From Ignavibacteria bacterium (GTDB taxonomy: Bacteria; Bacteroidota; Ignavibacteria; Tepidaquicellales; Tepidaquicellaceae), in the NCBI GenBank assembly GCA_016710985.1, contig JADJTX010000015.1, positions 63,859 through 127,858 of the forward strand: a stretch of DNA of 64,000 nt, read 5' to 3'. How positions within the stretch are numbered: position 1 is the first letter of the stretch; each line of letters begins with the position of its first letter. Of the stretch, positions 1 through 64,000 are shown one piece after another. The position numbers were made by a program, and so were the translations under genes. The notes below the pieces were generated by a model that worked only from the letters and a program-made list of their open reading frames with translations, did no database searches and was not told where the DNA came from.

Positions 1-795
1 AGTTCTGTTTCCGTCTTCAAATACTCTCCGTCTTCCTTTTCAAAAGTAATAAGTGAAATTGCTAAAACACATAATGCAAATATTGTTATATTATCTGCAA
101 CTTCATTAGGAAAGGACATTGCCGGCAGAATAGCAATCAGAACAGGATCAGCTGTTTTCAATGATTGTACGGATTTAAAAATTACAGATGGAAAAATAAC
201 TGCAACAAGACCTGTATATGCCGGAAAAAGTCTTATAGAAATTAAATCTAATTCCGGGAATCTTTTAATTACTTTAAGGCCGAATGTTTTCAAACCACAT
301 AAAACAGGCGAAACCGACATTGATGTTGAAAAGATAGATATCGGGACTTTGAATTTAACCGAATCAGATTTTTCTTCAGTTGTAAAAGAGATCATTGTCA
401 GCAACGAAAAATTAGATGTAGCCGAAGCAGACAGGATCGTATCCGGCGGAAGAGGATTGAGAGGACCGGAAAATTTTACCCTTATAGAAAATCTTGCAGC
501 TTCAATAGGAGGGGCAACAGGCGCTTCAAGAGCGGTTGTAGATGCAGGCTGGAGACCGCATTCAGAGCAGGTCGGACAGACAGGAAAGACAGTGTCACCG
601 TCTCTTTATATTGCATGCGGTATCAGCGGAGCAATTCAGCATTTAGCAGGAATGTCATCATCAAAGTGCATAGTGGCAATAAATAAAGACAAGGACGCCC
701 CTATCTTTCAAATTGCTAATTACGGAATAGTCGGAGATGTATTTGAAATCATCCCGGCATTGACGGATGAATTTAAAAAAGTTATGGCGAAATAA
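1..795 (+). CDS. etfA: Electron transfer flavoprotein alpha subunit, 5' end cut by window edge
   Basis: Frame 1 has no stop from nt 1 up to the listed M at 349. The C-terminal FAD-binding signature YIACGISGAIQHLAGM, plus SGGRG and VVDAGW, is typical of ETF-alpha. TAA stop at 793-795. Confidence 0.9.
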   Translation, partial: SSVSVFKYSPSSFSKVISEIAKTHNANIVILSATSLGKDIAGRIAIRTGSAVFNDCTDLKITDGKITATRPVYAGKSLIEIKSNSGNLLITLRPNVFKPHKTGETDIDVEKIDIGTLNLTESDFSSVVKEIIVSNEKLDVAEADRIVSGGRGLRGPENFTLIENLAASIGGATGASRAVVDAGWRPHSEQVGQTGKTVSPSLYIACGISGAIQHLAGMSSSKCIVAINKDKDAPIFQIANYGIVGDVFEIIPALTDEFKKVMAK

Positions 796-888
796 ATATT
801 ATTTGTGTCTGTAATTTATATTGTAAATACGAAACTTTTACTTTAGCTTGGCAGTAATTAATTAACAAACAAAAGATTTTAATTATAA

Positions 889-1542
889 ATGGATAACTCT
901 CAGGATACCATACAGGTAGACATATTCGGACTTTCTTTAACACCTTCCATCAGCGGCGGAGGATATGCAATCATTCTTAAAGAAATTTCCGGCAACAGGC
1001 GATTACCAATCATCATCGGTCAATACGAAGCTCAGTCAATTGCTTTAGAACTCGAAGGCATAAAACCGCCGAGACCTCTTACACACGATCTTCTGAAAGA
1101 AGTGATTGAGGTTTTCGGATACTCCGTAAATTATATTGTAATTAATGAGCTTAGAGACTCTACATTTTACGCAAAAATAAAATTTGATTCTTCAAGCATT
1201 GAGGAAATGGATGCAAGACCTTCGGATGCTATTGCCATCGCTCTGAAATTTTCATCGCCTATTTATGTGAGCTCGGATATTATGGATGAAGTAGGATTTG
1301 TACCTGAATTCGACGAACAGGTCCTTCCGAAACAGGAAAATGAATTTGAAGAGGCTGAGGAGGGTATCAATCCTGAACAGATTAAATCAAAACCCGTGGA
1401 GACAAAAAATCTTTCCAATAAAGAGAAAAAACTGGTTCAGCTGAGAAATGATCTCGATGAAGCAATAACTAAGGAAGATTACGAAAAAGCAGCGCAGCTC
1501 AGGGACGAAATAAAAAAAATGGAAATATCAAACCTGAATTAA
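889..1542 (+). CDS. Bifunctional nuclease (BFN/DUF151) family protein with C-terminal UVR motif
   Basis: PIIIGQYEAQSIALELEGIKPPRPLTHDLL matches the DUF151 core (IGxxEAxxI...RPxTHDL). The C-terminal EDYEKAAQLRDEIKK resembles a UvrB/C (UVR) helix. Confidence 0.7.
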   Translation: MDNSQDTIQVDIFGLSLTPSISGGGYAIILKEISGNRRLPIIIGQYEAQSIALELEGIKPPRPLTHDLLKEVIEVFGYSVNYIVINELRDSTFYAKIKFDSSSIEEMDARPSDAIAIALKFSSPIYVSSDIMDEVGFVPEFDEQVLPKQENEFEEAEEGINPEQIKSKPVETKNLSNKEKKLVQLRNDLDEAITKEDYEKAAQLRDEIKKMEISNLN

Positions 1543-1587
1543 TAAGTTATCTTTTCATGAATATTTTGTAAACTAAAATAATACTAA

Positions 1588-2151
1588 GTGAAAAAATTTT
1601 TTTTTATTGTGACATTATTACTGGCAGCTTTTTCAAATATATCATACTCGCAATTTTTACCCAATCTGAAACTGAATCATCAATCTAACAACTCTGCTAA
1701 ATTAAAATCACCTATAAAATTAAATTCACTTCCGTCTTCCGGAGCAAGTGTCGGATTTAATCTTGGGTTTGGGATCATAGAAAGCGAAGTTGCTTTTGCA
1801 CTCGGTGCTTTTGCTGAGCTGAAGGCAGACGACTTTGCATTTGTACCGCAGGCAAATTACTGGAACGGTTCAGATCAGTCAAACTTTGAACTTGCCGGAC
1901 TCGCAAGATTTTATTTATCAAAGAAACGTCTGATACCGTATCTTGACGGCGGCCTTGGAGTTAATTTTTATAATTCAGATAAAGATGATTTTACAAAGTT
2001 AAGCATTATTGCCGGCGGAGGGGTTGAACTCACGAATCTGGGCACTTCGTTCAACTTACTGTTTGACGGTAAATATAAACTGATCGTAAATGACGGCGGT
2101 AATTTGTCCTGTTTTATCTTTACAGTCGGTATGAAGTTTCCTTTCAGATAA
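1588..2151 (+). CDS. Small outer-membrane beta-barrel protein (porin-family-like), GTG start
   Basis: N-terminal signal peptide (MKKFFFIVTLLLAAFSNISYSQ). Alternating Gly/aromatic beta-strand pattern. C-terminal aromatic-rich ...TVGMKFPFR. Confidence 0.5.
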   Translation: MKKFFFIVTLLLAAFSNISYSQFLPNLKLNHQSNNSAKLKSPIKLNSLPSSGASVGFNLGFGIIESEVAFALGAFAELKADDFAFVPQANYWNGSDQSNFELAGLARFYLSKKRLIPYLDGGLGVNFYNSDKDDFTKLSIIAGGGVELTNLGTSFNLLFDGKYKLIVNDGGNLSCFIFTVGMKFPFR

Positions 2152-2176
2152 AATCCTGATCAGGCAGAAGTATATT

Positions 2177-2210
2177 GCGTAAAGGAATAATTCTTTTACG
2201 CTTTTTTATT
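2177..2210 (+). terminator. Rho-independent terminator after the OMP gene
   Basis: Hairpin gcgtaaag-gaataatt-cttttacgc (one G-U pair) followed by a TTTTTTATTTT run. Confidence 0.5.
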
Positions 2211-2220
2211 TTAATTGTGA

Positions 2221-2960
2221 ATGAATAATTTATTAATTGATATCGGTAATTCCGATGTAAAAGTGGGTGTCGGCAGACCGGGGATCTTAGAAATAAAATT
2301 CAACGGAAGATTTTCTTATTCAAAGAGAAATTTTAAAAAAGACTTAACAGTTAATTTCGACAAACTTAATTTAACAAAAAAGACTTTCATCAACATCGGT
2401 ATTTCAGCTTTAAAAGATGCAGATAATAATTATTTAAATAAATTTTTTCAGAGTGAGTTTAATTTAAAGCCTGTTTTTGTAAGCAGGGATATGAGTCTTC
2501 CCATAAAAATAAATTATTCAGCAGGACTTGGCAATGACAGGATATGCAATGCTGTGGCTGCTGTGAGGATGTATGGTAAAAATAATATTCTCATAATAGA
2601 CTTCGGAACGGCAACTACATACACAATGGTTTCGGGTAAAGTCTTAACAGGCGGAATGATCTCACCGGGGGATAAAGACTTCCCTTCTTTCATTAACTGA
2701 AAGACATCACTTCCTGAAATTGAACTCAATTTTCCAAATGCCGTCTTTTGCAAAAATACAGGAGACAATATTAAAGCAGGTGTTTTATATCAGGCACTTT
2801 ATTCAGCAGAAAGGGTAATTCTTGAATCTAAAAAAAGTATGGGAAATTATTTGTTGTTGCAACAGGCGGTTATTCGAAATTAATTTCTGTAAGAACAAAA
2901 TTGATAAATACAGTTGAGAGGCATCTGGTTTTAAAAGGAATTAATTTCATCATCTCATGA
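2221..2960 (+). CDS. coaX: Type III pantothenate kinase, reading frame interrupted by three 1-nt homopolymer indels
   Basis: N-terminal LLIDIGNSDVKVGV, NDRICNAVAA and IIDFGTATTY are CoaX motifs. Correcting G5 at 2667-2671 and A3 at 2700-2702 restores ISPGIKTSLLSLTEKTSLPEIEL. Correcting T3 at 2850-2852 restores ...VVATGGYSKLISVRTKLINTVERHLVLKGINFIIS*, with stop at 2958-2960. Confidence 0.75.
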
Positions 2961-3379
2961 TAAAAATCTTAACGAAGGAAATTGTAATTTCTACCAACGG
3001 GAACTGTGACATAAAGAACATCACGGAAAGCGTGCAGACAGTTTTAAAAGACAGTAAAATGAATGAAGGAAGCTGTACTGTATTTTCAATCGGTTCGACA
3101 GCTTCTGTAACAACCATCGAATATGAGCCCGGACTCATAAAAGATCTTCCTAAAGTTCTTGAAAAATTAATTCCTGCATACTCAAAATATCATCATAACG
3201 AAACCTGGGGAGATCATAACGGACATTCACATATCCGGTCCTCCATCATTGGCACTTCACTTACAGTTCCTTTTGTAAAAAACGAACTGATTCTCGGTAC
3301 CTGGCAGCAGATCGTATTAATTGATTTTGACAACAGAAAACGAACAAGAAGAATAGCTGTTCAGCTGACCGGAGAATGA
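2957..3379 (+). CDS. YjbQ/UPF0047 family protein (secondary thiamine-phosphate synthase-like)
   Basis: HHNETWGDHNGHSHIRSSIIGTSLTVPF...GTWQQIVLIDFD is the conserved YjbQ core. Its start overlaps the coaX stop in an ATGA. Confidence 0.8.
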   Translation: MIKILTKEIVISTNGNCDIKNITESVQTVLKDSKMNEGSCTVFSIGSTASVTTIEYEPGLIKDLPKVLEKLIPAYSKYHHNETWGDHNGHSHIRSSIIGTSLTVPFVKNELILGTWQQIVLIDFDNRKRTRRIAVQLTGE

Positions 3380-4619
3380 AGTTTAATAATTTGAAAACGA
3401 AAATAGTAATTTTTCTTGTCATACTCGTAACCATTGCTTTAAGAGTGTATGATATCGAACAGAAGAACCTCTGGTTTGATGAAGTATATTCCTGGAAGAT
3501 CGCGCAGGGCAGCATTGTACAGATCGTGAGCGAGACATCGGGAGACATTCACCCGCCATTCTATTATATTATCTTAAAATTCTGGATGCAGATTGGCTAC
3601 AGTCAAAGCCGGCTTACTTTATTCAGTATTTACAATTCTAGCTTTATACACACATTACTTTGCATTGTTAATTTTATTCACAGAGCTGATCCTGATTATC
3701 ATATTTTACTATTTTCAAAATACCGGCAAGAAGACTTTAAAAGATACCTGCTCTATTTCCTCTTAGTAAACATTTTATATATTCCATGGTATCCCGTTTT
3801 TATGCAGCAGGTATCAAAAGGGCAGCCGTGGAGAAAAGGTCAGACTATAATGGAAATAGGTAACAGCATTCTTGATTATTTCAAAGATATCTTTCTCAGC
3901 ATTTATTTTAATTTTGAAAGCAATGCCGTTTTTATTTTTCCATATTCTTCAGCATTATCTTAGTAACTTTTTTAATTTTCTCTCTGTTAAAAATTATCAA
4001 TTCCGGAACATTCTTTACAGATAGGCAAAACTCCATAATATTATTATTTTGCATTCCCTTTTTAATCGCAGTCATAATATCTCTCAGACAAAGCATAGTA
4101 CTGTCCCGTTATCTCAGTATTCTGCTGCCCTATCTTTTCATAATGTTAGTTTATTTCTCTTTTAAGTTATATCAGTCAAGAACCGCTATTGTAGTAACTA
4201 TATTTGTTTTAATGACAAGCATTTACGGAACATATCTGAATTACAATAACAATTTTAAGAATAATGACTACCGAAAGGTAATTTCCTACATTGAAAACAA
4301 TTTCAATCCGGGAGACGGGATCATAGTGGAGCCGCATTTCATGGGATGGAGCATAAATTATCATCTTAAACACAGCAATTCAAATTTAAAAGAGCCCGAC
4401 ATTCTGGGCTGGGATCTTAACATGCAGCTGAATTCGCTGAAGGAAAAAACTGATCTCAATAAGTTATGGTTCGTTCTTGATTACAGTGCACTTGGACAGA
4501 ACAATTATGATTCACTGCCTGCGCTGATGAGTGAATTAGGTTATAAAAGAGAAAATGAAAAATCTTTCTACATTATACCTGCAAAAGTGAATGTTGAATA
4601 TTATGTTAAATCTTTTTAG
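3376..4619 (+). pseudogene. GT-C fold glycosyltransferase (family 39 / ArnT-PMT-like membrane protein), fragmented by at least 3 frameshifts, possibly with an internal deletion
   Basis: The N-terminus VYDIEQKNLWFDEVYSWKIA...DIHPPFYYIILKFW is typical of GT39/PMT_2 proteins. An alternate frame around 3600-3750 reads ...ILALYTHYFALLILFTELILIII... . The frame of ORF 4143-4619 extends upstream to about 3945 (IFFSIILVTFLIFSLL...). ATGA overlap with the upstream gene. Confidence 0.5.
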
Positions 4620-4745
4620 AAATTAAACACGATCAGGTAATGATATGATAATATTTTCGAGCGCTTTTTATTAATTCTTTATCTTTATTTTTACCTATAA
4701 AAGTCTTAATTTCAATTAAATAAAATACATTTCAAACTAATTTAA

Positions 4746-6869
4746 ATGATCCCAAAACTTAAGAATTTATTTACCAAATCCGGCTACCGGTCAGTTTCAA
4801 AATTTTCTTTTCTGCTTTCTTTACTTGCTCTATTCATCATAATTTCCGCATTTTATTCTCCTCTGGACATACAGGACGATGTAAATAACAAGTATACCAA
4901 TGTCGGGAACATCGCATTAACTGTTACAAATTACGGCACCATAGGAAATGGATTTGCGGCATTTCCCACACAGCCTTCCTGCCAGTATCCGATAGGCTCG
5001 GGTATAGAAAACCTGTTTGTCGGGGGAATTTGGATCGGTGGTGTAAAGAACGGTGATATAAGGGTTACAACCGCTGCAGTGGATGTATCTTCTTTAAGCA
5101 GAAGCGAAGGTTTTGAATTCACAAATGCACCCGGCTCGGGAATAACAGAAAGGTCGTCATTACAGACTTCCCCTAATTTCAGACCTGATGCGGTCTCTCA
5201 TCAGGACTTTGTAAGCGAATTCTTTGACACAAATCTTACAGCCGGAGGAACGGTAATTCAGAATCATGTTCCAATGGGATTCAAAGTGCTGCTCGAATCT
5301 TACTGTTATAATTTTAATTTTGCAAATAACTGGGTAATACTAAACTATAAGATCGTAAACATAGGCTACAGAAGTGACAACGCGCCGATAGACAGCATTT
5401 ATGTCGGAATGTGGTGTGACGGTGTCGTAAGAAATACAAACATTTCGCCTCCCGTCGGATCTGCATTCTACAGCAAAGGCGCAGACGGTTATGACAGTAC
5501 TTACAGAATGGCTTACGAATACGACTACAACGGAGACCCGGGTTTTACTGACAGCTACGTTGCTTTTAAATTTCTCGGTATAAGTCCGAGACCGGCGCAG
5601 GAAAACATAAATGACAAGACTCACTTTACAATATGGCAGTTTAGAAATACTACAGACCCGCTCTATTTTTCACCTACAGTTGATAATAATTCTTCACCGG
5701 ACGGAGCAGGTAAATATCAGAAACTTCAGGGATATCTGAAAACAAATCCGAACGACTCAATTGATAATCCGACTGTTATTCCATCAAGATTAGATGTACT
5801 CAGACATACTCCGAGCAACAGATCTACATTGGTATCATACGGACCTGTGAGAACCCAGAACAACGGAAGTTATTCCTTAAGATATTTACAGGATACTATC
5901 AACGCTGTGTTTGCTGTTGTCTGCGCAAAGAAATCCGGAACGGCTCCTACTCCATGGGATTCATCTTATCAGAGAAATAATTTAAATGTTGCGGCAAGCT
6001 GGGCGCAGAGCGCTTATGATAACGGATACAGACTCCCCTCCCCTCCCGATATTCCAATTGTTAAGACTGAGCTTGGCGATAAAAGAGTCACATTATACTG
6101 GGCTGCAAATGCGGAGAAGTCAGTTGATCCGATCTCCAACATAGAAGACTTTGAAGGTTACAATATTTACAGAACTAATCCCGGATCAGATCTGACATTA
6201 AATCAGGATCTGACAAGTCTGCTGAAAGTTGTCGGGACATTTGACAGTGCGCATAATAATGTTGGAAATAATACAGGATTTAATTTCATAAAGATGGCAT
6301 CGCCGAAATATTTTGACGGAGATACAACGCCTTACTATTATAAATTTGATTTCCCGAATCAGCTCAACGGATTTCAGTATGTGTTTTCAGTGACAGCTTT
6401 TGATAAAGGGGACATTACGCAAAATCTCGGATCTCTTGAAAGCTCAATATTAGGGAACACACAGAGAATTGTCATAGGTACGCCTGCGAACAATGATGCA
6501 AGCGCGGAAGTCGGAGTATATCCGAATCCATATTACGGCAGCGCAGTCTGGGACGGAGCCGGGAATAAAAAAGAATATCTGAGAAAAATTTATTTTTATA
6601 ATCTTCCATCAAAATGTGAGATCACGGTTTGGTCGCTTTCTGGAGATCTTGTTGACCAGTTTGAACATGATGCGGCAACATATAACGGCGGTGAAATAGA
6701 GTGGTTCAATACTTATTCAGACGGCACGCAAAAGTTTGCCGGCGGAGAACACGCGTGGGATCTGATCACAGACAGCGAACAGGCAATAGCAACAGGGCTT
6801 TATCTTTTTACTGTTGAAGATCTGAACTCGGGAGATGTGAAGAAGGGTAAGTTTTTGATTGTTAAATAG
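4746..6869 (+). CDS. Large secreted or envelope protein of unknown function with a divergent T9SS/FlgD-Ig-like C-terminal domain
   Basis: Intact 707-aa ORF with an N-terminal hydrophobic anchor. The C-terminus VYPNPYYG...ITVWSLSGDLV...GLYLFTVEDLNSGDVKKGKFLIVK has the strand pattern of Por-secretion-tail-like domains but is not canonical. Confidence 0.45.
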   Translation: MIPKLKNLFTKSGYRSVSKFSFLLSLLALFIIISAFYSPLDIQDDVNNKYTNVGNIALTVTNYGTIGNGFAAFPTQPSCQYPIGSGIENLFVGGIWIGGVKNGDIRVTTAAVDVSSLSRSEGFEFTNAPGSGITERSSLQTSPNFRPDAVSHQDFVSEFFDTNLTAGGTVIQNHVPMGFKVLLESYCYNFNFANNWVILNYKIVNIGYRSDNAPIDSIYVGMWCDGVVRNTNISPPVGSAFYSKGADGYDSTYRMAYEYDYNGDPGFTDSYVAFKFLGISPRPAQENINDKTHFTIWQFRNTTDPLYFSPTVDNNSSPDGAGKYQKLQGYLKTNPNDSIDNPTVIPSRLDVLRHTPSNRSTLVSYGPVRTQNNGSYSLRYLQDTINAVFAVVCAKKSGTAPTPWDSSYQRNNLNVAASWAQSAYDNGYRLPSPPDIPIVKTELGDKRVTLYWAANAEKSVDPISNIEDFEGYNIYRTNPGSDLTLNQDLTSLLKVVGTFDSAHNNVGNNTGFNFIKMASPKYFDGDTTPYYYKFDFPNQLNGFQYVFSVTAFDKGDITQNLGSLESSILGNTQRIVIGTPANNDASAEVGVYPNPYYGSAVWDGAGNKKEYLRKIYFYNLPSKCEITVWSLSGDLVDQFEHDAATYNGGEIEWFNTYSDGTQKFAGGEHAWDLITDSEQAIATGLYLFTVEDLNSGDVKKGKFLIVK

Positions 6870-6878
6870 TTAATCGAT

Positions 6879-7050
6879 TGATTGGTTGATTGGTTAATCG
6901 GTTAAATTGTGAAATATTCAAATCGTTTCGATGATTTGAATTGAAATAGAATTGAAATGAAAATATATACAACCAATAATTTTTTATAAACCAGTTAACT
7001 AAGTAACTAATTAACCAATTAACCATTTAACCAATAACTGTTCAACCAAA
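6879..7050. repeat. Two inverted arrays of about 8-bp periodic repeats flanking a 73-bp spacer
   Basis: 6879-6916 reads TTAATCGA TTGATTGG TTGATTGG TTAATCGG TTAA. 6990-7050 reads AACCAGTT AACTAAGT AACTAATT AACCAATT AACCATTT AACCAATA..., the reverse-complement motif. The spacer holds a 9-bp-stem hairpin (attcaaatc-gtttcgat-gatttgaat) and GAATTGAAAT twice. Confidence 0.6.
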
Positions 7051-7091
7051 TATAAATTCAGAAAATACATTTAAATAATAAATAATACATT

Positions 7092-9386
7092 ATGAAAAAG
7101 CTAAAACATTTACCAATTGTAATTATTTCAGCATATATTTTATATGCGCTTGGATTCAATTTAATGGGATTAGGATTTACTCCCGTTACTTTACAGGAAG
7201 TTCAGTTTAAATCTGATGATTCTCTTGCTTTGGGAAGAGACAAGTCTCTGCTTGAAGGAGATTCCGTTGAATTTGTCGCAAGGATAACAGCTCCGCCGAG
7301 AGTAAGTCCGGCAAATTCACAGAACAAAATAATGCTCAGAGGAACAACAAGCTTTACCTGTTATGCTCAGGATACTTCTAACGGATTATTCGGCGGGATT
7401 GTGATAAGACAATCAAATCAAAATTCTGCAATAGGTTTAGACGCGATGGATACCGGACAAATCATACGGGTAAAAGGTATCATACAGGAATTCGGAGCGA
7501 CATCAGGAAATAATTTCGGTAACTGCCTGACACAACTTGCGCTTGATGTAAGCGGTCCTATTACGCCTATCGGCGGAATTACAAAAAGACCCGTACCGAA
7601 ATCAGTCAGCATTACTGATTTTGCAGTCGGAGACTATCCGAACGGCGGATCTATAAATTACATTCAGGGAGAAAAATATGAAGGAATGTATGTAGAGATA
7701 AGAAACGTAACCACTGCAGCCGGTATCGGTAACAGACAGCCTTTCAGTATAATTGACAGTGACGGAAACAGAATGTATATGAGGGATTTTTCAAACTGGT
7801 TCTCGACTTCCCCGTCAGGTGATACATTAAGGCCATGGACAGCTCCGGCGATCGGAACATTTGTGAATTACATCAGAGGCGTGGTCATCAACGCAAACAA
7901 TGAAGGAGCATTCGGAAGCCAGCTTCCTTACGTGATAGTTCCTATTTATCCGAATGATCTTGATCTCGGTAACGCACCGCCGATTCTTTCAGCACCTATA
8001 AGAGCTCCGGGCGTACCTACTCCGCCTGATAGTGTTTCTATAACTGTTACTGCGAGTGATCCGGGATTGTCAGTTTCAACTATTGCTAACATGAATGTCT
8101 ACTGGAGATTCAACGGAGGTGCATACAGCAATAAGCAAATGGCGCAGTTAGGAACAAGCAATCTTTATAATGCAAAAATGCCTCCTGCAGCGCTCGGAAC
8201 ATTAGTAGAATATTTCATAAGAGCTGAAGATAACCTGGGCGGAATAAAACTTTTACCGTCAGATACTTTAAAATCAAAATTATTCTATAAAGTAAGAGAA
8301 AATGATTCCATGTCGGTTCAGGATGTACAGTATTGTCCTAACAACGGAGGACGTTCGGCTTACGAAGGTTATGATGTAAGAGGACTTGAAGGAGTTGTAA
8401 CAGCGGATACATCAGACATACCGGGAATTAACTTTACCAGCTCGGCAGGAAATCAAACCTCACCTCGAAGAGTATATATTCAGAACGGACAGGGAATATA
8501 CAGCGGGATCTGGCTTGCAGGAGGACCGACCGACGCATTGAGAAAAGGTGACAGAGTAAGAGTCAAAGGAACAGTTGAAGAAAATTTCAGCGTAACAAGA
8601 CTTAACATAACAACTCCGTCTAATATAGTTGTTCTGTCAACCGGTAACACACAGCCAACACCGGAAATTCTTTCAACAGCTCAGCTTCCGAATTCAACAC
8701 AGGACGGTGAAATAGCAGTAGAGCAGTGGGAAAGTGTTTTCATCAGATTCAATACCCCGATCACAATCAACTGTATAAACGCAGGTGTCGGAATCGCGTG
8801 TACAACTTCAGAGCCGTTACAGGATACTACATTCAGAAGAAACTTCGGCGAGATATTAGTTGCTGACGGATCAAACATTAACTCAAGGATCGAGCTTCAG
8901 GACGGAAATCATACATTCACAAATAACTGGGACGGAACTCAGAATCCTCCGCAGCCGGGATATACTCTGTTAACCAAGAATGACATAATATCCTATACAG
9001 AAGGAATATTATATTTTGCATTCAGCAATTATAAGTTAACACCGAGAAAGAATCCTGACTTCGGTACGGTAACACCGGTTGGAATTTCTGAAAACAATTC
9101 GCTTGTAAATTCTTATGCATTGCTGCAGAATTACCCGAATCCGTTCAATCCATCTACAGTGATCAATTACAACATTCCTGTTTCAGGAGATGTTTCTTTG
9201 AAAGTTTATGACATGATCGGAAGAGAAGTAAAGACATTGGTTAATGGATTTATAAGCAACGGCAGTTATTCGGTTAATTTTGACGGAAGCAATTTGTCGA
9301 GTGGTATTTATTTTTATAAGTTAGAAGCAGTCGGAAAAACAGGTGAGAAGTTTGTCAGCACAAAGAGAATGGTGTTAGTGAAATAG
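7092..9386 (+). CDS. Secreted T9SS cargo protein of unknown function
   Basis: Intact 764-aa ORF with an N-terminal signal/anchor. Canonical Por secretion tail: NYPNPFNPSTVINYNIPVSGDVSLKVYDMIGREVKTLV...SSGIYFYKLEA...KRMVLVK. Confidence 0.75.
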   Translation: MKKLKHLPIVIISAYILYALGFNLMGLGFTPVTLQEVQFKSDDSLALGRDKSLLEGDSVEFVARITAPPRVSPANSQNKIMLRGTTSFTCYAQDTSNGLFGGIVIRQSNQNSAIGLDAMDTGQIIRVKGIIQEFGATSGNNFGNCLTQLALDVSGPITPIGGITKRPVPKSVSITDFAVGDYPNGGSINYIQGEKYEGMYVEIRNVTTAAGIGNRQPFSIIDSDGNRMYMRDFSNWFSTSPSGDTLRPWTAPAIGTFVNYIRGVVINANNEGAFGSQLPYVIVPIYPNDLDLGNAPPILSAPIRAPGVPTPPDSVSITVTASDPGLSVSTIANMNVYWRFNGGAYSNKQMAQLGTSNLYNAKMPPAALGTLVEYFIRAEDNLGGIKLLPSDTLKSKLFYKVRENDSMSVQDVQYCPNNGGRSAYEGYDVRGLEGVVTADTSDIPGINFTSSAGNQTSPRRVYIQNGQGIYSGIWLAGGPTDALRKGDRVRVKGTVEENFSVTRLNITTPSNIVVLSTGNTQPTPEILSTAQLPNSTQDGEIAVEQWESVFIRFNTPITINCINAGVGIACTTSEPLQDTTFRRNFGEILVADGSNINSRIELQDGNHTFTNNWDGTQNPPQPGYTLLTKNDIISYTEGILYFAFSNYKLTPRKNPDFGTVTPVGISENNSLVNSYALLQNYPNPFNPSTVINYNIPVSGDVSLKVYDMIGREVKTLVNGFISNGSYSVNFDGSNLSSGIYFYKLEAVGKTGEKFVSTKRMVLVK

Positions 9387-9391
9387 TTCAT

Positions 9392-9449
9392 AGAGTGTGT
9401 GGAGTGTGTAGAGTATGTGAAGTGTGTGGAGTGTATGAGTTAATGGTTT
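9392..9449. repeat. Degenerate tandem array of about 9-bp GAGTGTGT(G/A) units
   Basis: agagtgtgtg gagtgtgta gagtatgtga agtgtgtg gagtgtatgag, immediately after the stop codon of the 7092-9386 gene. Confidence 0.6.
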
Positions 9450-9462
9450 AATTTAAAATAAT

Positions 9463-9488
9463 GCAGTCGGGATGGAATTCCCGGCTGC
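9463..9488 (+). terminator. GC-rich hairpin, possible terminator without a U-tract
   Basis: gcagtcggga-tggaat-tcccggctgc forms a 10-bp stem with one G-U pair. Flanking sequence is A/T-rich but there is no clean T-run. Confidence 0.35.
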
Positions 9489-9506
9489 AAATTTAAAATA
9501 CATTTA

Positions 9507-10861
9507 ATGGTAAAAACTTTTTTAATCTTTTTAACTGCAGGATTAGCTGCATTTATAATTTCATGTAAAGATCAGATTAACTCCCCTGTTCAGAATCAGC
9601 CGCCGGAAAGTTATCTCTCTATATTTCCGGACAGCATCATAGCTCCCGGCTCGACTCTGAAAACAATCAACTGGTGGGGTGATGATCCCGACGGTTTAGT
9701 GGCGGGTTTCAGAATATCGTTTGACTCGGTAAACTGGGGCTTTACTTCAAAGAATGACAGCACTTTTATTTTAGCGATAAACGGGACGGACAGTACATTC
9801 AGATTCTGGGTAGCGGCTGTTGATAATGACGGCTTAATTGATCCGACTCCGGCTACTAATTTATATCCTGTAATTAATACACCTCCTGTAGTATCATTCG
9901 ATGCAGGTACAGAACTTCCGGATTCGACTTTACCGGTAGCCTCATTCAAATGGTCAGGTTCTGATCCTGACGGTGTTGAAACAATACGATACTATCAGTA
10001 CTCACTGAACGATACAGTTAACTTCAGGAGAGTTCCGGGAACGACTACTTTACTGACCTTAACGCAGGACAGCGGACTGGTTTTAAATTCAGATAATGTA
10101 TTATACCTCAGGGCTGAAGACAATGCAGGAGCTTTGAGTCCCATTGTCAGAATGCCTGACACAAGCAGAATTTGGCATGTCAGGGCAGTTACTTCAAATA
10201 TACTGATGCTCAGAGATATTCCTACTGCAGATATTTCAACAGCTAGCTCATACTTTGCAAATGCATTTGATACTATCAGCTATGACATGCTAGACATAAA
10301 ATCAAACAGCGGAGCATTGATCCCGAAAATCATTAACCCGATGTTTGTGAATACACTGAAGCTATATGACATTGTATTCTGGATCGGCGGCAATGCGTCT
10401 GTGGCAAATGCAGCTAACTTTGATCTTGCTCAGCAATCATTGCCTTTTTATATACAAGGCGGAGGGAAAGTTTTCTTCAGCTCCGGATTTCAGGGCTCGG
10501 GATTTACACAACAGGGAAGTCTCATCAATTTCGCGCCGGTGGACAGTGTGACCGCATGTTCAATTCCTTTTTACAGTGCGGGTGATGCGAACCTGACGAT
10601 CAACAGCAGCGGGTATCCTCTCATTGGCTCGAGCGCTTTTATTGTTTCTGTCAAAGGACTGTATACTTCAACAGCGCCTGTGATATACAAATTTTTTAAC
10701 CATCCGGATGCTTTGATACCATTAACATTGCAATCAAAGATGTCAATGTGAATCCAAAAGTTGTATATTTTGCATTGCCGGTTTATCTTTTGAACAGGGA
10801 TCCGGTTGCTTCGAAAGACTTGTTCAGAAAGGTGTTTATTGATGAGTTTGGATATAATTGA
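9507..10861 (+). CDS. Lipoprotein with repeated W-x-G-(D/S)-DPDG motifs; one frameshift near 10,715
   Basis: Lipobox LAAFIISC. INWWGDDPDGLVAGF and FKWSGSDPDGVETI repeats. After about 10,715 a second frame continues ...DTINIAIKDVNVNPKVVYFALPVYLLNRDPVASKDLFRKVFIDEFGYN*, with TGA at 10859-10861. Confidence 0.5.
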
Positions 10862-10902
10862 TAATTGATAATTGATAATTGATAATTGATAATTGATAGT
10901 AG
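10854..10902. repeat. Perfect 7-bp tandem repeat (ATAATTG)x6 plus one degenerate unit
   Basis: Counted directly: six exact units at 10854-10895, then ATAGTAG. The array overlaps the stop codon of the upstream gene. A 7-bp-stem hairpin cgttggc-ttta-gccaacg follows at 10904-10921. Confidence 0.9.
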
Positions 10903-10976
10903 ACGTTGGCTTTAGCCAACGAAACTATAAAACGGAACATAATAAAGAGATTATACAGAAAGTTAAATAATTTTAT

Positions 10977-13786
10977 ATGAAAAAATATTTATTGATCTTA
11001 TTTTTGATTTTCATTTCATCACAGTTATTCGCACAGGAAAAGGTCGGGTCCATATCCGGAATTGTTTCTGACTCGGCAGGGATTCCATTAGACGGAGTAA
11101 CTTTAAAATTGGTCGGAACATATCTTGGAGCGGTTTCTGATTATGAAGGAAAATATAAGATAGAAAATGTTCCTCCGGGGAATTATACTCTGCGGGTCGA
11201 AGTGGAAGGTTTCAAGACAGTTGAATACACTGACATGAACCTTAAGGAAGAAGAGAACAGAGAGTTTAACATTGTCTTAAAATCAACTTCGTTTACTGTT
11301 GATCAGGAAATAGAGGTTGTCGGTGACAGGCCGCTTATGGATATTGAGCAGACAAGCAGCAGCCATATCATATCAAGTGATGACATTGATAAGTCAATTG
11401 TATCTAATGTAACAGATGTCATTACACAGCAGGCAGGGGTCGTGAAGGATGATAATGAAATACACATCCGGGGAGGAAGAAATTATGAGAATTCATTTTT
11501 AGTTGACGGAGTGTCTGTACAGGATCCACTTTCCGGAACGGGTTACGGTCTTCAGCTGTCTGCAAACTCGCTTGAAGAAGTAGAGGTCATAACAGGAGGA
11601 TATAACGCTGAATATGGACAGGCAACGAGCGGAGTCGTAAACGTCCGGACAAAGGAAGGGAAATATGATAATGTTAATTTTTACTCTCTTATAAGCGGGA
11701 TAATTTCGGAGTAAATAAAAATTCAGGAACAAGTTTTAACACAGATGTTCTTGAAATGAATGCCAGCGGTCCCGAACCAATTACAAAATTCTTATTAAAC
11801 GCGCTCAACATCAAAACGCCCGGAGAGATAACTTTATTCGGAAGTTTCTTCATGGGATTGTCGGATGGTTTTTTTGTTAATGACGGCGGGAAAAAAGCAA
11901 ATCAGGTTTATTCGTCTACATTCGGAGGAACCAGTTTTTCCCCGAGGCAGGATAACAGCTGGTACTGGCTGGGTAAGGCAACATGGAGATTAGACCAGAC
12001 AATGAAGATAAATTATTCTTATAACCAGTCTGTCTCAATAAATCAGAATTCATCGACTCTTCAGACAAATCTCGAATATCAGGAGCCATCACCGGGATAC
12101 CAGTATGACTTCGAACAGATACTCGACAGCGCGCTTACATACACACAGAACAGTTATTTCAATACCATCAACTGGTCTCAGACAACCAGCCCGCAAACTT
12201 TCTATGAAGTAAAGCTGAATAAGTTTTATACACAGCTTCGTGTCGACGCTAACGGAAAGAACTGGGATCAGTATAATGAGCCTTTAGATGTTACACGTCC
12301 GCCGTTTCAGTATTATTACATAGACAGCTTAAGAACCGGTCTGATTCCCGGTGACGGATTTTATGACGTTGGAAATCCTTTCACATGGCATGACCATTTT
12401 GTAGATGAGCTTTCCGGCAGGTTTGATTATATGCATAGCTACAGCGTTAACAGCAAGATCAAGCTCGGCGCAGAGGCGAGCTTTCAACAGATGCAGCTCA
12501 TTGATATCTATCAGCCGTGGATCAAGCCGCTGGGTTTGAACAATGACATATATGCTGTTTATCCTGCGTTCGGTAATTTTTACGGACAGCAGACTCTTAC
12601 ATTTAAAGGAATGATCCTGAATTACGGAGTCAGACTTGACTACTGGCTTCCGGGTAAATATGTGGATGATGCAGTTGCAAATCCTGACGTTGAGACAATT
12701 CCCGAAGAGACACGAGCCGCATATTATGATGATACATATAATCTTTTCGGACGACGCATGAAATTAAATTTATCACCGAGACTTGGTATTTCGCATCCGG
12801 TCACAAACAATCAGACATTATTCTTTTCATACGGACATTTTTCAAAGAGACCTAAGCCGCAGTTTGTTTATGCAAAACTCACACCTCAGGCAGCGCAGTC
12901 AACTTTCCAGAAATTCGGTAATCCAAATCTCAATCCGGAGACAACCGTTGCATACGAGCTCGGTGTAAGAAATCAGTTTACAAATGATGATGTACTGACA
13001 GTTACGGCTTATTATAAAAACATCTATGATTATGTTCAGACAAAGAGTATTTTGATTAACAGCGGAAGACTTTTAGGCCAGTCCTTCATAACCTATTTCA
13101 ATCAGGATTATGCACGGCTAAGAGGAGTTGAAATTGAATACAAGAAAAGGATCGGCGGATGGTTCAACGGTAAATTCAATTTTACCTATGCAATAGCAAC
13201 AGGAAAGAGCTCAACTTCTGATAACGGTTATTTAGTTGCAACCACCGGCGGAGGTGAAAATTTAAATGAGATATTTCTATCATGGGATAAACCGTTCCAG
13301 GCAAGCGCTAATTTATATTTCAATGCTGAGAAAGGAAAAGGATTATTCGGGTTAGGTAAAAATGTATTAGATGACATTTCATTAAAGACAAGAATCTTCT
13401 TCCAGTCGGGAAAGAGATACACACCGCAGACGCTCATTGGTTATCTTCCGAACGGACGTCCGGAATACGCGCCGGATCTTAATAATATAAACGGCGAGGT
13501 CGGAGAGAACTGGTTCTGGGTGAATCTCGATCTGGATAAATACATTTATGTTAATGAGCTTCAGTTTGTACTTAGTCTTTCCATCACAAATTTATTCAAC
13601 ACATTAAATTCAACAATTTTAAATCCGGTAACAGGAGAAGCTTATGAATACGGTCAGCCGACGCCGGCATATGTGAATGATCCACTGTATCCGGATCTGC
13701 AGGCACCTATTACACCTTATCCATATAACCCGTCGAGGTATCTTACACCGACGAATATTATGTTTGGAATTTCTTTGAAACTGTAG
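10977..13786 (+). CDS. TonB-dependent receptor with N-terminal CarboxypepD_reg domain; one frameshift near 11,688
   Basis: Signal peptide. GIVSDSAGIPLDGVTLKLVG...YKIENVPPGNYTLRVEVEGFK is the carboxypeptidase-regulatory fold. Plug motifs are IHIRGGR...FLVDGVSVQDP and YNAEYGQATSGVVNV. The C-terminal barrel ends ...NIMFGISLKL. Frame 2 reads ...SYKRDNFGVNKNSGTSFNTDVLEMNASGPEP and joins the two ORFs. Confidence 0.8.
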
Positions 13787-13787
13787 A

Positions 13788-14827
13788 ATGATAAAAATTA
13801 ATTTTAAAAATATATTGATTACTCAGATTAAATATAAGTTTACATTAGCCTTATTAGTAATGCTGTGTTTACTTATTTCAAATATTTCCTTCGCCCAGCT
13901 CTTTCCGAATCTCGGAGGGCAGCGGACAGGAACCACTTCGCTTCAGTTCCTGAAGATAGGAACAGGCGCGAGAGCTACCGGTATGGGGGAATCTTTTGTA
14001 GCAGTGTCGGATGACATTACTTCATTGCAGTATAATCCCGCCGGTCTTGTAGCGTTTAAGGAGAACGGGATAACGGCTTCCTACACGCAATGGTTTGTTG
14101 ATACAAAGTTAGCTGACTTTGGCGCTGTCTATCACTTCGGCGGAAGCAACGCCATCGGGTTAAATGTGATCTCGCTTAATACTGAAGACATGGATGTTAC
14201 AACCGAATATCAGCCCGGCGGAACAGGCGAAACATTCAGATTCTCTGACCTGTCAATCGGCTTATCCTTTGCAAGACAGATGACTGAGCAGTTTTCTTTC
14301 GGAGCAACTATTAAATATGTCAGGGAAGATCTGGGAGGCTTGTACATGCAGGGAGTTCTTGGTGACCTTGCTACATTCTACCGAACCGGACTCGGCACAT
14401 CAAGATTTGCCATAATGATCTCAAACTTCGGAAGTCAGGTAACTCCAAGCGGAAGCGTAACTACAGTCAACGGTCAGACACTGAGCACATTTCAGAAATA
14501 TCCGCCGCCGACAAATTTTCAGCTGGGTTTCGCCATTGAGCCGTATCAAAACAGGGATAACAGAATCACTACTTCAATACAGTTAAACAGTCCGACGGAT
14601 AATGCCGAGAATCTTAGTTTCGGTGTTGAGTATGCTTACAGAAGTTATTTATTTTTCCGCGGAGGATACAAGATCAACGTTGATGATGAAAATTTTTCCG
14701 GAGGAATAGGAGGAGAGTACCTGTTTCTTTCGCACATTTAAATTTTGATTACTCTATTTCAAATTATACAACACTTGGCCTTGCGCAAAGATTTTCTTTA
14801 AATTTACTTTTACCTAATAAGAAATGA
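13788..14827 (+). CDS. PorV/PorQ-family (UPF0164-like) outer-membrane beta-barrel; one frameshift near 14,710
   Basis: LKIGTGARATGMGESFVAVSDDITSLQYNPAGL is the family's N-terminal signature. An alternate frame completes the barrel: ...VSFAHLNFDYSISNYTTLGLAQRFSLNLLLPNKK*. It starts 2 nt after the TBDR stop. Confidence 0.6.
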
Positions 14828-15909
14828 CCTTTATGAAATACACAATTATACTTTTTTCATTTATCGTACTGACAATTTCATCCTGCAGCGATAAAACAAG
14901 TTTATCCGACTTCCCTCTTACAAACACAGGAGGTCCTCCCGTGATATCCGAGCCGACTTATGTTCAGCAATATCCGACCTGGAATCAGTTCAATCAGCCG
15001 CAGGCAATACTGCTCGGCAGAGAGCCGCTTGTCTATATCGCTGATACAAAAAACAACCAGCTTGTACAGCTTGATCTGTCAGGGATACAGCAGGGAGTAA
15101 TCCGATAAGCAATCCAAGAGCTGTTGCGCAGGATTACAATTACAGTTTGTTGGTGATAGCGGACACCATCTCACCGCTGTTTCTCGATACGATCAGCGTG
15201 TTGTACCGGATCAACTTAGTTCCTGTCGGCGGGCTGCTTTCAAATGCAACGAAGATACCGCTGATGACAAGTGATTATCCAACTCCCCTTTCCAGCAGGA
15301 GCAGGAGATTCACTGGAGTCGCAGTCTTTGCAGATAACAGTTACATAGTTTCCAGAGTCGGTCCTGACAATACTAATACATTAGACCCTGATAATGCACT
15401 GCTGAAAGTCTATGGAATTGATTCCGTTACCTCAGTCACAGCGCTAAGCGGATTCCAGGCGACAGGCAATGGCGTATATTCGATAGATATGAATTCCGCT
15501 GTTACAACATTCAACGGCAATCTTACGGATTTTATCATTACAAGAAATTCTCCTGATTTTGGATTTAAGGTTTTATGGTTTGTATATGATAACGTAAAAG
15601 GAACGTATGACCCTAAATTTCTTCCCGAGGACAATGTAGATATATTGAACGTACAGATCGGTACTCCGCAGGGCATAACGGTAGATAACAGCAGCAATAT
15701 TTTTGTTGTAGATAATTTAAAAGATTCGTTATATAAATATACAAGCGCAGGTAAATTAAAGGGTTCCGAATCATTCGGCGGAGCAGGCTCTAATGTAAAT
15801 CAGCTTAATGGTCCGATGGGGAGTTTCATTTTTTAACAAAGTGCTTTATATCAGCGATACTGAGAATAACCGGGTTGTGAGATTCAAATTATCAACAGAC
15901 ATTTATTAA
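14824..15909 (+). CDS. NHL-repeat lipoprotein; two frameshifts (about 15,096 and 15,830)
   Basis: Lipobox LTISSC. NHL-like repeats LVYIADTKNNQLVQLD, NIFVVDNLKDSLYKY and, in the shifted frame, NKVLYISDTENNRVVRFKL. ATGA overlap with the PorV-like gene. Confidence 0.6.
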
Positions 15910-15910
15910 T

Positions 15911-17709
15911 TTGGCAAAGAAGCAAAAAAAGACAGTACAGAAACCTGTTCCTTCAAAGACTCTCTTTCAGGATAATCCGCTTTACAATTACGGGTTAGTC
16001 ATACTGTTTATAATTTTCCTAATTCTGATTACCAGTTTTAAGATCACCGGTGACGATGATGTCTTCTGGCATCTTGCTACCGGACGATACATAGTTGAAA
16101 CTCATCACGTACCATCCACAGATATTTTCGGATATGTGACGCAGGGACAGCAGTGGATGCCTTTTGAATGGGGATGGGATGTAGTTACTTACGGGATCTA
16201 TAACATCGGAGGTTATACAGCCTTATCAATTTTCAGAACTCTGATTTTCCTTCTGATCTTTTTTTTATTTTATGTGATCTTAAGGAAGTTCAAAGTAAGT
16301 TATACACTGATTTTCTTTTTTCTCACACTGCTTACATTCGGAATAATGGACCGGCTTTCACCTCGTCCGCATATTATATCATTTCTGTTTTTTGTATTAC
16401 TTCTGTACATAATCATGGAGTATAAATATTTCAACCGGAAGAATCATAAAATACTTTTTTACATTCCGCTGATAATGCTCGTATGGGCAAACATGCACAT
16501 GGGAATAATTGCGGGAATGTTTTTGCTCGGTATATTTGTATTATCGGAAATAATAATTTTTCTTAAGCCGAACAGCTTTTCCACAAAGGAAATACCGGCG
16601 CTTACAAAGCCTGAACTTTACAGATTAGGTTTAATTTTTATCGCATCAATAATTGTAATGCTCATCAATCCGAATTCTTATGAAACTTATATATATGCTT
16701 ACGACCATACGAAGATGAAATTACTGGAGACCATCAATGAATGGAGGTCGCCGTTTGATGCAGTATACGGAGAAGGTTTTGTAACGACGATATATAAAGT
16801 ATTTTTATTCGGTGGAGTACTGATCTTATATTATGCATTAAAAAGAAAGATCTATTTGCAGCACTTGTATTCATAGGGTTTGCAATATATTCAGTAAGAG
16901 CGGTAAGGTTTACTGTAGATTATCTTGTTATCATAACAATTTTCTTAGCCGTCGCTGTCAGCTTTATTATCAATGATTCAAAAAGTGAAGCTGTAAAGAC
17001 TTTCTTCAGTACTAGTCCAATTCCAAAGGTTGTTATAGAAGCATGCTTATTATTTTTTATCATTAATCTGCCGAATGACAAAATATATTCCGAATATTTA
17101 AAGTATTACAGAGTTTCAGGATTCGGCATCAATTCGGATTTCATTCCAACTCAGATGTTTGATTTCATGAAGGCAAACAATATTCCCTCGACGGGCGAAA
17201 AGCCTTTGAACCATTTCGGCAGCGGTGGTTTTCTTGTGTGGAATTTTCCTGAAAGCAAAAATTTCATTGACAGCAGAAATCTTAACGATGAAATCTTCAG
17301 CGAGTATAACACGCTGATAGCAAAGAAGCCCGGCTTTGAAGGTAAATTAAAGAGCTATGACTTTGACTATTCGTTGTATCTCGCGCCTGATCTTGTGAGA
17401 GTCCCTCAGGAAATGGAACAGACAATAATTTCTTACTTCAGTAAACATCCTGACGAATGGAAGTTAGTTTTTTGGGATGATAAGTCATTTCTATTTGTAA
17501 AAAACTTACCTAAATTTAAAGAGATAATTGATAAGTACGAATATAAATATGCTACACCCTATAATCTTTTATACAAAAAGAATGTTCTGGAGAAAGCATC
17601 AAAGGAAGACCCGGAACAGTTAAAAAAAGAAATAAACAGAAAGCTCTCGGAAGAACCAAACGGTTTAATTATAACCTCAATCAACAATACATATTCAAGT
17701 AAATTATAA
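15911..17709 (+). CDS. Polytopic membrane protein with a large C-terminal soluble domain (possible GT-C-type glycosyltransferase); one frameshift near 16,848
   Basis: TTG start 2 nt after the NHL stop. More than 8 hydrophobic helices. DDDVFWHLATGRYI...QWMPFEWGWDV motif. The second frame reads ...DLFAALVFIGFAIYSVRAVRFTVDYLVII... continuously into ORF 17155-17709. Confidence 0.45.
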
Positions 17710-17734
17710 AATTAAATTAACCCATATTAACACT

Positions 17735-20080
17735 ATGAAAAAAATAATATTCGTTTTTAGTTTGGTCTTTTTATGCTCATTTGCACAGGCTCAGATTGTA
17801 CCTATTGCCTCGATTACAATAAATAACTCGCAGGGTTTACCAATTGATACCGGAGCATTTAAGACTGTTTCGGGAATTGTAACTGTTGGTAATGAATTCG
17901 CAGGTCCGACATATCTTCAGGATGTGACAGGAGGGATTGCAGTATTCTATAATGAGTTTTCCGCGGCTGTCTCTATAGGTGACAGTGTAATTGTAACTGC
18001 AAAGTTAAGTCAGTTCAACGGATTAACTGAACTTGTTTATTCTACCAACGGAGGAACACCTTCATTTACAATAGTAAGTGCCGGGAATCCTGTTCCGGCT
18101 CCGGTAGTCATTACGCTTCAGCAGCTTAATTCTCAAACATGGAACGGTCATGAAGAATATGAAGGAAGTTTAATAAGAATAAACGGATTGACAACGACAT
18201 CAACCGGTACATTTCAGGCAAATACAAATTACAATGTAACTGACGCATCAGGAACCGGTCAGTTAAGAATTGATAACAGCACTAATCTTGTTGGTACATT
18301 GATTCCAACAGGGTCATTTGACTGCATTGCAGCAGCTTCACAGTTTAAATCTACAGTTCCATATAACAGCGGATATCAGTTTCTTCCGAGATTTACAGCA
18401 GACATTATTCAGACAGTCGGACCGATAATATTATTACCACCGGCAGAATCTAATTTAAGCCCGACGGGAGCAACACTAAGCTGGACAACACAAAGTCCGG
18501 GTGACAGCAAATTAAAATTTTTCAGATCAGATTCACTGTCGCAGCCGGTGATTTTTACCGATTCGCTTTATGACGCAGCGCTTACAACGAACCATAGTTT
18601 TACATTAAGCGGATTACAGCCTGGAAAAATATATTATGCAATAGCTTATTCGGCTAACGCAACAGGCACAAGCGTAAGCACTCCGAAATATTTTTCTACA
18701 TCTTCAGATCCGTCATCAACCGGAAAGATGGAAATTTATTTCAACAAATCAGTAGACATTAATTATTCAATGCCGGGTAACAACGCAAACGGTGATGCAG
18801 ACTTGAAAGTGAGGTTAGGACAGAGGATTGACTCAGCCACTAAATCTATTGATATAGCAATCTATTCATTTAATGAAATAAACCAGTTAAGGGATAAGCT
18901 CATAAATGCTTTGATAAGAGGTGTAAATATCAGGATGGTTTATGACAGCCGGCCAACTCAGCAGTTAGTTCAGGAACTTATAGACGCCGGAGTAAGAGTT
19001 CAGAAAAGACCAACGGATACATACATCATGCACAATAAATTTTTCATATTTGATGCACGTGATAACAGCTCATATTCAGATGACTGGCTCTGGACCGGAT
19101 CAGCAAATATAACTGACGAACAGTTTTATTCAGATGTAGAAAATGTGCTATTTATTCAGGATCAGGCATTATGCAATACATACACACGTGAGTTTGAAGA
19201 AATGTGGGGTTCACATAATAATATAAACAATCCATCTTTTGCTAAATTCGGAGCTGCAAAAAGTGACAACACTCCTCATCTTTTTTACATAGGCGGAAGA
19301 AAAGTAAATTGTTATTTCTCACCAACTGATAATGTATCTTCACAAATTGAAGATATGATAACGGGTCAGACAAATAAATCAATTCTGTTTTGCGCATTTG
19401 CATTTACAAGATTCAACATTGCAAATAAAATGAAAACACAATTTCAGCCTCCGAATAAAATGGTACGTGGAGTCTTTGACAACGGCAATGCAACCGATCC
19501 GAGCAGTGTATATCCGGAGATGAAAGGCATAGGAGGAAGTTTTCCGTGGAATCCTCCCGCACCGGTATATCTCGAAACACAGACAGGTTTGATGCACAGT
19601 AAATATATTCTTATTGACGCAGACATGCCTCAAAGCAATCCGATTGTTCAGACTGGATCATTTAATTACTCAACAGCAGCGACAGTAGGCAATGATGAAA
19701 ACATCTTAATGATCTACGATTCCCTGATCGCCAATCAATATTACCAGGAATTTGTAAAAAGATATACCGAAGCGGGAGGAACTATAAAGGTGGAGCAGAT
19801 CTCATCGATAGTCCCGGATAATTATACATTGAGCCAGAATTATCCTAATCCTTTCAATCCTAATACTGTAATTAATTATTCTTTGCCAAAAGCAGGAAAC
19901 GTAACATTAAAAGTATTTGATGCATTGGGCAGAGAGGTGTTTGATCTTGTAAATGCTTATCAGACATCAGGAACATATAAAGTAACTTTTGACGGAAGAA
20001 ATTTAAGCTCCGGAATATATTTCTATAGTTTAACCAGCGGCGGATTTGCTGAAACAAAGAGAATGATCCTTGTCAAATAA
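17735..20080 (+). CDS. Secreted phospholipase D / HKD-superfamily nuclease-like protein with T9SS C-terminal domain
   Basis: Two HKD motifs (YIMHNKFFIFD...GSANIT and LMHSKYILID...GSFNYS). FN3-like segment (PTGATLSWTT...LQPGKIYY). Por secretion tail NYPNPFNPNTVINY...SSGIYFYSL...KRMILVK. Confidence 0.8.
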   Translation: MKKIIFVFSLVFLCSFAQAQIVPIASITINNSQGLPIDTGAFKTVSGIVTVGNEFAGPTYLQDVTGGIAVFYNEFSAAVSIGDSVIVTAKLSQFNGLTELVYSTNGGTPSFTIVSAGNPVPAPVVITLQQLNSQTWNGHEEYEGSLIRINGLTTTSTGTFQANTNYNVTDASGTGQLRIDNSTNLVGTLIPTGSFDCIAAASQFKSTVPYNSGYQFLPRFTADIIQTVGPIILLPPAESNLSPTGATLSWTTQSPGDSKLKFFRSDSLSQPVIFTDSLYDAALTTNHSFTLSGLQPGKIYYAIAYSANATGTSVSTPKYFSTSSDPSSTGKMEIYFNKSVDINYSMPGNNANGDADLKVRLGQRIDSATKSIDIAIYSFNEINQLRDKLINALIRGVNIRMVYDSRPTQQLVQELIDAGVRVQKRPTDTYIMHNKFFIFDARDNSSYSDDWLWTGSANITDEQFYSDVENVLFIQDQALCNTYTREFEEMWGSHNNINNPSFAKFGAAKSDNTPHLFYIGGRKVNCYFSPTDNVSSQIEDMITGQTNKSILFCAFAFTRFNIANKMKTQFQPPNKMVRGVFDNGNATDPSSVYPEMKGIGGSFPWNPPAPVYLETQTGLMHSKYILIDADMPQSNPIVQTGSFNYSTAATVGNDENILMIYDSLIANQYYQEFVKRYTEAGGTIKVEQISSIVPDNYTLSQNYPNPFNPNTVINYSLPKAGNVTLKVFDALGREVFDLVNAYQTSGTYKVTFDGRNLSSGIYFYSLTSGGFAETKRMILVK

Positions 20081-20104
20081 CTGTCGGTTAATATAAGTTT
20101 TCTT

Positions 20105-20137
20105 AAAGGCGCAGATTTTTAGCTGCGCCTTTTTTAT
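20105..20137 (+). terminator. Strong rho-independent terminator
   Basis: aaaggcgcag-atttttag-ctgcgccttt stem followed by TTTTTATTT. Confidence 0.8.
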
Positions 20138-20420
20138 TTAACTTCTTATTTGGGGATCAAATTTTCCCTGAAAAATTGTATGCAGCATTATTAATATTGG
20201 TAGTGAATTGAAAACAACTTTTTCATATCTTTTACGAATCATATAACGCACAGGGTCATTTACATACTGATACATTAAATAAATTATCATTTGTAGATTT
20301 TGCAGAGAAAATTAATTATTTTAAAACAAAATTCCATTAATTTAAACATAAAGATATAGAAACCTAAATATACCAGACTGTGTTACATTTACTAATCCAA
20401 CAATAAAAATAAAAAGCGGT

Positions 20421-23400
20421 ATGTACAAAACAAAATTTCACTCCATAATATTTTACGCTTTAATGATATTGTTTCTCATCAGCAACAGCTCTCAATCACA
20501 AATAGCAGCAATCTTCGGTCAGAATAAAGTTCAATATAAAGAGTTTCACTGGAAGTATCTAAAGACAAAACATTTTGATGTTTACTTTTATCAGGGCGGG
20601 AAAAATTAGCCGAGTTCGCTGCGCATGTTGCTGAGAATTCATTAAATGACCTGACTGAAAACATTGATTATAACATCAGCAACAGAATTCCTTTTGTAGT
20701 ATATAATTCCCATAACGATTTCCAGCAAAATAATGTAATAGATGAATATTTACCCGAAGGAGTTGGCGGTGTTACCGAGCTGTTTAAGAACAGGATTAAT
20801 GTACCTTTTGAAGGAGATTACGAAAAATTCAGGCATGTAATCCATCATGAATTACTTCATGCATATATGAATGATATGTATTACGGAGGATCAATTCAAA
20901 ATATTATTTCGAAGAATATTTCCCTGGCATTCCCTCTCTGGTTTACTGAAGGAATGGCAGAGGTTCAGAGCAGATACGGTTTGGATAAGGCAACAGATAT
21001 GTTCATGCGGGATGCTACCATTAACAACTATGTTCCTCCATTGGAATACATTAACGGATATTTTGCATACCGGGGAGGACAAAGTTTTTTTGCGTGGCTT
21101 GCAGACACATACGGTGAAGATAAAATCGGGATTTTGATGAACAATGTAAAAACATTCGGTGACGTCGACATGGGATTCAGAGAGACATTTAAAATTTCAG
21201 TCGAAAATCTTGGAGAGAAATGGGAGTCATATCTGAAAAAAACCTACTGGCCTGATCTTAAGATACGGGAAGAAGTAAAAGATTTTTCAAAGCAATTAAC
21301 CAACCATGAGAGAGACGGAGGTTCTTATAACATAGCTCCGGTAATATCTCCTGACGGTCAAAGTTTTGCATTTATATCAAACCGTGATGATCTGTTTGAT
21401 GTCTACATTGCAAAAACTAAAACCGGAGAAATAATTGAAAAAGTAATATCAGGAAACAACGATATGGATTTTGAAGAGCTGCATATTCTAACTCCTGGAC
21501 TTTCATGGTCACCCAATGGAAGGAAGTTAGCGATCAGTGTTAAATCCGGAGCAAGTGATGTCATATACATAATTGATATAAACTCAGGTGACAAAGAAGC
21601 ACTTCCTTTAAAATTTGACGGAATATTTTATGTATCATGGTCTCCGGTCGGAGATAAAATTGCATTTGTAGGAAACAGAGGGGAAAAATCAAATTTGTAT
21701 TTATATGATTTAAGATCGGGAAAACTAGATCCCTTATCGGATGATATTTTTTCGGATGCAAATCCTACTTGGGCGTTTGACGGGAAAAGTCTATTTTTTA
21801 CTTCAGACAGAGGTGATTATGTAGAAGGGACAAAAATACCGAAGGATTTTAAGATGTGGGAATATGATTATTCAAACACAGACTATTACAGAATTGATGT
21901 TACAACTAAGCAAATAACACGACTGAGTTCTACAGAAGAAACAAAAGAAGGCTACGGACAAATAAGTGGAGACGGCAAAAAGATATTGTATGTATCAGAC
22001 ATAAATGGTATAAATAATATCTATCTCAGAGAAGCAGATTCCACAGGAAAGATCACAAACAGACCAATTACCAATTCATTAAGCCCAATTGATCAAATCT
22101 CGTTATCAAGAGACGGAAAGAAATTATTATTTGTCTCGCTATACAAAGGTGCGTATGATATATTTTCAATTGATAATCCTCTGGAAATAGATTTGGGAAT
22201 GGACACATTAGTGCCAACAGATTTTGTACTCAGAATGAATGAATATGAAAATAAATTCGGAAAAGAAACTAAACTAACTGATAGCGTTGACATTGTAAAG
22301 ATGGATATAGGCAGAGATTCTGTTACTTATACATTGGCTGATTCATTAAATAATTCAGTTCCTGATTCAATAAATACCGGAAACATCGACCCGGAGACAG
22401 GCGCAGTTATTGATTCTTCACCCGTTACTTTGAACCCGGAAACATCTGAGTCTGTTTTAGCAGATTCTTTGGGAAATGACCCGGATAATATTTCAGATAA
22501 GCAAAAGGATTCACTCAAGTATTATGGGGATGATATTAAAATTAGTTTTAAGGATTTACCAAAAAATGTTTCTTCCAGCAGAAAAGACAGTTCATATTTT
22601 GAAAATGCAAACTTTAAAGTAGCTGATAATCTTAATTCAGACGGATCATTTAAGATTAAAAATTATAAGATTAAATTTACTCCGGATTTAGTTTACGGAA
22701 ATGCAACATATGCTTCATTTTATGGGGTTCAGGAGTTGCACAGATTGCTTTAAGTGATATGCTTGGTGATCATAGAATTTACATACAGACATCATTGGTA
22801 ATAGATCTGAAGAACAGTGATTATGCTGTTGCATACTATAATCTGTCCAAGAGAATTGACTTTGGTCTCCAACTCTATCATACTGCAAGATTTGTAACCT
22901 ATGGAAACGGATTTATAGATTTTCTTTACCGGTACAGGACATTTGGAGGTAACGTAACAGGTTCTTATCCATTTTCACGCTTCAAAAGATTGGATGCAAC
23001 ACTGGGTTTGGAAAATATTTCCAGGGAAAATCTTGATTATGCTTTAGAGCCTATTGACAGGAAAACCCTGTTAGTCCCGTCGGTGAGCTTTATACATGAT
23101 AATACCTTGTTCGGTTACACTGCTCCTGTAGCCGGAACCAGATATAATTTAACAGTCATGGGATCACCAAAGTTTGGAGAGGAGGGAATCGGATTTACTT
23201 CAGTATTGACTGATTTCAGAAAGTACTTCAAGCTCGGTGATGATTATACTTTTGCTACAAGATTATCAGGCGGTGCCAGCTTTGGACCAAATCCAATGCA
23301 GTTCTTTATCGGAGGTACTGATAACTGGATAAATTATGAATATGCGAACTATAATTTTCCTGTTTCGAGCATTGAAGATTACGCTTTTCTTTCCCCGGGC

Positions 23401-23760
23401 TTACCATTGAGAGGCTATGATTACGATCAACAGGCCGGTTCAAAATATTTTATTACTAATTTTGAATTGAGATTTCCATTGTTCAGATATCTTATATTCG
23501 GAGCTCTGCCTTTGGGATTTGCTAACATTGAAGGTGTTACATTCATTGATGCCGGGACTGCCTGGACTGATAATAATTCTTTAAGATTATTTCAGGAAGT
23601 AAACGGAAGTACACAGACCGACAATTTATTACTTGGTACCGGTCTGGGCGCCAGAGCAAATTTATTCGGTTTTCCTTTTAAATTTGATGTTGCATGGAGA
23701 TACAATCTTAATAAGTTTTCAAGCCCAAAGTATTATTTTTCACTTGGATATGATTTTTAA
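20421..23760 (+). CDS. Outer-membrane multidomain protein: HExxH peptidase-like region, TolB-like WD40/beta-propeller and Omp85-type (surface-antigen) C-terminal barrel; at least 2 frameshifts (about 20,595 and 22,725)
   Basis: Signal peptide. The shifted frame links ...YFYQGG-KLAEFAAHVAE...FRHVIHHELLHAYMNDMYYGG (HELLH is an HExxH). Propeller repeats follow (ISPDGQSFAFISNRDD, WSPNGRKLA, WSPVGDKIAF, PTWAFDGKSLFFTSDR, ISGDGKKILYVSD). The C-terminus ...FDVAWRYNLNKFSSPKYYFSLGYDF is a typical barrel end. Confidence 0.6.
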
Positions 23761-23770
23761 TAAAATCTAT

Positions 23771-23823
23771 ATTTACAAACAAAAAACCCGTAAAATTGTT
23801 TTTACGGGTTTTTGTTTGTAAAT
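23771..23823. terminator. Bidirectional terminator between convergent genes
   Basis: About 24-nt inverted repeat atttacaaacaaaaaacccgtaaaa / ttttacgggtttttgtttgtaaat with one bulge. A/T runs lie on both sides. It sits between the + gene ending at 23760 and rplI ending at 23846. Confidence 0.7.
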
Positions 23824-23845
23824 ATATCTTTATTAAACTGTGCTT

Positions 23846-24355
23846 TTATTCCTGTTCTGATACGATTTCTTCTTTTTCTGTAGACGGTAATATTTCCGCT
23901 TCTTCTAATGACTCTTTTATCACATTAATTTTTATTTTTGCAATGACAGCGTGCTGAAGTTTGATTTCAAGTTCGTGTTCGCCTAATGATTTTATAGGTT
24001 CTTTTAAAACAATCTTTTTTCTGTCAATATCTTCAAAACCTTTTTCTTTGAGTTTGTCAAAAATCATTTGTGATGTGACAGAACCAAAGATTTTGTCTTC
24101 TTCACCTGTTTTTACTTCAAAAGTTATGGAATGAGTTGATAAATCTGATGCAATTTTTTTGGCTTCTTCAACTAATTTCTGTACTTTTTTTGCTCTTTGC
24201 TTTTTGATTTCCTCGTAGTTCTTCAAGTTTGAATCGCTGGCAATCGTAGCATACCCTTTAGGAATTAGATAATTTCTGGCATATCCGTTTTTTACATTTA
24301 CAACCTGACCTTCATCACCAAGAAGTTCGTGTTCTTTTTTTAAAATAATTTTCAT
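23846..24355 (-). CDS. rplI: 50S ribosomal protein L9
   Basis: MKIILKKEHELLGDEGQVVNVKNGYARNYLIPKGYA is the canonical L9 N-terminus. Confidence 0.9.
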   Translation of the reverse strand: MKIILKKEHELLGDEGQVVNVKNGYARNYLIPKGYATIASDSNLKNYEEIKKQRAKKVQKLVEEAKKIASDLSTHSITFEVKTGEEDKIFGSVTSQMIFDKLKEKGFEDIDRKKIVLKEPIKSLGEHELEIKLQHAVIAKIKINVIKESLEEAEILPSTEKEEIVSEQE

Positions 24356-24420
24356 CTTTATAAGTTATAATAAATACAGTTAGAATAATATATTACTAAC
24401 TGATATTTTTTTGTTTATAT

Positions 24421-24882
24421 TTATTTTGCGTTGCTACCTTTTATTAGATCTGAGTCTTCAGGAGACAATAAAGCATCAAAGGAATCATCTGTAAATGTTG
24501 TGATATCATCCTCTTTATCCGCATCCGCAACCGATCCTCTTTTATTCAGGAATTGAATTCTCCTTGCTTTGATTTCAACAATCGTTCTATTTGTTCCGTC
24601 TTCAGTTTTAAATGTTCTGCTTTGCAGCTCTCCGTCTACCAATACTGCATTTCCCTTTTTCAATCTATCCTTGCAGCTGTCTGCAAGCCGGTTCCATGCG
24701 ACAATCCCTACATAGCAAACATCTTCTTTCCATTCTTCATTTTTGTCTTTGAACCTTCTGTTACTGGCAATAGAAAAATTTACAACCGGTGTTCCTGAAG
24801 TTGTTTGTCTGAAGATAGGATCTTTTGTAAGGTTTCCTGCAATTACTACTGAGTTTAGTTCGGGCATCTTGTAATCAGCCAT
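24421..24882 (-). CDS. ssb: Single-stranded DNA-binding protein (OB fold), atypical C-terminal tail
   Basis: NSVVIAGNLTKDP...VNFSIASNRRFKDKNEEWKEDVCYVGIVAWNRLAD...VLVDGELQSRTF...IKARRIQFL is an SSB OB fold. The tail ends ...EDSDLIKGSNAK rather than D-D-(D/I)-P-F. Confidence 0.8.
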   Translation of the reverse strand: MADYKMPELNSVVIAGNLTKDPIFRQTTSGTPVVNFSIASNRRFKDKNEEWKEDVCYVGIVAWNRLADSCKDRLKKGNAVLVDGELQSRTFKTEDGTNRTIVEIKARRIQFLNKRGSVADADKEDDITTFTDDSFDALLSPEDSDLIKGSNAK

Positions 24883-24950
24883 GTTTTTCCTCCAAAATAA
24901 ATATATATTTTTTAATTAATGAATTTTATTTAATCTGTTTTTAGGATTTT

Positions 24951-25373
24951 TTAAGCGGGTATAGCTTCCGTCGGGACAGTTGCCTCTTCCTTTAAACTTT
25001 CCTGTTTCAATTTTTCTTCTTCATACTTTGACTGTAAGAATGCTTTGTTCTTGAAATGTTCCTCTTTCTCTTTCTTTGTTATCGGAGATACATATATTGT
25101 TAAATATCTGAGAATATTCTCATTTAAAATATAAGAACGTTCAAGCTTTGTTATTACATTGGTAGGGGCAAGAATTTCGAAGCAGACATAAAATCCATTT
25201 ATTTTTTTCTTAATCGGATACGCTAATCTTTTTCTTCCGATTTTATCAATATTTACAATTTCAACTTCGTTTTTTAAAAGAAGGGTTTCGATTTTTTTGA
25301 TTTCTTCTTCTATTGCGGTTTCCTCTAGATTACCGTCAATGATAATATAAGATTCGTAAATCTTTTTAGACAA
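24951..25373 (-). CDS. rpsF: 30S ribosomal protein S6 (TTG start, AGGA Shine-Dalgarno about 7 nt upstream)
   Basis: YESYIIIDGNL...IGRKRLAYPIKKKINGFYVCFEI...LERSYILNENILRYLTI matches S6. Confidence 0.9.
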   Translation of the reverse strand: MSKKIYESYIIIDGNLEETAIEEEIKKIETLLLKNEVEIVNIDKIGRKRLAYPIKKKINGFYVCFEILAPTNVITKLERSYILNENILRYLTIYVSPITKKEKEEHFKNKAFLQSKYEEEKLKQESLKEEATVPTEAIPA

Positions 25374-25491
25374 ATTTTATCCTGGTTTAATTATTTTTTT
25401 AATAAAGATTACAAAGATATCACGTTTCAACGTAAAAATCAATATAATTTGCTTACGCTTTTAGTAATTTTTGAAAATATAATTTAGTTTG

Positions 25492-25574
25492 TGCGGAAGG
25501 CGGGACTTGAACCCGCACGCCTTGTGAGCGCCACCCCCTCAAGATGGTGTGTCTGCCAGTTCCACCACTTCCGC
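25492..25574 (-). tRNA. tRNA-Leu (anticodon GAG), class II long variable arm, CCA not encoded
   Basis: The reverse complement folds by hand: acceptor GCGGAAG/CTTCCGC, D stem GTG/CAC, anticodon stem CCATC/GGTGG, loop TTGAGGG, variable arm CGCTCACAAGGCGT, T arm GCGGG-TTCAAGT-CCCGC, discriminator A. Total 83 nt. Confidence 0.9.
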
Positions 25575-25813
25575 TGGATAAAATCCTTTTAATTCGCATT
25601 ATATTAAAATCATTGGAAATTTTTGCCTCAATCTATTTTAAAATTATCATTATTGAATTTCAAATTCAATTCTTATATTTGTTAACCTCTGAAAATCAAA
25701 ATGGATTACTTAAGTAAGTCTTTGAATAATGTGTTAAAAAAAAGCATAATGGAAATTTCCGTCAATTTTAAATAACTATAATGAGTTAACAGGGAATGAT
25801 TTTGAGTATAAAG

Positions 25814-27543
25814 TTAAGCATTTACAAATTCCTGATTGACTTTTGTCAGTTTTCCTTTCTGCAATGTAAAGTAACTGTCAGCCTTTATTTTACGTGTGAT
25901 CTTGTGTCCTATAATAATCACTATTTTATTCTTTGTATGGCTGTGAAGATTTTCAAAAAATTATTTTCAGCAAGAAGATCTATTGAACTTGTAGGTTCAT
26001 CCAGTATGATAATTTGAGAATCACTGTAAAAAGCTCTCGCTAATGCGATCTTTTGCCATTGACCTGTGCTGAGTTCCTCTCCGTCTTTAAAATATTTCCC
26101 GACAATTGTATCGTATCTTTCAGGAAATTCGTCAATAAATACTTTTGCACCTGATAGTTCAGTAACTGATTCAAGATCGTTTTCCATATCAACATCACCG
26201 AATCTGATGTTTTCTTTTACAGTCAAATCATATTTGCAATAATCCTGATAAATTATTCCTATATTTTTATGTAACGAATGAATGTCTATGTCTCTGATAT
26301 TTATATCGTCAAAAGTAATTGTTCCCTTTGTACATTCATACATTCGACACAATAAATTTATTAAGGTAGTTTTCCCCGCTCCGTTCTTACCAGTGATTAA
26401 TACAGTTTCACCGGGCTTTATTGAAAATGAAATATTTTCTAATACATTTTTTGTACTTCCTTCATAATGAAATGAAACATTCTCAAACCTAATTCCCTTC
26501 GTTAGCTTGGGTAAAGGATATGCATTCTGAATTTGTTTTATTTGCGGTTTCAGATTTATAAACTCAAAGAGGTTACTTAAAAATAATTTATTATTATAAA
26601 TGCCTGTAACATTTCCCAAAATTCCATTCAAATAGGTATTTGCGCTTCTAACAGCTCCAAAGAACATTACAAAACCTCCGATTGTAGTTTCACCGGCGTA
26701 AAATTTATTCGTTAACATAACTATCGCTATAGTAAGCGCACCGACTTCAAAAAAACTTGAAACAATATTGCCACTGGCCTGCTTTTTCAATAATTTAATA
26801 ACCTGTTCCATCAATGCTCCGCGTGTTGTGTCATGGTATTTCTGAATATAATCTCCGAGATTAAAAATTCTGATTTCCTTTGCCTAAATACGATGGGTCA
26901 TTAGCATGCTGCAATAATTAACCTTTCTGTACAAACTGGTATTTGCTTTTCTCCATTCATAATAAATTTTAGTTCTGGTCAATTTAATAAATAACGCGGG
27001 GATACCTGCAATCACCATTATTAGTAAAACATACCCTGAGACCGAGGCAAGAATAACAGCAACACCTACAAATGAGATCAGATTCTTTATTAATTCCGAG
27101 ATATTGTTTAAAATTTGAATCGGGCGAAAAGTTGCTTCCTGCTGAGCTCTGTGAAATGTATCGTGATACTCGGGATTATCATAGTATGTAAGATCCAATT
27201 CCAGAGATTTATTATGAAGAAGACTATTTATAAAATCAATAATTCTCTGTCCTAATATTTCACCAACTATTGTATTTATTACAGCTGATATCTGCGTAAA
27301 TAAGAATACCCCGCAAACAAGTGATATGGTAAACCAGACATCATCAGAACCTGAAGTTCCCGAATTTGTTATAGTATCAATTAATTCCTTAAGAAGATAA
27401 AGTGAAATTAGCGGTAAAATACTCTGAACTATTATTAATACCAGCCTGAAATAACATAATCGTTTGTCACTGTCGTATACAAATCTGATTGTTTTTGATA
27501 TATTGGATAAATCGGATTTGAGGTTCTTAAAATCAAATGTCAT
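25814..27543 (-). CDS. Fused ABC exporter (TMD + NBD, MsbA/MdlB type) downstream of the NRPS; interrupted by an in-frame TAG and one frameshift
   Basis: Six-helix TMD, then Walker A GKNGAGKTT, signature LSTGQWQKIALARA and Walker B IIILDEPTSSID. TAG at 26884-26886 is in frame (...MTHRI*AKEIRIFNLGDY...). After a 1-nt loss in an A-run at about 25,925 the frame continues KIVIIIGHKITRKIKADSYFTLQKGKLTKVNQEFVNA*, with stop at 25814-25816. Confidence 0.8.
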
Positions 27544-27565
27544 ATTTTTTAGTGTATCTTTAAAA

Positions 27566-29230
27566 TTAAATTAATGCCGTAACTTTCTGGAAGACGTGGA
27601 ATGAATTTGATATACTGACAATAAATTTATCGTCAATATTGCTTTTTAAAAACTTTAAAAAAGTTTTATTTAAATATCTTTTTTCTTCGTTTATTTTATT
27701 TACGGAATTATATGGAGCAGAATATGGTCTGTTTTCAATTTCATTATTAGTCTTATCGAGTATTTGATTCAGCTTTTCTGCAAACAGTTTAATGTGTGGT
27801 TCACTCATAATGGTGGTATGTTCAGTATCCGGGATTACATGTGATTCAAGCCCCTCCTCTGCAAGCTTTCTCCAGCCTTCTTTGTTCTCAGCTTTGTAAT
27901 TTGCACATTCAATCAGAGTTATTTTACCCGGATATTTTGAAGCAACATATCTGTCCTGCGCCTTGAAATGTATCTGTCTTATTTCATCGAATATTTTTTT
28001 CTTGGAATCACTTAGCATATATTCTGCTTTCTCCTTAATTCCCTTTTTTGTTTTAAAATAAACATATGCAGAATAATTTTTTACAACTGTCCACAGAGCT
28101 CCTGCTCTTAAATGATGTAAACTTCTTACCATAAAATGCCTGGCATCTCTCTTCGGCGGAATATATGGCTTCGGAGTTGATATAAACGGCGGCCACGTGT
28201 CAAATATAGCTAATAAAGCGACTTCGTGTCCGGCTTTTCTTAATTGCTGAGCCATTTCAAAAGCAACTCTGCCGCCAAAACATCTCCCTCCAAGTAAATA
28301 CGGTCCTTCAGCCTGTAATGATTGAATTTCTTTTACATAAAACGCAGCCATCTCTTTTAAATCAGTATGCGGCTGCTCTTTGCCATCCTGACCAAGTGGC
28401 TCTAAAACATACACCGGCTGATCAGATGGAATATATTTTATTAATTTCTGAAGTGTTAATGCCGTTTGTGCAGCAGGAGGAACATAGAAAAAAGGCAGTT
28501 TTGAACCTCCGGATTTAACCGGAACAAGTGATCTCCACGAAGGTTTCCAATCTTCATCCTTTAAAATTTTTGAGAGTCCTTTAATCGTCGGAGAATTGAA
28601 CAGAGTTGAAATTGCAAGCTTTCGTCCTGTTAGTTTTTCAATGTATCCGAATATTTGAAGAGCTAGTATTGAATGTCCCCCCAATTCAAAAAAATTATCG
28701 TTGATTCCAACTCTTTCTACACCCAGAAGTTTTTCCCAGTTTTTTGCAAGCATCCATTCTATCTCATTACCCGGAGCTTCATATCCACTTCTTTGTTCAC
28801 CTATTTCAGGCTGTGGTAATGCTTTCTTGTCAATTTTTCCGTTTGGGGTCAGCGGCAAATTCTCAAGCTCTACCCATATCGAAGGAACCATGTATTCGGG
28901 AAGTTTAACACGAAGATATTCCATCACTTCTGTTTTGTCAAAAATACCTTTAGGTACTACATACCCTATTAAAATTTTACTGCCATCTTTAACAAACGCT
29001 GTTACAACAGCATTACTTACGAGTTCACATTCCTGAAGTACACTCTCTATTTCCCCGGGCTCAATACGGTAACCTCTGATTTTTAACTGTTCATCTTTCC
29101 TTCCCTGATATTCAATGTTCCCGTTAGATAACCATCTTCCTAAGTCTCCGGTTTTATATAACCTCACAACAACATCATTTTCAACGGGATTTTTTATAAA
29201 TTTTTCTTCCGATAGATCCGGACTATTCAA
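27566..29230 (-). CDS. NRPS gene 2, last fragment: A10 C-terminal subdomain, T10 (PCP) and a thioesterase with GxCxG
   Basis: LYKTGDLGRWL..., KIRGYRIEPGEIE, PNGKIDKKALP, PCP FFELGGHSILA. TE: GPYLLGGRCFGGRVAFEMAQQL...IFDTWPP...PDTEHTTIM. It continues from the 29242-34278 ORF after a 1-nt loss at about 29,256 and a TGA at 29237-29239 in place of the Arg of GLARGYL. Confidence 0.85.
   Translation of the reverse strand: MNSPDLSEEKFIKNPVENDVVVRLYKTGDLGRWLSNGNIEYQGRKDEQLKIRGYRIEPGEIESVLQECELVSNAVVTAFVKDGSKILIGYVVPKGIFDKTEVMEYLRVKLPEYMVPSIWVELENLPLTPNGKIDKKALPQPEIGEQRSGYEAPGNEIEWMLAKNWEKLLGVERVGINDNFFELGGHSILALQIFGYIEKLTGRKLAISTLFNSPTIKGLSKILKDEDWKPSWRSLVPVKSGGSKLPFFYVPPAAQTALTLQKLIKYIPSDQPVYVLEPLGQDGKEQPHTDLKEMAAFYVKEIQSLQAEGPYLLGGRCFGGRVAFEMAQQLRKAGHEVALLAIFDTWPPFISTPKPYIPPKRDARHFMVRSLHHLRAGALWTVVKNYSAYVYFKTKKGIKEKAEYMLSDSKKKIFDEIRQIHFKAQDRYVASKYPGKITLIECANYKAENKEGWRKLAEEGLESHVIPDTEHTTIMSEPHIKLFAEKLNQILDKTNNEIENRPYSAPYNSVNKINEEKRYLNKTFLKFLKSNIDDKFIVSISNSFHVFQKVTALI
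28280..28282 (-). other. Cys codon (TGT) at the nucleophile position of the terminal thioesterase (G-R-C-F-G)
   Basis: The reverse complement of 28271-28294 reads ctt gga ggg aga tgt ttt ggc ggc, giving L G G R C F G G. This is residue 317 of the ORF. Confidence 0.85.
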
Positions 29231-29241
29231 ATAGCCTCAGG

Positions 29242-32200
29242 CTAACCCTTCTCCTCAATGCATATTTCTCCTGTTACACCAACCGGAACATTATTTTGAC
29301 ACTCATCTAAAATATACACAACTGTATTTGAAATTGGTTTTCCTATTGGAGGAGTTATGTAAGAATCTTTTTCGGATAGTTCATAGAAGCTCGTAACTAC
29401 AGTGTTCTCCGTAGGTCCGTAATTATTTACTAATTTGAATGTCTTATGCTCCATTAATAGACCTTGTAACTTGTCTCCGCCTGTAAGTAAATATCGCAAG
29501 GAATCTAATTTATCGAGTGATTCATTAATAAATTCCGGCACAATTGCCGTCGGCATAAAACTATGTGTTATTCTGTTTTGATTAATTAAGTTTAATAAAG
29601 CATCAGTTGATAAACGTGTGTCATCATCAATAATAGTTATTGAAGCACCGGCAGATAAATATGGCCAGATCTCCCAACCGAAAGCGTCAAATCCAACTCC
29701 GGCCATTGCAGTACAACGGCTTTGTGAGGTTACTTTGTAAGTTTGATTATGCCACATTATCAGATTTAATAAACCTGAATTTTCAATCATCACTCCCTTT
29801 GGTTTACCGGTTGATCCTGATGTGTAAATTACATATGCGAGCTGATCAGGCTTAATGATTTTATCAGGATTATCATAAGACATTTTGTCTATCTTTGACC
29901 AGTCTCCGCCTATTTCAATGATCTCAATTTTTTCAGATACAGGTATTTTAGATCTGAATGATTTACTGCTCAAAACAATTGCAGCATCTGTGTCCTCAAG
30001 CATGAATCTGATTCGTTCATCCGGATATTCAGGATCAACCGGTACATATGCACCGCCTGACTTTAATACTCCCAGTATCCCGATAATCATTCCTGCACTT
30101 CTGTCCATGCAAATAGGAATAAGAGTTTCATCTTTTACTCCTTTACTTATTAAATAGTGCGCCAGTTTATTTGAACGTTCATTTAGTTCTTTGTAAGTTA
30201 ATTTTTCACTTCCAAAAAATATTGCTGGGCTGTCCGGTGTTTTTTCTGCATGTTCCTCAAATAAATCAATTGGTGTTTTGTCTGTTTGGAAATCAACTTT
30301 AGTATTATTAAACTCAACCCTTAACATGTGCAGTTCTTCTTTTGTCAGCATGGACATCTCCCCGACATTTTGTTCCGGGTTCAATACGATAGACTTTAGT
30401 AACTCTTTAAAATGTTCGATCATTCTGTTTATCGTATCAGCATTAAAGAGATCAGTGCAATACTGAATATTGCCGACAAAACCCTGAGCTGTTTCATTTA
30501 TGTTTACAGTAAGATCAAACTTAGCTGATGTATGTTCGTGACCTTCCTTGGAGAGCATTACATTTCCTAATTGCAGCTTTGGAATATCAGGTGTATTCTG
30601 TAATACAAACATTACCTGAAATATAGGAGTCCTGCTTTGATCCCTGTCCTTCACTACCGCATCCACCACCTTCTCAAACGGCACATCCTGATATTCATAT
30701 GCCTTCAGTGTTGTTGCTTTAATTTTTTGAAGTAAATCTTTAAAGCCTTCGTTTCCATTTACTTCACTTCTCAATGCAAGCGTATTTATAAAGAAGCCTA
30801 TCAGCCCTTCGAGATTCTGCTGCTGCCTGCCCGCTACCGGCGTGCCGATACAGATGTCGTGCTGAGAGCTGTATCTGTAAAGCAATACGTTCAGCGCTGC
30901 AAGCAAAGTCATAAACAGTGTCGTCCCGTTTTCCTGTGATATTTTATTCAGCTTATCCGATATGTCCTTTTCAATTTTAAATCCTGCAACAGCTCCCCGT
31001 ATGCTCTGCATCGCAGGTCTGTTAAAATCTGTCGGCAGCTGCAGCGGCTCTGATCCCGCAAGGTTCTCCTTCCAGTACTCAAGCTTCTTCTCAAGTACTT
31101 CGCCCTGAAGATACTTCCTCTGCCACATCGCATAATCCGCATACTGCAATGGCAGCGGCTGAAGCTTCGGCTCTCTTCCCTCTTCAAATGCTCCGTATAA
31201 TTCAACAAGCTCCTTCACTATCACCGACGTTGACCAGCCGTCCGAAGCTATATGATGCAGCGTCACCGCAAGTACGTGATCTTCTTCACTCATCTTTATA
31301 AGTTGAGCTCTTAACATATAATCTTCCGATAAATTAAACGGCGTGCTGATCAGCTGCTTTATGTAACTCTGTAACTTGTCTTTATCTTTATCCTCACTGT
31401 ATTCTTTTCCGTCTATGGTTTCTAAACTCCATCCCTCACTGTCTTTGATAAACTGATAGCCCACGCCTTCTTCTTCACGTATCACCGTGCGGAGAACTTC
31501 GTGCCGTTCGATTATGCTTCTTAATGATCTTTCCAATGCTTCCGTGTTCAGCTTACCTGTCAATCTCAGCACCGACGGTACGTGATACTGAACGCTGCCT
31601 TCAAGATGATCTATGAACCAAAGTCTCTCCTGACTGAATGACAATGGTATCCTTTGAGGACGTTCCTTTATTACTTCAATTGCAGGCAGCACTTCCGCAT
31701 CTGACTGAACTTCAAGCTGTCCTGAAAGCAATGCTACTGTCGGATAATCAAAGATATCTCCGATCGGCATCTCTACATTAAATGCTTTTCGTATCGCTGA
31801 TATTAATCTTACTGCCAAAAGCGAGTGACCGCCAAGCTCAAAGAAATCATCGTGTATGCCTACCTGATCAACTTCTAAAACTTCTTTCCATATCTCTGCT
31901 AACTTAGTTTCTGCTTCATTACGCGGAGCCGTAAATCCTTCACTCATTATATCAAGTGTCTCAGGATCCGGTAATGCATTCCTGTCTGTCTTACCATTTG
32001 CGGTTAATGGAAACTCTGTAAGCTCTATCAACACAGAAGGTACCATGTATTCAGGAAGCTTCTCTTTTAAGAAACTTGTGATCGCTTCTTTATCAAATCC
32101 TCTTCCGGTTTCTCTTCCGGTTTCTTTGTCAATGGTTACATAGCCGACTAATCTTCTGTTGCCCTGCTTATCTTCTCTCGCAAGCACTACTGCCTGAGAT

Positions 32201-34278
32201 ACTGACTCACTCTGCTGAAGTACACTCTCTATCTCGCCAAGCTCTATCCTGTATCCTCTTATCTTTATCTGATCATCTACACGTCCAATGAAAAGTATAT
32301 TACCATCCGGTAAATATTTCACAAGATCACCTGTCCCGTACATTAACGAGTCATGTTCATCATCTTTATGAACTTTATGAACTTTACTAACTTTATGAAC
32401 TTTATGAACTTTATGAACTTTTTCAAACGGATTCTCTACAAACTTTGCTTTCGTTAATTCTTCATTGTTAAAATATCCTCTGGCGACTCCGTCTCCCGAT
32501 ATATAAAGTTCTCCCGGTACGCCTGCCGGACACAGCTGCCTGTCTTTTGTTAAAATGTAAACCTGCGTATTCGAGAACGGCTTTCCGATAGGAATCGTAT
32601 TAACAAAGTTTGTATAGTCTGTTTGTGTGTCCACTTCGTGAAGCAGTTTTCCGATAGTTGTCTCCGTCGGTCCGTAGTGATTTACTATTCTGCAATCTGT
32701 ACCCGTCTCTCTGATCTTTTCAATCAGCTCCGATTGAAGTGCTTCACCGCCGAATACCAGCAGCTTCTTTGGCAACAGTAACTTATCTTCATTCATCAAA
32801 GCTTTCCAGTGCGAAGGAACTATCTTTAAACAATCTATGCTGTGTTCTTTAAAATATCCGTGTATGTATTCTATGTTGCTTACTGATTCTTTTGTAAATA
32901 AATGCAATGCTCCGCCTGTTAACAGCGAACTGTAGATCACAGTATTCCCAAGATCGGTTGCAATGGTTGAAACCAACGCAAATGAACGGCTCTCATTTAT
33001 ACTTATCTTTTCATTTAATCCAAATACATAATCAACAAGACTTCTGTGTTCTATCATAACGCCTTTTGGCTTACCCGTCGAGCCCGATGTATAGATCACG
33101 TATGCTAAATTATCAGGTGATACTTTTGTCTGAAGGTTTTCTTTCGGTTCGCCTGTTACTTTTTCTATTTCTATTACTTCGATGTTTTCTGTAAAAGGTA
33201 ATTTTGATCTGCTCTGTTTACTGCTTACAATTATTTTAGCTTTGGTATCTTCAAGCATGTATCTGATCCTGTCCTGCGGGAAGTCCGTATCGACCGGCAC
33301 ATAAGCTGCACCCGATTTCATTATGCCAAGCATTCCGATCATCATCTCAATACCGCGTTGCGAATACAGCGGAACGGCTGTTTCTTCCTTAACTCCTTTG
33401 CTTCTCAGATAATGAGCCAGCTGATTTGAACGTTCATTTAATTCAAGATAAGAAAGTTCTTTGCCTTCGAAAACAACTGCAGCTGCGTGAGGTGTCTTTT
33501 TAACCTGATCCTCGAACAGATCAACTATGCTCTTGTCTTTCGGATAAATTACCGCTGAAGTATTTATCTCTGCTGACAACTGATGCTCTTCCTCTTTGCT
33601 CAGCATCGGCAGAAGACCTATCTTCTGATCCGGATCTTTTATGACTGATCTGAGCAGCTCTTTGAAATGCTCTGTCATGCGGCTTATCATCCGCTCCGAA
33701 TAAAGATCCGACCTGTACTGAACCGATACCATCAGGCCGTTTGGAGTTTCATTTACAAAAAATGTTATCTCAAACTTCGATACATTATTCTCAAATGCTT
33801 CCGTACTCATCCGCACCTCGCCAAGCTGCAGCTGCGGAACCTCAGGTGTATTATGCAATACCAGCATCACCTGAAACAGCGGGCTTCTGCCCGGATCTCT
33901 GTCCTTCACTACCGCATCTACCACTTTCTCAAACGGAACTTCCTGATGTGAGTATGCATCAAGTGTCGTCTGCTTTACCTGATGAAGCAACTCAATGAAT
34001 GTTTCATCATTGCTTACTTCACTTCGCAGAGCAAGTGTATTTACAAAGAATCCGATAAGGTTTTCGATCTCCTGCTGCGGACGGTTGGTAATGGAAGTTC
34101 CTACTGATATGTCACTCTGTCCGCTGTACCTGTATAGCAGCACATTAAAAGCTGAAAGCAAGGTCATGAACAATGTACTGCCCTGCTGACGGCTTAATTC
34201 ATTAAGTCCGTTTGCTGTTTCCTTTTCTACCTTAAAGCTCTGAGTTGTGCCGCTGTTTGTTTTCACGCTTGAGCGCAT
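29242..34278 (-). CDS. NRPS gene 2 fragment: C9 (C-terminal part)-A9(Asp code)-T9-C10-A10(Leu code, up to core A6)
   Basis: A cores LAYVIYTSGSTGKPKG twice, NHYGPTETT and NNYGPTENT. PCP FFELGGHSLLA. C motif LHHIASDGWS. It is in frame with ORF 34348-34629 across the TAA at 34348-34350. Confidence 0.9.
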   Translation of the reverse strand: MRSSVKTNSGTTQSFKVEKETANGLNELSRQQGSTLFMTLLSAFNVLLYRYSGQSDISVGTSITNRPQQEIENLIGFFVNTLALRSEVSNDETFIELLHQVKQTTLDAYSHQEVPFEKVVDAVVKDRDPGRSPLFQVMLVLHNTPEVPQLQLGEVRMSTEAFENNVSKFEITFFVNETPNGLMVSVQYRSDLYSERMISRMTEHFKELLRSVIKDPDQKIGLLPMLSKEEEHQLSAEINTSAVIYPKDKSIVDLFEDQVKKTPHAAAVVFEGKELSYLELNERSNQLAHYLRSKGVKEETAVPLYSQRGIEMMIGMLGIMKSGAAYVPVDTDFPQDRIRYMLEDTKAKIIVSSKQSRSKLPFTENIEVIEIEKVTGEPKENLQTKVSPDNLAYVIYTSGSTGKPKGVMIEHRSLVDYVFGLNEKISINESRSFALVSTIATDLGNTVIYSSLLTGGALHLFTKESVSNIEYIHGYFKEHSIDCLKIVPSHWKALMNEDKLLLPKKLLVFGGEALQSELIEKIRETGTDCRIVNHYGPTETTIGKLLHEVDTQTDYTNFVNTIPIGKPFSNTQVYILTKDRQLCPAGVPGELYISGDGVARGYFNNEELTKAKFVENPFEKVHKVHKVHKVSKVHKVHKDDEHDSLMYGTGDLVKYLPDGNILFIGRVDDQIKIRGYRIELGEIESVLQQSESVSQAVVLAREDKQGNRRLVGYVTIDKETGRETGRGFDKEAITSFLKEKLPEYMVPSVLIELTEFPLTANGKTDRNALPDPETLDIMSEGFTAPRNEAETKLAEIWKEVLEVDQVGIHDDFFELGGHSLLAVRLISAIRKAFNVEMPIGDIFDYPTVALLSGQLEVQSDAEVLPAIEVIKERPQRIPLSFSQERLWFIDHLEGSVQYHVPSVLRLTGKLNTEALERSLRSIIERHEVLRTVIREEEGVGYQFIKDSEGWSLETIDGKEYSEDKDKDKLQSYIKQLISTPFNLSEDYMLRAQLIKMSEEDHVLAVTLHHIASDGWSTSVIVKELVELYGAFEEGREPKLQPLPLQYADYAMWQRKYLQGEVLEKKLEYWKENLAGSEPLQLPTDFNRPAMQSIRGAVAGFKIEKDISDKLNKISQENGTTLFMTLLAALNVLLYRYSSQHDICIGTPVAGRQQQNLEGLIGFFINTLALRSEVNGNEGFKDLLQKIKATTLKAYEYQDVPFEKVVDAVVKDRDQSRTPIFQVMFVLQNTPDIPKLQLGNVMLSKEGHEHTSAKFDLTVNINETAQGFVGNIQYCTDLFNADTINRMIEHFKELLKSIVLNPEQNVGEMSMLTKEELHMLRVEFNNTKVDFQTDKTPIDLFEEHAEKTPDSPAIFFGSEKLTYKELNERSNKLAHYLISKGVKDETLIPICMDRSAGMIIGILGVLKSGGAYVPVDPEYPDERIRFMLEDTDAAIVLSSKSFRSKIPVSEKIEIIEIGGDWSKIDKMSYDNPDKIIKPDQLAYVIYTSGSTGKPKGVMIENSGLLNLIMWHNQTYKVTSQSRCTAMAGVGFDAFGWEIWPYLSAGASITIIDDDTRLSTDALLNLINQNRITHSFMPTAIVPEFINESLDKLDSLRYLLTGGDKLQGLLMEHKTFKLVNNYGPTENTVVTSFYELSEKDSYITPPIGKPISNTVVYILDECQNNVPVGVTGEICIEEKG
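32368..32421 (-). repeat. In-frame 9-bp tandem repeat x6 in A9, encoding (KVH)3-KVS-(KVH)2
   Basis: The + strand reads atgaacttt x2, actaacttt, atgaacttt x3. Protein: FEKVHKVHKVHKVSKVHKVHKDDEHD, lying between A-core GDGVARGYF and YGTGDL. Confidence 0.9.
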
Positions 34279-34347
34279 GAGATCAGAAGGAAGATGTAAA
34301 ACTGAAACTCCGTCCAGTTTCTTTTTCCAGTAGTCAAGCTTTTTATC

Positions 34348-34629
34348 TTATACCTCTCCCTGCAGATAATTCCTCTGCCATATCGCAAAATCCGCATACT
34401 GAAGTTTCAATGACTCTAAAGTTAAAGGATTACCTTCTTCATAAGATCTGTAAAGCTCCGTCACATCCTTTACTATGATCGGCATTGACCACGCATCCGA
34501 AGCAATATGGTGCATTGTTACTACAAGTATGCTCTCATCTTCCTGAAGATTGATCAGCTCTGCACGAAGCATATAATCTTTTGACAAGTCGAAAGGTATG
34601 TTGATAAGCTGCTGTATGTAATCCTTCAA
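34348..34629 (-). CDS. NRPS gene 2 fragment: central part of C9 (HHxxxD motif region)
   Basis: VVTMHHIASDAWSMPIIVKDVTELY...LQYADFAIWQRNYLQGEV. Near-identical paralogue text occurs in C6 (ORF 44548-48645). It is bounded by a 1-nt frameshift at about 34,628 and the TAA at 34348-34350. Confidence 0.85.
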   Translation of the reverse strand: MKDYIQQLINIPFDLSKDYMLRAELINLQEDESILVVTMHHIASDAWSMPIIVKDVTELYRSYEEGNPLTLESLKLQYADFAIWQRNYLQGEV

Positions 34630-37600
34630 AGCTGTGCATCATCCTTAAAAACCGTACCGTCTGTGATTCCTAACTTCCACTCATCTGTACTCTTGATATG
34701 CTGATAAGGGCTGCCGTCTTCCTGAAGGATCACCGTACGGAGCACTTCGTGACGGCTGATGATCTCACGCAATGAATATGTTAACGCTTCTGTATTTATT
34801 TTACCTTTGAACCGCAAAACGGATCTGACATGGTATTGAATGCTTCCTTCTAACTGATCAATGAACCAAAGCCGCTCCTGACTGAAAGACAGTGGTATTT
34901 TTTCCGGGCGATTTGATAAGACTTCGATTGAAGGCAGTACTTCTGAATCAGACTGGTTCTGAAGTTGTGATGCAAGCAACGCTACTGTCGGATATTTAAA
35001 AATAATAGTGATGGGTATTTCCAGTCTTAACTCTCTTCTTATTGCTGATATCAAACTTATTGCATCCAGTGAGTGCCCACCCAGATCAATGAATTCATCA
35101 TGTATACCTATCCTGTCAATATCTAAAACCTCCTGCCAGATTTCTGCCAGCTTTGCTTCAATGTCATTGCGGGGAGATTCATACTGTTTGCTTAATTCAC
35201 CTGAAGTCTCAGGATCAGGTAATCCCTTTCTGTCTATCTTTCCGTTTGATGTCAAAGGAAAACTCTCTAACTCAACCCACTGCGCTGGGATCATATAATC
35301 AGGTAATCTGCCGGATAAGTATAATATCAATGCTTCTTTGTTAAAAATATTTTCAGGCACTACATAAGCTGTCAGTCTTCGGTTGCCAGAATTATCCTCT
35401 CTTGCAAGTATCACTGATTGCTTAACCTCATCGCACTGCTGAAGCACACTTTCAATCTCTCCGAGTTCGATTCTGTATCCGCTTATCTTTACCTGATCAT
35501 CCGTCCTGCCCTTGTATTCTATATTGCCGTCCGGGAGCCATCGTCCCAGATCTCCGGTCCTGTATAGTTTAGCGCCTGCTTCGCCGAACGGATCTGTTAT
35601 GAACTTCTCTTTTGTCAGTTCGGGTAAATTCAAATATCCAATTGATAAACCGTCGCCACCTATGCATATCTCACCGGTTACTCCTGCGGGAAGCAGCTCC
35701 TGATTTTCATCAAGTATGTATATTCTTACATTATCTATTGGCTTACCGATCGGAATTTCATTTCTTAAATTTACTGTATCATTCTGAATATTAAAACAAA
35801 ATATACTGCATCCTACTGTTGCTTCTGTCGGTCCGTATTCATTAATTATCTCCACATCAATTCTTTTTTCGATCAGATAACTTAACTGACTCAACAATAA
35901 TGCTTCACCTCCAATCACCAGTTTCTTAGTCAAAAGGTTTCCGTCAGGAAGCTTCATCTTCGTCTGCAATAGCTCCAAATGCGAAGGGGTGATCTTAATG
36001 AAATCATATGGAGCAAACTTCTGAAGATTAATGTCATCAAAAACATCAACAGATTGACTCGAACCTATGACGACTGACTTACCTTTTATCAACGGCATGA
36101 AAATACCTGTTACTGATGCGTCGAAAGTATATGATAAGTGTATATAGCTTCCTGCATTGCTGCCATCATTGTTTATGTAATTGGTTTTGCCGTTAGTAAG
36201 ATAACTAAATAAGTTCTTATGCTGTATCATCACGCCTTTGGGATTACCTGTTGAACCGGAAGTATAAATAATATAAGCGAGATCATCTCCTTCTATTACT
36301 TTTCCCGGGTTGTCAGTATTCATTTTCTCAAATTGAGACATACCCTCGTCGATGATTATGACATTCTCTTCAGATGTGTGCGTAAAATTTGATTTGTTTT
36401 CATGATTTGTAACAATTAATTCACTACCGGTATTATCGACCATGTATTTTATTCTTTCATCAGGATAATCCGGATCAATCGGCACATAAGATCCTCCGGA
36501 TTTTAGTATGCCAATTATTGCTATGATCATCTCAAATGAATTCTCCAGGCAAACAGGGACAGGAATATTTTCTTTAATGCCTTTACTGATAAGATAATGT
36601 GCTAACCGGTTTGCACGTGTATTTAAAACTTCATAAGTGATTTTATCGTCTTTACAAATCAACGCAATAGCATCCGGTGTTTTAAATACCTGTCCCTCAA
36701 ACAACTCAATTGCACTCTTGTATTTCTGAGTATCTGTTCTCCTACGGTTAAACTCTTCGAGTATCTCATGCTCTTCGGCAGAGGTAAGCAGCTTAACATC
36801 CCTCAGCTTTTCATTTTCATTTTTAATAAACTGAAATAATACATGTTCAAAATGATTACGTATTTCATTTACATATTCGTCTTTAAGCAAACCGGAGTTA
36901 TATGAAAAACGGACACTTACTTTTTCCGCATTCACTATTGTTAGACTCAGCGGGAAATTGTTCTGCTCCGTTACAAGTATGTTCTCAACTTTCAGTTTCC
37001 AGTCATGAGAGGATATTAATTTACTTATCGGATAATTCTGGAATGTAAGAGTAGTGTCAAACAGATCACCGTGTAATCCTGACCATTTCTGAATATCGTG
37101 TATTGGAGTGAACTGATATTGTCTTGACAAGGCTTCTTTATTTTGCATGCTCCTTAACCAGTCTCCTATCTTTTCATTCTGCAGTATAGTTGCACAAGAA
37201 GGAACTGTGTTGATATACATTCCAACACGATTTTCTACACCGGGTAAATCATCAGGACGCCCGGAAACCGTAACTCCAAAAATTATTTCTTTACTTCCTG
37301 AATACCTGTGTAAAAGATATGACCAAACTCCCTGTATTAATGTATTTAGTGTAATTCGATTTGCCTGAGCATAACTTTGAATTTTTTCAGAATAAGAAGT
37401 ATCCAACTCAAGTGTGGATTGTTTATATAACCCCAGACCTTTTGTTCTCTCTGAAGTCGTTTCTATAAAAGGAAGCAGGGAACTGTCTCCGGTAGTATTC
37501 AGATAATTACCCCAGAATTTTTTTTCATCTTCTTTTTCAAGTCTTTCAATGTATCGGATATAATCTTCAAACCGGTCATCTTCCCCGGGTTTTATTTCAA

Positions 37601-40600
37601 TACCTGAAACAACAGAATCGTAAACGTTTAAAAACTCTTCAACCAATATCTGAAGCGACCACCCGTCAAACAATATATGATGATATGTGAGAAGCATTCG
37701 GTAGCGGTCATCACTTATCCGGAATAAAGCAACACGCATCAACGGAGCTGATTTGAAAACGAAACCTTTAGCCCTGTCTGATCTTGTATATTCTTTAATC
37801 TCGTTTTCAATCTCACCCGGATCTGTTTTTCTGTGATCGATAATCTCAACTGATATTTCAGCTTCTCTGTAAACACATTGAACCGGAACTTTGAATGAAT
37901 CATAATAAAATCCGCTTCGCAGAATACTGTGATTATTTAAAACAGAGTTCCAGCTTCTAATCAATTTATCAATATCCGGATTTACCAGATCACAGGCAAG
38001 TTGATTAATGTAAGATCCTGCTCTCCCATCATACAAAGAATGAAACAGCATCCCCTGCTGAAGTCCGCTCAACCTGTATAAAGCTTCGATCGACTCTCTC
38101 CTCGCTTTGCCTTTGTACGGCTCTTCAAGGAATTTATCCAGCTCTTCATATCTGACCTCTGATCCCAATCCATAATCCGAAGGCGTAAATATCTCTCCTG
38201 ATCTCTGCTGCTCAACACAGTGCGCTATCAGTTCTTCAAGTTTCGTTTTATATATTTCTGTCAGCTTTCCTATCGTTTCATTATCAAAATGCCTGCTGCT
38301 GTAATTCCATCTCAGCGTTAACTTCCCGCCCTGCACAAATCCGTTTATCATCAGCTTCTCTTTTACAATATGCTCACCGCTTATGTCCTCTCCCTTTGAC
38401 TCGCCTGCGCCTGAAAACAATTTGCCCGAGCTTACTACATTGTCAAGCTGCCCGAGATAGTTAAACACTACATCCCAGTTTCCTTTATCTCTAAGCTTCT
38501 CATCTTTATTTATATATTTTAATACTCCGTAGCCCAGCCCCTTGTCCGGTATTCTGCGCAGCTGTTCCTTCACAGCTTTGATCGAATCCGATAAAGTTTT
38601 ATTTATTTCCGGTTCAATTAGTACAGGATAAAGATTTGTAAACCAACCAACCGTCCTGCTTGTATCTATATTCTCTGAGCTTTCTGAAATGCTTTCTCTG
38701 CCGTGTCCTTCAAGTCCTATGACTATTTTATCTTTTGCTCCCCATTCACAAATTGTCTGTGCAAGAGCGCAAAGAAGCATGTCGTTTATCTCAGTATGAT
38801 ATGCACGCGGAACTTCCTGCAATAACTCCTTAGTCCTTTCAGAGTCAAGACGCATCACCTGACTTTCAAGATCTTTTGCCCTTACAGCTCCGGTAAATTC
38901 TTTGTCAACCTTCAGTGCTTCATAGCTGTCTGCTGTCTCTTCCCAGTAATTGATCTGTGATAATAATCTTCTGCTCTTTCCGTATTCAGCAAGAGCTTCA
39001 TACCACTGTCTGTATGAACTGCTCTTTAGTCCAAGTTCTGCTTTTTCATTCTTCGTAAATCCATTCAGAAGAAGTTCAAGGTCGTCAAGAATTATCCGCC
39101 ATGATACTCCGTCAACCGCAAGGTAGTGCACTATGATTAAGATCGTGTTGCTTGTTTCACTCTCAGGAGTTTCGATAAATACAAACTTTGCCATTTCTCC
39201 CTTCTCTATATTAAGACTGCTCTGATATTTCTCAGCATGCTCTTTTATCTTTTCGGCAAGAGAACTTGCTTGTGCTGATTTCAGGTCCAATACATTCAAT
39301 ACGCCTTTCTCTGTCCCGTACTCCTGAATCCAGTCTCCGTCTGCTTTATGATAAATAAATCTAAGTGCATCGTGATGAGCTGTCAGCATTTCAACTGCAA
39401 TACCGAGCATCTCCGGTGTCACTGTCTTATCTATTGATAATAAAACACTTTGGTTAAAATGTGAAGTGTCTGTATCGGAAACTGAATCTGATCCATCTAA
39501 ATACCATTGCTGTATCGGAAGCAATCCGCTTCTGCCTGTTAATGATCCCTGCTCTGCAGTTAATTCAGATGCCGTACGTTCTGCCAGTACTGCGCTCAGA
39601 CCGCTTATTGTCTGATGAATAAATATATCCTTCGGCTTCAATTCATATCCCATCCTCCTTGCACGGCTCAGCACCTGTATCGTTATGATCGAATCACCGC
39701 CAAGCTCGAAGAAGTTATCATTTATTCCCACACGCTCTACACGAAGCAGTTCTTTCCAGATCTCCGCCAGTACCAGCTCTGTCTCATTTCGCGGAGCTGC
39801 ATACTCATTGCTTACAAGTTCGCTTGCATCAGGGTCAGGCAATGCTCTCTTATCGATCTTACCGTTCTGTGTCAGCGGAAGACTCTCCATCTCTACCCAC
39901 AATGAAGGTATCATGTAATCCGGAAGTCTGATGTTAAGATAATTTATAATTGCATCTTTGTTAAATGCTCCATCGGGAACGACATATCCTACAAGCCTTT
40001 TACTTTCACCGGACGTTTGGCGCGCAAGTACTACCGACTGCCGGACCAATCCGCTTTCCTGTAAAGTATTCTCAATCTCTCCAAGCTCAATTCTGTATCC
40101 GCGTATCTTTACCTGATCATCGATCCTCCCGAGATACTCTATGTTACCGTCAGCAAGCCACCGTCCCCGGTCGCCTGTCCTGTATAGCCTTGCTCCTTCT
40201 TCCTTGCTGAACGGATCTTTTACAAATTTTTCTTCTGTCAGATCTGTGCGGTTTAAATATCCTATCGAAACACCTGCGCCGCTTATGCATATTTCTCCCG
40301 GTACTCCGGCAGGTGATATTTCTCCTCCTTCACTTAATATATATATCTGAACATTATCTATAGGCTTTCCGATGGATATTTCATTTTTCAAATTTCCATT
40401 AACTCCCGCAGCGTTAAACTCATATACACTGCAACCTACAGTCGTCTCAGTCGGTCCGTACTCATTTACAATGTTTACATCAATTCTATTTTCAGTAAAG
40501 TAACTAATGTGACTATGAAGCAATGCTTCACCTCCAATCACTAACTTCTTCGTTAACAATCCGCCGTCCCCTGTTTTCATTTTTGCCTGTATCAATCCAA

Positions 40601-43600
40601 GATGCAACGGTGTTAATTTTATAAAATCATATGGCGCATATTTCTGAAGATTTACATCTTCAAATATATCGAGAGACTGATTTGAGCTGATGACTATGGA
40701 TTTACCGTTTATCAAAGGCATGAACATTCCCGTTACCGATGCATCAAATGTAAATGGCAGATGAATAAAACTTCCTGAGTTAGAGTTATCCTTTGTAATA
40801 TATTTTGTTTTACTGTTGAGTAGATAGCTCATCAGATTATTGTGTCCGACTACTACTCCTTTCGGCTTGCCTGTTGAACCGGATGTATATATTACATAAG
40901 CCGGATTCTTAGGCTTAATATCCGTCCGGACTTTGTCAGCAGAATGTTTACTTATCTTTTCCCGGTCATTGTCTGTCACAATGATATCTGTGTTCTCTGT
41001 TTTAATTAATTTTGATCTGCTGTTTTTACTGCACACAATATAGGCTGCGCCTGTGTCTTCAAGCATGTACCTTATCCTGTCTTCAGGATATTCCGGGTCT
41101 ACCGGAACATACACTCCGCCTGCTTTCAGAATTCCGATTATTCCTGTAAACATATCAATACTGCGCTCTATGCAAATTGGAACCAACGTCTCTTCCTTTA
41201 CTCCTTTGCTTCTTAAATAATGCGCCAGCTGATTTGAACGCTCATCAAGTTCTTTGTAAGTTAATTTTTCATTTCCATATATTAATGCAATGTTTCCGGG
41301 AGTTTCTCTTACCTGTTCTTCAAAAAGATCCAGGACTGTCTTGCCTGTTGAATACTTAACTTTTGTATCATTAAATTCCGTAATTAATTTATTCAATTCA
41401 GACTGACTCAAAATGGAAAGTTTACTGACCTTTTCACTTGGATTATGTACAATAGAATTTAACAGCTCTTTAAAATGTAGGACCATCCTTTCAGCCGTTT
41501 CTTTCTCAAATAAATCTGTGCAGTATTCAACTGTCCCTCTTAATCCATCCGGTGTTTCTGTCAGACTAAATGTCAGATCAAATTTAGCTGTATGATGCGT
41601 AAATGAAAGTGCTGATAGCCCTGCTTTTCCAAGACTAAGCTGAGGGACATCCGGTACGTTCTGTAACATCAGCATTACCTGGAATAAAGGACTATGGCTC
41701 ATATCCCTTTCCTTCACCACCGCATCCACCACCTTCTCAAACGGCACATCCTGATATTCATATGCCTTCAGTGTTGTTGCTTTTATTTTTTGAAGTAAAT
41801 CTTTAAAGCCTTCGTTTCCATTGACTTCACTTCTCAATGCAAGCGTATTTATAAAGAAGCCTATCAGCCCTTCAAGTTCCTTTTGCTGTCTTCCCGCTAT
41901 CGGCGTGCCGACACAAATGTTGTGCTGAGAGCTGTACCGGTAAAGCAAAACATTCAGCGCTGCAAGCAAAGTCATGAAAAGTGTTGTTCCGTTTTCCTGT
42001 GATATTTTATTCAGCTTATCCGATATGTCCTTGTCTATTTTAAAACCTTCAACAGCTCCTTTTATGCTCTGCACTGCCGGTCTGTTAAAATCTGTCGGCA
42101 GCTGAAGCGGCTCTGATCCCGCAAGGTTCTCCTTCCAGTACTCAAGCTTCTTCTCAAGTACTTCGCCCTGAAGATACTTCCTCTGCCACATCGCATAATC
42201 CGCATACTGCAATGGCAGCGGCTGAAGCTTCGGCTCTCTTCCCTCTTCAAATGCTCCGTATAATTCAACAAGCTCCTTCACTATCACCGACGTTGACCAG
42301 CCGTCCGAAGCTATATGATGCAGCGTCACCGCAAGTACGTGATCTTCTTCACTCATCTTTATAAGTTGAGCTCTTAACATATAATCTTCCGATAAATTAA
42401 ACGGCGTGCTGATCAGCTGCTTTATGTAACTCTGTAACTTGTCTTTATCTTTATCCTCACTGTATTCTTTTCCGTCTATTAGTTCTAATTCCCATCCCTC
42501 ACTGTCTTTGATAAACTGATACCCCACGCCTTCTTCTTCACGTATCACCGTGCGGAGAACTTCGTGCCGTTCGATTATGCTTCTTAATGATCTTTCCAAT
42601 GCTTCCGTGTTCAGCTTTCCCGACAATCTCAGCACCGACGGAACGTGATACTGAACGCTGCCTTCAAGATGGTCTATGAACCAAAGACGCTCCTGACTGA
42701 ATGACAATGGTATCCTGTTTGGACGGTCAGTCATTACTTCTATCGCCGGCAGTACTTCCGCATCTGACTGAACTTCAAGCTGTCCTGCAAGCAATGCTAC
42801 TGTCGGATAATCAAAGATATCTCCGATCGGCATCTCTACATTAAATGCTTTTCGTATCGATGATATTAATCTTACTGCCAAAAGCGAGTGTCCACCAAGC
42901 TCAAAGAAATCATCGTGTATGCCTACCTGATCAACTTCTAAAACTTCTTTCCATATCTCTGCTAACTTAGTTTCTGCTTCATTACGCGGAGCCGTAAATC
43001 CTTCACTCATTATATCAAGTGTCTCAGGATCCGGTAATGCATTCCTGTCTGTCTTACCATTTGCGGTTAATGGAAACTCTGTAAGTTCTATCAATACCGA
43101 AGGAACCATGTATTCAGGAAGCTTCTCTTTTAAGAAACTTGTGATTGCTTCTTTATCAAATCCTCTTCCGTTTTCTCTTCCGGTTTCTCTTCCGTTTTCT
43201 TTGTCAATGGTTACATAGCCGACTAATCTTCTGTTGCCCTGCTTATCTTCTCTCGCAAGCACTACTGCCTGAGATACTGACTCACTCTGCTGAAGTACAC
43301 TCTCGATCTCTCCAAGCTCTATCCTGTATCCTCTTATCTTTATCTGATCATCTACACGTCCAATGAAAAGTATATTACCATCCGGTAAATATTTCACAAG
43401 ATCACCTGTCCCGTACATTAACGAGTCATGTTCATCATCTTTATAAACTTTATGAACTTTACTAACTTTATGAACTTTACTAACTTTATGAACTTTTTCA
43501 AACGGATCCTCTACAAACTTTGCTTTCGTTAATTCTTCATTGTTAAAATATCCTCTGGCGACTCCGTCTCCCGATATATAAAGTTCTCCCGGTACGCCTG

Positions 43601-44606
43601 CCGGACACAGCTGCCTGTCTTTTGTTAAAATGTAAACCTGCGTATTCGAGAACGGCTTTCCGATAGGAATGGTATTCGTAAATTTTGTATAGTCTGTTTT
43701 TGTGTCAACTTCATGAAGAAGCTTTCCGATAGTTGTCTCCGTCGGTCCGTAGTGATTGACTACTCTGCAATCTGTACCCGTCTCTCTGATCTTTTCAATC
43801 AGCTCCGATTGAAGCGCTTCGCCGCCAAATACCAGCAGCTTCTTCGGTAACAGTAAGCTTTCATCCGTCACCATCGTCAAAGCTTTCCAGTGTGACGGAA
43901 CTATCTTTAAGCAATCTATGCTGTGTTCTTTAAAATATCCGTGTATGTATTCTATGTTGCTTACTGATTCCTTTGTGAATAAATGCAATGCTCCGCCTGT
44001 TAATAGCGAACTGTAAATTACAGTATTCCCAAGATCTGTTGCAATGGTAGAGACTAAAGCAAATGAACGGCTTTCATTTATCCTTATCTTTTCATTTAAT
44101 CCGAATACATAATCAACAAGACTTCTGTGTTCGATCATCACTCCTTTTGGCTTACCCGTCGAGCCCGATGTATAGATCACGTATGCTAAATTGTGTGGTG
44201 ATACTTTTGTCTGAAGATCATCTTTCGGTTCGCCGGTTACTTTTTCAATCTCTATGACCTCAATGTTTTCTGTAAAAGGTAACTTTGCTATGCTTTGTTT
44301 ACTGCTTACAATTATTTTAGCTTTGGTATCTTCAAGCATGTACCTGATCCTGTCCTGCGGGAAGTCCGTATCGACCGGCACATAGGCTGCTCCCGATTTC
44401 ATTATGCCAAGCATTCCGATCATCATCTCAATACCGCGTTGCGCATACAGCGGAACGAGTGTTTCTTCCTTAACTCCTTTGCTTCTCAGATAATGAGCCA
44501 GCTGATTTGAACGTTCATTTAATTCAAGATAAGAAAGTTCTTTGCCTTCAAAAACAACTGCAGCTGCGTGAGGGTGTCTTTTTAACCTGATCCTCGAACA
44601 GATCAA
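34626..44606 (-). CDS. NRPS gene 2 fragment: A6(Asp)-T6-C7-A7(Asn)-T7-E7-C8-A8(Asn)-T8-C9 (N-terminal part)
   Basis: 3326-aa ORF with three A domains (SGSTGKPKG or SGSTGNPKG, YGPTE). PCPs are GGHSLLA, GGDSIITIQ (the form seen before E domains) and GGHSLDA. E motif VHYLAVDGVSW. C motifs LHHIASDGWS and YHHILFDGWS. Confidence 0.9.
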   Translation of the reverse strand: MICSRIRLKRHPHAAAVVFEGKELSYLELNERSNQLAHYLRSKGVKEETLVPLYAQRGIEMMIGMLGIMKSGAAYVPVDTDFPQDRIRYMLEDTKAKIIVSSKQSIAKLPFTENIEVIEIEKVTGEPKDDLQTKVSPHNLAYVIYTSGSTGKPKGVMIEHRSLVDYVFGLNEKIRINESRSFALVSTIATDLGNTVIYSSLLTGGALHLFTKESVSNIEYIHGYFKEHSIDCLKIVPSHWKALTMVTDESLLLPKKLLVFGGEALQSELIEKIRETGTDCRVVNHYGPTETTIGKLLHEVDTKTDYTKFTNTIPIGKPFSNTQVYILTKDRQLCPAGVPGELYISGDGVARGYFNNEELTKAKFVEDPFEKVHKVSKVHKVSKVHKVYKDDEHDSLMYGTGDLVKYLPDGNILFIGRVDDQIKIRGYRIELGEIESVLQQSESVSQAVVLAREDKQGNRRLVGYVTIDKENGRETGRENGRGFDKEAITSFLKEKLPEYMVPSVLIELTEFPLTANGKTDRNALPDPETLDIMSEGFTAPRNEAETKLAEIWKEVLEVDQVGIHDDFFELGGHSLLAVRLISSIRKAFNVEMPIGDIFDYPTVALLAGQLEVQSDAEVLPAIEVMTDRPNRIPLSFSQERLWFIDHLEGSVQYHVPSVLRLSGKLNTEALERSLRSIIERHEVLRTVIREEEGVGYQFIKDSEGWELELIDGKEYSEDKDKDKLQSYIKQLISTPFNLSEDYMLRAQLIKMSEEDHVLAVTLHHIASDGWSTSVIVKELVELYGAFEEGREPKLQPLPLQYADYAMWQRKYLQGEVLEKKLEYWKENLAGSEPLQLPTDFNRPAVQSIKGAVEGFKIDKDISDKLNKISQENGTTLFMTLLAALNVLLYRYSSQHNICVGTPIAGRQQKELEGLIGFFINTLALRSEVNGNEGFKDLLQKIKATTLKAYEYQDVPFEKVVDAVVKERDMSHSPLFQVMLMLQNVPDVPQLSLGKAGLSALSFTHHTAKFDLTFSLTETPDGLRGTVEYCTDLFEKETAERMVLHFKELLNSIVHNPSEKVSKLSILSQSELNKLITEFNDTKVKYSTGKTVLDLFEEQVRETPGNIALIYGNEKLTYKELDERSNQLAHYLRSKGVKEETLVPICIERSIDMFTGIIGILKAGGVYVPVDPEYPEDRIRYMLEDTGAAYIVCSKNSRSKLIKTENTDIIVTDNDREKISKHSADKVRTDIKPKNPAYVIYTSGSTGKPKGVVVGHNNLMSYLLNSKTKYITKDNSNSGSFIHLPFTFDASVTGMFMPLINGKSIVISSNQSLDIFEDVNLQKYAPYDFIKLTPLHLGLIQAKMKTGDGGLLTKKLVIGGEALLHSHISYFTENRIDVNIVNEYGPTETTVGCSVYEFNAAGVNGNLKNEISIGKPIDNVQIYILSEGGEISPAGVPGEICISGAGVSIGYLNRTDLTEEKFVKDPFSKEEGARLYRTGDRGRWLADGNIEYLGRIDDQVKIRGYRIELGEIENTLQESGLVRQSVVLARQTSGESKRLVGYVVPDGAFNKDAIINYLNIRLPDYMIPSLWVEMESLPLTQNGKIDKRALPDPDASELVSNEYAAPRNETELVLAEIWKELLRVERVGINDNFFELGGDSIITIQVLSRARRMGYELKPKDIFIHQTISGLSAVLAERTASELTAEQGSLTGRSGLLPIQQWYLDGSDSVSDTDTSHFNQSVLLSIDKTVTPEMLGIAVEMLTAHHDALRFIYHKADGDWIQEYGTEKGVLNVLDLKSAQASSLAEKIKEHAEKYQSSLNIEKGEMAKFVFIETPESETSNTILIIVHYLAVDGVSWRIILDDLELLLNGFTKNEKAELGLKSSSYRQWYEALAEYGKSRRLLSQINYWEETADSYEALKVDKEFTGAVRAKDLESQVMRLDSERTKELLQEVPRAYHTEINDMLLCALAQTICEWGAKDKIVIGLEGHGRESISESSENIDTSRTVGWFTNLYPVLIEPEINKTLSDSIKAVKEQLRRIPDKGLGYGVLKYINKDEKLRDKGNWDVVFNYLGQLDNVVSSGKLFSGAGESKGEDISGEHIVKEKLMINGFVQGGKLTLRWNYSSRHFDNETIGKLTEIYKTKLEELIAHCVEQQRSGEIFTPSDYGLGSEVRYEELDKFLEEPYKGKARRESIEALYRLSGLQQGMLFHSLYDGRAGSYINQLACDLVNPDIDKLIRSWNSVLNNHSILRSGFYYDSFKVPVQCVYREAEISVEIIDHRKTDPGEIENEIKEYTRSDRAKGFVFKSAPLMRVALFRISDDRYRMLLTYHHILFDGWSLQILVEEFLNVYDSVVSGIEIKPGEDDRFEDYIRYIERLEKEDEKKFWGNYLNTTGDSSLLPFIETTSERTKGLGLYKQSTLELDTSYSEKIQSYAQANRITLNTLIQGVWSYLLHRYSGSKEIIFGVTVSGRPDDLPGVENRVGMYINTVPSCATILQNEKIGDWLRSMQNKEALSRQYQFTPIHDIQKWSGLHGDLFDTTLTFQNYPISKLISSHDWKLKVENILVTEQNNFPLSLTIVNAEKVSVRFSYNSGLLKDEYVNEIRNHFEHVLFQFIKNENEKLRDVKLLTSAEEHEILEEFNRRRTDTQKYKSAIELFEGQVFKTPDAIALICKDDKITYEVLNTRANRLAHYLISKGIKENIPVPVCLENSFEMIIAIIGILKSGGSYVPIDPDYPDERIKYMVDNTGSELIVTNHENKSNFTHTSEENVIIIDEGMSQFEKMNTDNPGKVIEGDDLAYIIYTSGSTGNPKGVMIQHKNLFSYLTNGKTNYINNDGSNAGSYIHLSYTFDASVTGIFMPLIKGKSVVIGSSQSVDVFDDINLQKFAPYDFIKITPSHLELLQTKMKLPDGNLLTKKLVIGGEALLLSQLSYLIEKRIDVEIINEYGPTEATVGCSIFCFNIQNDTVNLRNEIPIGKPIDNVRIYILDENQELLPAGVTGEICIGGDGLSIGYLNLPELTKEKFITDPFGEAGAKLYRTGDLGRWLPDGNIEYKGRTDDQVKISGYRIELGEIESVLQQCDEVKQSVILAREDNSGNRRLTAYVVPENIFNKEALILYLSGRLPDYMIPAQWVELESFPLTSNGKIDRKGLPDPETSGELSKQYESPRNDIEAKLAEIWQEVLDIDRIGIHDEFIDLGGHSLDAISLISAIRRELRLEIPITIIFKYPTVALLASQLQNQSDSEVLPSIEVLSNRPEKIPLSFSQERLWFIDQLEGSIQYHVRSVLRFKGKINTEALTYSLREIISRHEVLRTVILQEDGSPYQHIKSTDEWKLGITDGTVFKDDAQL
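38030..40263 (-). repeat. Copy 2 of the about 2.2-kb duplication (A7 C-terminal subdomain-T7-E7-start of C8)
   Basis: See copy 1. The offset is about 14,481-14,492 nt. Confidence 0.8.
39123..39125 (-). other. Tyr codon (TAC) replacing the second His of the E7 HHxxxDG motif
   Basis: E7 reads ILIIVHYLAVDGVSW. The near-identical paralogue E3 reads ILIIVHHLAVDGVSW (CAC at 53609-53611). The difference is a single C-to-T change on the coding strand. Confidence 0.85.
43164..43199 (-). repeat. In-frame 12-bp tandem repeat x3 in A6 (E-N/T-G-R units); the A9 paralogue has x2 at 32101-32124
   Basis: tcttccgttttc tcttccggtttc tcttccgttttc in A6, against tcttccggtttc x2 in A9. Proteins: DKENGRETGRENGRGFDKEA against DKETGRETGRGFDKEA. 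Confidence 0.85.
43443..43496 (-). repeat. In-frame 9-bp tandem repeat x6 in A6, encoding KVH-KVS-KVH-KVS-KVH-KVY
   Basis: The + strand reads ataaacttt, atgaacttt, actaacttt, atgaacttt, actaacttt, atgaacttt. Same position in the A domain as the A9 array, but a different unit pattern. Confidence 0.9.
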
Positions 44607-47600
44607 CTATGCTCTTGTCTTTCGGATAAATTACCGCTGAAGTATTTATCTCTGCTGACAACTGATGCTCTTCCTCTTTGCTCAGCATCGGCAGAAGACC
44701 TATCTTCTGATCCGGATCTTTTATGACTGATCTAAGCAGCTCTTTGAAATGCTCTGTCATGCGGCTTATCATCCGCTCCGAATACAGATCCGATCTGTAC
44801 TGAACCGATACCATCAGACCGTTTGGAGTTTCATTTACAAAAAATGTTATCTCAAACTTCGATACATTATTCTCAAATGCTTCCGTACTCATCCGTACCC
44901 CGCCAAGCTGCAGCTGCGGAACCTCAGGTGTATTATGCAATACCAGCATCACCTGAAACAGCGGGCTTCTGCCCGGATCTCTGTCCTTCACTACCGCATC
45001 TACCACTTTCTCAAACGGAACTTCCTGATGTGAGTATGCATCAAGTGTCGTCTGCTTTACCTGTTGAATGAATTCTTTAAATGTTATGTCATTGCTTACT
45101 TCACTTCGCAGAGCAAGTGTATTTACAAAGAATCCGATAAGATTTTCGATCTCCTGCTGCGGACGGTTGGTAATGGAAGTTCCTACTGATATGTCACTCT
45201 GTCCGCTGTACCTGTATAGCAGCACATTAAAAGCTGAAAGCAAGGTCATGAACAATGTACTGCCCTGCTGACGGCTTAATTCATTAAGTCCGTCTGCTGT
45301 TTCCTTTTCAACCTTAAAGCTCTGAGTTGTGCCGCTGTTTGTTTTCACGCTTGAGCGCATGAGATCAGAAGGAAGATGTAAAACTGAAACTCCGTCCAGT
45401 TTCTTTTTCCAGTAGTCAAGCTTTTTATCTAATACCTCTCCCTGCAGATAATTCCTCTGCCATATCGCAAAGTCTGCATACTGAAGTTTCAAAGGTGTTA
45501 ACGATAAAGGATTACCCTCTTCATAAGATCTGTAAAGTTCTGTTACTTCCTTTACTATGATCGGCATTGACCACGCATCCGACGCTATATGGTGCATCGT
45601 TACTACAAGTATGCTCTCATCTTCCTTAAGAGTGATCAGCTCTGCACGAAGCATATAATCTTTTGACAAGTCGAAAGGTATGTTGATAAGCTGCTGTATG
45701 TAATCCTTCAAAAGCTGTGCATCATCCTTAAAAACCGTACCGTCTGTGATTCCTAACTTCCACTCATCTGTACTCTTGATATGCTGATAAGGGCTGCCGT
45801 CTTCCTGAAGGATCACCGTACGGAGCACTTCGTGACGGCTGATGATCTCACGCAATGAATATGTTAACGCTTCTGTATTTATTTTACCTTTGAATCTTAT
45901 AATGCTGGGAAGATTATAAACTAAACTTCCTTCAAGCTGATCAATAAACCACAGTCTTTCCTGACTGAAAGATAAAGGAACATATTTCGGTCTGTCCTGA
46001 ACTGATTCAATCGAAGGGAGCAATTGGTTGTTCATTTGCTCCTGCAGTACCTGAGCAAGTTCACCAATAGTCGGATTCGAAAATAATTCTTTTACAGCAA
46101 TTTCCAGTTTGAGCTCTTTACGGATTGCAGAGATCAATCTCATTGCAAGCAACGAGTGACCGCCTGATTCAAAAAAATCATCTTCAATTCCTGCCTTCTC
46201 AATATGCAATATATCCTGCCATATCACGGCCAGCTTCTCTTCGAATTCATTTCGGGGTGCAATATATTTATTACTTATCTGCTCTGCTTCAGCAACAGAT
46301 GGTAATACTTTTTTATTTATTTTCCCATTCGGAGTCAGGACAAAATGCTCTGCTTCAACCCATAGAGATGGGATCATATATTCAGGCAGTCTACCGCGAA
46401 GGTATGAGATCACTGAAGACTTATCAAACGAATCCAGAGGAATTACATAACATACCAAAGTCTTGTCACCTGCTTCATTTTCATGAACTACAACGGCTGC
46501 CTGACTTATCATGCCGCTTTCCTGAAGTACATTCTCTATTTCGCCTAACTCAATTCTATACCCTCTTATCTTCACCTGCTCATCTTTTCTGCCCAGATAT
46601 TCTATACTGCCATCAGACAGCCATCGTCCCAGATCTCCGGTCTTATACATCCTCGTTCCGGATTCTTTACTGAAGGGATTATTTATAAATCTCTCTTCTG
46701 TCTGATCCGGACGATTTAAATACCCGCGGGATAAACCCGCGCCGCTTAAACATATTTCACCGGGCACACCTATAGGAACTATCTGCTCCCGTTCATCCAG
46801 TATATATGCTTTACGATTATTTAAAGGATATCCAATCGGTATGGAACCATCGATCTTCTTATCAGTAATTCTGTAAGTCAGAGAGAATGTAGTATTTTCA
46901 GTCGGTCCGTATCCGTTAATTATTTCCATGCCCGGGTATGCCTGCCTTAACTTTTGAATATGATACTCCGACAGTTTCTCACCTCCTACTAAGATCGTTT
47001 CCAATCCTGAAAACAAAGTGATATCTGTTTCCAAAAGCTGATTAAACCAACTGGAAGTAAACCACATCCGGTTTATTTTTCTCTTTATTATTTCTTCCTT
47101 TAGCTGATCAATTTCCAGTAGTATTTTTTCCGTGCATAATACTAATTGTCCACCGTTTAAAAGCATGCCCCAATACTCGAAGGTTGTAGCGTCAAATGAT
47201 GATGAACCTGTAGATAATAGTTTGTCGTCCTTTGTTAATGTAACATAATCAATCCCTTTGACAAGGCTTACAACATTTTTCTGTGTTACGGTCACTCCCT
47301 TTGGTCTGCCTGTAGATCCGGATGTATAAATTACATATGCTAAATTATCAGGTTTTACATAAGTCTGAGGATTTTCTTTTTTCATCTGACCTATATCTGC
47401 CCGATCCTCATCCAATAAAATTGTTTCGGAATTATTTAATACTGATAATTTCGATTTAACAAAACTGCTTGATAAAATAATATTACTGCCTGTATCTTCG
47501 ATCATGAATCTAATCCGCTCTTCAGGATACTCAGGATCTATTGGAACATAAACGCCGCCTGCCTTTAATATACCGAGAATAGCAATGATCATGTCCGGTG

Positions 47601-48645
47601 ACCGCTCAATGCAAAGTGAAACAAATGTTTCTTCTTTTACTCCTTTACTTTTTAAATAGTGCGCAAGCTGATTTGACCTTTCATTCAGTTCATTATAAGT
47701 AAGCTCCTGATCTTCAAATACCAGCGCAACAGCATTAGGCGTCTTTTCTGCCTGCGCTTCAAACAGTTCTATAATTGTTTTGTCGTCAGGATACTCTGTA
47801 TCATTATTATTAAAATCAATGAGCAGTTTATCCTCTTCAGCTTTAGAGATCATTCGCAGATTTATTATCTCATGATCCGGGTTTTGTACAATTGAGCTGA
47901 GTAATATTTTAAAATGTTCCAGCATTCGCTCTACAGTATGCTCAGTGAACAGATCAGTATTGAACTCAACAGAACCGGCCAATCCTTTAGATGTCTCATT
48001 CAAACTAAATGACAGATCAAACAGCGCTGTTGTATGGTCATGACTTTCCCTGATAAACTGTATCTCGCCCAGATTAAGAACAGGTATGTCCGGTGTATTT
48101 TGCAGGACAAACATTACCTGAAAGACAGGATTCCGGCTCATGTCTCTTTTTTTTACCACAGATTCTACTATTTTTTCAAAAGGAATTTCCTGATGATCAA
48201 AAGCATCAAGCGTAGTTTGACGGACCTGCTTTAACAATTCTGAGAATGATGAATCCGGTTTCAGTTCAGTTCTTAAGGCAAGAGTGTTTATGAAAAACCC
48301 GATGAGCCCTTCCAGCTCATACTGATTTCTACCGGCTGTTCCTGTGCCTACACAAATGTCAGCCTGATTACTGTACCGGAAAAGCAATACTTTCAATGCA
48401 GCAAGAGTAGTCATGAACAGTGTACTCTCATTCTTCTGAGCCAAAATTTTTAATGCAGATGTAACATCTTTATCAATATTAAATGAAGCAACAGCGCCTC
48501 TGTTACTCTGAACGGCAGGACGCGGATGATCGGTTGGCAATTGCAATGGTGTTACATCCTTAAGCTTCTCTTTCCAGTAGCTGATCTTTTTTTCAAGAGT
48601 TTCTCCCTTGCAGATATTTCCTCTGCCATAATGCAAAATCGGCAT
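44548..48645 (-). CDS. NRPS gene 2 fragment: C5 (C-terminal part)-A5(Val code)-T5-C6-start of A6
   Basis: LAYVIYTSGSTGRPKG, NGYGPTENTTF, PCP FFESGGHSLLAMRL, C6 MHHIASDAWS. The last about 15 residues (...PSRSCSCF*) are out of frame. An extra G at 44572-44574 relative to the paralogue at about 33,491 causes this. Confidence 0.9.
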   Translation of the reverse strand: MPILHYGRGNICKGETLEKKISYWKEKLKDVTPLQLPTDHPRPAVQSNRGAVASFNIDKDVTSALKILAQKNESTLFMTTLAALKVLLFRYSNQADICVGTGTAGRNQYELEGLIGFFINTLALRTELKPDSSFSELLKQVRQTTLDAFDHQEIPFEKIVESVVKKRDMSRNPVFQVMFVLQNTPDIPVLNLGEIQFIRESHDHTTALFDLSFSLNETSKGLAGSVEFNTDLFTEHTVERMLEHFKILLSSIVQNPDHEIINLRMISKAEEDKLLIDFNNNDTEYPDDKTIIELFEAQAEKTPNAVALVFEDQELTYNELNERSNQLAHYLKSKGVKEETFVSLCIERSPDMIIAILGILKAGGVYVPIDPEYPEERIRFMIEDTGSNIILSSSFVKSKLSVLNNSETILLDEDRADIGQMKKENPQTYVKPDNLAYVIYTSGSTGRPKGVTVTQKNVVSLVKGIDYVTLTKDDKLLSTGSSSFDATTFEYWGMLLNGGQLVLCTEKILLEIDQLKEEIIKRKINRMWFTSSWFNQLLETDITLFSGLETILVGGEKLSEYHIQKLRQAYPGMEIINGYGPTENTTFSLTYRITDKKIDGSIPIGYPLNNRKAYILDEREQIVPIGVPGEICLSGAGLSRGYLNRPDQTEERFINNPFSKESGTRMYKTGDLGRWLSDGSIEYLGRKDEQVKIRGYRIELGEIENVLQESGMISQAAVVVHENEAGDKTLVCYVIPLDSFDKSSVISYLRGRLPEYMIPSLWVEAEHFVLTPNGKINKKVLPSVAEAEQISNKYIAPRNEFEEKLAVIWQDILHIEKAGIEDDFFESGGHSLLAMRLISAIRKELKLEIAVKELFSNPTIGELAQVLQEQMNNQLLPSIESVQDRPKYVPLSFSQERLWFIDQLEGSLVYNLPSIIRFKGKINTEALTYSLREIISRHEVLRTVILQEDGSPYQHIKSTDEWKLGITDGTVFKDDAQLLKDYIQQLINIPFDLSKDYMLRAELITLKEDESILVVTMHHIASDAWSMPIIVKEVTELYRSYEEGNPLSLTPLKLQYADFAIWQRNYLQGEVLDKKLDYWKKKLDGVSVLHLPSDLMRSSVKTNSGTTQSFKVEKETADGLNELSRQQGSTLFMTLLSAFNVLLYRYSGQSDISVGTSITNRPQQEIENLIGFFVNTLALRSEVSNDITFKEFIQQVKQTTLDAYSHQEVPFEKVVDAVVKDRDPGRSPLFQVMLVLHNTPEVPQLQLGGVRMSTEAFENNVSKFEITFFVNETPNGLMVSVQYRSDLYSERMISRMTEHFKELLRSVIKDPDQKIGLLPMLSKEEEHQLSAEINTSAVIYPKDKSIVDLFEDQVKKTPSRSCSCF

Positions 48646-49381
48646 ATTGTATTTTCAATGGCTCTAATTCCGAAGGCTGGCTTTTTATCAGTGAGTCATA
48701 AATTGCGGTAACTTCTTTTACTAAGATAGAAATTGACCAGCCATCAGAAGCTATGTGATGTAAGATCACAATTAATATATGCTCTTCCTCTTCAAGCTTG
48801 ATCAATACTGTTCGCAGCATAAAGTCTTTTGTTAAATCAAACGGAGCCTTTATTAATTGCTGTGTGTATTGACTAATGTAATCGCTATCATCTTTAAATT
48901 TTGAGCCGTCAATTACAGGAAGCTCCCAGTCATCTGACTGCTTGACAATCTGATAAGGTACCCCATCCTCTTCGAGAAATATCGTTCTGAGAACTTCATG
49001 ACGGTTTACAACTTTCCTGAAAGATTGCTCTAAAGCTCCTTTGTTTAACTTTCCTTTCAATCTGTATATTGCAGGTATGTGATACTGCAGGCTGCCCTCT
49101 AAACGGTCTACAAACCATAGCCTTTCCTGACTGAATGATAACGGGATCAGCTGAGTATTTTCTCTGTCAAAAATGCTGATTTTAGACTTACCGTTTTTAC
49201 TCCTTTTATTGTCCCTTAAAAATTCAATTATTAATGCTTTATTATCTTTTAATTGACGAAGAAGGTCCTTATCAATATCCTTATTCTTTGGAAGTTTTAA
49301 TTGCAGCTGCTCCCCAACCAAAAGTATATCAATGCCGTTCTGCTTCGCTAAATATAATAAATCAATAACAGTGTTAGTCAT
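48593..49381 (-). CDS. NRPS gene 2 start: TubC-N-like docking domain plus N-terminal half of C5
   Basis: ATG at 49379-49381 lies 33 nt after the gene 1 stop. MTNTVIDLLYLAKQNGIDILLVGEQLQLKLPKNKDIDKDLLRQLKDNKALIIEFL fits the TubC_N docking pattern. Then IPLSFSQERLWFVDRLEG...LHHIASDGWS. It ends at a +1 G-run frameshift near 48,605. Confidence 0.85.
   Translation of the reverse strand: MTNTVIDLLYLAKQNGIDILLVGEQLQLKLPKNKDIDKDLLRQLKDNKALIIEFLRDNKRSKNGKSKISIFDRENTQLIPLSFSQERLWFVDRLEGSLQYHIPAIYRLKGKLNKGALEQSFRKVVNRHEVLRTIFLEEDGVPYQIVKQSDDWELPVIDGSKFKDDSDYISQYTQQLIKAPFDLTKDFMLRTVLIKLEEEEHILIVILHHIASDGWSISILVKEVTAIYDSLIKSQPSELEPLKIQYADFALWQRKYLQGRNS
49217..49381 (-). other. TubC-N-like N-terminal docking domain of NRPS gene 2
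   Basis: The first about 55 aa fit the pattern LL..A...GI.L...G..L.......I...L...L...K..II.FL. They precede the C-domain start LSFSQERLWF. Confidence 0.6.
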
Positions 49382-49414
49382 TTGTTAAATAATTAAGAGT
49401 TGCTGTCATTTCAA

Positions 49415-49738
49415 TTAGATAATTAATTTTTCGTATTCAGCTGAATCTTTTTCCTCGTTGTAAATATTTATATTTATTTCTATGTATTTGCTAAGGTCGC
49501 TAATATTCGTAAATTTAAATAAATCTTTAATGGCTAATTCTATCTCCAGTTCTTTGAGTATGGCTGAGATCACTCTCATCGCAAGAAGCGAGTTGCCGCC
49601 AAGTTCAAAGAAATTATCGTAAACTCCAACCTTCTCTAAATTTAGAAGCTCTTTCCATATACCGGCTAATTTTTCTTCAAGCTCATTTCTTGGCGCAACA
49701 TATTCATTAGCTCTTGTCAGCTGAACTTCCAATTTCAT
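49415..49738 (-). CDS. NRPS gene 1, last fragment: T4 (PCP) plus short C-terminal docking tail, genuine stop
   Basis: YVAPRNELEEKLAGIWKELL...FFELGGNSLLAMRVISAI... then ...NIYNEEKDSAEYEKLII*. It joins ORF 49735-52653 through a frameshift in the coding-strand A6 run at 49742-49747. Confidence 0.85.
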   Translation of the reverse strand: MKLEVQLTRANEYVAPRNELEEKLAGIWKELLNLEKVGVYDNFFELGGNSLLAMRVISAILKELEIELAIKDLFKFTNISDLSKYIEININIYNEEKDSAEYEKLII

Positions 49739-52653
49739 GAGTTTTTTCTGTCAACTTTACCGCTTGATGTGAGCGGGATCTCATCAAGTATCACGAATTC
49801 TGCCGGTATCATGTAGTCAGGAAGATTTTTTCCGAGATAACTCCTTAACATAACTGTATCAAGGTCTGCGGAAATTTTTCCCGGTTTATAGAATCCAACT
49901 AACTTTCCGTTTTCCGGAACTCCATTATAAACAACTGCTGCATCTTCTATCAATGAATGTTCTTTCATCAGACTTTCTATTTCTCCAGTTTCAATTCTGT
50001 GACCGGCTATTTTTATCTGATCATCAATCCGTCCAAGGTATTCAATGTTTCCGTCCGGGAGCCAGCGCGCCAGATCACCGGTTTTATAAATTCTGTCTTC
50101 ATCATTTTTACTAAATGGATTCTTAATGAACTTTGAATCGGTTAATTCAGGCAAGTTTAAATATCCGCGCGCAAGCTGAACTCCTCCGACACATAACTCT
50201 CCTGAGGCTCCTTCAGGAACTGCATTAAGATCTTTATCGAGTATGTAAACTTTCACATTTGCTATCGGCTTACCGATTGTCACTGAACCATCCTGTAATA
50301 CAGGATTATCCGTATTTGTAACGCAAACAGAATTCTCTGTCGGACCATATGCATTGAATACGCGAACACCTGCAGTTTGCAGCTCTGTAGCCAGTGCTGC
50401 ATTCAAAGGCTCACCTGCGGAGATCATTGTCCTGATGTTTTTTAAACTTTCCTTTATCATTAACTGATATGAAGACGGTAATGTCGCAACATCGATATTC
50501 TGATTCCTGATAAGCGCTGCCATTGATTCTATTGACAATAGATCTTCTTTTCGCGGTATGATTAAGTTTGCTCCGCTCAATAATGTAGTATAAATTTCCC
50601 AGCAGGATGCATCAAAACCAATTGACGAAAACTGAAGAACATTCATGCCGGATTGAATACCAAGATATTTGATCTGACTTGTTGCTAAATTAACGGCTCC
50701 TCTGTGTTCTATTTTTACACCTTTAGGTCTTCCTGTTGTACCTGATGTATAAATTACATAAATAAGATTTACAGGCAGCGCTGAGTTTTTCAGATTACCG
50801 GATGATTGACTGCTGATGTTTACTGACTCTGTATTCACTTCTATGATCTCAACACCTTTTAGCGCAGGTAATTTTGATCTGCTCTCTTTACTGCTCAGTA
50901 TGAGCATTGCTTCAGTATCCTCAAGAATGTATTTGATACGCTCTTCAGGATATTCGGGATCAACCGGAACATAAGCTCCTCCTGCTTTTAGAATACCAAG
51001 TATCCCTATGATCATTTCTTTACTTCTCTCAATGAATAACGGCACAAGCATTTCCGCTTTCACTCCTTTGCTTTGAAGGAAATGTGCCAGCCTGTTTGAC
51101 TGCTCGTTTAGTTCTCTGTATGTTAATCTTTCATCATCAAAAACAAGAGCCGAACTCTCCGGTGTCCTGATTACCTGCTCTTCAAACAATTCAAACACTG
51201 TCTTATCCTCGGGATAATCTTTATCTGTTTTATTAAACTCTTCAAGCAATCTGTACTCCTCTGACCCGGACAGGATTTTTATTTCTCCAAACTTTAAGAA
51301 TTCATTTGATATTAACTGATGCAATACATTCCCGAAATGACTGCTGATATCCCTCACATATTTCTCAGACATTAACTCCGGTTTATAATTAAACCCTACG
51401 CTGATTCGATCTGATTTATTTACTAAAACTAAAAAAGGATAATTACTCTGCTCTTCCAGTTTTACATTCTCAACTTTCAGATTCCAGTTTTTAGATTTTA
51501 CAATATCACTGACAGGATAGTTTTCAAATACTAAAATACTGTCAAACAGATCACCCTGTACTTCTGACCATTTCTGAATTTCCTGTAATGAAACATATTG
51601 ATACTGACGTGTCGTTACCTGACTGTCCTGCAGATCACGCAGCCACTGCGCTGCTTCCATGTCTTTGCTGAATACTGCATGCAGCGGGATTGTATTGACA
51701 TACATTCCTACCCTCTGCTCAATTCCCGGAAGATCTTCCGGACGGCCTGAAACAACAATTCCATAAACAACATCATCATTCCCTGTATAACGGTGTAAAA
51801 GATAAGACCAGACTCCCTGCATTAAAGTATTTATTGTGATATGATTCTTTTGTGAATATTCTTCCAGTTTAGCTGTGACTGTTTCATTAAAATTCAAATT
51901 TACTGTTTCATAATTTCCGGAACCCTTGGTTCTCAGCTGTGTCTTTCTTATAAACGGTAGCAATGTACTTCTTTCAACACTTTTCATGTATTCACGCCAG
52001 TAATTTTCCTGATTGAACTTATCAATTCGGTCTAAATATTTTATATAATCTTCAAACTTGTCTTCTTCTTTTGTAATGAGCTCTTTGCCTGATGACAGCT
52101 GTTCATAAATACTCAAAAATTCTTCCATTAATATCTGCATCGACCAGCCGTCAAATAATAAATGGTGAGATGTCCATAACATTCTGTATCGTTCATCACT
52201 CATCCGGATAAATCCTATGCGCATCAAAGGCGCTGATTTAAGATCAAATCCCTTCCGTCTGTCTGATTTTTCATAATCTTCAACTACTACTGACTTCAAT
52301 TCAGAATTCATATCTCTGAAATCAAGAATGGTTACCGGCATCTCTGCTTCACTATAAACACACTGAACAGGCACACGGAATGCATCATAATAAAATCCGC
52401 TTCTTAAAATACTGTGAAGTTTTAATAAATGATTCCAGCTCTTTGATATAATTTCCAGATCAGGATTGATCAGTTCACAGCTTAATTGCTCAATGTATGA
52501 ATCATTATCCCTATCATACAAAGAATGAAACAGCATCCCCTGCTGAAGTCCGCTCAGCCTGTATAAACCTTCGATCGACTCTCTCCTCGCTTTGCCTTTG
52601 TACGGCTCTTCAAGGAATTTATCCAGCTCTTCATACCTGACTTCTGATCCCAA
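49735..52653 (-). CDS. NRPS gene 1 fragment: C4 (post-E type)-A4 (Phe-like code)
   Basis: LYRLSGLQQGMLFHSLYD, SHHLLFDGWS, LIYVIYTSGTTGRPKG, FNAYGPTENSVC, SSGKVDRK. Confidence 0.9.
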   Translation of the reverse strand: MGSEVRYEELDKFLEEPYKGKARRESIEGLYRLSGLQQGMLFHSLYDRDNDSYIEQLSCELINPDLEIISKSWNHLLKLHSILRSGFYYDAFRVPVQCVYSEAEMPVTILDFRDMNSELKSVVVEDYEKSDRRKGFDLKSAPLMRIGFIRMSDERYRMLWTSHHLLFDGWSMQILMEEFLSIYEQLSSGKELITKEEDKFEDYIKYLDRIDKFNQENYWREYMKSVERSTLLPFIRKTQLRTKGSGNYETVNLNFNETVTAKLEEYSQKNHITINTLMQGVWSYLLHRYTGNDDVVYGIVVSGRPEDLPGIEQRVGMYVNTIPLHAVFSKDMEAAQWLRDLQDSQVTTRQYQYVSLQEIQKWSEVQGDLFDSILVFENYPVSDIVKSKNWNLKVENVKLEEQSNYPFLVLVNKSDRISVGFNYKPELMSEKYVRDISSHFGNVLHQLISNEFLKFGEIKILSGSEEYRLLEEFNKTDKDYPEDKTVFELFEEQVIRTPESSALVFDDERLTYRELNEQSNRLAHFLQSKGVKAEMLVPLFIERSKEMIIGILGILKAGGAYVPVDPEYPEERIKYILEDTEAMLILSSKESRSKLPALKGVEIIEVNTESVNISSQSSGNLKNSALPVNLIYVIYTSGTTGRPKGVKIEHRGAVNLATSQIKYLGIQSGMNVLQFSSIGFDASCWEIYTTLLSGANLIIPRKEDLLSIESMAALIRNQNIDVATLPSSYQLMIKESLKNIRTMISAGEPLNAALATELQTAGVRVFNAYGPTENSVCVTNTDNPVLQDGSVTIGKPIANVKVYILDKDLNAVPEGASGELCVGGVQLARGYLNLPELTDSKFIKNPFSKNDEDRIYKTGDLARWLPDGNIEYLGRIDDQIKIAGHRIETGEIESLMKEHSLIEDAAVVYNGVPENGKLVGFYKPGKISADLDTVMLRSYLGKNLPDYMIPAEFVILDEIPLTSSGKVDRKNS

Positions 52654-54755
52654 TCCATAATCCGAAGGCGTAAATATCTCTCCTGATCTCTGCTGTTCAA
52701 CACAGTGCGCTATCAGTTCTTCAAGTTTCCTTTTTATATGTTTCTGTCAGCTTGGCAATCGTTTCTTTCTCAAAATGCCTGCTGCTGTAATTCCATCTCA
52801 GCGTTAACTTCCCGCCCTGCACAAATCCGTTTATCATCAGCTTCTCTTTTACAATATGCTCACCGCTTATGTCCTCTCCCTTTGACTCGCCTGCAGCTGA
52901 AAACAATTTGCCCGAGCTTACTACATTGTCAAGCTGCCCGAGATAGTTAAACACTACATCCCAGTTTCCTTTATCTCTAAGCTTCTCATCTTTGTTTATA
53001 TACTTCAATACTCCATAGCCCAGCCCCTTGTCCGGTATTCTGCGCAGCTGTTCCTTCACAGCTTTGATCGAATCCGATAAAGTTTTATTTATTTCCGGCT
53101 CAATTAGTACAGGATAAAGATTTGTAAACCAACCGACCGTCCTGCTTGTATCTATATTCTCTGAGCTTTCTGAAATGCTTTCTCTTCCGTGTCCTTCAAG
53201 TCCTATGACTATTTTATCTTTTACTCCCCATTCACAAATTGTCTGTGCAAGAGCACAAAGAAGCATGTCGTTTATCTCAGTATGATATGCACGCGGAACT
53301 TCCTGCAATAACTCCTTAGTCCTTTCAGAGTCAAGACGCATCACCTGACTTTCAAGATCTTTTGCCCTTACAGCTCCGGTAAATTCTTTGTCAACCTTCA
53401 GTGCTTCATAGCTGTCTGCTGTCTCTTCCCAGTAATTGATCTGTGATAATAATCTTCTGCTCTTTCCGTATTCAGCAAGAGCTTCATACCACTGTCTGTA
53501 TGAACTGCTCTTTAGTCCAAGTTCTGCTTTTTCATTCTTCGTAAATCCATTCAGAAGAAGTTCAAGGTCGTCAAGAATTATCCGCCATGATACTCCGTCA
53601 ACCGCAAGGTGGTGCACTATGATTAAGATCCTGTTCTTTGTTTCACTCTCAGGAGTTTCTATCAATACAAACTTTGCAATTTCTCCCTTCTCTATATTAA
53701 GACTGCTCTGATATTTCTCAGCATGCTCTTTTATCTTTTCGGCAAGAGAACTTGCTTGTGCTGATTTCAGGTCTAATAAATTCAATACGCCTTTCTCTGT
53801 CCCGTACTCCTGAATCCAGTCTCCGTCTGTTTTATGATATATAAATCTAAGTGCATCGTGATGAGCTGACAGCATTTCAACTGCAATACCGAGCATCTCC
53901 GGTGTCACTGTCTTATCTATTGATAGTAAAACACTTTGGTTAAAATGTGAAATGTCCTGAACTGAGACTGCATCAGTATCCGCTCCGTCCAGATACCATT
54001 GCTGTATCGGAAGCAATCCGCTTCTGCCTGTTAATGATCCCTGCTCTGCAGTTAATTCAGATGCCGTACGTTCTGCCAGTACTGCGCTCAGACCGCTTAT
54101 TGTCTGATGAATAAATATATCCTTCGGCTTCAATTCATATCCCATCCTCCTTGCACGGCTCAGCACCTGTATCGTTATGATCGAATCACCGCCAAGCTCG
54201 AAGAAGTTATCATTTATTCCCACACGCTCTACACGAAGCAGTTCTTTCCAGATCCCCGCCAGTACCAGCTCTGTCTCGTTTCGCGGAGCTGCATATTCAT
54301 TGCTTATAAGTTCGCTTGCATCAGGGTCCGGCAATGCTCTCTTATCGATCTTACCGTTCTGTGTCAAAGGTAGACTCTCCATCTCTACCCACAATGAAGG
54401 TATCATGTAATCCGGAAGTCTGATGTTAAGATAATTTAATATTGCCTCTTTGTTAAATGCTCCATCGGGAACGACATATCCTACAAGCCTTTTACTTTCA
54501 CCGGACGTTTGGCGCGCAAGTACTACCGACTGCCGGACCAATCCGCTTTCCTGTAAAGTATTCTCAATCTCTCCAAGCTCAATTCTGTATCCCCGTATCT
54601 TTACCTGATCATCGATCCTCCCGAGATACTCTATGTTACCGTCAGCAAGCCACCGTCCCCGGTCGCCTGTCCTGTATAGCCTTGCTCCTTCTTCCTTGCT
54701 GAACGGATCTTTTACAAATTTTTCTTCTGTCAGATCTGTGCGGTTTAAATATCCT
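52515..54755 (-). repeat. Copy 1 of an about 2.2-kb duplication shared between gene 1 and gene 2 (A3 C-terminal subdomain-T3-E3-start of C4)
   Basis: Near-identical DNA and protein to 38,030-40,263 (FVKDPFSKEEGARLYRTGDRGRWLADGNIEYLGRIDDQVKIRGYRIELGEIENTLQESGLVRQ... through ...LYRLSGLQQGMLFHSLYD). The upper junction is after cggtttaaatatcct. Confidence 0.8.
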
Positions 54756-57700
54756 CTTGCTAAACCTTCGCCTGCAATATAGATTTCACCGGGAATTCCA
54801 ACAGGCATTGGTTCACAGAAATCATTAAGAATGTATAACCGGACATTATCGATTGGCTTACCAATGGGAATGTCATTTTTAAAATCCTCTCCGGATTCTT
54901 TTGCATTAAATTCAAATACGCTGCACCCGACTGTCGCCTCAGTCGGTCCGTACTCATTTACTATGTTTACATCAATTCCTTCTTCAGTCAGATAATTGAA
55001 TTGACTGCGCAGCAACGCCTCACCGCCAACTACAATTTTCTTTGCTATGACATTTCCATTATCTTTACTGAACTTTGTCCGGAGCAACTCAAAATGAGCC
55101 GGAGTGATCTTTATGAAATCATACGGAGCGTATTTCATAAAATTTTTATCTTCAAATACGTCTAAAGATTCCTCTGAACTAATAACTATTGATTTACCAT
55201 TGATCAGCGGCATTAACATACCTGTAAGTGAAGCGTCAAATGTATAAGACAAATGTAAGAAGCTTCCGGAATTAGATTTTTCATTGCTCACATATCCGGT
55301 CTTTTTATTTAACATATAGCTTGTTAAATTTTTGTGCTCTATCATTACTCCTTTTGGTTGTCCTGTAGAACCTGATGTATAAATTACATATGCAAGCTGA
55401 CCGGGTTTGATGTCCGATTTCAAATTTTTTGAAGACTGCTTGTTTATGTCTGATAAAGCTCCGTCAATCTCTATGATGTCGATGTCAGTATTTTCTGAAG
55501 CTGATAATTTTTCACGGACTCCTTTACTGCTTAACACTATTGCTGCACCTGTGTCTTTTAGAATGTATGCAATGCGCTTTTCCGGATAATCGGGATCCAC
55601 AGGAACGTATGCTCCGCCGGCTTTCATAATACCGATTATTCCAATTACCATTTCAACTCCGCGTTCAATGCAGATCGGGACCAATGAATCTTCCCCAATT
55701 CCTTTGCTTTGCAGATAATGAGCTAATTGATTTGAGCGCTTGTTCAGTTCTTTAAAGGTCATCTTCTGATCCTTAAAGATCAAAGCATTTACGTCAGGAT
55801 TTATTTTGACCGACTCTTCAAACAGATCAACGAACGATCTGATCTTCGGATAACCTGCTTTAGTATTATTAAACTCCGCTAATACTTTGCTTATCTCTGA
55901 TTCCGAAAGCATCTTCAACGAATCTATTCTTTGCTGTGGCTTGCTGACAATTGATTCAAGGAGATTTTTAAAATGAATGATCATGCGTTCAACTGTATCC
56001 TGTCTGAACAGATCACTGCAGTATTCAACCGCTCCCTTTATACCGTCAGAAGTTTCAGTCATGCTGAAAGTCAGATCAAACTTTGATACACTGTGAACTG
56101 TCACCTCACGTGATAGTTTTAGTTTACCCAAAACCAGCTCCTCTGCCTCAGGTACATTCTGAAGTATGAACATCACCTGAAATAAAGGACTTCTGCTAAG
56201 AGATCTGTCCTTAACAACAGCGTCAACTACTTTTTCAAAAGGAACATCCTGATGAGCAAATGCCTGCAGAGTATCTTCCCTTAACAGCTTTAAAAATTCA
56301 TCAAAATAAATTGAATCTTTTACTTCACTTCGCAATGCAATCGTATTAATAAAGAACCCGATCATATCCTCGGTCTCCTGCAGCTGTCTTCCAGCAACTG
56401 GTGTCCCTACGCATACATCGTTCTGACTGCTGTAACGGTAAAGTAAAACTTTGAATGCTGCAAGCAATGTCATGAACAGAGTCGTTCCGGAATTTTTACT
56501 CAGCTCATGAATTCTTTCAGACAATTCCTTTTCCAGTCGGAAATTTAAAATTTCTCCTTTAGTACTTTGAACAGCAGGACGTGCAAAGTCAGACGGTAAA
56601 TCCAATGGTGACACTCCTTCAAGTTTCTCTTTCCAGTAGCTGAGCTTGTTCTCCAGAACTACACCCTGCAAATACTTTCGCTGCCATATTGCATAATCGG
56701 AATATTGTATCTTCAGCGGTGAAAGATTTGCTTCACGGCTTTCTTCGAAAGAATTATACAGCTCAACCAGTTCTTTTACAAGAATGGATACAGACCATCC
56801 GTCAGATGCAATATGGTGAAGTGTTACAACAAGAATATGCTCATCTTCTTTTAACCTGATCAGCGCTGCTCTCAGCATGTGATCCTTTGATAAATCGAAA
56901 GGCGTATAAATTAATTTCTGTATGTATTGATTTAATTCTTTATTGTCTTCTTCAAAAATAAAATCATCCTGAATTTCTAAATACCATTCATCTTTTTCTT
57001 TGATCTTTTGGAAAACAATACCATCCGTTTCTTCAAATACTGTTCTCAGTACTTCGTGACGATTGACTATAGTTTGTACCGACTGTATCAATGCATCCTT
57101 GTTCAATTTCCCTATTAATCGTAAAACTGCAGGTATGTGATATTGAGTGCTTCCTCCGAGATGATCAATAAACCATAACCTCTCCTGACTGAATGATAAA
57201 GGTATGAATTCAGGTTTGGATTGCTGAACTTCAATGGAAGGTAACAACTCTGTTTCGGGTTCATTGTCAATGCGCTTCGCTAAGAGTTCGATCGTCGGAT
57301 AATCAAAAACATCATTAATAGGGATTTCCACACCAAGCTCATTTCGTATTGCTGAGATTAAACTTATTGCAAGCAAAGAGTGACCGCCTATGTCAAAAAA
57401 ATCATCGGTAACTCCGACTTCATCTGTCTCGAGCACATTTTTCCATACTTCAGCTAACTTTGCTTCAGTCTCATTCCGCGGCTCAGTATATCCGGCGCTC
57501 ACAGAATCAGTTATCTCAGGATCCGGTAATGCCTTTTTGTCAATCTTCCCGTTTGAAGTTAAAGGTATGCTTTTTAGCTCTGACCATAATGAAGGGATCA
57601 TATATTTCGGCAGACGCTGAGCAAGATATGATATCATTGCTTCCTTTTCAAAATCATTTTTCGGAACAATGTAAGCTGTCAGTCTTCGGCTTCCTGATTT

Positions 57701-60700
57701 ATCTTCCTTTGCAATTACTACTGCATTATTAACAAGCTCACATTGCTGCAAAACACTTTCGATCTCACCTAACTCTACCCTGTAACCTCTTATCTTTACC
57801 TGATCATCAGCTCTTCCGGCATATTCAATTGTTCCGTCAGGCAGCCATCTGCACAGATCTCCTGTTCTGTACATCCTTTCTCCTTTTTCACTGAAAGGAT
57901 TCTTCGAAAACTTTTCAGCTGTCAGCTCAGGACGGTTCAGATATCCTCTTGATAAACCTTTTCCGGAAATACAAAGCTCTCCTGCAATTCCAACAGGCTG
58001 TAATTCATCTCTCTCATTTAGTATGTATAACTCAACATTGTCAATTGGCTTACCTATAGGAATTTCGTTGTTCATTATTTCCGTGTCTCTCAGTGTATTA
58101 AACCAATAAGTGCTGCATCCTACAGTAGCTTCTGTCGGACCATACTCGTTTATTATTTCGGCATCAATTCCTTTCTCAATTAAAATACTTAGCTGACTCT
58201 TTAATAAAGCCTCACCACCGATCACTAACTTCTTTGTTAATAATTTCCCGTCTGCAGTTTTCATTTTTGACTGAAGCAGCTCTAAGTGAGAGGGAGTTAT
58301 TTTTATGAAATCATACGGGGCATATTTATGAAGATTGGTATCTTCGAATGCGTTGACTGACTGCTTTGAACTAATGACAACTGACTTACCGTGAATTAAC
58401 GGCATGAAAATTCCTGTTACAGAAGCATCAAATGTATAGGACAAATGTAAAAAGCTCCCCGCACTGTTCACGTCGTCAGTAACATATTTTGTTACGCTGT
58501 TGACAAGGTAATTATACAGATTCCCGTGTTCTATCATTACGCCTTTAGGTCTTCCGGTTGAACCTGAAGTATATATCACATATGCAAGATCATTTTCCTT
58601 TACATCAATTCTTAAATTGCCTGCCGGCAGATCATCAAACTGTGATGCGGGTTCATCAATTACTAGAATGTTGTTTCCCTTAAACTTTACTCTGTTCGCT
58701 TTATTAGTTACAATCAACCCAGTATCGGTATCTTCAAGCATCTGCTTTATTCTTGCCTCAGGATAATCCGGATCAATCGGCACGTAAGCTCCGCCCGCTT
58801 TAAGTATACCAAGTATACCATTAATCATTTCAACCGAATACTCAATGCAGATGAAAACAGGACTGTCAGCTTTCACACCTTTGCTGCTAAGATAATGTGC
58901 TAATCTGTTTGAACGTTCGTTCAATTCTTTATAGGTGACCTTTCTGTCTTTAAAAATAACCGCAGTGTCATTAGGGGTTTTCTTTACCTGCTCTTCAAAT
59001 AAATTTACAACACTTCTGAATTCCGCTTTATCAGCTGTGATTTTATTAAACTCATGTAAAAGCTGATGCTCTTCTTCATTTGTCAGGAGCTTAACATCTC
59101 CCAGCGACTCTTTTTCGTTTTGTATAAACTGAAGTAATATATTCTCAAAGTGTTTCTGTATTTCTTTCAGATACTCATCCTTTAACAATCCTGAATTATA
59201 TGAAAACCTGACACTGAGCTTCTCTGAACTTATTACTGTAAGACTTAACGGATAATTGTTCTGTTCATTAATTACAAAATTCTCCGCTTTGAGATTCTGA
59301 TCAGCGGATTTAAACTTATTCATTGGGAAATTCTGAAAAGTAACTGTGCTGTCAAAAAGATCACCCTGCATACCTGTCCATTTTTGTATATCCATCATTG
59401 ATGTATACTGATACTGCCGGGCTGAGGCTTCCTGATACTGTATTTCCTGCAACCAGTCAATTACTCTTTTACTTTCATCTATTGTCGCGTGCGAAGGTAT
59501 AGTATTGATGTATATTCCTACCCTCTTCTCGACTCCGTGCAGATCCTCAGGTCGACCCGAGACTGTCACGCCGTATATAATGTCTTTGCTTCCTGTATAT
59601 TTATGCAGCAGGTAAAACCATACTCCCTGGATCAAAGTATTGAGAGTAATTCTGTGCTCTTGTGCATAACTGTTTATTCGCTGTGCTGTATCAGTTTCAA
59701 ATTTTAATATATCAAGTTTACATGGTCCCAGACCTTTTGTCCTGTCTGAAGTAGTTCCTATAAAAGGCAGTAATGTATTGTTCTCAATTCCGTTAAGATA
59801 ATTTCGCCAGAAATTCTCTTCCTTCTCTTTATCCTGACGTTCAATGTATCTGATGTAATCTTCATATCTGTCGTTCTCAGCTGCATCAATTTCTTTACCT
59901 GATGAAAGTAACTCATAAGTGTTCAGAAATTCTTTGATCAGTGTCTGAATTGACCATCCGTCTATCAGTATATGATGGTATGTCATTAACATCCTGTACC
60001 GGTTTTCGCTCAGCCTTAATAATCCCATACGGAAGAGCGGTGCTGAATTGAAATCAAAGCCCTTCATTCTGTCAGTCTCTGTGTATTCCTTTAGTAATTT
60101 TTCCTGCTCATCTTTTTCATAATTCCTGTAGTCTGATTCTTCAGATGGAATTTCAACATTCCTGTAAACACACTGAACAGGTACACGGAATATGTCATAA
60201 TAAAAAGCGCTTCGCAGTATGCTGTGGTTACTTATTCCAATGTTCCAGCTTTTTTTCAGCATCTCAATGTCAGGTTCTATCAGACCACATTGAAACTGAT
60301 TTATATATGATCCGGCTTTACCGTCATAAAGACTGTGAAATAACATCCCCTGCTGTATCCCGCTTAAACGGTATATTCCCTCTACGGACTCACTCCTGGC
60401 TTTACCTCTGTATGGCTCATTCAAAAATTTATCCAGCTCTGAATAATTTATTTCAGAACCAAGTCCATAATCTGATGGCGTGTAAACTATTCCGGTTTTT
60501 TGCTGCTCAGTACAATGAGAAATCAGTGACTCTAAAGCTGACTGATACTTTTTAATCAGATTTGAAATTGTTTCCTTTTCATAATGAAGACTGCTGTAAC
60601 TCCAGTTCAATCTCAGCTCTCCGCCCTGCACAAAACCGTTAACCGATAGCTGATTACTTACTGTACGCATGTCCCCGGAATTTGGACCCCCTGACTCTCC

Positions 60701-61798
60701 GGCTGCCGATAACCATTTACCGCTGCTGACAACATTATCAAGCTGTCCTAAATAATTAAATACAATATCCCAGCAGTCTTTTCCTTTGAGCTTTTCATTT
60801 TTATTAATATACTTTAATACTCCGTATCCAAGTCCTTTATCCGGCACACGTCGCAATTGTTCCTTCGTAGATTTAATTTTATCAGACAAATTACTTCCGC
60901 TTTTTATTTCAAGCAGAACAGGGTAAACGCTTGTAAACCAGCCAACCGTCCGGCTTGTATCTGTGTCATCTGAAATATTTTCACGACCGTGTCCTTCCAT
61001 CCCGATTAACACCTTCTCTGTATTTCCCCATTCACATAGAGTCAATGCCAGTGCGCAAAGAAGCATGTCATTTATTTCAGTATGATAAACCCTTGGAACT
61101 TGCTGTAATAAAAATTGCGTCTGAACAGGATCAAGACGCAGAGTCTGAGTTTCAATATCCTTTCCTCTTAATACACCGGTATATTTTTTATCAGCACGTA
61201 AAGGTTCATAACTGACTGCTGCTTCCTCCCAGTATTTTACCTGCGACAATAAGCGTTTGCTCTTACCGTATTGCTCCAGTGCTTCATACCACTGACGGTA
61301 TGAACTGCTCTTAGCACCAAGCTCCGCTTTTCCTTCCTTCTGAATTTCACTCAGTAATAACTCCAGATCTTCAAGTAATATTCTCCAGGATACTCCGTCT
61401 ACAGCAAGATGATGAATCACAATTAATAAACGGTTGTGCGTCTGATTTTCCGGAGTTTGAATCAGTACAAACTTTGACAGCTCTCCTTTTTCAATATCAA
61501 GACTGCGTTGGAATTTTCCCGCATGCTCTCTGACTTCATCAGCAAAAGAGTCTTCCTTTACTGAGCTTAGATCAAGAGTTATTAATGTTCCTTCGTTTCC
61601 CCCGTATGCCTGTCTCCACTCACCGTCTTTATTTGTATAAATGAACCGCAATGCATCATGATGAGAAGTTAACTGTTCTACAGACTTCTTCAATATTTCC
61701 GGAGACACAGATTTTTCAATACATAATAATACACTTTGGTTAAAATGAGAAATATCTGAATCTGTCTCTTCGAAATACCATTGCTGTATAGGCAGCAA
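52721..61798 (-). CDS. NRPS gene 1 fragment: E1-C2-A2(Asn)-T2-C3-A3(Asn)-T3-E3
   Basis: 3025-aa ORF. E motifs HHLAVDGVSWRIL occur twice. C motifs are YHHILIDGWS and LHHIASDGWS. Both A domains carry INEYGPTEATVG or VNEYGPTEATVG. PCPs are GGHSLLA and GGDSIITIQ. It ends at a +1 insertion at about 52,729. Confidence 0.9.
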   Translation of the reverse strand: MLPIQQWYFEETDSDISHFNQSVLLCIEKSVSPEILKKSVEQLTSHHDALRFIYTNKDGEWRQAYGGNEGTLITLDLSSVKEDSFADEVREHAGKFQRSLDIEKGELSKFVLIQTPENQTHNRLLIVIHHLAVDGVSWRILLEDLELLLSEIQKEGKAELGAKSSSYRQWYEALEQYGKSKRLLSQVKYWEEAAVSYEPLRADKKYTGVLRGKDIETQTLRLDPVQTQFLLQQVPRVYHTEINDMLLCALALTLCEWGNTEKVLIGMEGHGRENISDDTDTSRTVGWFTSVYPVLLEIKSGSNLSDKIKSTKEQLRRVPDKGLGYGVLKYINKNEKLKGKDCWDIVFNYLGQLDNVVSSGKWLSAAGESGGPNSGDMRTVSNQLSVNGFVQGGELRLNWSYSSLHYEKETISNLIKKYQSALESLISHCTEQQKTGIVYTPSDYGLGSEINYSELDKFLNEPYRGKARSESVEGIYRLSGIQQGMLFHSLYDGKAGSYINQFQCGLIEPDIEMLKKSWNIGISNHSILRSAFYYDIFRVPVQCVYRNVEIPSEESDYRNYEKDEQEKLLKEYTETDRMKGFDFNSAPLFRMGLLRLSENRYRMLMTYHHILIDGWSIQTLIKEFLNTYELLSSGKEIDAAENDRYEDYIRYIERQDKEKEENFWRNYLNGIENNTLLPFIGTTSDRTKGLGPCKLDILKFETDTAQRINSYAQEHRITLNTLIQGVWFYLLHKYTGSKDIIYGVTVSGRPEDLHGVEKRVGIYINTIPSHATIDESKRVIDWLQEIQYQEASARQYQYTSMMDIQKWTGMQGDLFDSTVTFQNFPMNKFKSADQNLKAENFVINEQNNYPLSLTVISSEKLSVRFSYNSGLLKDEYLKEIQKHFENILLQFIQNEKESLGDVKLLTNEEEHQLLHEFNKITADKAEFRSVVNLFEEQVKKTPNDTAVIFKDRKVTYKELNERSNRLAHYLSSKGVKADSPVFICIEYSVEMINGILGILKAGGAYVPIDPDYPEARIKQMLEDTDTGLIVTNKANRVKFKGNNILVIDEPASQFDDLPAGNLRIDVKENDLAYVIYTSGSTGRPKGVMIEHGNLYNYLVNSVTKYVTDDVNSAGSFLHLSYTFDASVTGIFMPLIHGKSVVISSKQSVNAFEDTNLHKYAPYDFIKITPSHLELLQSKMKTADGKLLTKKLVIGGEALLKSQLSILIEKGIDAEIINEYGPTEATVGCSTYWFNTLRDTEIMNNEIPIGKPIDNVELYILNERDELQPVGIAGELCISGKGLSRGYLNRPELTAEKFSKNPFSEKGERMYRTGDLCRWLPDGTIEYAGRADDQVKIRGYRVELGEIESVLQQCELVNNAVVIAKEDKSGSRRLTAYIVPKNDFEKEAMISYLAQRLPKYMIPSLWSELKSIPLTSNGKIDKKALPDPEITDSVSAGYTEPRNETEAKLAEVWKNVLETDEVGVTDDFFDIGGHSLLAISLISAIRNELGVEIPINDVFDYPTIELLAKRIDNEPETELLPSIEVQQSKPEFIPLSFSQERLWFIDHLGGSTQYHIPAVLRLIGKLNKDALIQSVQTIVNRHEVLRTVFEETDGIVFQKIKEKDEWYLEIQDDFIFEEDNKELNQYIQKLIYTPFDLSKDHMLRAALIRLKEDEHILVVTLHHIASDGWSVSILVKELVELYNSFEESREANLSPLKIQYSDYAIWQRKYLQGVVLENKLSYWKEKLEGVSPLDLPSDFARPAVQSTKGEILNFRLEKELSERIHELSKNSGTTLFMTLLAAFKVLLYRYSSQNDVCVGTPVAGRQLQETEDMIGFFINTIALRSEVKDSIYFDEFLKLLREDTLQAFAHQDVPFEKVVDAVVKDRSLSRSPLFQVMFILQNVPEAEELVLGKLKLSREVTVHSVSKFDLTFSMTETSDGIKGAVEYCSDLFRQDTVERMIIHFKNLLESIVSKPQQRIDSLKMLSESEISKVLAEFNNTKAGYPKIRSFVDLFEESVKINPDVNALIFKDQKMTFKELNKRSNQLAHYLQSKGIGEDSLVPICIERGVEMVIGIIGIMKAGGAYVPVDPDYPEKRIAYILKDTGAAIVLSSKGVREKLSASENTDIDIIEIDGALSDINKQSSKNLKSDIKPGQLAYVIYTSGSTGQPKGVMIEHKNLTSYMLNKKTGYVSNEKSNSGSFLHLSYTFDASLTGMLMPLINGKSIVISSEESLDVFEDKNFMKYAPYDFIKITPAHFELLRTKFSKDNGNVIAKKIVVGGEALLRSQFNYLTEEGIDVNIVNEYGPTEATVGCSVFEFNAKESGEDFKNDIPIGKPIDNVRLYILNDFCEPMPVGIPGEIYIAGEGLARGYLNRTDLTEEKFVKDPFSKEEGARLYRTGDRGRWLADGNIEYLGRIDDQVKIRGYRIELGEIENTLQESGLVRQSVVLARQTSGESKRLVGYVVPDGAFNKEAILNYLNIRLPDYMIPSLWVEMESLPLTQNGKIDKRALPDPDASELISNEYAAPRNETELVLAGIWKELLRVERVGINDNFFELGGDSIITIQVLSRARRMGYELKPKDIFIHQTISGLSAVLAERTASELTAEQGSLTGRSGLLPIQQWYLDGADTDAVSVQDISHFNQSVLLSIDKTVTPEMLGIAVEMLSAHHDALRFIYHKTDGDWIQEYGTEKGVLNLLDLKSAQASSLAEKIKEHAEKYQSSLNIEKGEIAKFVLIETPESETKNRILIIVHHLAVDGVSWRIILDDLELLLNGFTKNEKAELGLKSSSYRQWYEALAEYGKSRRLLSQINYWEETADSYEALKVDKEFTGAVRAKDLESQVMRLDSERTKELLQEVPRAYHTEINDMLLCALAQTICEWGVKDKIVIGLEGHGRESISESSENIDTSRTVGWFTNLYPVLIEPEINKTLSDSIKAVKEQLRRIPDKGLGYGVLKYINKDEKLRDKGNWDVVFNYLGQLDNVVSSGKLFSAAGESKGEDISGEHIVKEKLMINGFVQGGKLTLRWNYSSRHFEKETIAKLTETYKKET

Positions 61799-63006
61799 TC
61801 CGCTCTCCCCGATAGTATGCCTTGCTCACCGGTTACCGCAGATGATGAATGCTCTGCAAGGACCGAAGACAAACCTGCAATTGTCTGATGAATGAAAATA
61901 TCTTTCGGCTTTAACTCATACCCCATTCGACGCGCACGGCTCATTACCTGTATAGTGATTATCGAATCACCTCCAAGCTCAAAGAAGTTGTCATGAATAC
62001 CTACACGCTCTGCACGAAGAAGGTCTTTCCATATCTCAGCAAGTACTCTTTCTGTTTCATTCCTCGGAGCGGTATATTCATTTAATAACAGCCCTGTTAC
62101 TTCCGGATCGGGTAATGCTTTCCTGTCTATCTTTCCGTTTTGTGTTAATGGTAAACTTTCGAGCTCTACCCATATTACAGGTATCATATAATCCGGAAGT
62201 CTCTTGCTCAGATAAGACATTACTGCATCTTTGTCAAAAACACCTTCCGGAACTACATATCCTGTCAGCCTTTTACTGACTTCATTAGTATCATGAGCAA
62301 GAACTACCGCCTGTCTTATTAACTCACATTCCTGAAGCACACTCTCTATCTCTCCAAGCTCAATTCTGTATCCTCTGATCTTTACCTGCTCATCCATTCT
62401 TCCTAGATATTCAATGTTTCCGTCGTGAAGCCGACGTCCTGAATCTCCTGTCCTGTATAATCTTGCACCTTCTTCACTGCTGAAAGGATCTTGGATAAAT
62501 TTCTCCTGCGTTAATTCCGGAAGATTCAAATATCCTCTGGCTAACCCCGCTCCTCCAATACATATTTCTCCGGCTATGCCCGCCGGCTTAAGTGTTTCAT
62601 TTTTTCCCAATATCCGGACAACGGTATTTGATATTGGCTTTCCGATTGGAGGTATTGTATACTTATCTTTTTCTGAAAGCTCATAAAAGGTTGTAACTAC
62701 TGTATTCTCGGTTGGTCCGTAATTATTTACTAATTTATATGGCTCTCCTTCAATATTAACACCGGGCAGCTTATCTCCTCCGGTGAGTAAGTACTGCAGC
62801 GATTTAATTTTTTGTCTCGACGCATTTATGAACTCAGGTACAAGAGCTGTTGGCATGAAACAATGCGTGATCTCATTTGAATTGAATAAATTAAGCAAAG
62901 CCTCAGGGGATATGCGCGTGTCATCATCAATTATATTTAATGAAGCGCCGGCACAAAGATAAGGGAAGATCTCCCATCCGAATGCATCGAAGCCTACTCC
63001 TGACAT
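61690..63006 (-). CDS. NRPS gene 1 fragment: A1 (Leu code, remainder)-T1; true coding part about 61,808-63,068, the last about 35 codons are out of frame
   Basis: GVGFDAFGWEI, NNYGPTENTVV, GEICIGGAGLARGYLN, YRTGD, NGKIDRKALP, PCP FFELGGDSIITIQ. A G5-to-G4 loss at 61,807-61,810 breaks ...GESGLLPIQQWYFEE..., which continues in ORF 52721-61798. Confidence 0.85.
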   Translation of the reverse strand: MSGVGFDAFGWEIFPYLCAGASLNIIDDDTRISPEALLNLFNSNEITHCFMPTALVPEFINASRQKIKSLQYLLTGGDKLPGVNIEGEPYKLVNNYGPTENTVVTTFYELSEKDKYTIPPIGKPISNTVVRILGKNETLKPAGIAGEICIGGAGLARGYLNLPELTQEKFIQDPFSSEEGARLYRTGDSGRRLHDGNIEYLGRMDEQVKIRGYRIELGEIESVLQECELIRQAVVLAHDTNEVSKRLTGYVVPEGVFDKDAVMSYLSKRLPDYMIPVIWVELESLPLTQNGKIDRKALPDPEVTGLLLNEYTAPRNETERVLAEIWKDLLRAERVGIHDNFFELGGDSIITIQVMSRARRMGYELKPKDIFIHQTIAGLSSVLAEHSSSAVTGEQGILSGRADCCLYSNGISKRQIQIFLILTKVYYYVLKNLCLRKY

Positions 63007-63068
63007 TGTAGTTGAACGGCTGGTACCGGTTACTTTGTAAACCCGGTTATGCCATGTAATTAAATTAA

Positions 63069-64000
63069 CTACCCGGAATGTTCTATCATCACACCTTTCG
63101 GCTTGCCTGTTGAACCGGATGTATATATCACGTAAGCAAGATTATCCGGTCTGACTGACCGAAGATTGTCTTTCGGTTGTTTGCTTATTTCTGAAAAGTC
63201 CTTATCTGTTTTTATAATGTTAAGCTCATCTGTAGTCGGCAGCTTTGAACTTATATCATCACTGCTGATCAGTATCTTCGCGCCTGTATTCTCTGTCATA
63301 AACAGAATCCGCTCTTCAGGATAATCCGGATCAATGGGAACATAAGCTCCGCCTGCTTTCAGGATTCCGAATATTGCTATTATCAGATCAATACTTCGTT
63401 CCATGCAAGCAGGTACAAGTGTTTCTTCTTTTACACCTTTGCTCTGTAAATAATTTGCCAGTTGATTTGAACGCTCATTAAGTTCTCTGTATGTTAACTT
63501 CTGATCTTCAGATATTAACGCTATGCCATCCGGTGTTTTTGCTGCCTGCTCTTCAAACAGATCTGTAATACTCCCGTCTTTTGGATATTCAGCAGTTGCA
63601 ATATTGAATTCTGATAAAAGACGCTGTTCCTCATCATCAGTTATCAGCTTAATTTCACTAAGTAAGTTTTTTTCATTCCCGACTATTTGCCTGAAAACAT
63701 TTTCGAAGTGATTCCGGATTGATAATATTTGCTCCTCTTCAAGTAACTCTTTGTTATAGCTGAATCCTATTGTTATCTTATCTGAAATCCCTATGATGAC
63801 TGTCAGCGGATAATTCGACTGCTCACGCATTTGCAGGTTCTCAACACGCAGGCTCCATTTCTTTGACTTTACAATTTCACTTACAGGATAATTCTCAAAC
63901 ACAAGTATAGTATCAAACATATCTCCTTTGATCCCGGTCCATCCCTGAATTTTTTGTAAAGGTGTATATTGAAACTGCCGGGAATGAACCTGATTCTTCT
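63069..64000 (-). CDS. NRPS gene 1 fragment: C-domain C-terminal part plus N-terminal half of A1; upstream end outside the window
   Basis: The frame is open from the listed M (63920) to nt 64000 (...RQFQYTPLQKIQGWTGIKGD-MFDTILVFENYP...). Motifs LTYRELNERSNQLA and LAYVIYTSGSTGKPKG. The TAG at 63069-63071 results from a 1-nt loss. The shifted frame reads LVNLITWHNRVYKVTGTSRSTTMSGVGFDAF. Confidence 0.85.
   Translation of the reverse strand, partial: KNQVHSRQFQYTPLQKIQGWTGIKGDMFDTILVFENYPVSEIVKSKKWSLRVENLQMREQSNYPLTVIIGISDKITIGFSYNKELLEEEQILSIRNHFENVFRQIVGNEKNLLSEIKLITDDEEQRLLSEFNIATAEYPKDGSITDLFEEQAAKTPDGIALISEDQKLTYRELNERSNQLANYLQSKGVKEETLVPACMERSIDLIIAIFGILKAGGAYVPIDPDYPEERILFMTENTGAKILISSDDISSKLPTTDELNIIKTDKDFSEISKQPKDNLRSVRPDNLAYVIYTSGSTGKPKGVMIEHSG

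Follow-up and report, generated by a model that had tools for sequence, protein, structure and literature searches.

Non-ribosomal peptide synthetases (NRPSs) like those for surfactin, tyrocidine and bacitracin, known from Bacillus and Brevibacillus, combine condensation-adenylation-carrier (C-A-T) modules with carrier-epimerisation (T-E) pairs that are followed by a C domain of the DCL class, and they end on a type I thioesterase (TE). The same architecture is found in the locus described here, which lies in a 64,000-nucleotide stretch of DNA (the window); the Leu and Asp codes of surfactin synthetase are identical to those of the window, and in the PDB the E, DCL and LCL domains of the window are matched best by domains of GrsA, TycA, TycB, TycC, BacC and SrfA-C. 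On the other hand, identity to these synthetases is just about 35-45%, the residues come in another order, the TE has a Cys rather than a Ser nucleophile, and the host belongs to the FCB group and not to the Bacillota.

A likewise long NRPS from the FCB superphylum is that of the chitinopeptins of Chitinophaga eiseniae and C. flava (Bacteroidota), which are 14-15-residue lipodepsipeptides from a C-starter and in the main text of whose description Asn is nowhere mentioned (PMC9248904). Among cultured organisms, the window's first C-A region finds some of its best matches in Chitinophaga NRPS loci, the C. eiseniae match being one NRPS locus of that species and not necessarily the chitinopeptin cluster. 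Their 46-48% identity over the C-A query reads as ordinary NRPS background and, together with the differing composition, led us to reject membership of the chitinopeptin gene-cluster family. With regard to release, ObiF1 (obafluorin) and SulM (sulfazecin) share with the window a type I TE whose nucleophile elbow reads GxCxG and not GxSxG; in both ObiF1 and SulM, the catalytic Asp is relocated to a loop after a later strand and a four-membered ring is closed by a beta-OH or beta-N nucleophile. No close characterised relative was found, MIBiG lying outside the comparison.

Gene and module layout

The window is taken from an NCBI MAG of an uncultured organism named Ignavibacteria bacterium. An initial annotation, made from the sequence alone, had assigned it to a T9SS-type, FCB-group-like genome, and this agrees both with the source and with the Por_Secre_tail and PorV-like proteins in the window. 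The same annotation had described a modular NRPS at 27,566-64,000 on the minus strand (on which all features given below also lie), and its presence was confirmed by Pfam domains, by the repaired reading frames and by the domain order obtained with phmmer. Pfam searches of the minus-strand pieces between 27,569 and 63,998 returned A, T, C-family and TE domains, namely ten AMP-binding, ten PP-binding, 13 Condensation-family (one of them incomplete at the window edge) and a single Thioesterase domain, with E-values down to 0. As in other type I modular NRPSs, there are A domains (PF00501 and PF13193), GGxS carriers, C domains with HHxxxD and a collinear C-A-T series with a release domain, whereas no Pfam match to a PPTase or MbtH-like gene was obtained anywhere in the window. 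No functional meaning is evident in the proximity of the NRPS to T9SS cargo genes, from which it is separated by rpsF, ssb, rplI and one tRNA-Leu.

Two genes were recognised. Gene 1 (49,415-64,000) is truncated at its 5' end by the window edge, encodes 4,861 aa after repair and is read as [C0, DCL-like]-A1(Leu)-T-E / C2(DCL)-A2(Asn)-T / C3(LCL)-A3(Asn)-T-E / C4(DCL)-A4(Phe)-T. Gene 2 (27,666-49,381; true stop TAA at 27,666-27,668) encodes about 7,237 aa after repair and is read as dock-C5-A5(Val)-T / C6-A6(Asp)-T / C7-A7(Asn)-T-E7 / C8(DCL)-A8(Asn)-T / C9-A9(Asp)-T / C10-A10(Leu)-T-TE. The order proposed beforehand was thus exactly reproduced by phmmer with self-derived seeds. The split into two genes also holds, as a genuine TAA (49,415-49,417) is followed, after a spacer of 33 nt, by an ATG (49,379-49,381) that opens onto an N-terminal docking domain of the TubC_N type (49,211-49,381), scoring 24.6 bits and thus just below the Pfam cutoff of 26; the same division between genes recurs at the corresponding position of a related locus free of frame breaks (L014).

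The earlier count of at least ten modules is correct for the window, which contains ten, and falls short for the cluster, which has at least 11, since one or more additional modules, including one with a Ser code, lie upstream. The protein P0198 (MBK8551808), whose accession number is upstream by two of that of the window-edge ORF, carries a Ser pattern, DVWHLSLID, read by eye. In addition, the C-terminal 133 aa of C0 (63,600-63,998) are DCL-like (114 bits to the DCL seed and 7 bits to the LCL seed), which points to an upstream module ending in an E domain.

A fused TMD-NBD ABC exporter (25,814-27,543), also predicted beforehand, is located just outside the NRPS interval and has two breaks of its own, a frameshift around 25,961 and a TAG in frame at 26,884-26,886. 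Its ABC_membrane and ABC_tran domains fall on two fragments in the window, while the intact orthologue is a single protein of 576 aa; the closest NCBIfam models are MsbA-like, every one of them scoring below its cutoff.

Taken together, we consider it very likely that the region represents the 3' portion of a type I NRPS cluster of conventional, collinear design in an Ignavibacteria chromosome, the frames of which were broken by assembly errors. Under this reading, the two co-directional genes would give proteins joined through the short C-terminal tail of the first and the TubC_N-like docking domain of the second, and each A domain of the ten C-A-T modules in the window would select and adenylate one amino acid and load its own carrier domain. 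The E domains of modules 1, 3 and 7 would invert their residue for a following C domain of the D-donor-accepting class, and the finished chain would pass to the C-terminal Cys thioesterase for release by hydrolysis or macrocyclisation, after which the adjacent MsbA-like ABC half-transporter would presumably export the peptide. Observed directly are the identities and order of the domains, their codes and C-domain classes, the Cys of the TE and the distribution of the lesions over the whole window; substrates, stereochemistry, mode of release, export and any activity of the product are what we infer here.

Predicted peptide, stereochemistry and release

The A domains were aligned to GrsA PheA, with residue numbering checked against PDB 1AMU, and all ten specificity decamers that had previously been read by eye were recovered. 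The code DAWFLGNVVK (Leu) is found in A1 (62,131-63,557) and A10 (28,835-30,261), the latter with the same code in its orthologue on the Logan contig L002 (SRR31850362_145446); DATKVGEVGK (Asn) in A2 (57,545-58,999), A3 (54,350-55,822), A7 (39,858-41,324) and A8 (35,238-36,701); DAWTIAAVCK (Phe) in A4 (49,756-51,186); DAFWLGGTFK (Val) in A5 (46,321-47,763); and DLTKVGHIGK (Asp) in A6 (43,053-44,598) and A9 (31,990-33,516). The same codes have been published for Leu and Asp in surfactin synthetase, and also for Asn, Val, Phe and Leu. Such codes predict rather than prove the substrates, and the chain predicted for the window is ...-D-Leu-Asn-D-Asn-Phe-Val-Asp-(D)Asn-Asn-Asp-Leu, with four Asn and two Asp.

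The putative configuration of these residues follows from the E and C domains. It had been proposed that the division into DCL and LCL domains is tied to a preceding E domain, and both motif grouping and PDB comparison bear this out. C2 (59,036-60,415; LSGIQQGMLFH, HHILIDGWS), C4 (51,229-52,605) and C8 (36,744-38,120), all of the DCL class, form one group with 52-63% mutual identity and at most 23% identity to the remaining C domains. The post-E domain C2 scores 224-312 bits with its best PDB matches, McyB, TycB1, SrfA-C and the C domain that follows an E domain in BacC, and 85 bits with TycC6, an LCL domain. The best PDB matches of C3 (55,892-57,211; LCL class, LSFSQERLWF) are Txo1, Txo2 and TycC6, and those of E1 (60,446-61,809) are the E domains of PvdL, BacC, GrsA and TycA. 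The McyB, BacC, TycB1 and SrfA-C domains are regarded here as members of the DCL class. HHxxxD is present in all nine complete C domains, C6 and C9 reading HHIASDAWS with Ala in place of Gly. Carriers ahead of E domains, T1 included, have GGDSI, and the other seven have GGHSL or GGHSI (six) or GGNSL (T4).

The E-domain motif HHxxxDG is present as HHLAVDG in E1 and E3 (52,639-54,028), while E7 (38,154-39,536), which is 96% identical to E3, has HYLAVDG (TAC at 39,123-39,125), a base that is possibly an assembly error. With HY where the near-identical paralogue has HH, the proposed D-Asn at position 7 hinges on this base being wrong.

The terminal TE that had been placed at the C-terminus of gene 2 (27,737-28,501) was identified by a PF00975 match. 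The usual Ser nucleophile of GxSxG is replaced by Cys (GRCFGG; TGT at 28,280-28,282), which is followed 27 residues on by an Asp, and DTEH contains a His that may be the catalytic one. An AlphaFold2 model of the TE has a pLDDT of 91, and its top Foldseek matches were all type I thioesterases. In the sequence match to 7CRN, the Cys falls on the Ser of GWSLG. This Cys is shared by L002, by P0002-P0013 and by 45 of the top 120 homologues, and an Asp at the canonical +27 position, as judged by sequence, is nearly invariant across the family. A Cys thioesterase with a canonically placed Asp seems to be common in metagenomes, and no characterised member of this kind was found.

These features bear on the possibility that an intact synthetase makes a product materially unlike the collinear prediction, be it through an inactive E7 leaving L-Asn at position 7, through tailoring encoded outside the window or through unusual release by the Cys thioesterase. 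The HY of E7, the Cys nucleophile, the unusual ring closures performed by two characterised Cys thioesterases, ObiF1 and SulM, and the extension of the cluster beyond the window all speak for such a product, whereas C8 is of the class expected with a working E7, the Asp of the TE is at +27 and not relocated as in ObiF1 and SulM, and these two are absent from the PDB sequence matches of the TE at E <= 0.01. A TE of the ObiF1/SulM type, forming a beta-lactone or beta-lactam, was rejected on the position of the Asp and because such an enzyme requires a terminal beta-OH or beta-amino residue, while the A10 code predicts Leu, without a beta-nucleophile. Overall, a product departing from the collinear prediction is possible but unlikely.

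Repeated modules and broken reading frames

A second alternative is that the number and order of modules are in part an assembly artefact, near-identical modules having been collapsed, duplicated or mis-joined. The blocks 29,792-35,756 and 40,855-46,842 are 86% identical over 6 kb and the blocks 36,442-43,352 and 50,927-57,808 are 75% identical over 7 kb, A6 and A9 (96%), C6 and C9 (94%) and E3 and E7 are closer still, and the assembly is demonstrably error-prone; with modules 6 and 9 at 94-96% identity and a 6-kb repeat at 86%, the number of modules depends on correct assembly. However, repeats of 75-86% nucleotide identity are easily told apart by an assembler, the domain grammar is flawless at all joins, with E always followed by a DCL C domain and pre-E carriers uniformly GGDSI, and the gene boundary with its docking domain agrees with the frame-intact relative, so that an artefact of this kind is very improbable.

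As assembled, the region consists of eleven stop-to-stop pieces. Stitching the ORFs together, as the initial annotation had done, does yield two genes, but it conceals two in-frame stops and nine single-base indels, nearly all of which fall in short homopolymers. Repair of eight of the indels and both stops gave open frames of 4,861 aa and 7,271 aa, and the ninth indel (27,679-27,684; A6 against A7 in the L002 orthologue), through which the assembled ORF of gene 2 extends to 27,566, creates a false tail of 34 aa and places the true stop at 27,666-27,668. Single-nucleotide deletions were located at 63,072-63,074 (G run), 61,807-61,810 (GGGG), 49,742-49,747 (AAAAAA) and 34,628-34,630 (T run, where a 95%-identical paralogue has ...DDAQLLKDYIQQ), and single-nucleotide insertions at 52,731-52,735 (AAAAA), 48,605-48,607 (G run) and 44,572-44,574 (CCC). 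An in-frame TAA within C9 (34,348-34,350) corresponds to Leu in the paralogues, and two lesions fall within A10 (29,237-29,257), where one base is missing near 29,256 and a TGA stands in frame at 29,237-29,239, the codon being AGA (Arg) in L002. Paralogous modules align straight through all breaks with zero sequence loss.

Further information on the origin of these lesions is provided by the flanking genes. L002 has the same synteny (TonB receptor, PorV-like, ..., L9, SSB, S6, ABC exporter, NRPS end) and represents a different strain or species with roughly 88% (81-91%) nucleotide identity; it can accordingly show the intact form of the genes and not the true sequence of this strain. The portion of its NRPS that was compared is about 2.3 kb (751 aa) of a called gene running for about 1,000 aa to the contig end, and within it the terminal A10-T-TE is uninterrupted and 83% identical, with the Leu code and the Cys TE retained. 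In the window, the genes for the TonB receptor, the PorV-like, NHL and 599-aa proteins, the 1,102-aa peptidase, SSB and the ABC exporter are frameshifted, and all of them are intact in L002 at 84-98% protein identity. About 8-9 frameshifts and one stop fall in the 16.5-kb flank (10,977-27,543), compared with 11 lesions in the 36.4 kb of the NRPS. In the flank, the frameshifting gaps are for the most part single bases missing from the window, in many cases within homopolymers, and most other such gaps in the alignment with L002 are compensating pairs. Since the flanks are frameshifted at least as often as the NRPS and a roughly 88%-identical contig is intact, the breaks are attributed to errors of the assembly, which was probably a long-read one, and not to decay; judged by these comparisons of sequence, the eleven-piece ORF pattern is an artefact and not evidence of pseudogenisation. 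The three in-frame stops (TAA, TGA, TAG) and the His-to-Tyr change of E7 are substitutions and fit a model of homopolymer indel errors less neatly.

That the cluster is instead a decaying pseudogene, with real frameshifts, nonsense codons and E7 change and with no peptide made, would accommodate nine indels and two in-frame stops within 36 kb, the Tyr in place of a catalytic His, the broken exporter and the three lesions that are substitutions rather than indels, but it is extremely improbable, as a lesion density at least equal in flanking genes that include SSB, a TonB-dependent receptor and a PorV-like protein would not be bearable for a free-living cell, the indels are of single bases, mostly in single-base runs and biased towards deletion in the flanks, and the other core motifs checked are intact.

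Implications for Ignavibacteria natural products

The attribution of the broken frames to assembly errors has consequences for genome mining. With an indel or false stop at about one base per 2-3.5 kb of this MAG, a two-gene synthetase has been deposited as nine or more separate 'proteins', and in such assemblies genes, and possibly modules, will be miscounted unless the frames are repaired beforehand. While the synthetase is of a conventional, known kind, the Asn/Asp-rich peptide that it is predicted to make is not a known one. Full-text literature searches found no characterised non-ribosomal peptide from Ignavibacteria, and a near-complete assembly line with ten textbook codes therefore provides a usable starting point for natural-product work in this group. 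It is conceivable, if distinctly unlikely, that the product is the first non-ribosomal peptide known from Ignavibacteriota, Asn/Asp-rich, of at least 11 residues and alternating D/L, released by a thioesterase of a widespread uncharacterised kind with a Cys nucleophile and a canonical Asp. If this were true, such thioesterases might carry out release or cyclisation reactions that Ser thioesterases perform poorly.

A two-gene NRPS assembly line

Between 27.5 kb and the end of the window, the minus strand as assembled falls into eleven stop-to-stop pieces in three frames, in which Pfam identifies ten AMP-binding/AMP-binding_C pairs, ten PP-binding domains, 13 Condensation-family domains (one of them cut by the window edge) and a single Thioesterase domain, with E-values down to 0 for NRPS domains, a pattern that cannot be of chance origin. 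When each piece was compared with the DNA by tblastn, paralogous modules aligned through every break and the query coordinates were contiguous at both sides of each frame change, and thus nothing is missing at the breaks but single bases. The lesions, all on the minus strand, were located by reading three frames at each junction and by comparison with paralogues. They comprise 1-nt deletions at 63,072-74 (G run), 61,807-10 (GGGG), 49,742-47 (A6 run), 34,628-30 (T run) and about 29,256 (G lost), 1-nt insertions at 52,731-35 (A5 run), 48,605-07 (G run) and 44,572-74 (CCC), in-frame stops at 34,348-50 (TAA versus Leu in paralogues) and 29,237-39 (TGA versus AGA, Arg, in the orthologue), and, at 27,679-84, an A6 run that reads A7 in the orthologue. 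Through the latter lesion the true end of gene 2 (EEKKIFK, stop at 27,666-68) is lost and replaced by a false 34-aa tail down to 27,566.

Two genes result when eight of the nine indels, together with both in-frame stops, are corrected and the ninth, at 27,679-84, is corrected separately. Gene 1 is a 4,861-aa frame that runs in from the window edge to a genuine TAA at 49,415-17, followed by a 33-nt spacer and by the gene 2 ATG at 49,379-81; gene 2 is a frame of 7,271 aa, which shortens to about 7,237 aa once the last indel is corrected. Using phmmer with seeds cut out of the window's own domains, the order was established as [C0]-A1-T-E / C-A2-T / C-A3-T-E / C-A4-T in gene 1 and dock-C-A5-T / C-A6-T / C-A7-T-E / C-A8-T / C-A9-T / C-A10-T-TE in gene 2, which reproduces exactly the order proposed in the initial annotation and demonstrates the NRPS domain grammar; the two genes proposed there are obtained after repair, the assembled sequence holding eleven pieces rather than two ORFs. 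The N-terminus of gene 2 scores 24.6 bits against the TubC_N docking domain (Pfam cutoff 26), and a frame-intact relative, the L014 locus, has a gene boundary at the point equivalent to the split between genes 1 and 2. Further along the contig, beyond position 64,000, an A-domain fragment (P0198, MBK8551808) is annotated two accessions upstream of the ORF at the window edge. Its code pattern, DVWHLSLID, corresponds to serine when read by eye against GrsA motifs, and the estimate of at least ten modules, ten of which are within the window, is therefore raised to at least 11.

The assembly line contains two large direct repeats, one of 6 kb with 86% nucleotide identity (29,792-35,756 versus 40,855-46,842) and one of 7 kb with 75% (36,442-43,352 versus 50,927-57,808), which point to modules having been duplicated in blocks. 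Such duplications account for the near-identical domain pairs A6/A9 (96%), C6/C9 (94%) and E3/E7 (96%).

Origin of the broken reading frames

Frame breaks are not confined to the NRPS. In the flank (window 1-27,543) nearly all genes longer than about 900 bp are broken up by 1-nt indels, for example at 10,977-13,786, 13,788-14,824, 14,833-15,906, 15,911-17,706, 20,463-23,757 and 25,814-27,543, the last being the ABC exporter, which also carries an in-frame TAG where its counterpart has Tyr; the SSB gene has a terminal frameshift. That counterpart lies in L002 (Logan SRR31850362), a syntenic contig from another assembly with 81-91% nucleotide identity to the window, and roughly 88-91% for the flank, in which a 936-aa TonB-dependent receptor, a 345-aa PorV-like protein, proteins of 358 and 599 aa, a 1,102-aa peptidase, the 576-aa ABC exporter and the NRPS end are all uninterrupted, whereas the window copies are each distributed across two or three frames at 84-98% protein identity. 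Most frameshifting gaps between the two consist of a single base missing from the window, in many cases within single-base runs. The flank bears about 8-9 frameshifts and one stop in 16.5 kb, which amounts to about one frame-breaking error every 2 kb, and the NRPS nine indels and two stops in 36.4 kb. The pantothenate kinase and PMT_2 genes further upstream are apparently shorter or split relative to gene calls in two further loci (L003 and L004), as judged from ORF lengths only.

An alternative genetic code was rejected as the cause of the in-frame stops: these number only three, each a different codon, and the other breaks are plain frameshifts. Since no viable cell bears this lesion load, the frame breaks are assembly artefacts. 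They have been carried into the deposited annotation, where the NRPS fragments are entered as separate proteins: the 554-aa ORF at 27,566-29,230 on the minus strand has the same sequence as MBK8551796 ('MAG: AMP-binding protein [Ignavibacteria bacterium]'), which is encoded on a contig of 134,369 bp, and further window ORFs correspond to MBK8551770, -776, -787, -791, -804 and -805. Gene and protein counts drawn from the annotation of this MAG are consequently inflated. The accession and the locus-tag style (IPL53_...) suggest that the MAG may come from the activated-sludge Nanopore MAG set of Singleton et al. For that set, assembly in CANU was followed by polishing with Racon, medaka and a single Racon round on Illumina data. 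A survey of biosynthetic gene clusters in long-read activated-sludge MAGs found a median of only two modules in multimodular NRPS/PKS clusters (PMC9765116), and if the MAG studied here belongs to the surveyed data set, frame-breaking errors might add to such low module counts.

Substrate specificity, stereochemistry and chain release

Specificity codes were extracted after the ten A domains had been aligned with GrsA PheA in MAFFT, at positions 235, 236, 239, 278, 299, 301, 322, 330, 331 and 517 (GrsA numbering), which can be read directly off the alignment because the reference sequence matches PDB 1AMU over residues 1-556, residue 2 excepted. Every decamer previously read by eye was recovered. 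Based on published assignments of identical code strings, A1 and A10 (DAWFLGNVVK) are predicted to select Leu, A2, A3, A7 and A8 (DATKVGEVGK) Asn, A4 (DAWTIAAVCK) Phe, A5 (DAFWLGGTFK) Val, and A6 and A9 (DLTKVGHIGK) Asp. In the literature search the full 10-letter codes gave no match and the 8-letter forms did. The same Leu and Asp codes have been published for surfactin synthetase, the Asn code for the zeamine NRPS, the Val code for MlcM and the Phe and Leu codes for AerB, in which Phe was confirmed chemically. In an alignment of A10 with PDB entries LgrA was the top match, which neither confirms nor contradicts the Leu code.

The 12 complete Condensation-family domains form three groups, with identities of at most 23% between and at least 52% within groups. 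The first consists of E1, E3 and E7, which follow a T domain bearing GGDSI, carry the signature LLPIQQW and have the E domains of PvdL, BacC, GrsA and TycA as best PDB matches. The second comprises C2, C4 and C8, which always follow an E domain, carry LSG(I/L)QQGMLFH and best match McyB, the BacC post-E C domain, TycB1 and SrfA-C (224-312 bits to the best matches, versus only 85 bits to TycC6). The six remaining C domains have no E domain upstream, carry LSFSQERLWF and best match Txo1, Txo2 and TycC6. The grouping and its correlation with E domains are computed results; the D-donor and L-donor labels of these PDB domains are taken as general background. The grouping agrees with the division of C domains by a preceding E domain that had been noted before. 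C0, cut by the window edge, falls in the post-E group (114 bits versus 7), and the unseen upstream module is therefore probably also E-terminated. E7 reads HYLAVDG (TAC at 39,123-25), lacking the second His that is present in its 96%-identical paralogue E3 (HHLAVDG). This Tyr could mark a recently inactivated epimerase; a substitution error is the more probable reading, as errors are frequent in this assembly and C8, which comes next, is of the D-donor class, and the configuration of residue 7 in the predicted peptide is uncertain.

The terminal TE (27,737-28,501) has the motif GRCFGG, and in an alignment with PDB 7CRN the Cys of this motif (TGT, 28,280-82) stands opposite the Ser of GWSLG. 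Of the 120 best-matching homologues 45 have this Cys as well, as do L002 and the proteins P0002-P0013; it is therefore not an error. A conserved Asp is in the canonical position, 27 residues after the Cys, and a candidate catalytic His is present in DTEH. The AlphaFold2 model (pLDDT 91) matches type I thioesterases throughout (7CRN/7DXO, Pks13, EntF, NocB and Vlm2). The combination of Cys with the canonical Asp recurs in those 45 of the 120 homologues, which come from several phyla, and appears to define a common sub-family, for which the searches made returned no characterised member. ObiF1 and SulM, Cys thioesterases that have been characterised, differ in having a relocated Asp and in closing a four-membered ring, features absent from the window TE, for which the predicted final residue is Leu.

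Following established NRPS enzymology, adenylation, thiolation and condensation would proceed in order along the modules, with epimerisation of residues 1 and 3 and probably 7, after which the finished chain would pass to the TE cysteine for release by hydrolysis or cyclisation. The predicted backbone is ...(Ser...)-D-Leu-Asn-D-Asn-Phe-Val-Asp-(D)Asn-Asn-Asp-Leu. Export may occur via the adjacent MsbA-like half-transporter, whose NCBIfam matches are of MsbA/HlyB type only and all sub-threshold.

Genomic setting and relationship to known clusters

Downstream, the cluster is bounded by its neighbours tRNA-Leu(GAG) (25,491-25,574), rpsF (S6), ssb and rplI (L9), which adjoin within 23,846-25,574 with no rpsR (S18) between them and are in the same order in L002. 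T9SS-related genes occupy 7,092-9,386, 10,977-14,824 and 17,735-20,080; two window proteins carry T9SS C-terminal sorting domains, one of them with PLD-like domains as well, and a PorV/FadL-like outer-membrane protein adjoins a CarboxypepD_reg-Plug-TonB receptor. The initial annotation had placed the NRPS beside T9SS cargo, and such genes are indeed in the window; their adjacency is incidental and a functional link is unsupported; housekeeping genes stand between.

The L002 orthologue shares 83% identity over the terminal module, whereas the nearest other proteins among 5.8 billion searched are metagenomic fragments, with 54-59% identity at the TE end and 52-56% over the first C-A region; a homologue search with the C-A piece at the window edge gave no orthologue above 56% identity. 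A scan of genome contigs found relatives at 34-55% identity only, and the nearest loci from cultured organisms are NRPSs of Chitinophaga, Aquimarina, Flavivirga, Paenibacillus and Bacillus (35-48%). L006 and L014, from a related Ignavibacteriaceae MAG, were rejected as orthologues because identity is about 50% and their codes, with Gly, Pro and Ser among them, are not those of the window; the candidate L001 was rejected on the same grounds. Full-text literature searches returned no characterised non-ribosomal peptide from Ignavibacteria, and the nearest characterised example in the FCB group, the chitinopeptin family of Chitinophaga, is encoded by a clearly different cluster. Within these sequence and literature searches, the absence of a known product is unrefuted rather than proven. 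In conclusion, the observation made from the sequence is confirmed and its interpretation supported. The synthetase is canonical throughout and introduces no new principle; it represents a usable orphan cluster in a phylum without known peptide products, with its Cys thioesterase as a small curiosity.

Follow-up and report, generated by a model that had tools for sequence, protein, structure and literature searches.

In the literature, thioesterase (TE) domains that carry Cys for the nucleophilic Ser count as uncommon and as a sign of "difficult" release chemistry, a view based on about five examples. The TEs of obafluorin (ObiF-TE) and sulfazecin (SulM-TE) biosynthesis close a beta-lactone or beta-lactam ring; they have the catalytic Asp at position II (after strand beta7), group with type II TEs and make small products, and the SulM nucleophile motif is Gln-Cys-Asn (PMC11298585). 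An earlier sequence-only reading of the DNA analysed here named these two as the described cases. Natural Cys-TEs also include BulbE-TE, the polymyxin synthetase TE (PMB TE) and AB3403, which is solved and uncharacterised (PMC11792885, PMC11536411, PMC11298585), and that list was too short. BulbE-TE needs its Cys to cyclise with weak nucleophiles (PMC11536411, PMC11792885). The polymyxin TE uses a catalytic Cys for ordinary macrolactamisation, and a Cys-to-Ser change lowers its activity 60-fold, as cited in PMC11792885. Thioester acyl-enzymes exceed oxoesters in reactivity to amines, and not to water (PMC11536411).

Here we describe the terminal TE of an NRPS assembly line from an uncultured Ignavibacteria bacterium, found in a stretch of 64,000 nts (the window). 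The canonical Ser of the GxSxG motif is missing from this TE, and Cys317 stands in its place. It is a further example of the known, little-studied Cys variant of the type I NRPS/PKS thioesterase family PF00975.

Position, catalytic residues and fold

In Table 1, we report the features of the locus. The TE adjoins the PP-binding domain in the same ORF, C-terminal to the last PCP. Pfam assigns residues 248-396 to PF00975 (E=8.6e-24, 85.4 bits for a cut-off of 26.4), and a full-length alignment with 26 relatives gives the extent reported in Table 1, with no lesion from end to end. The domain had been placed at 27790-28515 from the sequence alone; the domain is real, and its limits are slightly wider than that.

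Table 1. Features of the NRPS locus, in window positions.
Feature	Position	Strand	Details
NRPS assembly line, at least 10 modules in the window	27566..64000	-	continues upstream of 64000; Pfam, motif map, hand-read codes
TubC_N docking domain	49226-49381	-	between Phe-like and Val modules
Region upstream of the last PCP	28830..30261	-	broken by a frameshift near 29255-29258; TGA at 29237-29239 in place of Arg
ORF A (C-terminal part)-PCP-TE	27566-29230	-	3' end of the NRPS
PCP of the last module	28568..28741	-	residues 164-221; PF00550, E=3.1e-11
Phosphopantetheine Ser187 of the PCP, in LGGHSI	28670-28672	-	motif
Type I thioesterase (TE) domain	27731..28555	-	residues 226-500 of ORF 27566-29230
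Pro251, in VPPAAQT	28478..28480	-	loop after first core strand (presumed oxyanion loop)
Nucleophile Cys317, TGT, in GGRCFGG	28280..28282	-	aligned to Ser/Cys of solved TEs
Asp344, GAC, in IFDTW	28199..28201	-	+27 from Cys317, straight after strand beta6 ("position I")
His471, CAT, in PDTEHTTIM	27818..27820	-	loop after strand 236-241 (TE numbering)
MsbA-like ABC exporter	25921..27543	-	directly downstream of the TE; two ORFs by in-frame TAG

The sequence-only reading had pointed to a TGT Cys in a GxCxG motif. The peptide it quoted, GPYLLGGRCFGGRVAFEMAQQL, is found in the minus-strand ORF, and the plus strand at 28280-28282 reads ACA, which gives the minus-strand codon TGT of Cys317. In the alignment to solved TEs, the Cys317 column holds Ser in Skyxy-TE (7crn, GWSLGS) and NocB-TE (GWSFGG), and Cys in AB3403 (4zxh, GGWCFGG), so that the Cys falls on the nucleophile position. 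The AlphaFold model of the TE has an alpha/beta-hydrolase fold (pLDDT 86.2). In TE numbering, strand 86-91, Cys92 and helix 93-107 form the strand-turn-helix of a nucleophile elbow; Asp119 follows strand 112-118, and His246 comes after strand 236-241, the last core strand. The candidate Asp (in IFDTWPP) and His partners proposed from the sequence alone are present as Asp344 and His471. The top Foldseek matches of the model are the TE domains of Skyxy-TE, EntF, Pks13, AB3403 and NocB.

Conservation and phylogeny of the Cys

The motif GGRC(F/L)GG is found in 9/9 of the closest database proteins, at 51-59% identity. At 53-71% identity, a GTDB scan identifies about 31 orthologous loci, in MAGs of Ignavibacteria/Bacteroidota; all of these loci have the Cys and the His, and all but one the Asp. 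Many of these loci come from independent short-read assemblies. One of the scan patterns included the Cys, which biases the scan to Cys, and we do not use it for Cys frequency. An unbiased phmmer search of 1.84 billion representatives gives, for the best 150 cluster representatives, 118 domain matches with Cys versus 57 with Ser. Cys-TEs had been called rare; among these 150 nearest representatives, Cys is the majority state.

The window TE lies inside an all-Cys clade that includes 73 of the 234 related TE domains in a neighbour-joining (NJ) tree, a quick tree without support values, sampled from the query's own neighbourhood and built with the nucleophile column masked. We count about 16 Ser/Cys interchanges in this tree, and no reversion to Ser within the 73-member clade. 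The all-Cys branch is represented in many NRPS clusters of Ignavibacteria/Bacteroidota and, at a greater distance, in Chloroflexota, Gemmatimonadota and cyanobacteria. In the orthogroup alignment, C92, D119 and H246 (TE numbering) are invariant, and so are P26-P27, where P26 is Pro251. Pro251 takes the place of the His in the common (C/L)(V/I)HxxGG loop; that column is H in 103 of the 112 Ser-TEs of the tree and P in 62 of the 122 Cys-TEs. The position-I Asp column is D in both kinds (102/122 Cys-TEs and 108/112 Ser-TEs), and in at least 90% of the A1 sequences.

The Cys codon might be an artefact or the product of decay, a single-base change from AGT or TCT to TGT introduced by sequencing error or by pseudogenisation. 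TGT is indeed one substitution from either Ser codon, frameshifts and in-frame stops occur in the same NRPS, and the assembly is error-prone, with a frameshifted coaX gene. Against this, every orthologue examined has Cys and not Ser, across independent projects and assemblers, the Cys defines a clade of 73 sequences, and the clade has a second signature in common, the Pro-Pro loop. Because the Cys is kept across orthologues, Cys317 is not one more substitution lesion as had been cautioned, and we give the artefact virtually no credence. The position of Cys317, its conservation, the fold and the triad topology are established, and we hold with good confidence that the domain is a true type I TE at the end of an NRPS, that its triad is Cys317-Asp344-His471, and that its Cys is inherited within a deep all-Cys branch.

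The assembly line and its broken frames

We predict the order of modules as Leu+E, Asn, Asn+E, Phe-like, TubC_N, Val, Asp, Asn+E (HY), Asn, Asp and Leu-PCP-TE. We use specificity codes read by hand; in codes taken from pairwise alignments, position 278 of the Asn and Asp modules came out wrong (H, F or I for K). The hand-read code of the last A domain is DAWFLGNVVK, which we take to be the Leu code of Stachelhaus et al. 1999, in line with the Leu proposed for this module from the sequence alone. The NCBIfam matches of the ABC exporter are generic MsbA-like, with no hint of a cyclic peptide exporter among them. A single-module C-A-PCP-TE architecture, like that of AB3403, is frequent among the orthologues of the window TE; an example is the L007 orthologue, an intact protein of 1355 aa followed by an Sfp-type PPTase. 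The terminal module of the orthologues is mostly Pro, according to a tblastn-based extraction of A domains.

The NRPS frame is broken about eight times in this assembly, with two in-frame stops in addition, a TAA for Leu at 34348-34350 and the TGA for Arg close to the TE. The sequence-only reading had noted other lesions in the gene, and the frameshift and the TGA of Table 1 bear it out. In the ABC exporter, the stop is a TAG at 26884-26886 where relatives have Tyr. We considered a stop-codon reassignment and rejected it, as three different stops would stand for three different residues (TAA/Leu, TGA/Arg, TAG/Tyr).

These lesions, together with an HY instead of HH in one E domain, are what a dead pseudogene cluster would display, with a TE functional in its ancestry and idle in this genome. 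We regard this as improbable. The essential coaX is likewise broken: its full Pan_kinase match needs three reading frames, with 135 bits when stitched versus 95 bits for the ORF alone, which argues for indels as genome-wide noise. The frameshifts occur at short homopolymer runs, the NRPS genes are also split into several ORFs in two related contigs (L001 and L002, both from one assembly, ENA ERZ25039600), and the TE domain itself is lesion-free over its full alignment. Since a housekeeping gene in the same window is also frameshifted, the NRPS frameshifts and stops look like assembly noise, and the lesson for annotation is not to take the broken frames at this locus as evidence of a dead cluster.

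Release chemistry and comparison with described thioesterases

The sequence does not reveal the release chemistry, and on this point we agree with the sequence-only reading. In the mechanism that we propose, a peptide with a C-terminal Leu would leave the phosphopantetheine arm of the last PCP for Cys317, where we infer a peptidyl-S-enzyme thioester in place of the usual oxoester. His471 and Asp344 would then activate the incoming nucleophile, leading to release of the product. From the modules in the window, the peptide is predicted to end in Leu, Asn, Asn, Phe-like, Val, Asp, Asn, Asn, Asp and Leu. Side chains with a hydroxyl or an amine are absent from these ten, so the nucleophile would either come from upstream or be water. 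An upstream nucleophile could be the amine of the N-terminus, an acyl starter bearing an amino or hydroxy group, or a residue from beyond the window, and it would close a macrolactam or macrolactone of large size. By analogy, we favour macrolactamisation, because a thioester is more reactive than an oxoester to amines and not to water.

The TE may instead only hydrolyse, producing a linear peptide acid, with the Cys a neutral substitute for Ser in this lineage. We consider this the less probable course: the missing side-chain nucleophiles, the similar hydrolysis of thioesters and oxoesters (PMC11536411) and the many Ser/Cys interchanges of the tree would all suit it, whereas the strict Cys of the 73-member clade suggests selection for a thioester intermediate, and in the characterised Cys-TEs a Cys-to-Ser change costs cyclisation and not hydrolysis. 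A more speculative proposal, which we think rather unlikely, starts from the pairing of the Cys nucleophile with a remodelled oxyanion loop (Pro-Pro for the near-universal His-x) in a large, old and uncharacterised clade of type I TEs. These would serve NRPS lines whose last residue is often Pro, Leu or Val and which lack obvious side-chain nucleophiles, and they could carry out a release reaction new for TEs, for instance by passing the acyl group to a nitrogen nucleophile that is weak or external.

The sequence-only reading linked the described Cys-TEs to strained-ring release, and we reject such a role for the window TE. In that role, the Cys would serve the closure of a four-membered beta-lactone or beta-lactam, as in ObiF and SulM, which do have Cys-dependent TEs and resemble the window TE in being NRPS terminal TEs with a Cys nucleophile. 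Types of Cys-TE are told apart by where the Asp lies and by the motif around the Cys, and both differ here: the Asp of the window TE is at position I, after beta6, as in AB3403, BulbE-TE and the polymyxin TE, versus position II in ObiF and SulM (PMC11298585), and the motif is Arg-Cys-Phe versus the Gln-Cys-Asn of SulM. The last module has no beta-hydroxyl or beta-amino residue (Dap, for example), as the Leu predicted for its A domain carries neither group, and the orthologues mostly end in Pro. The profile of the window family matches ObiF1 (6n8e) only marginally (E=0.022, 17.5 bits), SulM is absent from the 60 PDB matches listed out of 87 in that search (E up to 10), and neither protein is in the phmmer list at E<=1. 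The window TE thus falls outside the ObiF/SulM type, and a strained ring at release is highly improbable.

The Cys state is common to dozens of uncultured Ignavibacteria NRPS clusters and to relatives in several other phyla. Around the window TE at least, it is the inherited majority state, and therefore a Cys in a terminal TE is no predictor of beta-lactone or beta-lactam products. In our literature searches, neither a systematic survey of Cys-TEs nor any NRPS product of Ignavibacteria came up. The all-Cys clade is a pool of candidate Cys-TEs of possible interest for TE cyclisation biocatalysis.

Among the solved TEs in the matches listed, Skyxy-TE (skyllamycin, PDB 7CRN/7DXO) is the best match by both sequence (profile E=2.5e-42) and structure (Foldseek E=4e-17); it has the same fold and triad positions as the window TE, with Ser as nucleophile. 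AB3403 (ABBFA_003403, Acinetobacter baumannii, PDB 4ZXH/4ZXI), the other of the two best PDB matches listed for the family profile (E=7.2e-42), is about 29% identical to the window TE over the aligned part. It has the Cys, the Asp after beta6 (VMIDT) and the His (PGDHSSIM) as in the window TE, but it keeps the usual oxyanion-loop His (LFHPIGG) where the window TE has VPPAAQ. In the quick tree, AB3403 is outside the all-Cys clade, a weak placement, as phmmer aligned both AB3403 and Skyxy-TE by their N-terminal halves alone.

BulbE-TE and the polymyxin TE are likened to the window TE by their described features. BulbE-TE, of the bulbiferamide NRPS of Microbulbifer, has its Asp988 at +27 from Cys961, at the end of beta6 (PMC11536411, PMC11792885), the spacing of Cys317 and Asp344. 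It differs in carrying a "second lid" insertion and in closing its macrocycle by acylation of a Trp indole nitrogen, whereas the window has no predicted Trp module. The polymyxin ring closes on the side-chain amine of Dab, and the window has no predicted Dab, Orn or Lys module. With that difference, the polymyxin TE is by analogy the model that we favour for how the window TE may work.

The nucleophile of the terminal thioesterase

The assembly line ends in a complete Cys/Asp/His type I thioesterase (TE) fused to the last PCP (PF00975, E=8.6e-24 in a Pfam search of ORF 27566-29230). The sequence-only reading had proposed a cysteine nucleophile, and its coordinates and quoted peptides are correct as re-read from the minus-strand sequence. 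In a phmmer search of PDB sequences, Cys317 falls opposite the nucleophilic Ser in Skyxy-TE (7CRN, GWSLGS) and in NocB-TE (GWSFGG), and opposite the Cys of A. baumannii AB3403 (4ZXH, GGWCFGG), a solved structure. Modelled with AlphaFold from an alignment of 27 TE domains, the domain shows alpha/beta-hydrolase topology (mean pLDDT 86.2); in domain numbering, Cys92 (Cys317) lies between strand 86-91 and helix 93-107, Asp119 (Asp344) immediately follows strand 112-118, and His246 (His471) is in the loop following strand 236-241. Foldseek matches the model to type I TE domains in the PDB (Skyxy-TE, EntF, Pks13, AB3403, NocB and Vlm2). Alignment and model thus put Cys317 at the TE nucleophile position.

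A second signature is found in the loop that follows the first core strand, where the usual (C/L)(V/I)-His-x-x-Gly-Gly becomes V-Pro-Pro-A-A-Q-T in the window (28478-28483, minus strand). Across 234 domains, loop column 26 of the TE domain is His in 103/112 TEs with a Ser nucleophile (Ser-TEs), and Pro in 62/122 of those with Cys (Cys-TEs) and 4/112 Ser-TEs, an association of Pro with Cys that is confounded by phylogeny. Judged by sequence, the window's clade differs from ordinary TEs at more than one residue, and the His-to-Pro replacement may reflect an oxyanion loop that changed in step with the nucleophile.

Inheritance of the cysteine

The nine nearest database proteins, drawn from NCBI, ENA and JGI and 51-59% identical, all carry the motif GGRC(F/L)GG. 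When one genome per GTDB species was scanned, with a bias towards Cys from one of the two search patterns, about 31 orthologous loci (53-71% identity) emerged. They all belong to MAGs of Ignavibacteria or Bacteroidota, and contig names (NODE_, k127_) mark many as the output of short-read assemblers; all have the Cys and, where the positions are covered, all have the His and all but one the Asp. The three residues are invariant in the orthogroup alignment. In an unbiased phmmer search with the TE domain as query, run on 1.84 billion cluster representatives, the best 150 of 32,497 matches include 118 domain hits with Cys in the nucleophile column and 57 with Ser, so Cys-TEs are more common here than the rarity first claimed for them. 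A quick neighbour-joining tree of 234 full-length TE domains, made with the nucleophile column masked and without support values, places the window TE within an all-Cys clade of 73 domains, and Fitch parsimony counts 16 Ser/Cys changes across the whole tree. We found no characterised member of this large clade. The orthologues, the unbiased counts and the all-Cys clade together argue that the Cys is an old, conserved character, and the earlier caveat that it could be one more substitution lesion falls away.

Most orthologous Ignavibacteria clusters end Gln(DAWQFGLID)-E-Pro(DVQF[IM]A[HQ]VV)-TE(Cys), followed by an Sfp-type PPTase; the Asp-Leu ending of the window is a minority arrangement. The Pro-ending orthologues often have a separate C-A-PCP-TE protein, intact in locus L007 as a 1355-aa gene. 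This ending was read about 1.2 kb and 5.8 kb upstream of the TE match in scan loci L004, L007, L011, L012, L014, L016-L019, L022, L026, L031, L047 and L070. Since most orthologous TEs stand behind different peptides, the Cys is not tied to one C-terminal residue.

Many relatives among the best phmmer matches (P0123-P0125, P0135, P0142, P0144, P0159) carry tandem TE-like domains, one with Cys and the other with Gly, Ala or Asp at the nucleophile. Several Cys-TEs have R, Y, F or V instead of the catalytic His, and rows of the alignment with related domains read GYCLGG, GYCFGG, GHCFGG and GRCYGS. The tandem and His-less domains may be degenerate or work differently.

Assembly line and sequence lesions

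At least ten NRPS modules lie in the window, and the assembly line runs on past 64000. Specificity codes were read by hand, and residues were predicted from them by comparison with the Stachelhaus table. The TubC_N-type domain after the Phe-like module 4 probably marks a true gene boundary within the line. In the E domain of module 7 (39099-39131, minus), HHLAVDGVSW reads V-H-Y-LAVDGVSW, the second His of HHxxxDG being Tyr (TAC, 39123-39125); this domain is either inactive or carries a base error, CAC to TAC. A 9-bp tandem repeat of about 6.4 copies (32364-32421 and 43439-43496, minus; KVHKVHKVHKVSKVHKVHK) encodes (Lys-Val-His)n, inserted upstream of the YGTGD motif in the A domains of two near-duplicate Asp modules, and is an unusual low-complexity insertion for an A domain.

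About eight +/-1 indels, at short homopolymer runs, interrupt the reading frame of the NRPS. The protein of the ORF that ends in the TE is the same as MBK8551796.1 ('MAG: AMP-binding protein [Ignavibacteria bacterium]'), from a 134,369-bp contig, and represents only part of a far longer synthetase. The housekeeping gene coaX is broken likewise: its unstitched ORF covers Pan_kinase positions 2-152 of 205 (95 bits), and the protein stitched from three frames covers positions 2-203 (135 bits). The NRPS indels are therefore assembly noise, part of a genome-wide error, and not cluster-specific decay. There is a small chance that the cluster is truly decaying in this genome, as the three nonsense substitutions (TAA for Leu, TGA for Arg, TAG for Tyr) would suggest, against which stand the breakage of coaX in the same manner and a TE domain that, aligned with its relatives, is free of lesions. 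A long-read activated-sludge project is suggested by the MBK8 accession range and by contigs named 'tig' in sister MAGs. After the TE domain comes a 54-residue tail (27566-27730, minus), where orthologues have about 22 hydrophilic residues of unrelated sequence; through an assembly error, the frame may here run on into the beginning of the ABC exporter gene.

Features of the terminal thioesterase, the assembly line and its surroundings
Feature	Position	Strand	Details
A (C-terminal part)-PCP-TE ORF	27566-29230	minus	554 aa; PF13193, PF00550, PF00975
TE domain	27731-28555	minus	residues 226-500; extent by alignment with relatives
Cys317	28280-28282	minus	TGT, in GPYLLGGRCFGGRVAFEMAQQL; plus strand reads ACA
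Asp344	28199-28201	minus	IFDTW; +27 residues from Cys317
His471	27818-27820	minus	PDTEHTTIM; close to domain end
Module 1		minus	DAWFLGNVVK; predicted Leu; E
Module 2		minus	DATKVGEVGK; predicted Asn
Module 3		minus	DATKVGEVGK; predicted Asn; E
Module 4		minus	DAWTIAAVCK; predicted Phe-like
TubC_N-type docking domain	49226-49381	minus	N-terminus of ORF starting at 49381; weak Pfam match, below gathering score
Module 5		minus	DAFWLGGTFK; predicted Val
Module 6		minus	DLTKVGHIGK; predicted Asp
Module 7		minus	DATKVGEVGK; predicted Asn; E (HY variant)
Module 8		minus	DATKVGEVGK; predicted Asn
Module 9		minus	DLTKVGHIGK; predicted Asp
Module 10		minus	DAWFLGNVVK; predicted Leu; PCP-TE
NRPS frame interruptions	34600-34650, 44560-44590, 48590-48620, 49735-49760, 52720-52750, 61790-61830, 63060-63095	minus	
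NRPS lesion region	29237-29258	minus	stop and frame interruption
In-frame TGA for Arg, NRPS	29237-29239	minus	substitution
In-frame TAA for Leu, NRPS	34348-34350	minus	substitution
Generic MsbA-like ABC exporter			downstream of TE; then rpsF, ssb, rplI
In-frame TAG, ABC exporter	26884-26886	minus	Tyr in relatives; splits gene into ORFs 26884-27543 and 25921-26814
coaX, type III pantothenate kinase	2221 to ~2960	plus	split over 3 frames; one frameshift at G5 run, ~2667-2671

Release and the known Cys-TEs

The PCP arm would hand the peptidyl chain over to Cys317, forming a thioester, and His471 would then activate the nucleophile that releases it. All ten predicted residues lack hydroxyl and amino groups in their side chains; the releasing nucleophile would not be one of these last ten residues and would be either a group further upstream, with a large macrolactam or macrolactone as the product, or water. 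Characterised Cys-TEs changed to Ser keep hydrolysis and lose cyclisation (PMC11536411, PMC11792885). Because of this, and because the clade strictly retains its Cys, we favour by analogy cyclisation through an amine, the main rival being hydrolysis by water.

The literature consulted names five natural Cys-TEs (PMC11298585, PMC11536411, PMC11792885): ObiF, which forms a beta-lactone, and SulM, a beta-lactam (PMC11298585, PMC11536411); BulbE, for indole-N macrocyclisation (PMC11536411, PMC11792885); the polymyxin TE, for macrolactamisation, 60-fold slower with Cys changed to Ser according to a citation in PMC11792885; and AB3403, with a solved structure and an uncharacterised product. The link first drawn between Cys-TEs and strained-ring release is not supported for the window TE. 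In ObiF and SulM, which cluster with type II TEs, the catalytic Asp occupies 'position II', and the SulM motif is Gln-Cys-Asn (PMC11298585), whereas in the window TE the Asp comes after beta6, 27 residues beyond the Cys, and the motif reads Arg-Cys-Phe. The family profile matches Skyxy-TE (2.5e-42) and AB3403 (7.2e-42) best and ObiF1 only at E=0.022, with SulM absent among the 60 matches listed. On these grounds an enzyme of the ObiF/SulM type is ruled out. The window TE shares the layout of AB3403, whose Asp also follows beta6, and, by published residue positions, of BulbE (Cys961/Asp988, +27, after beta6; PMC11536411). AB3403 is about 29% identical to it and apparently outside its clade, a weak placement. 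The window TE is a further natural Cys-TE of a known kind, within a large clade.
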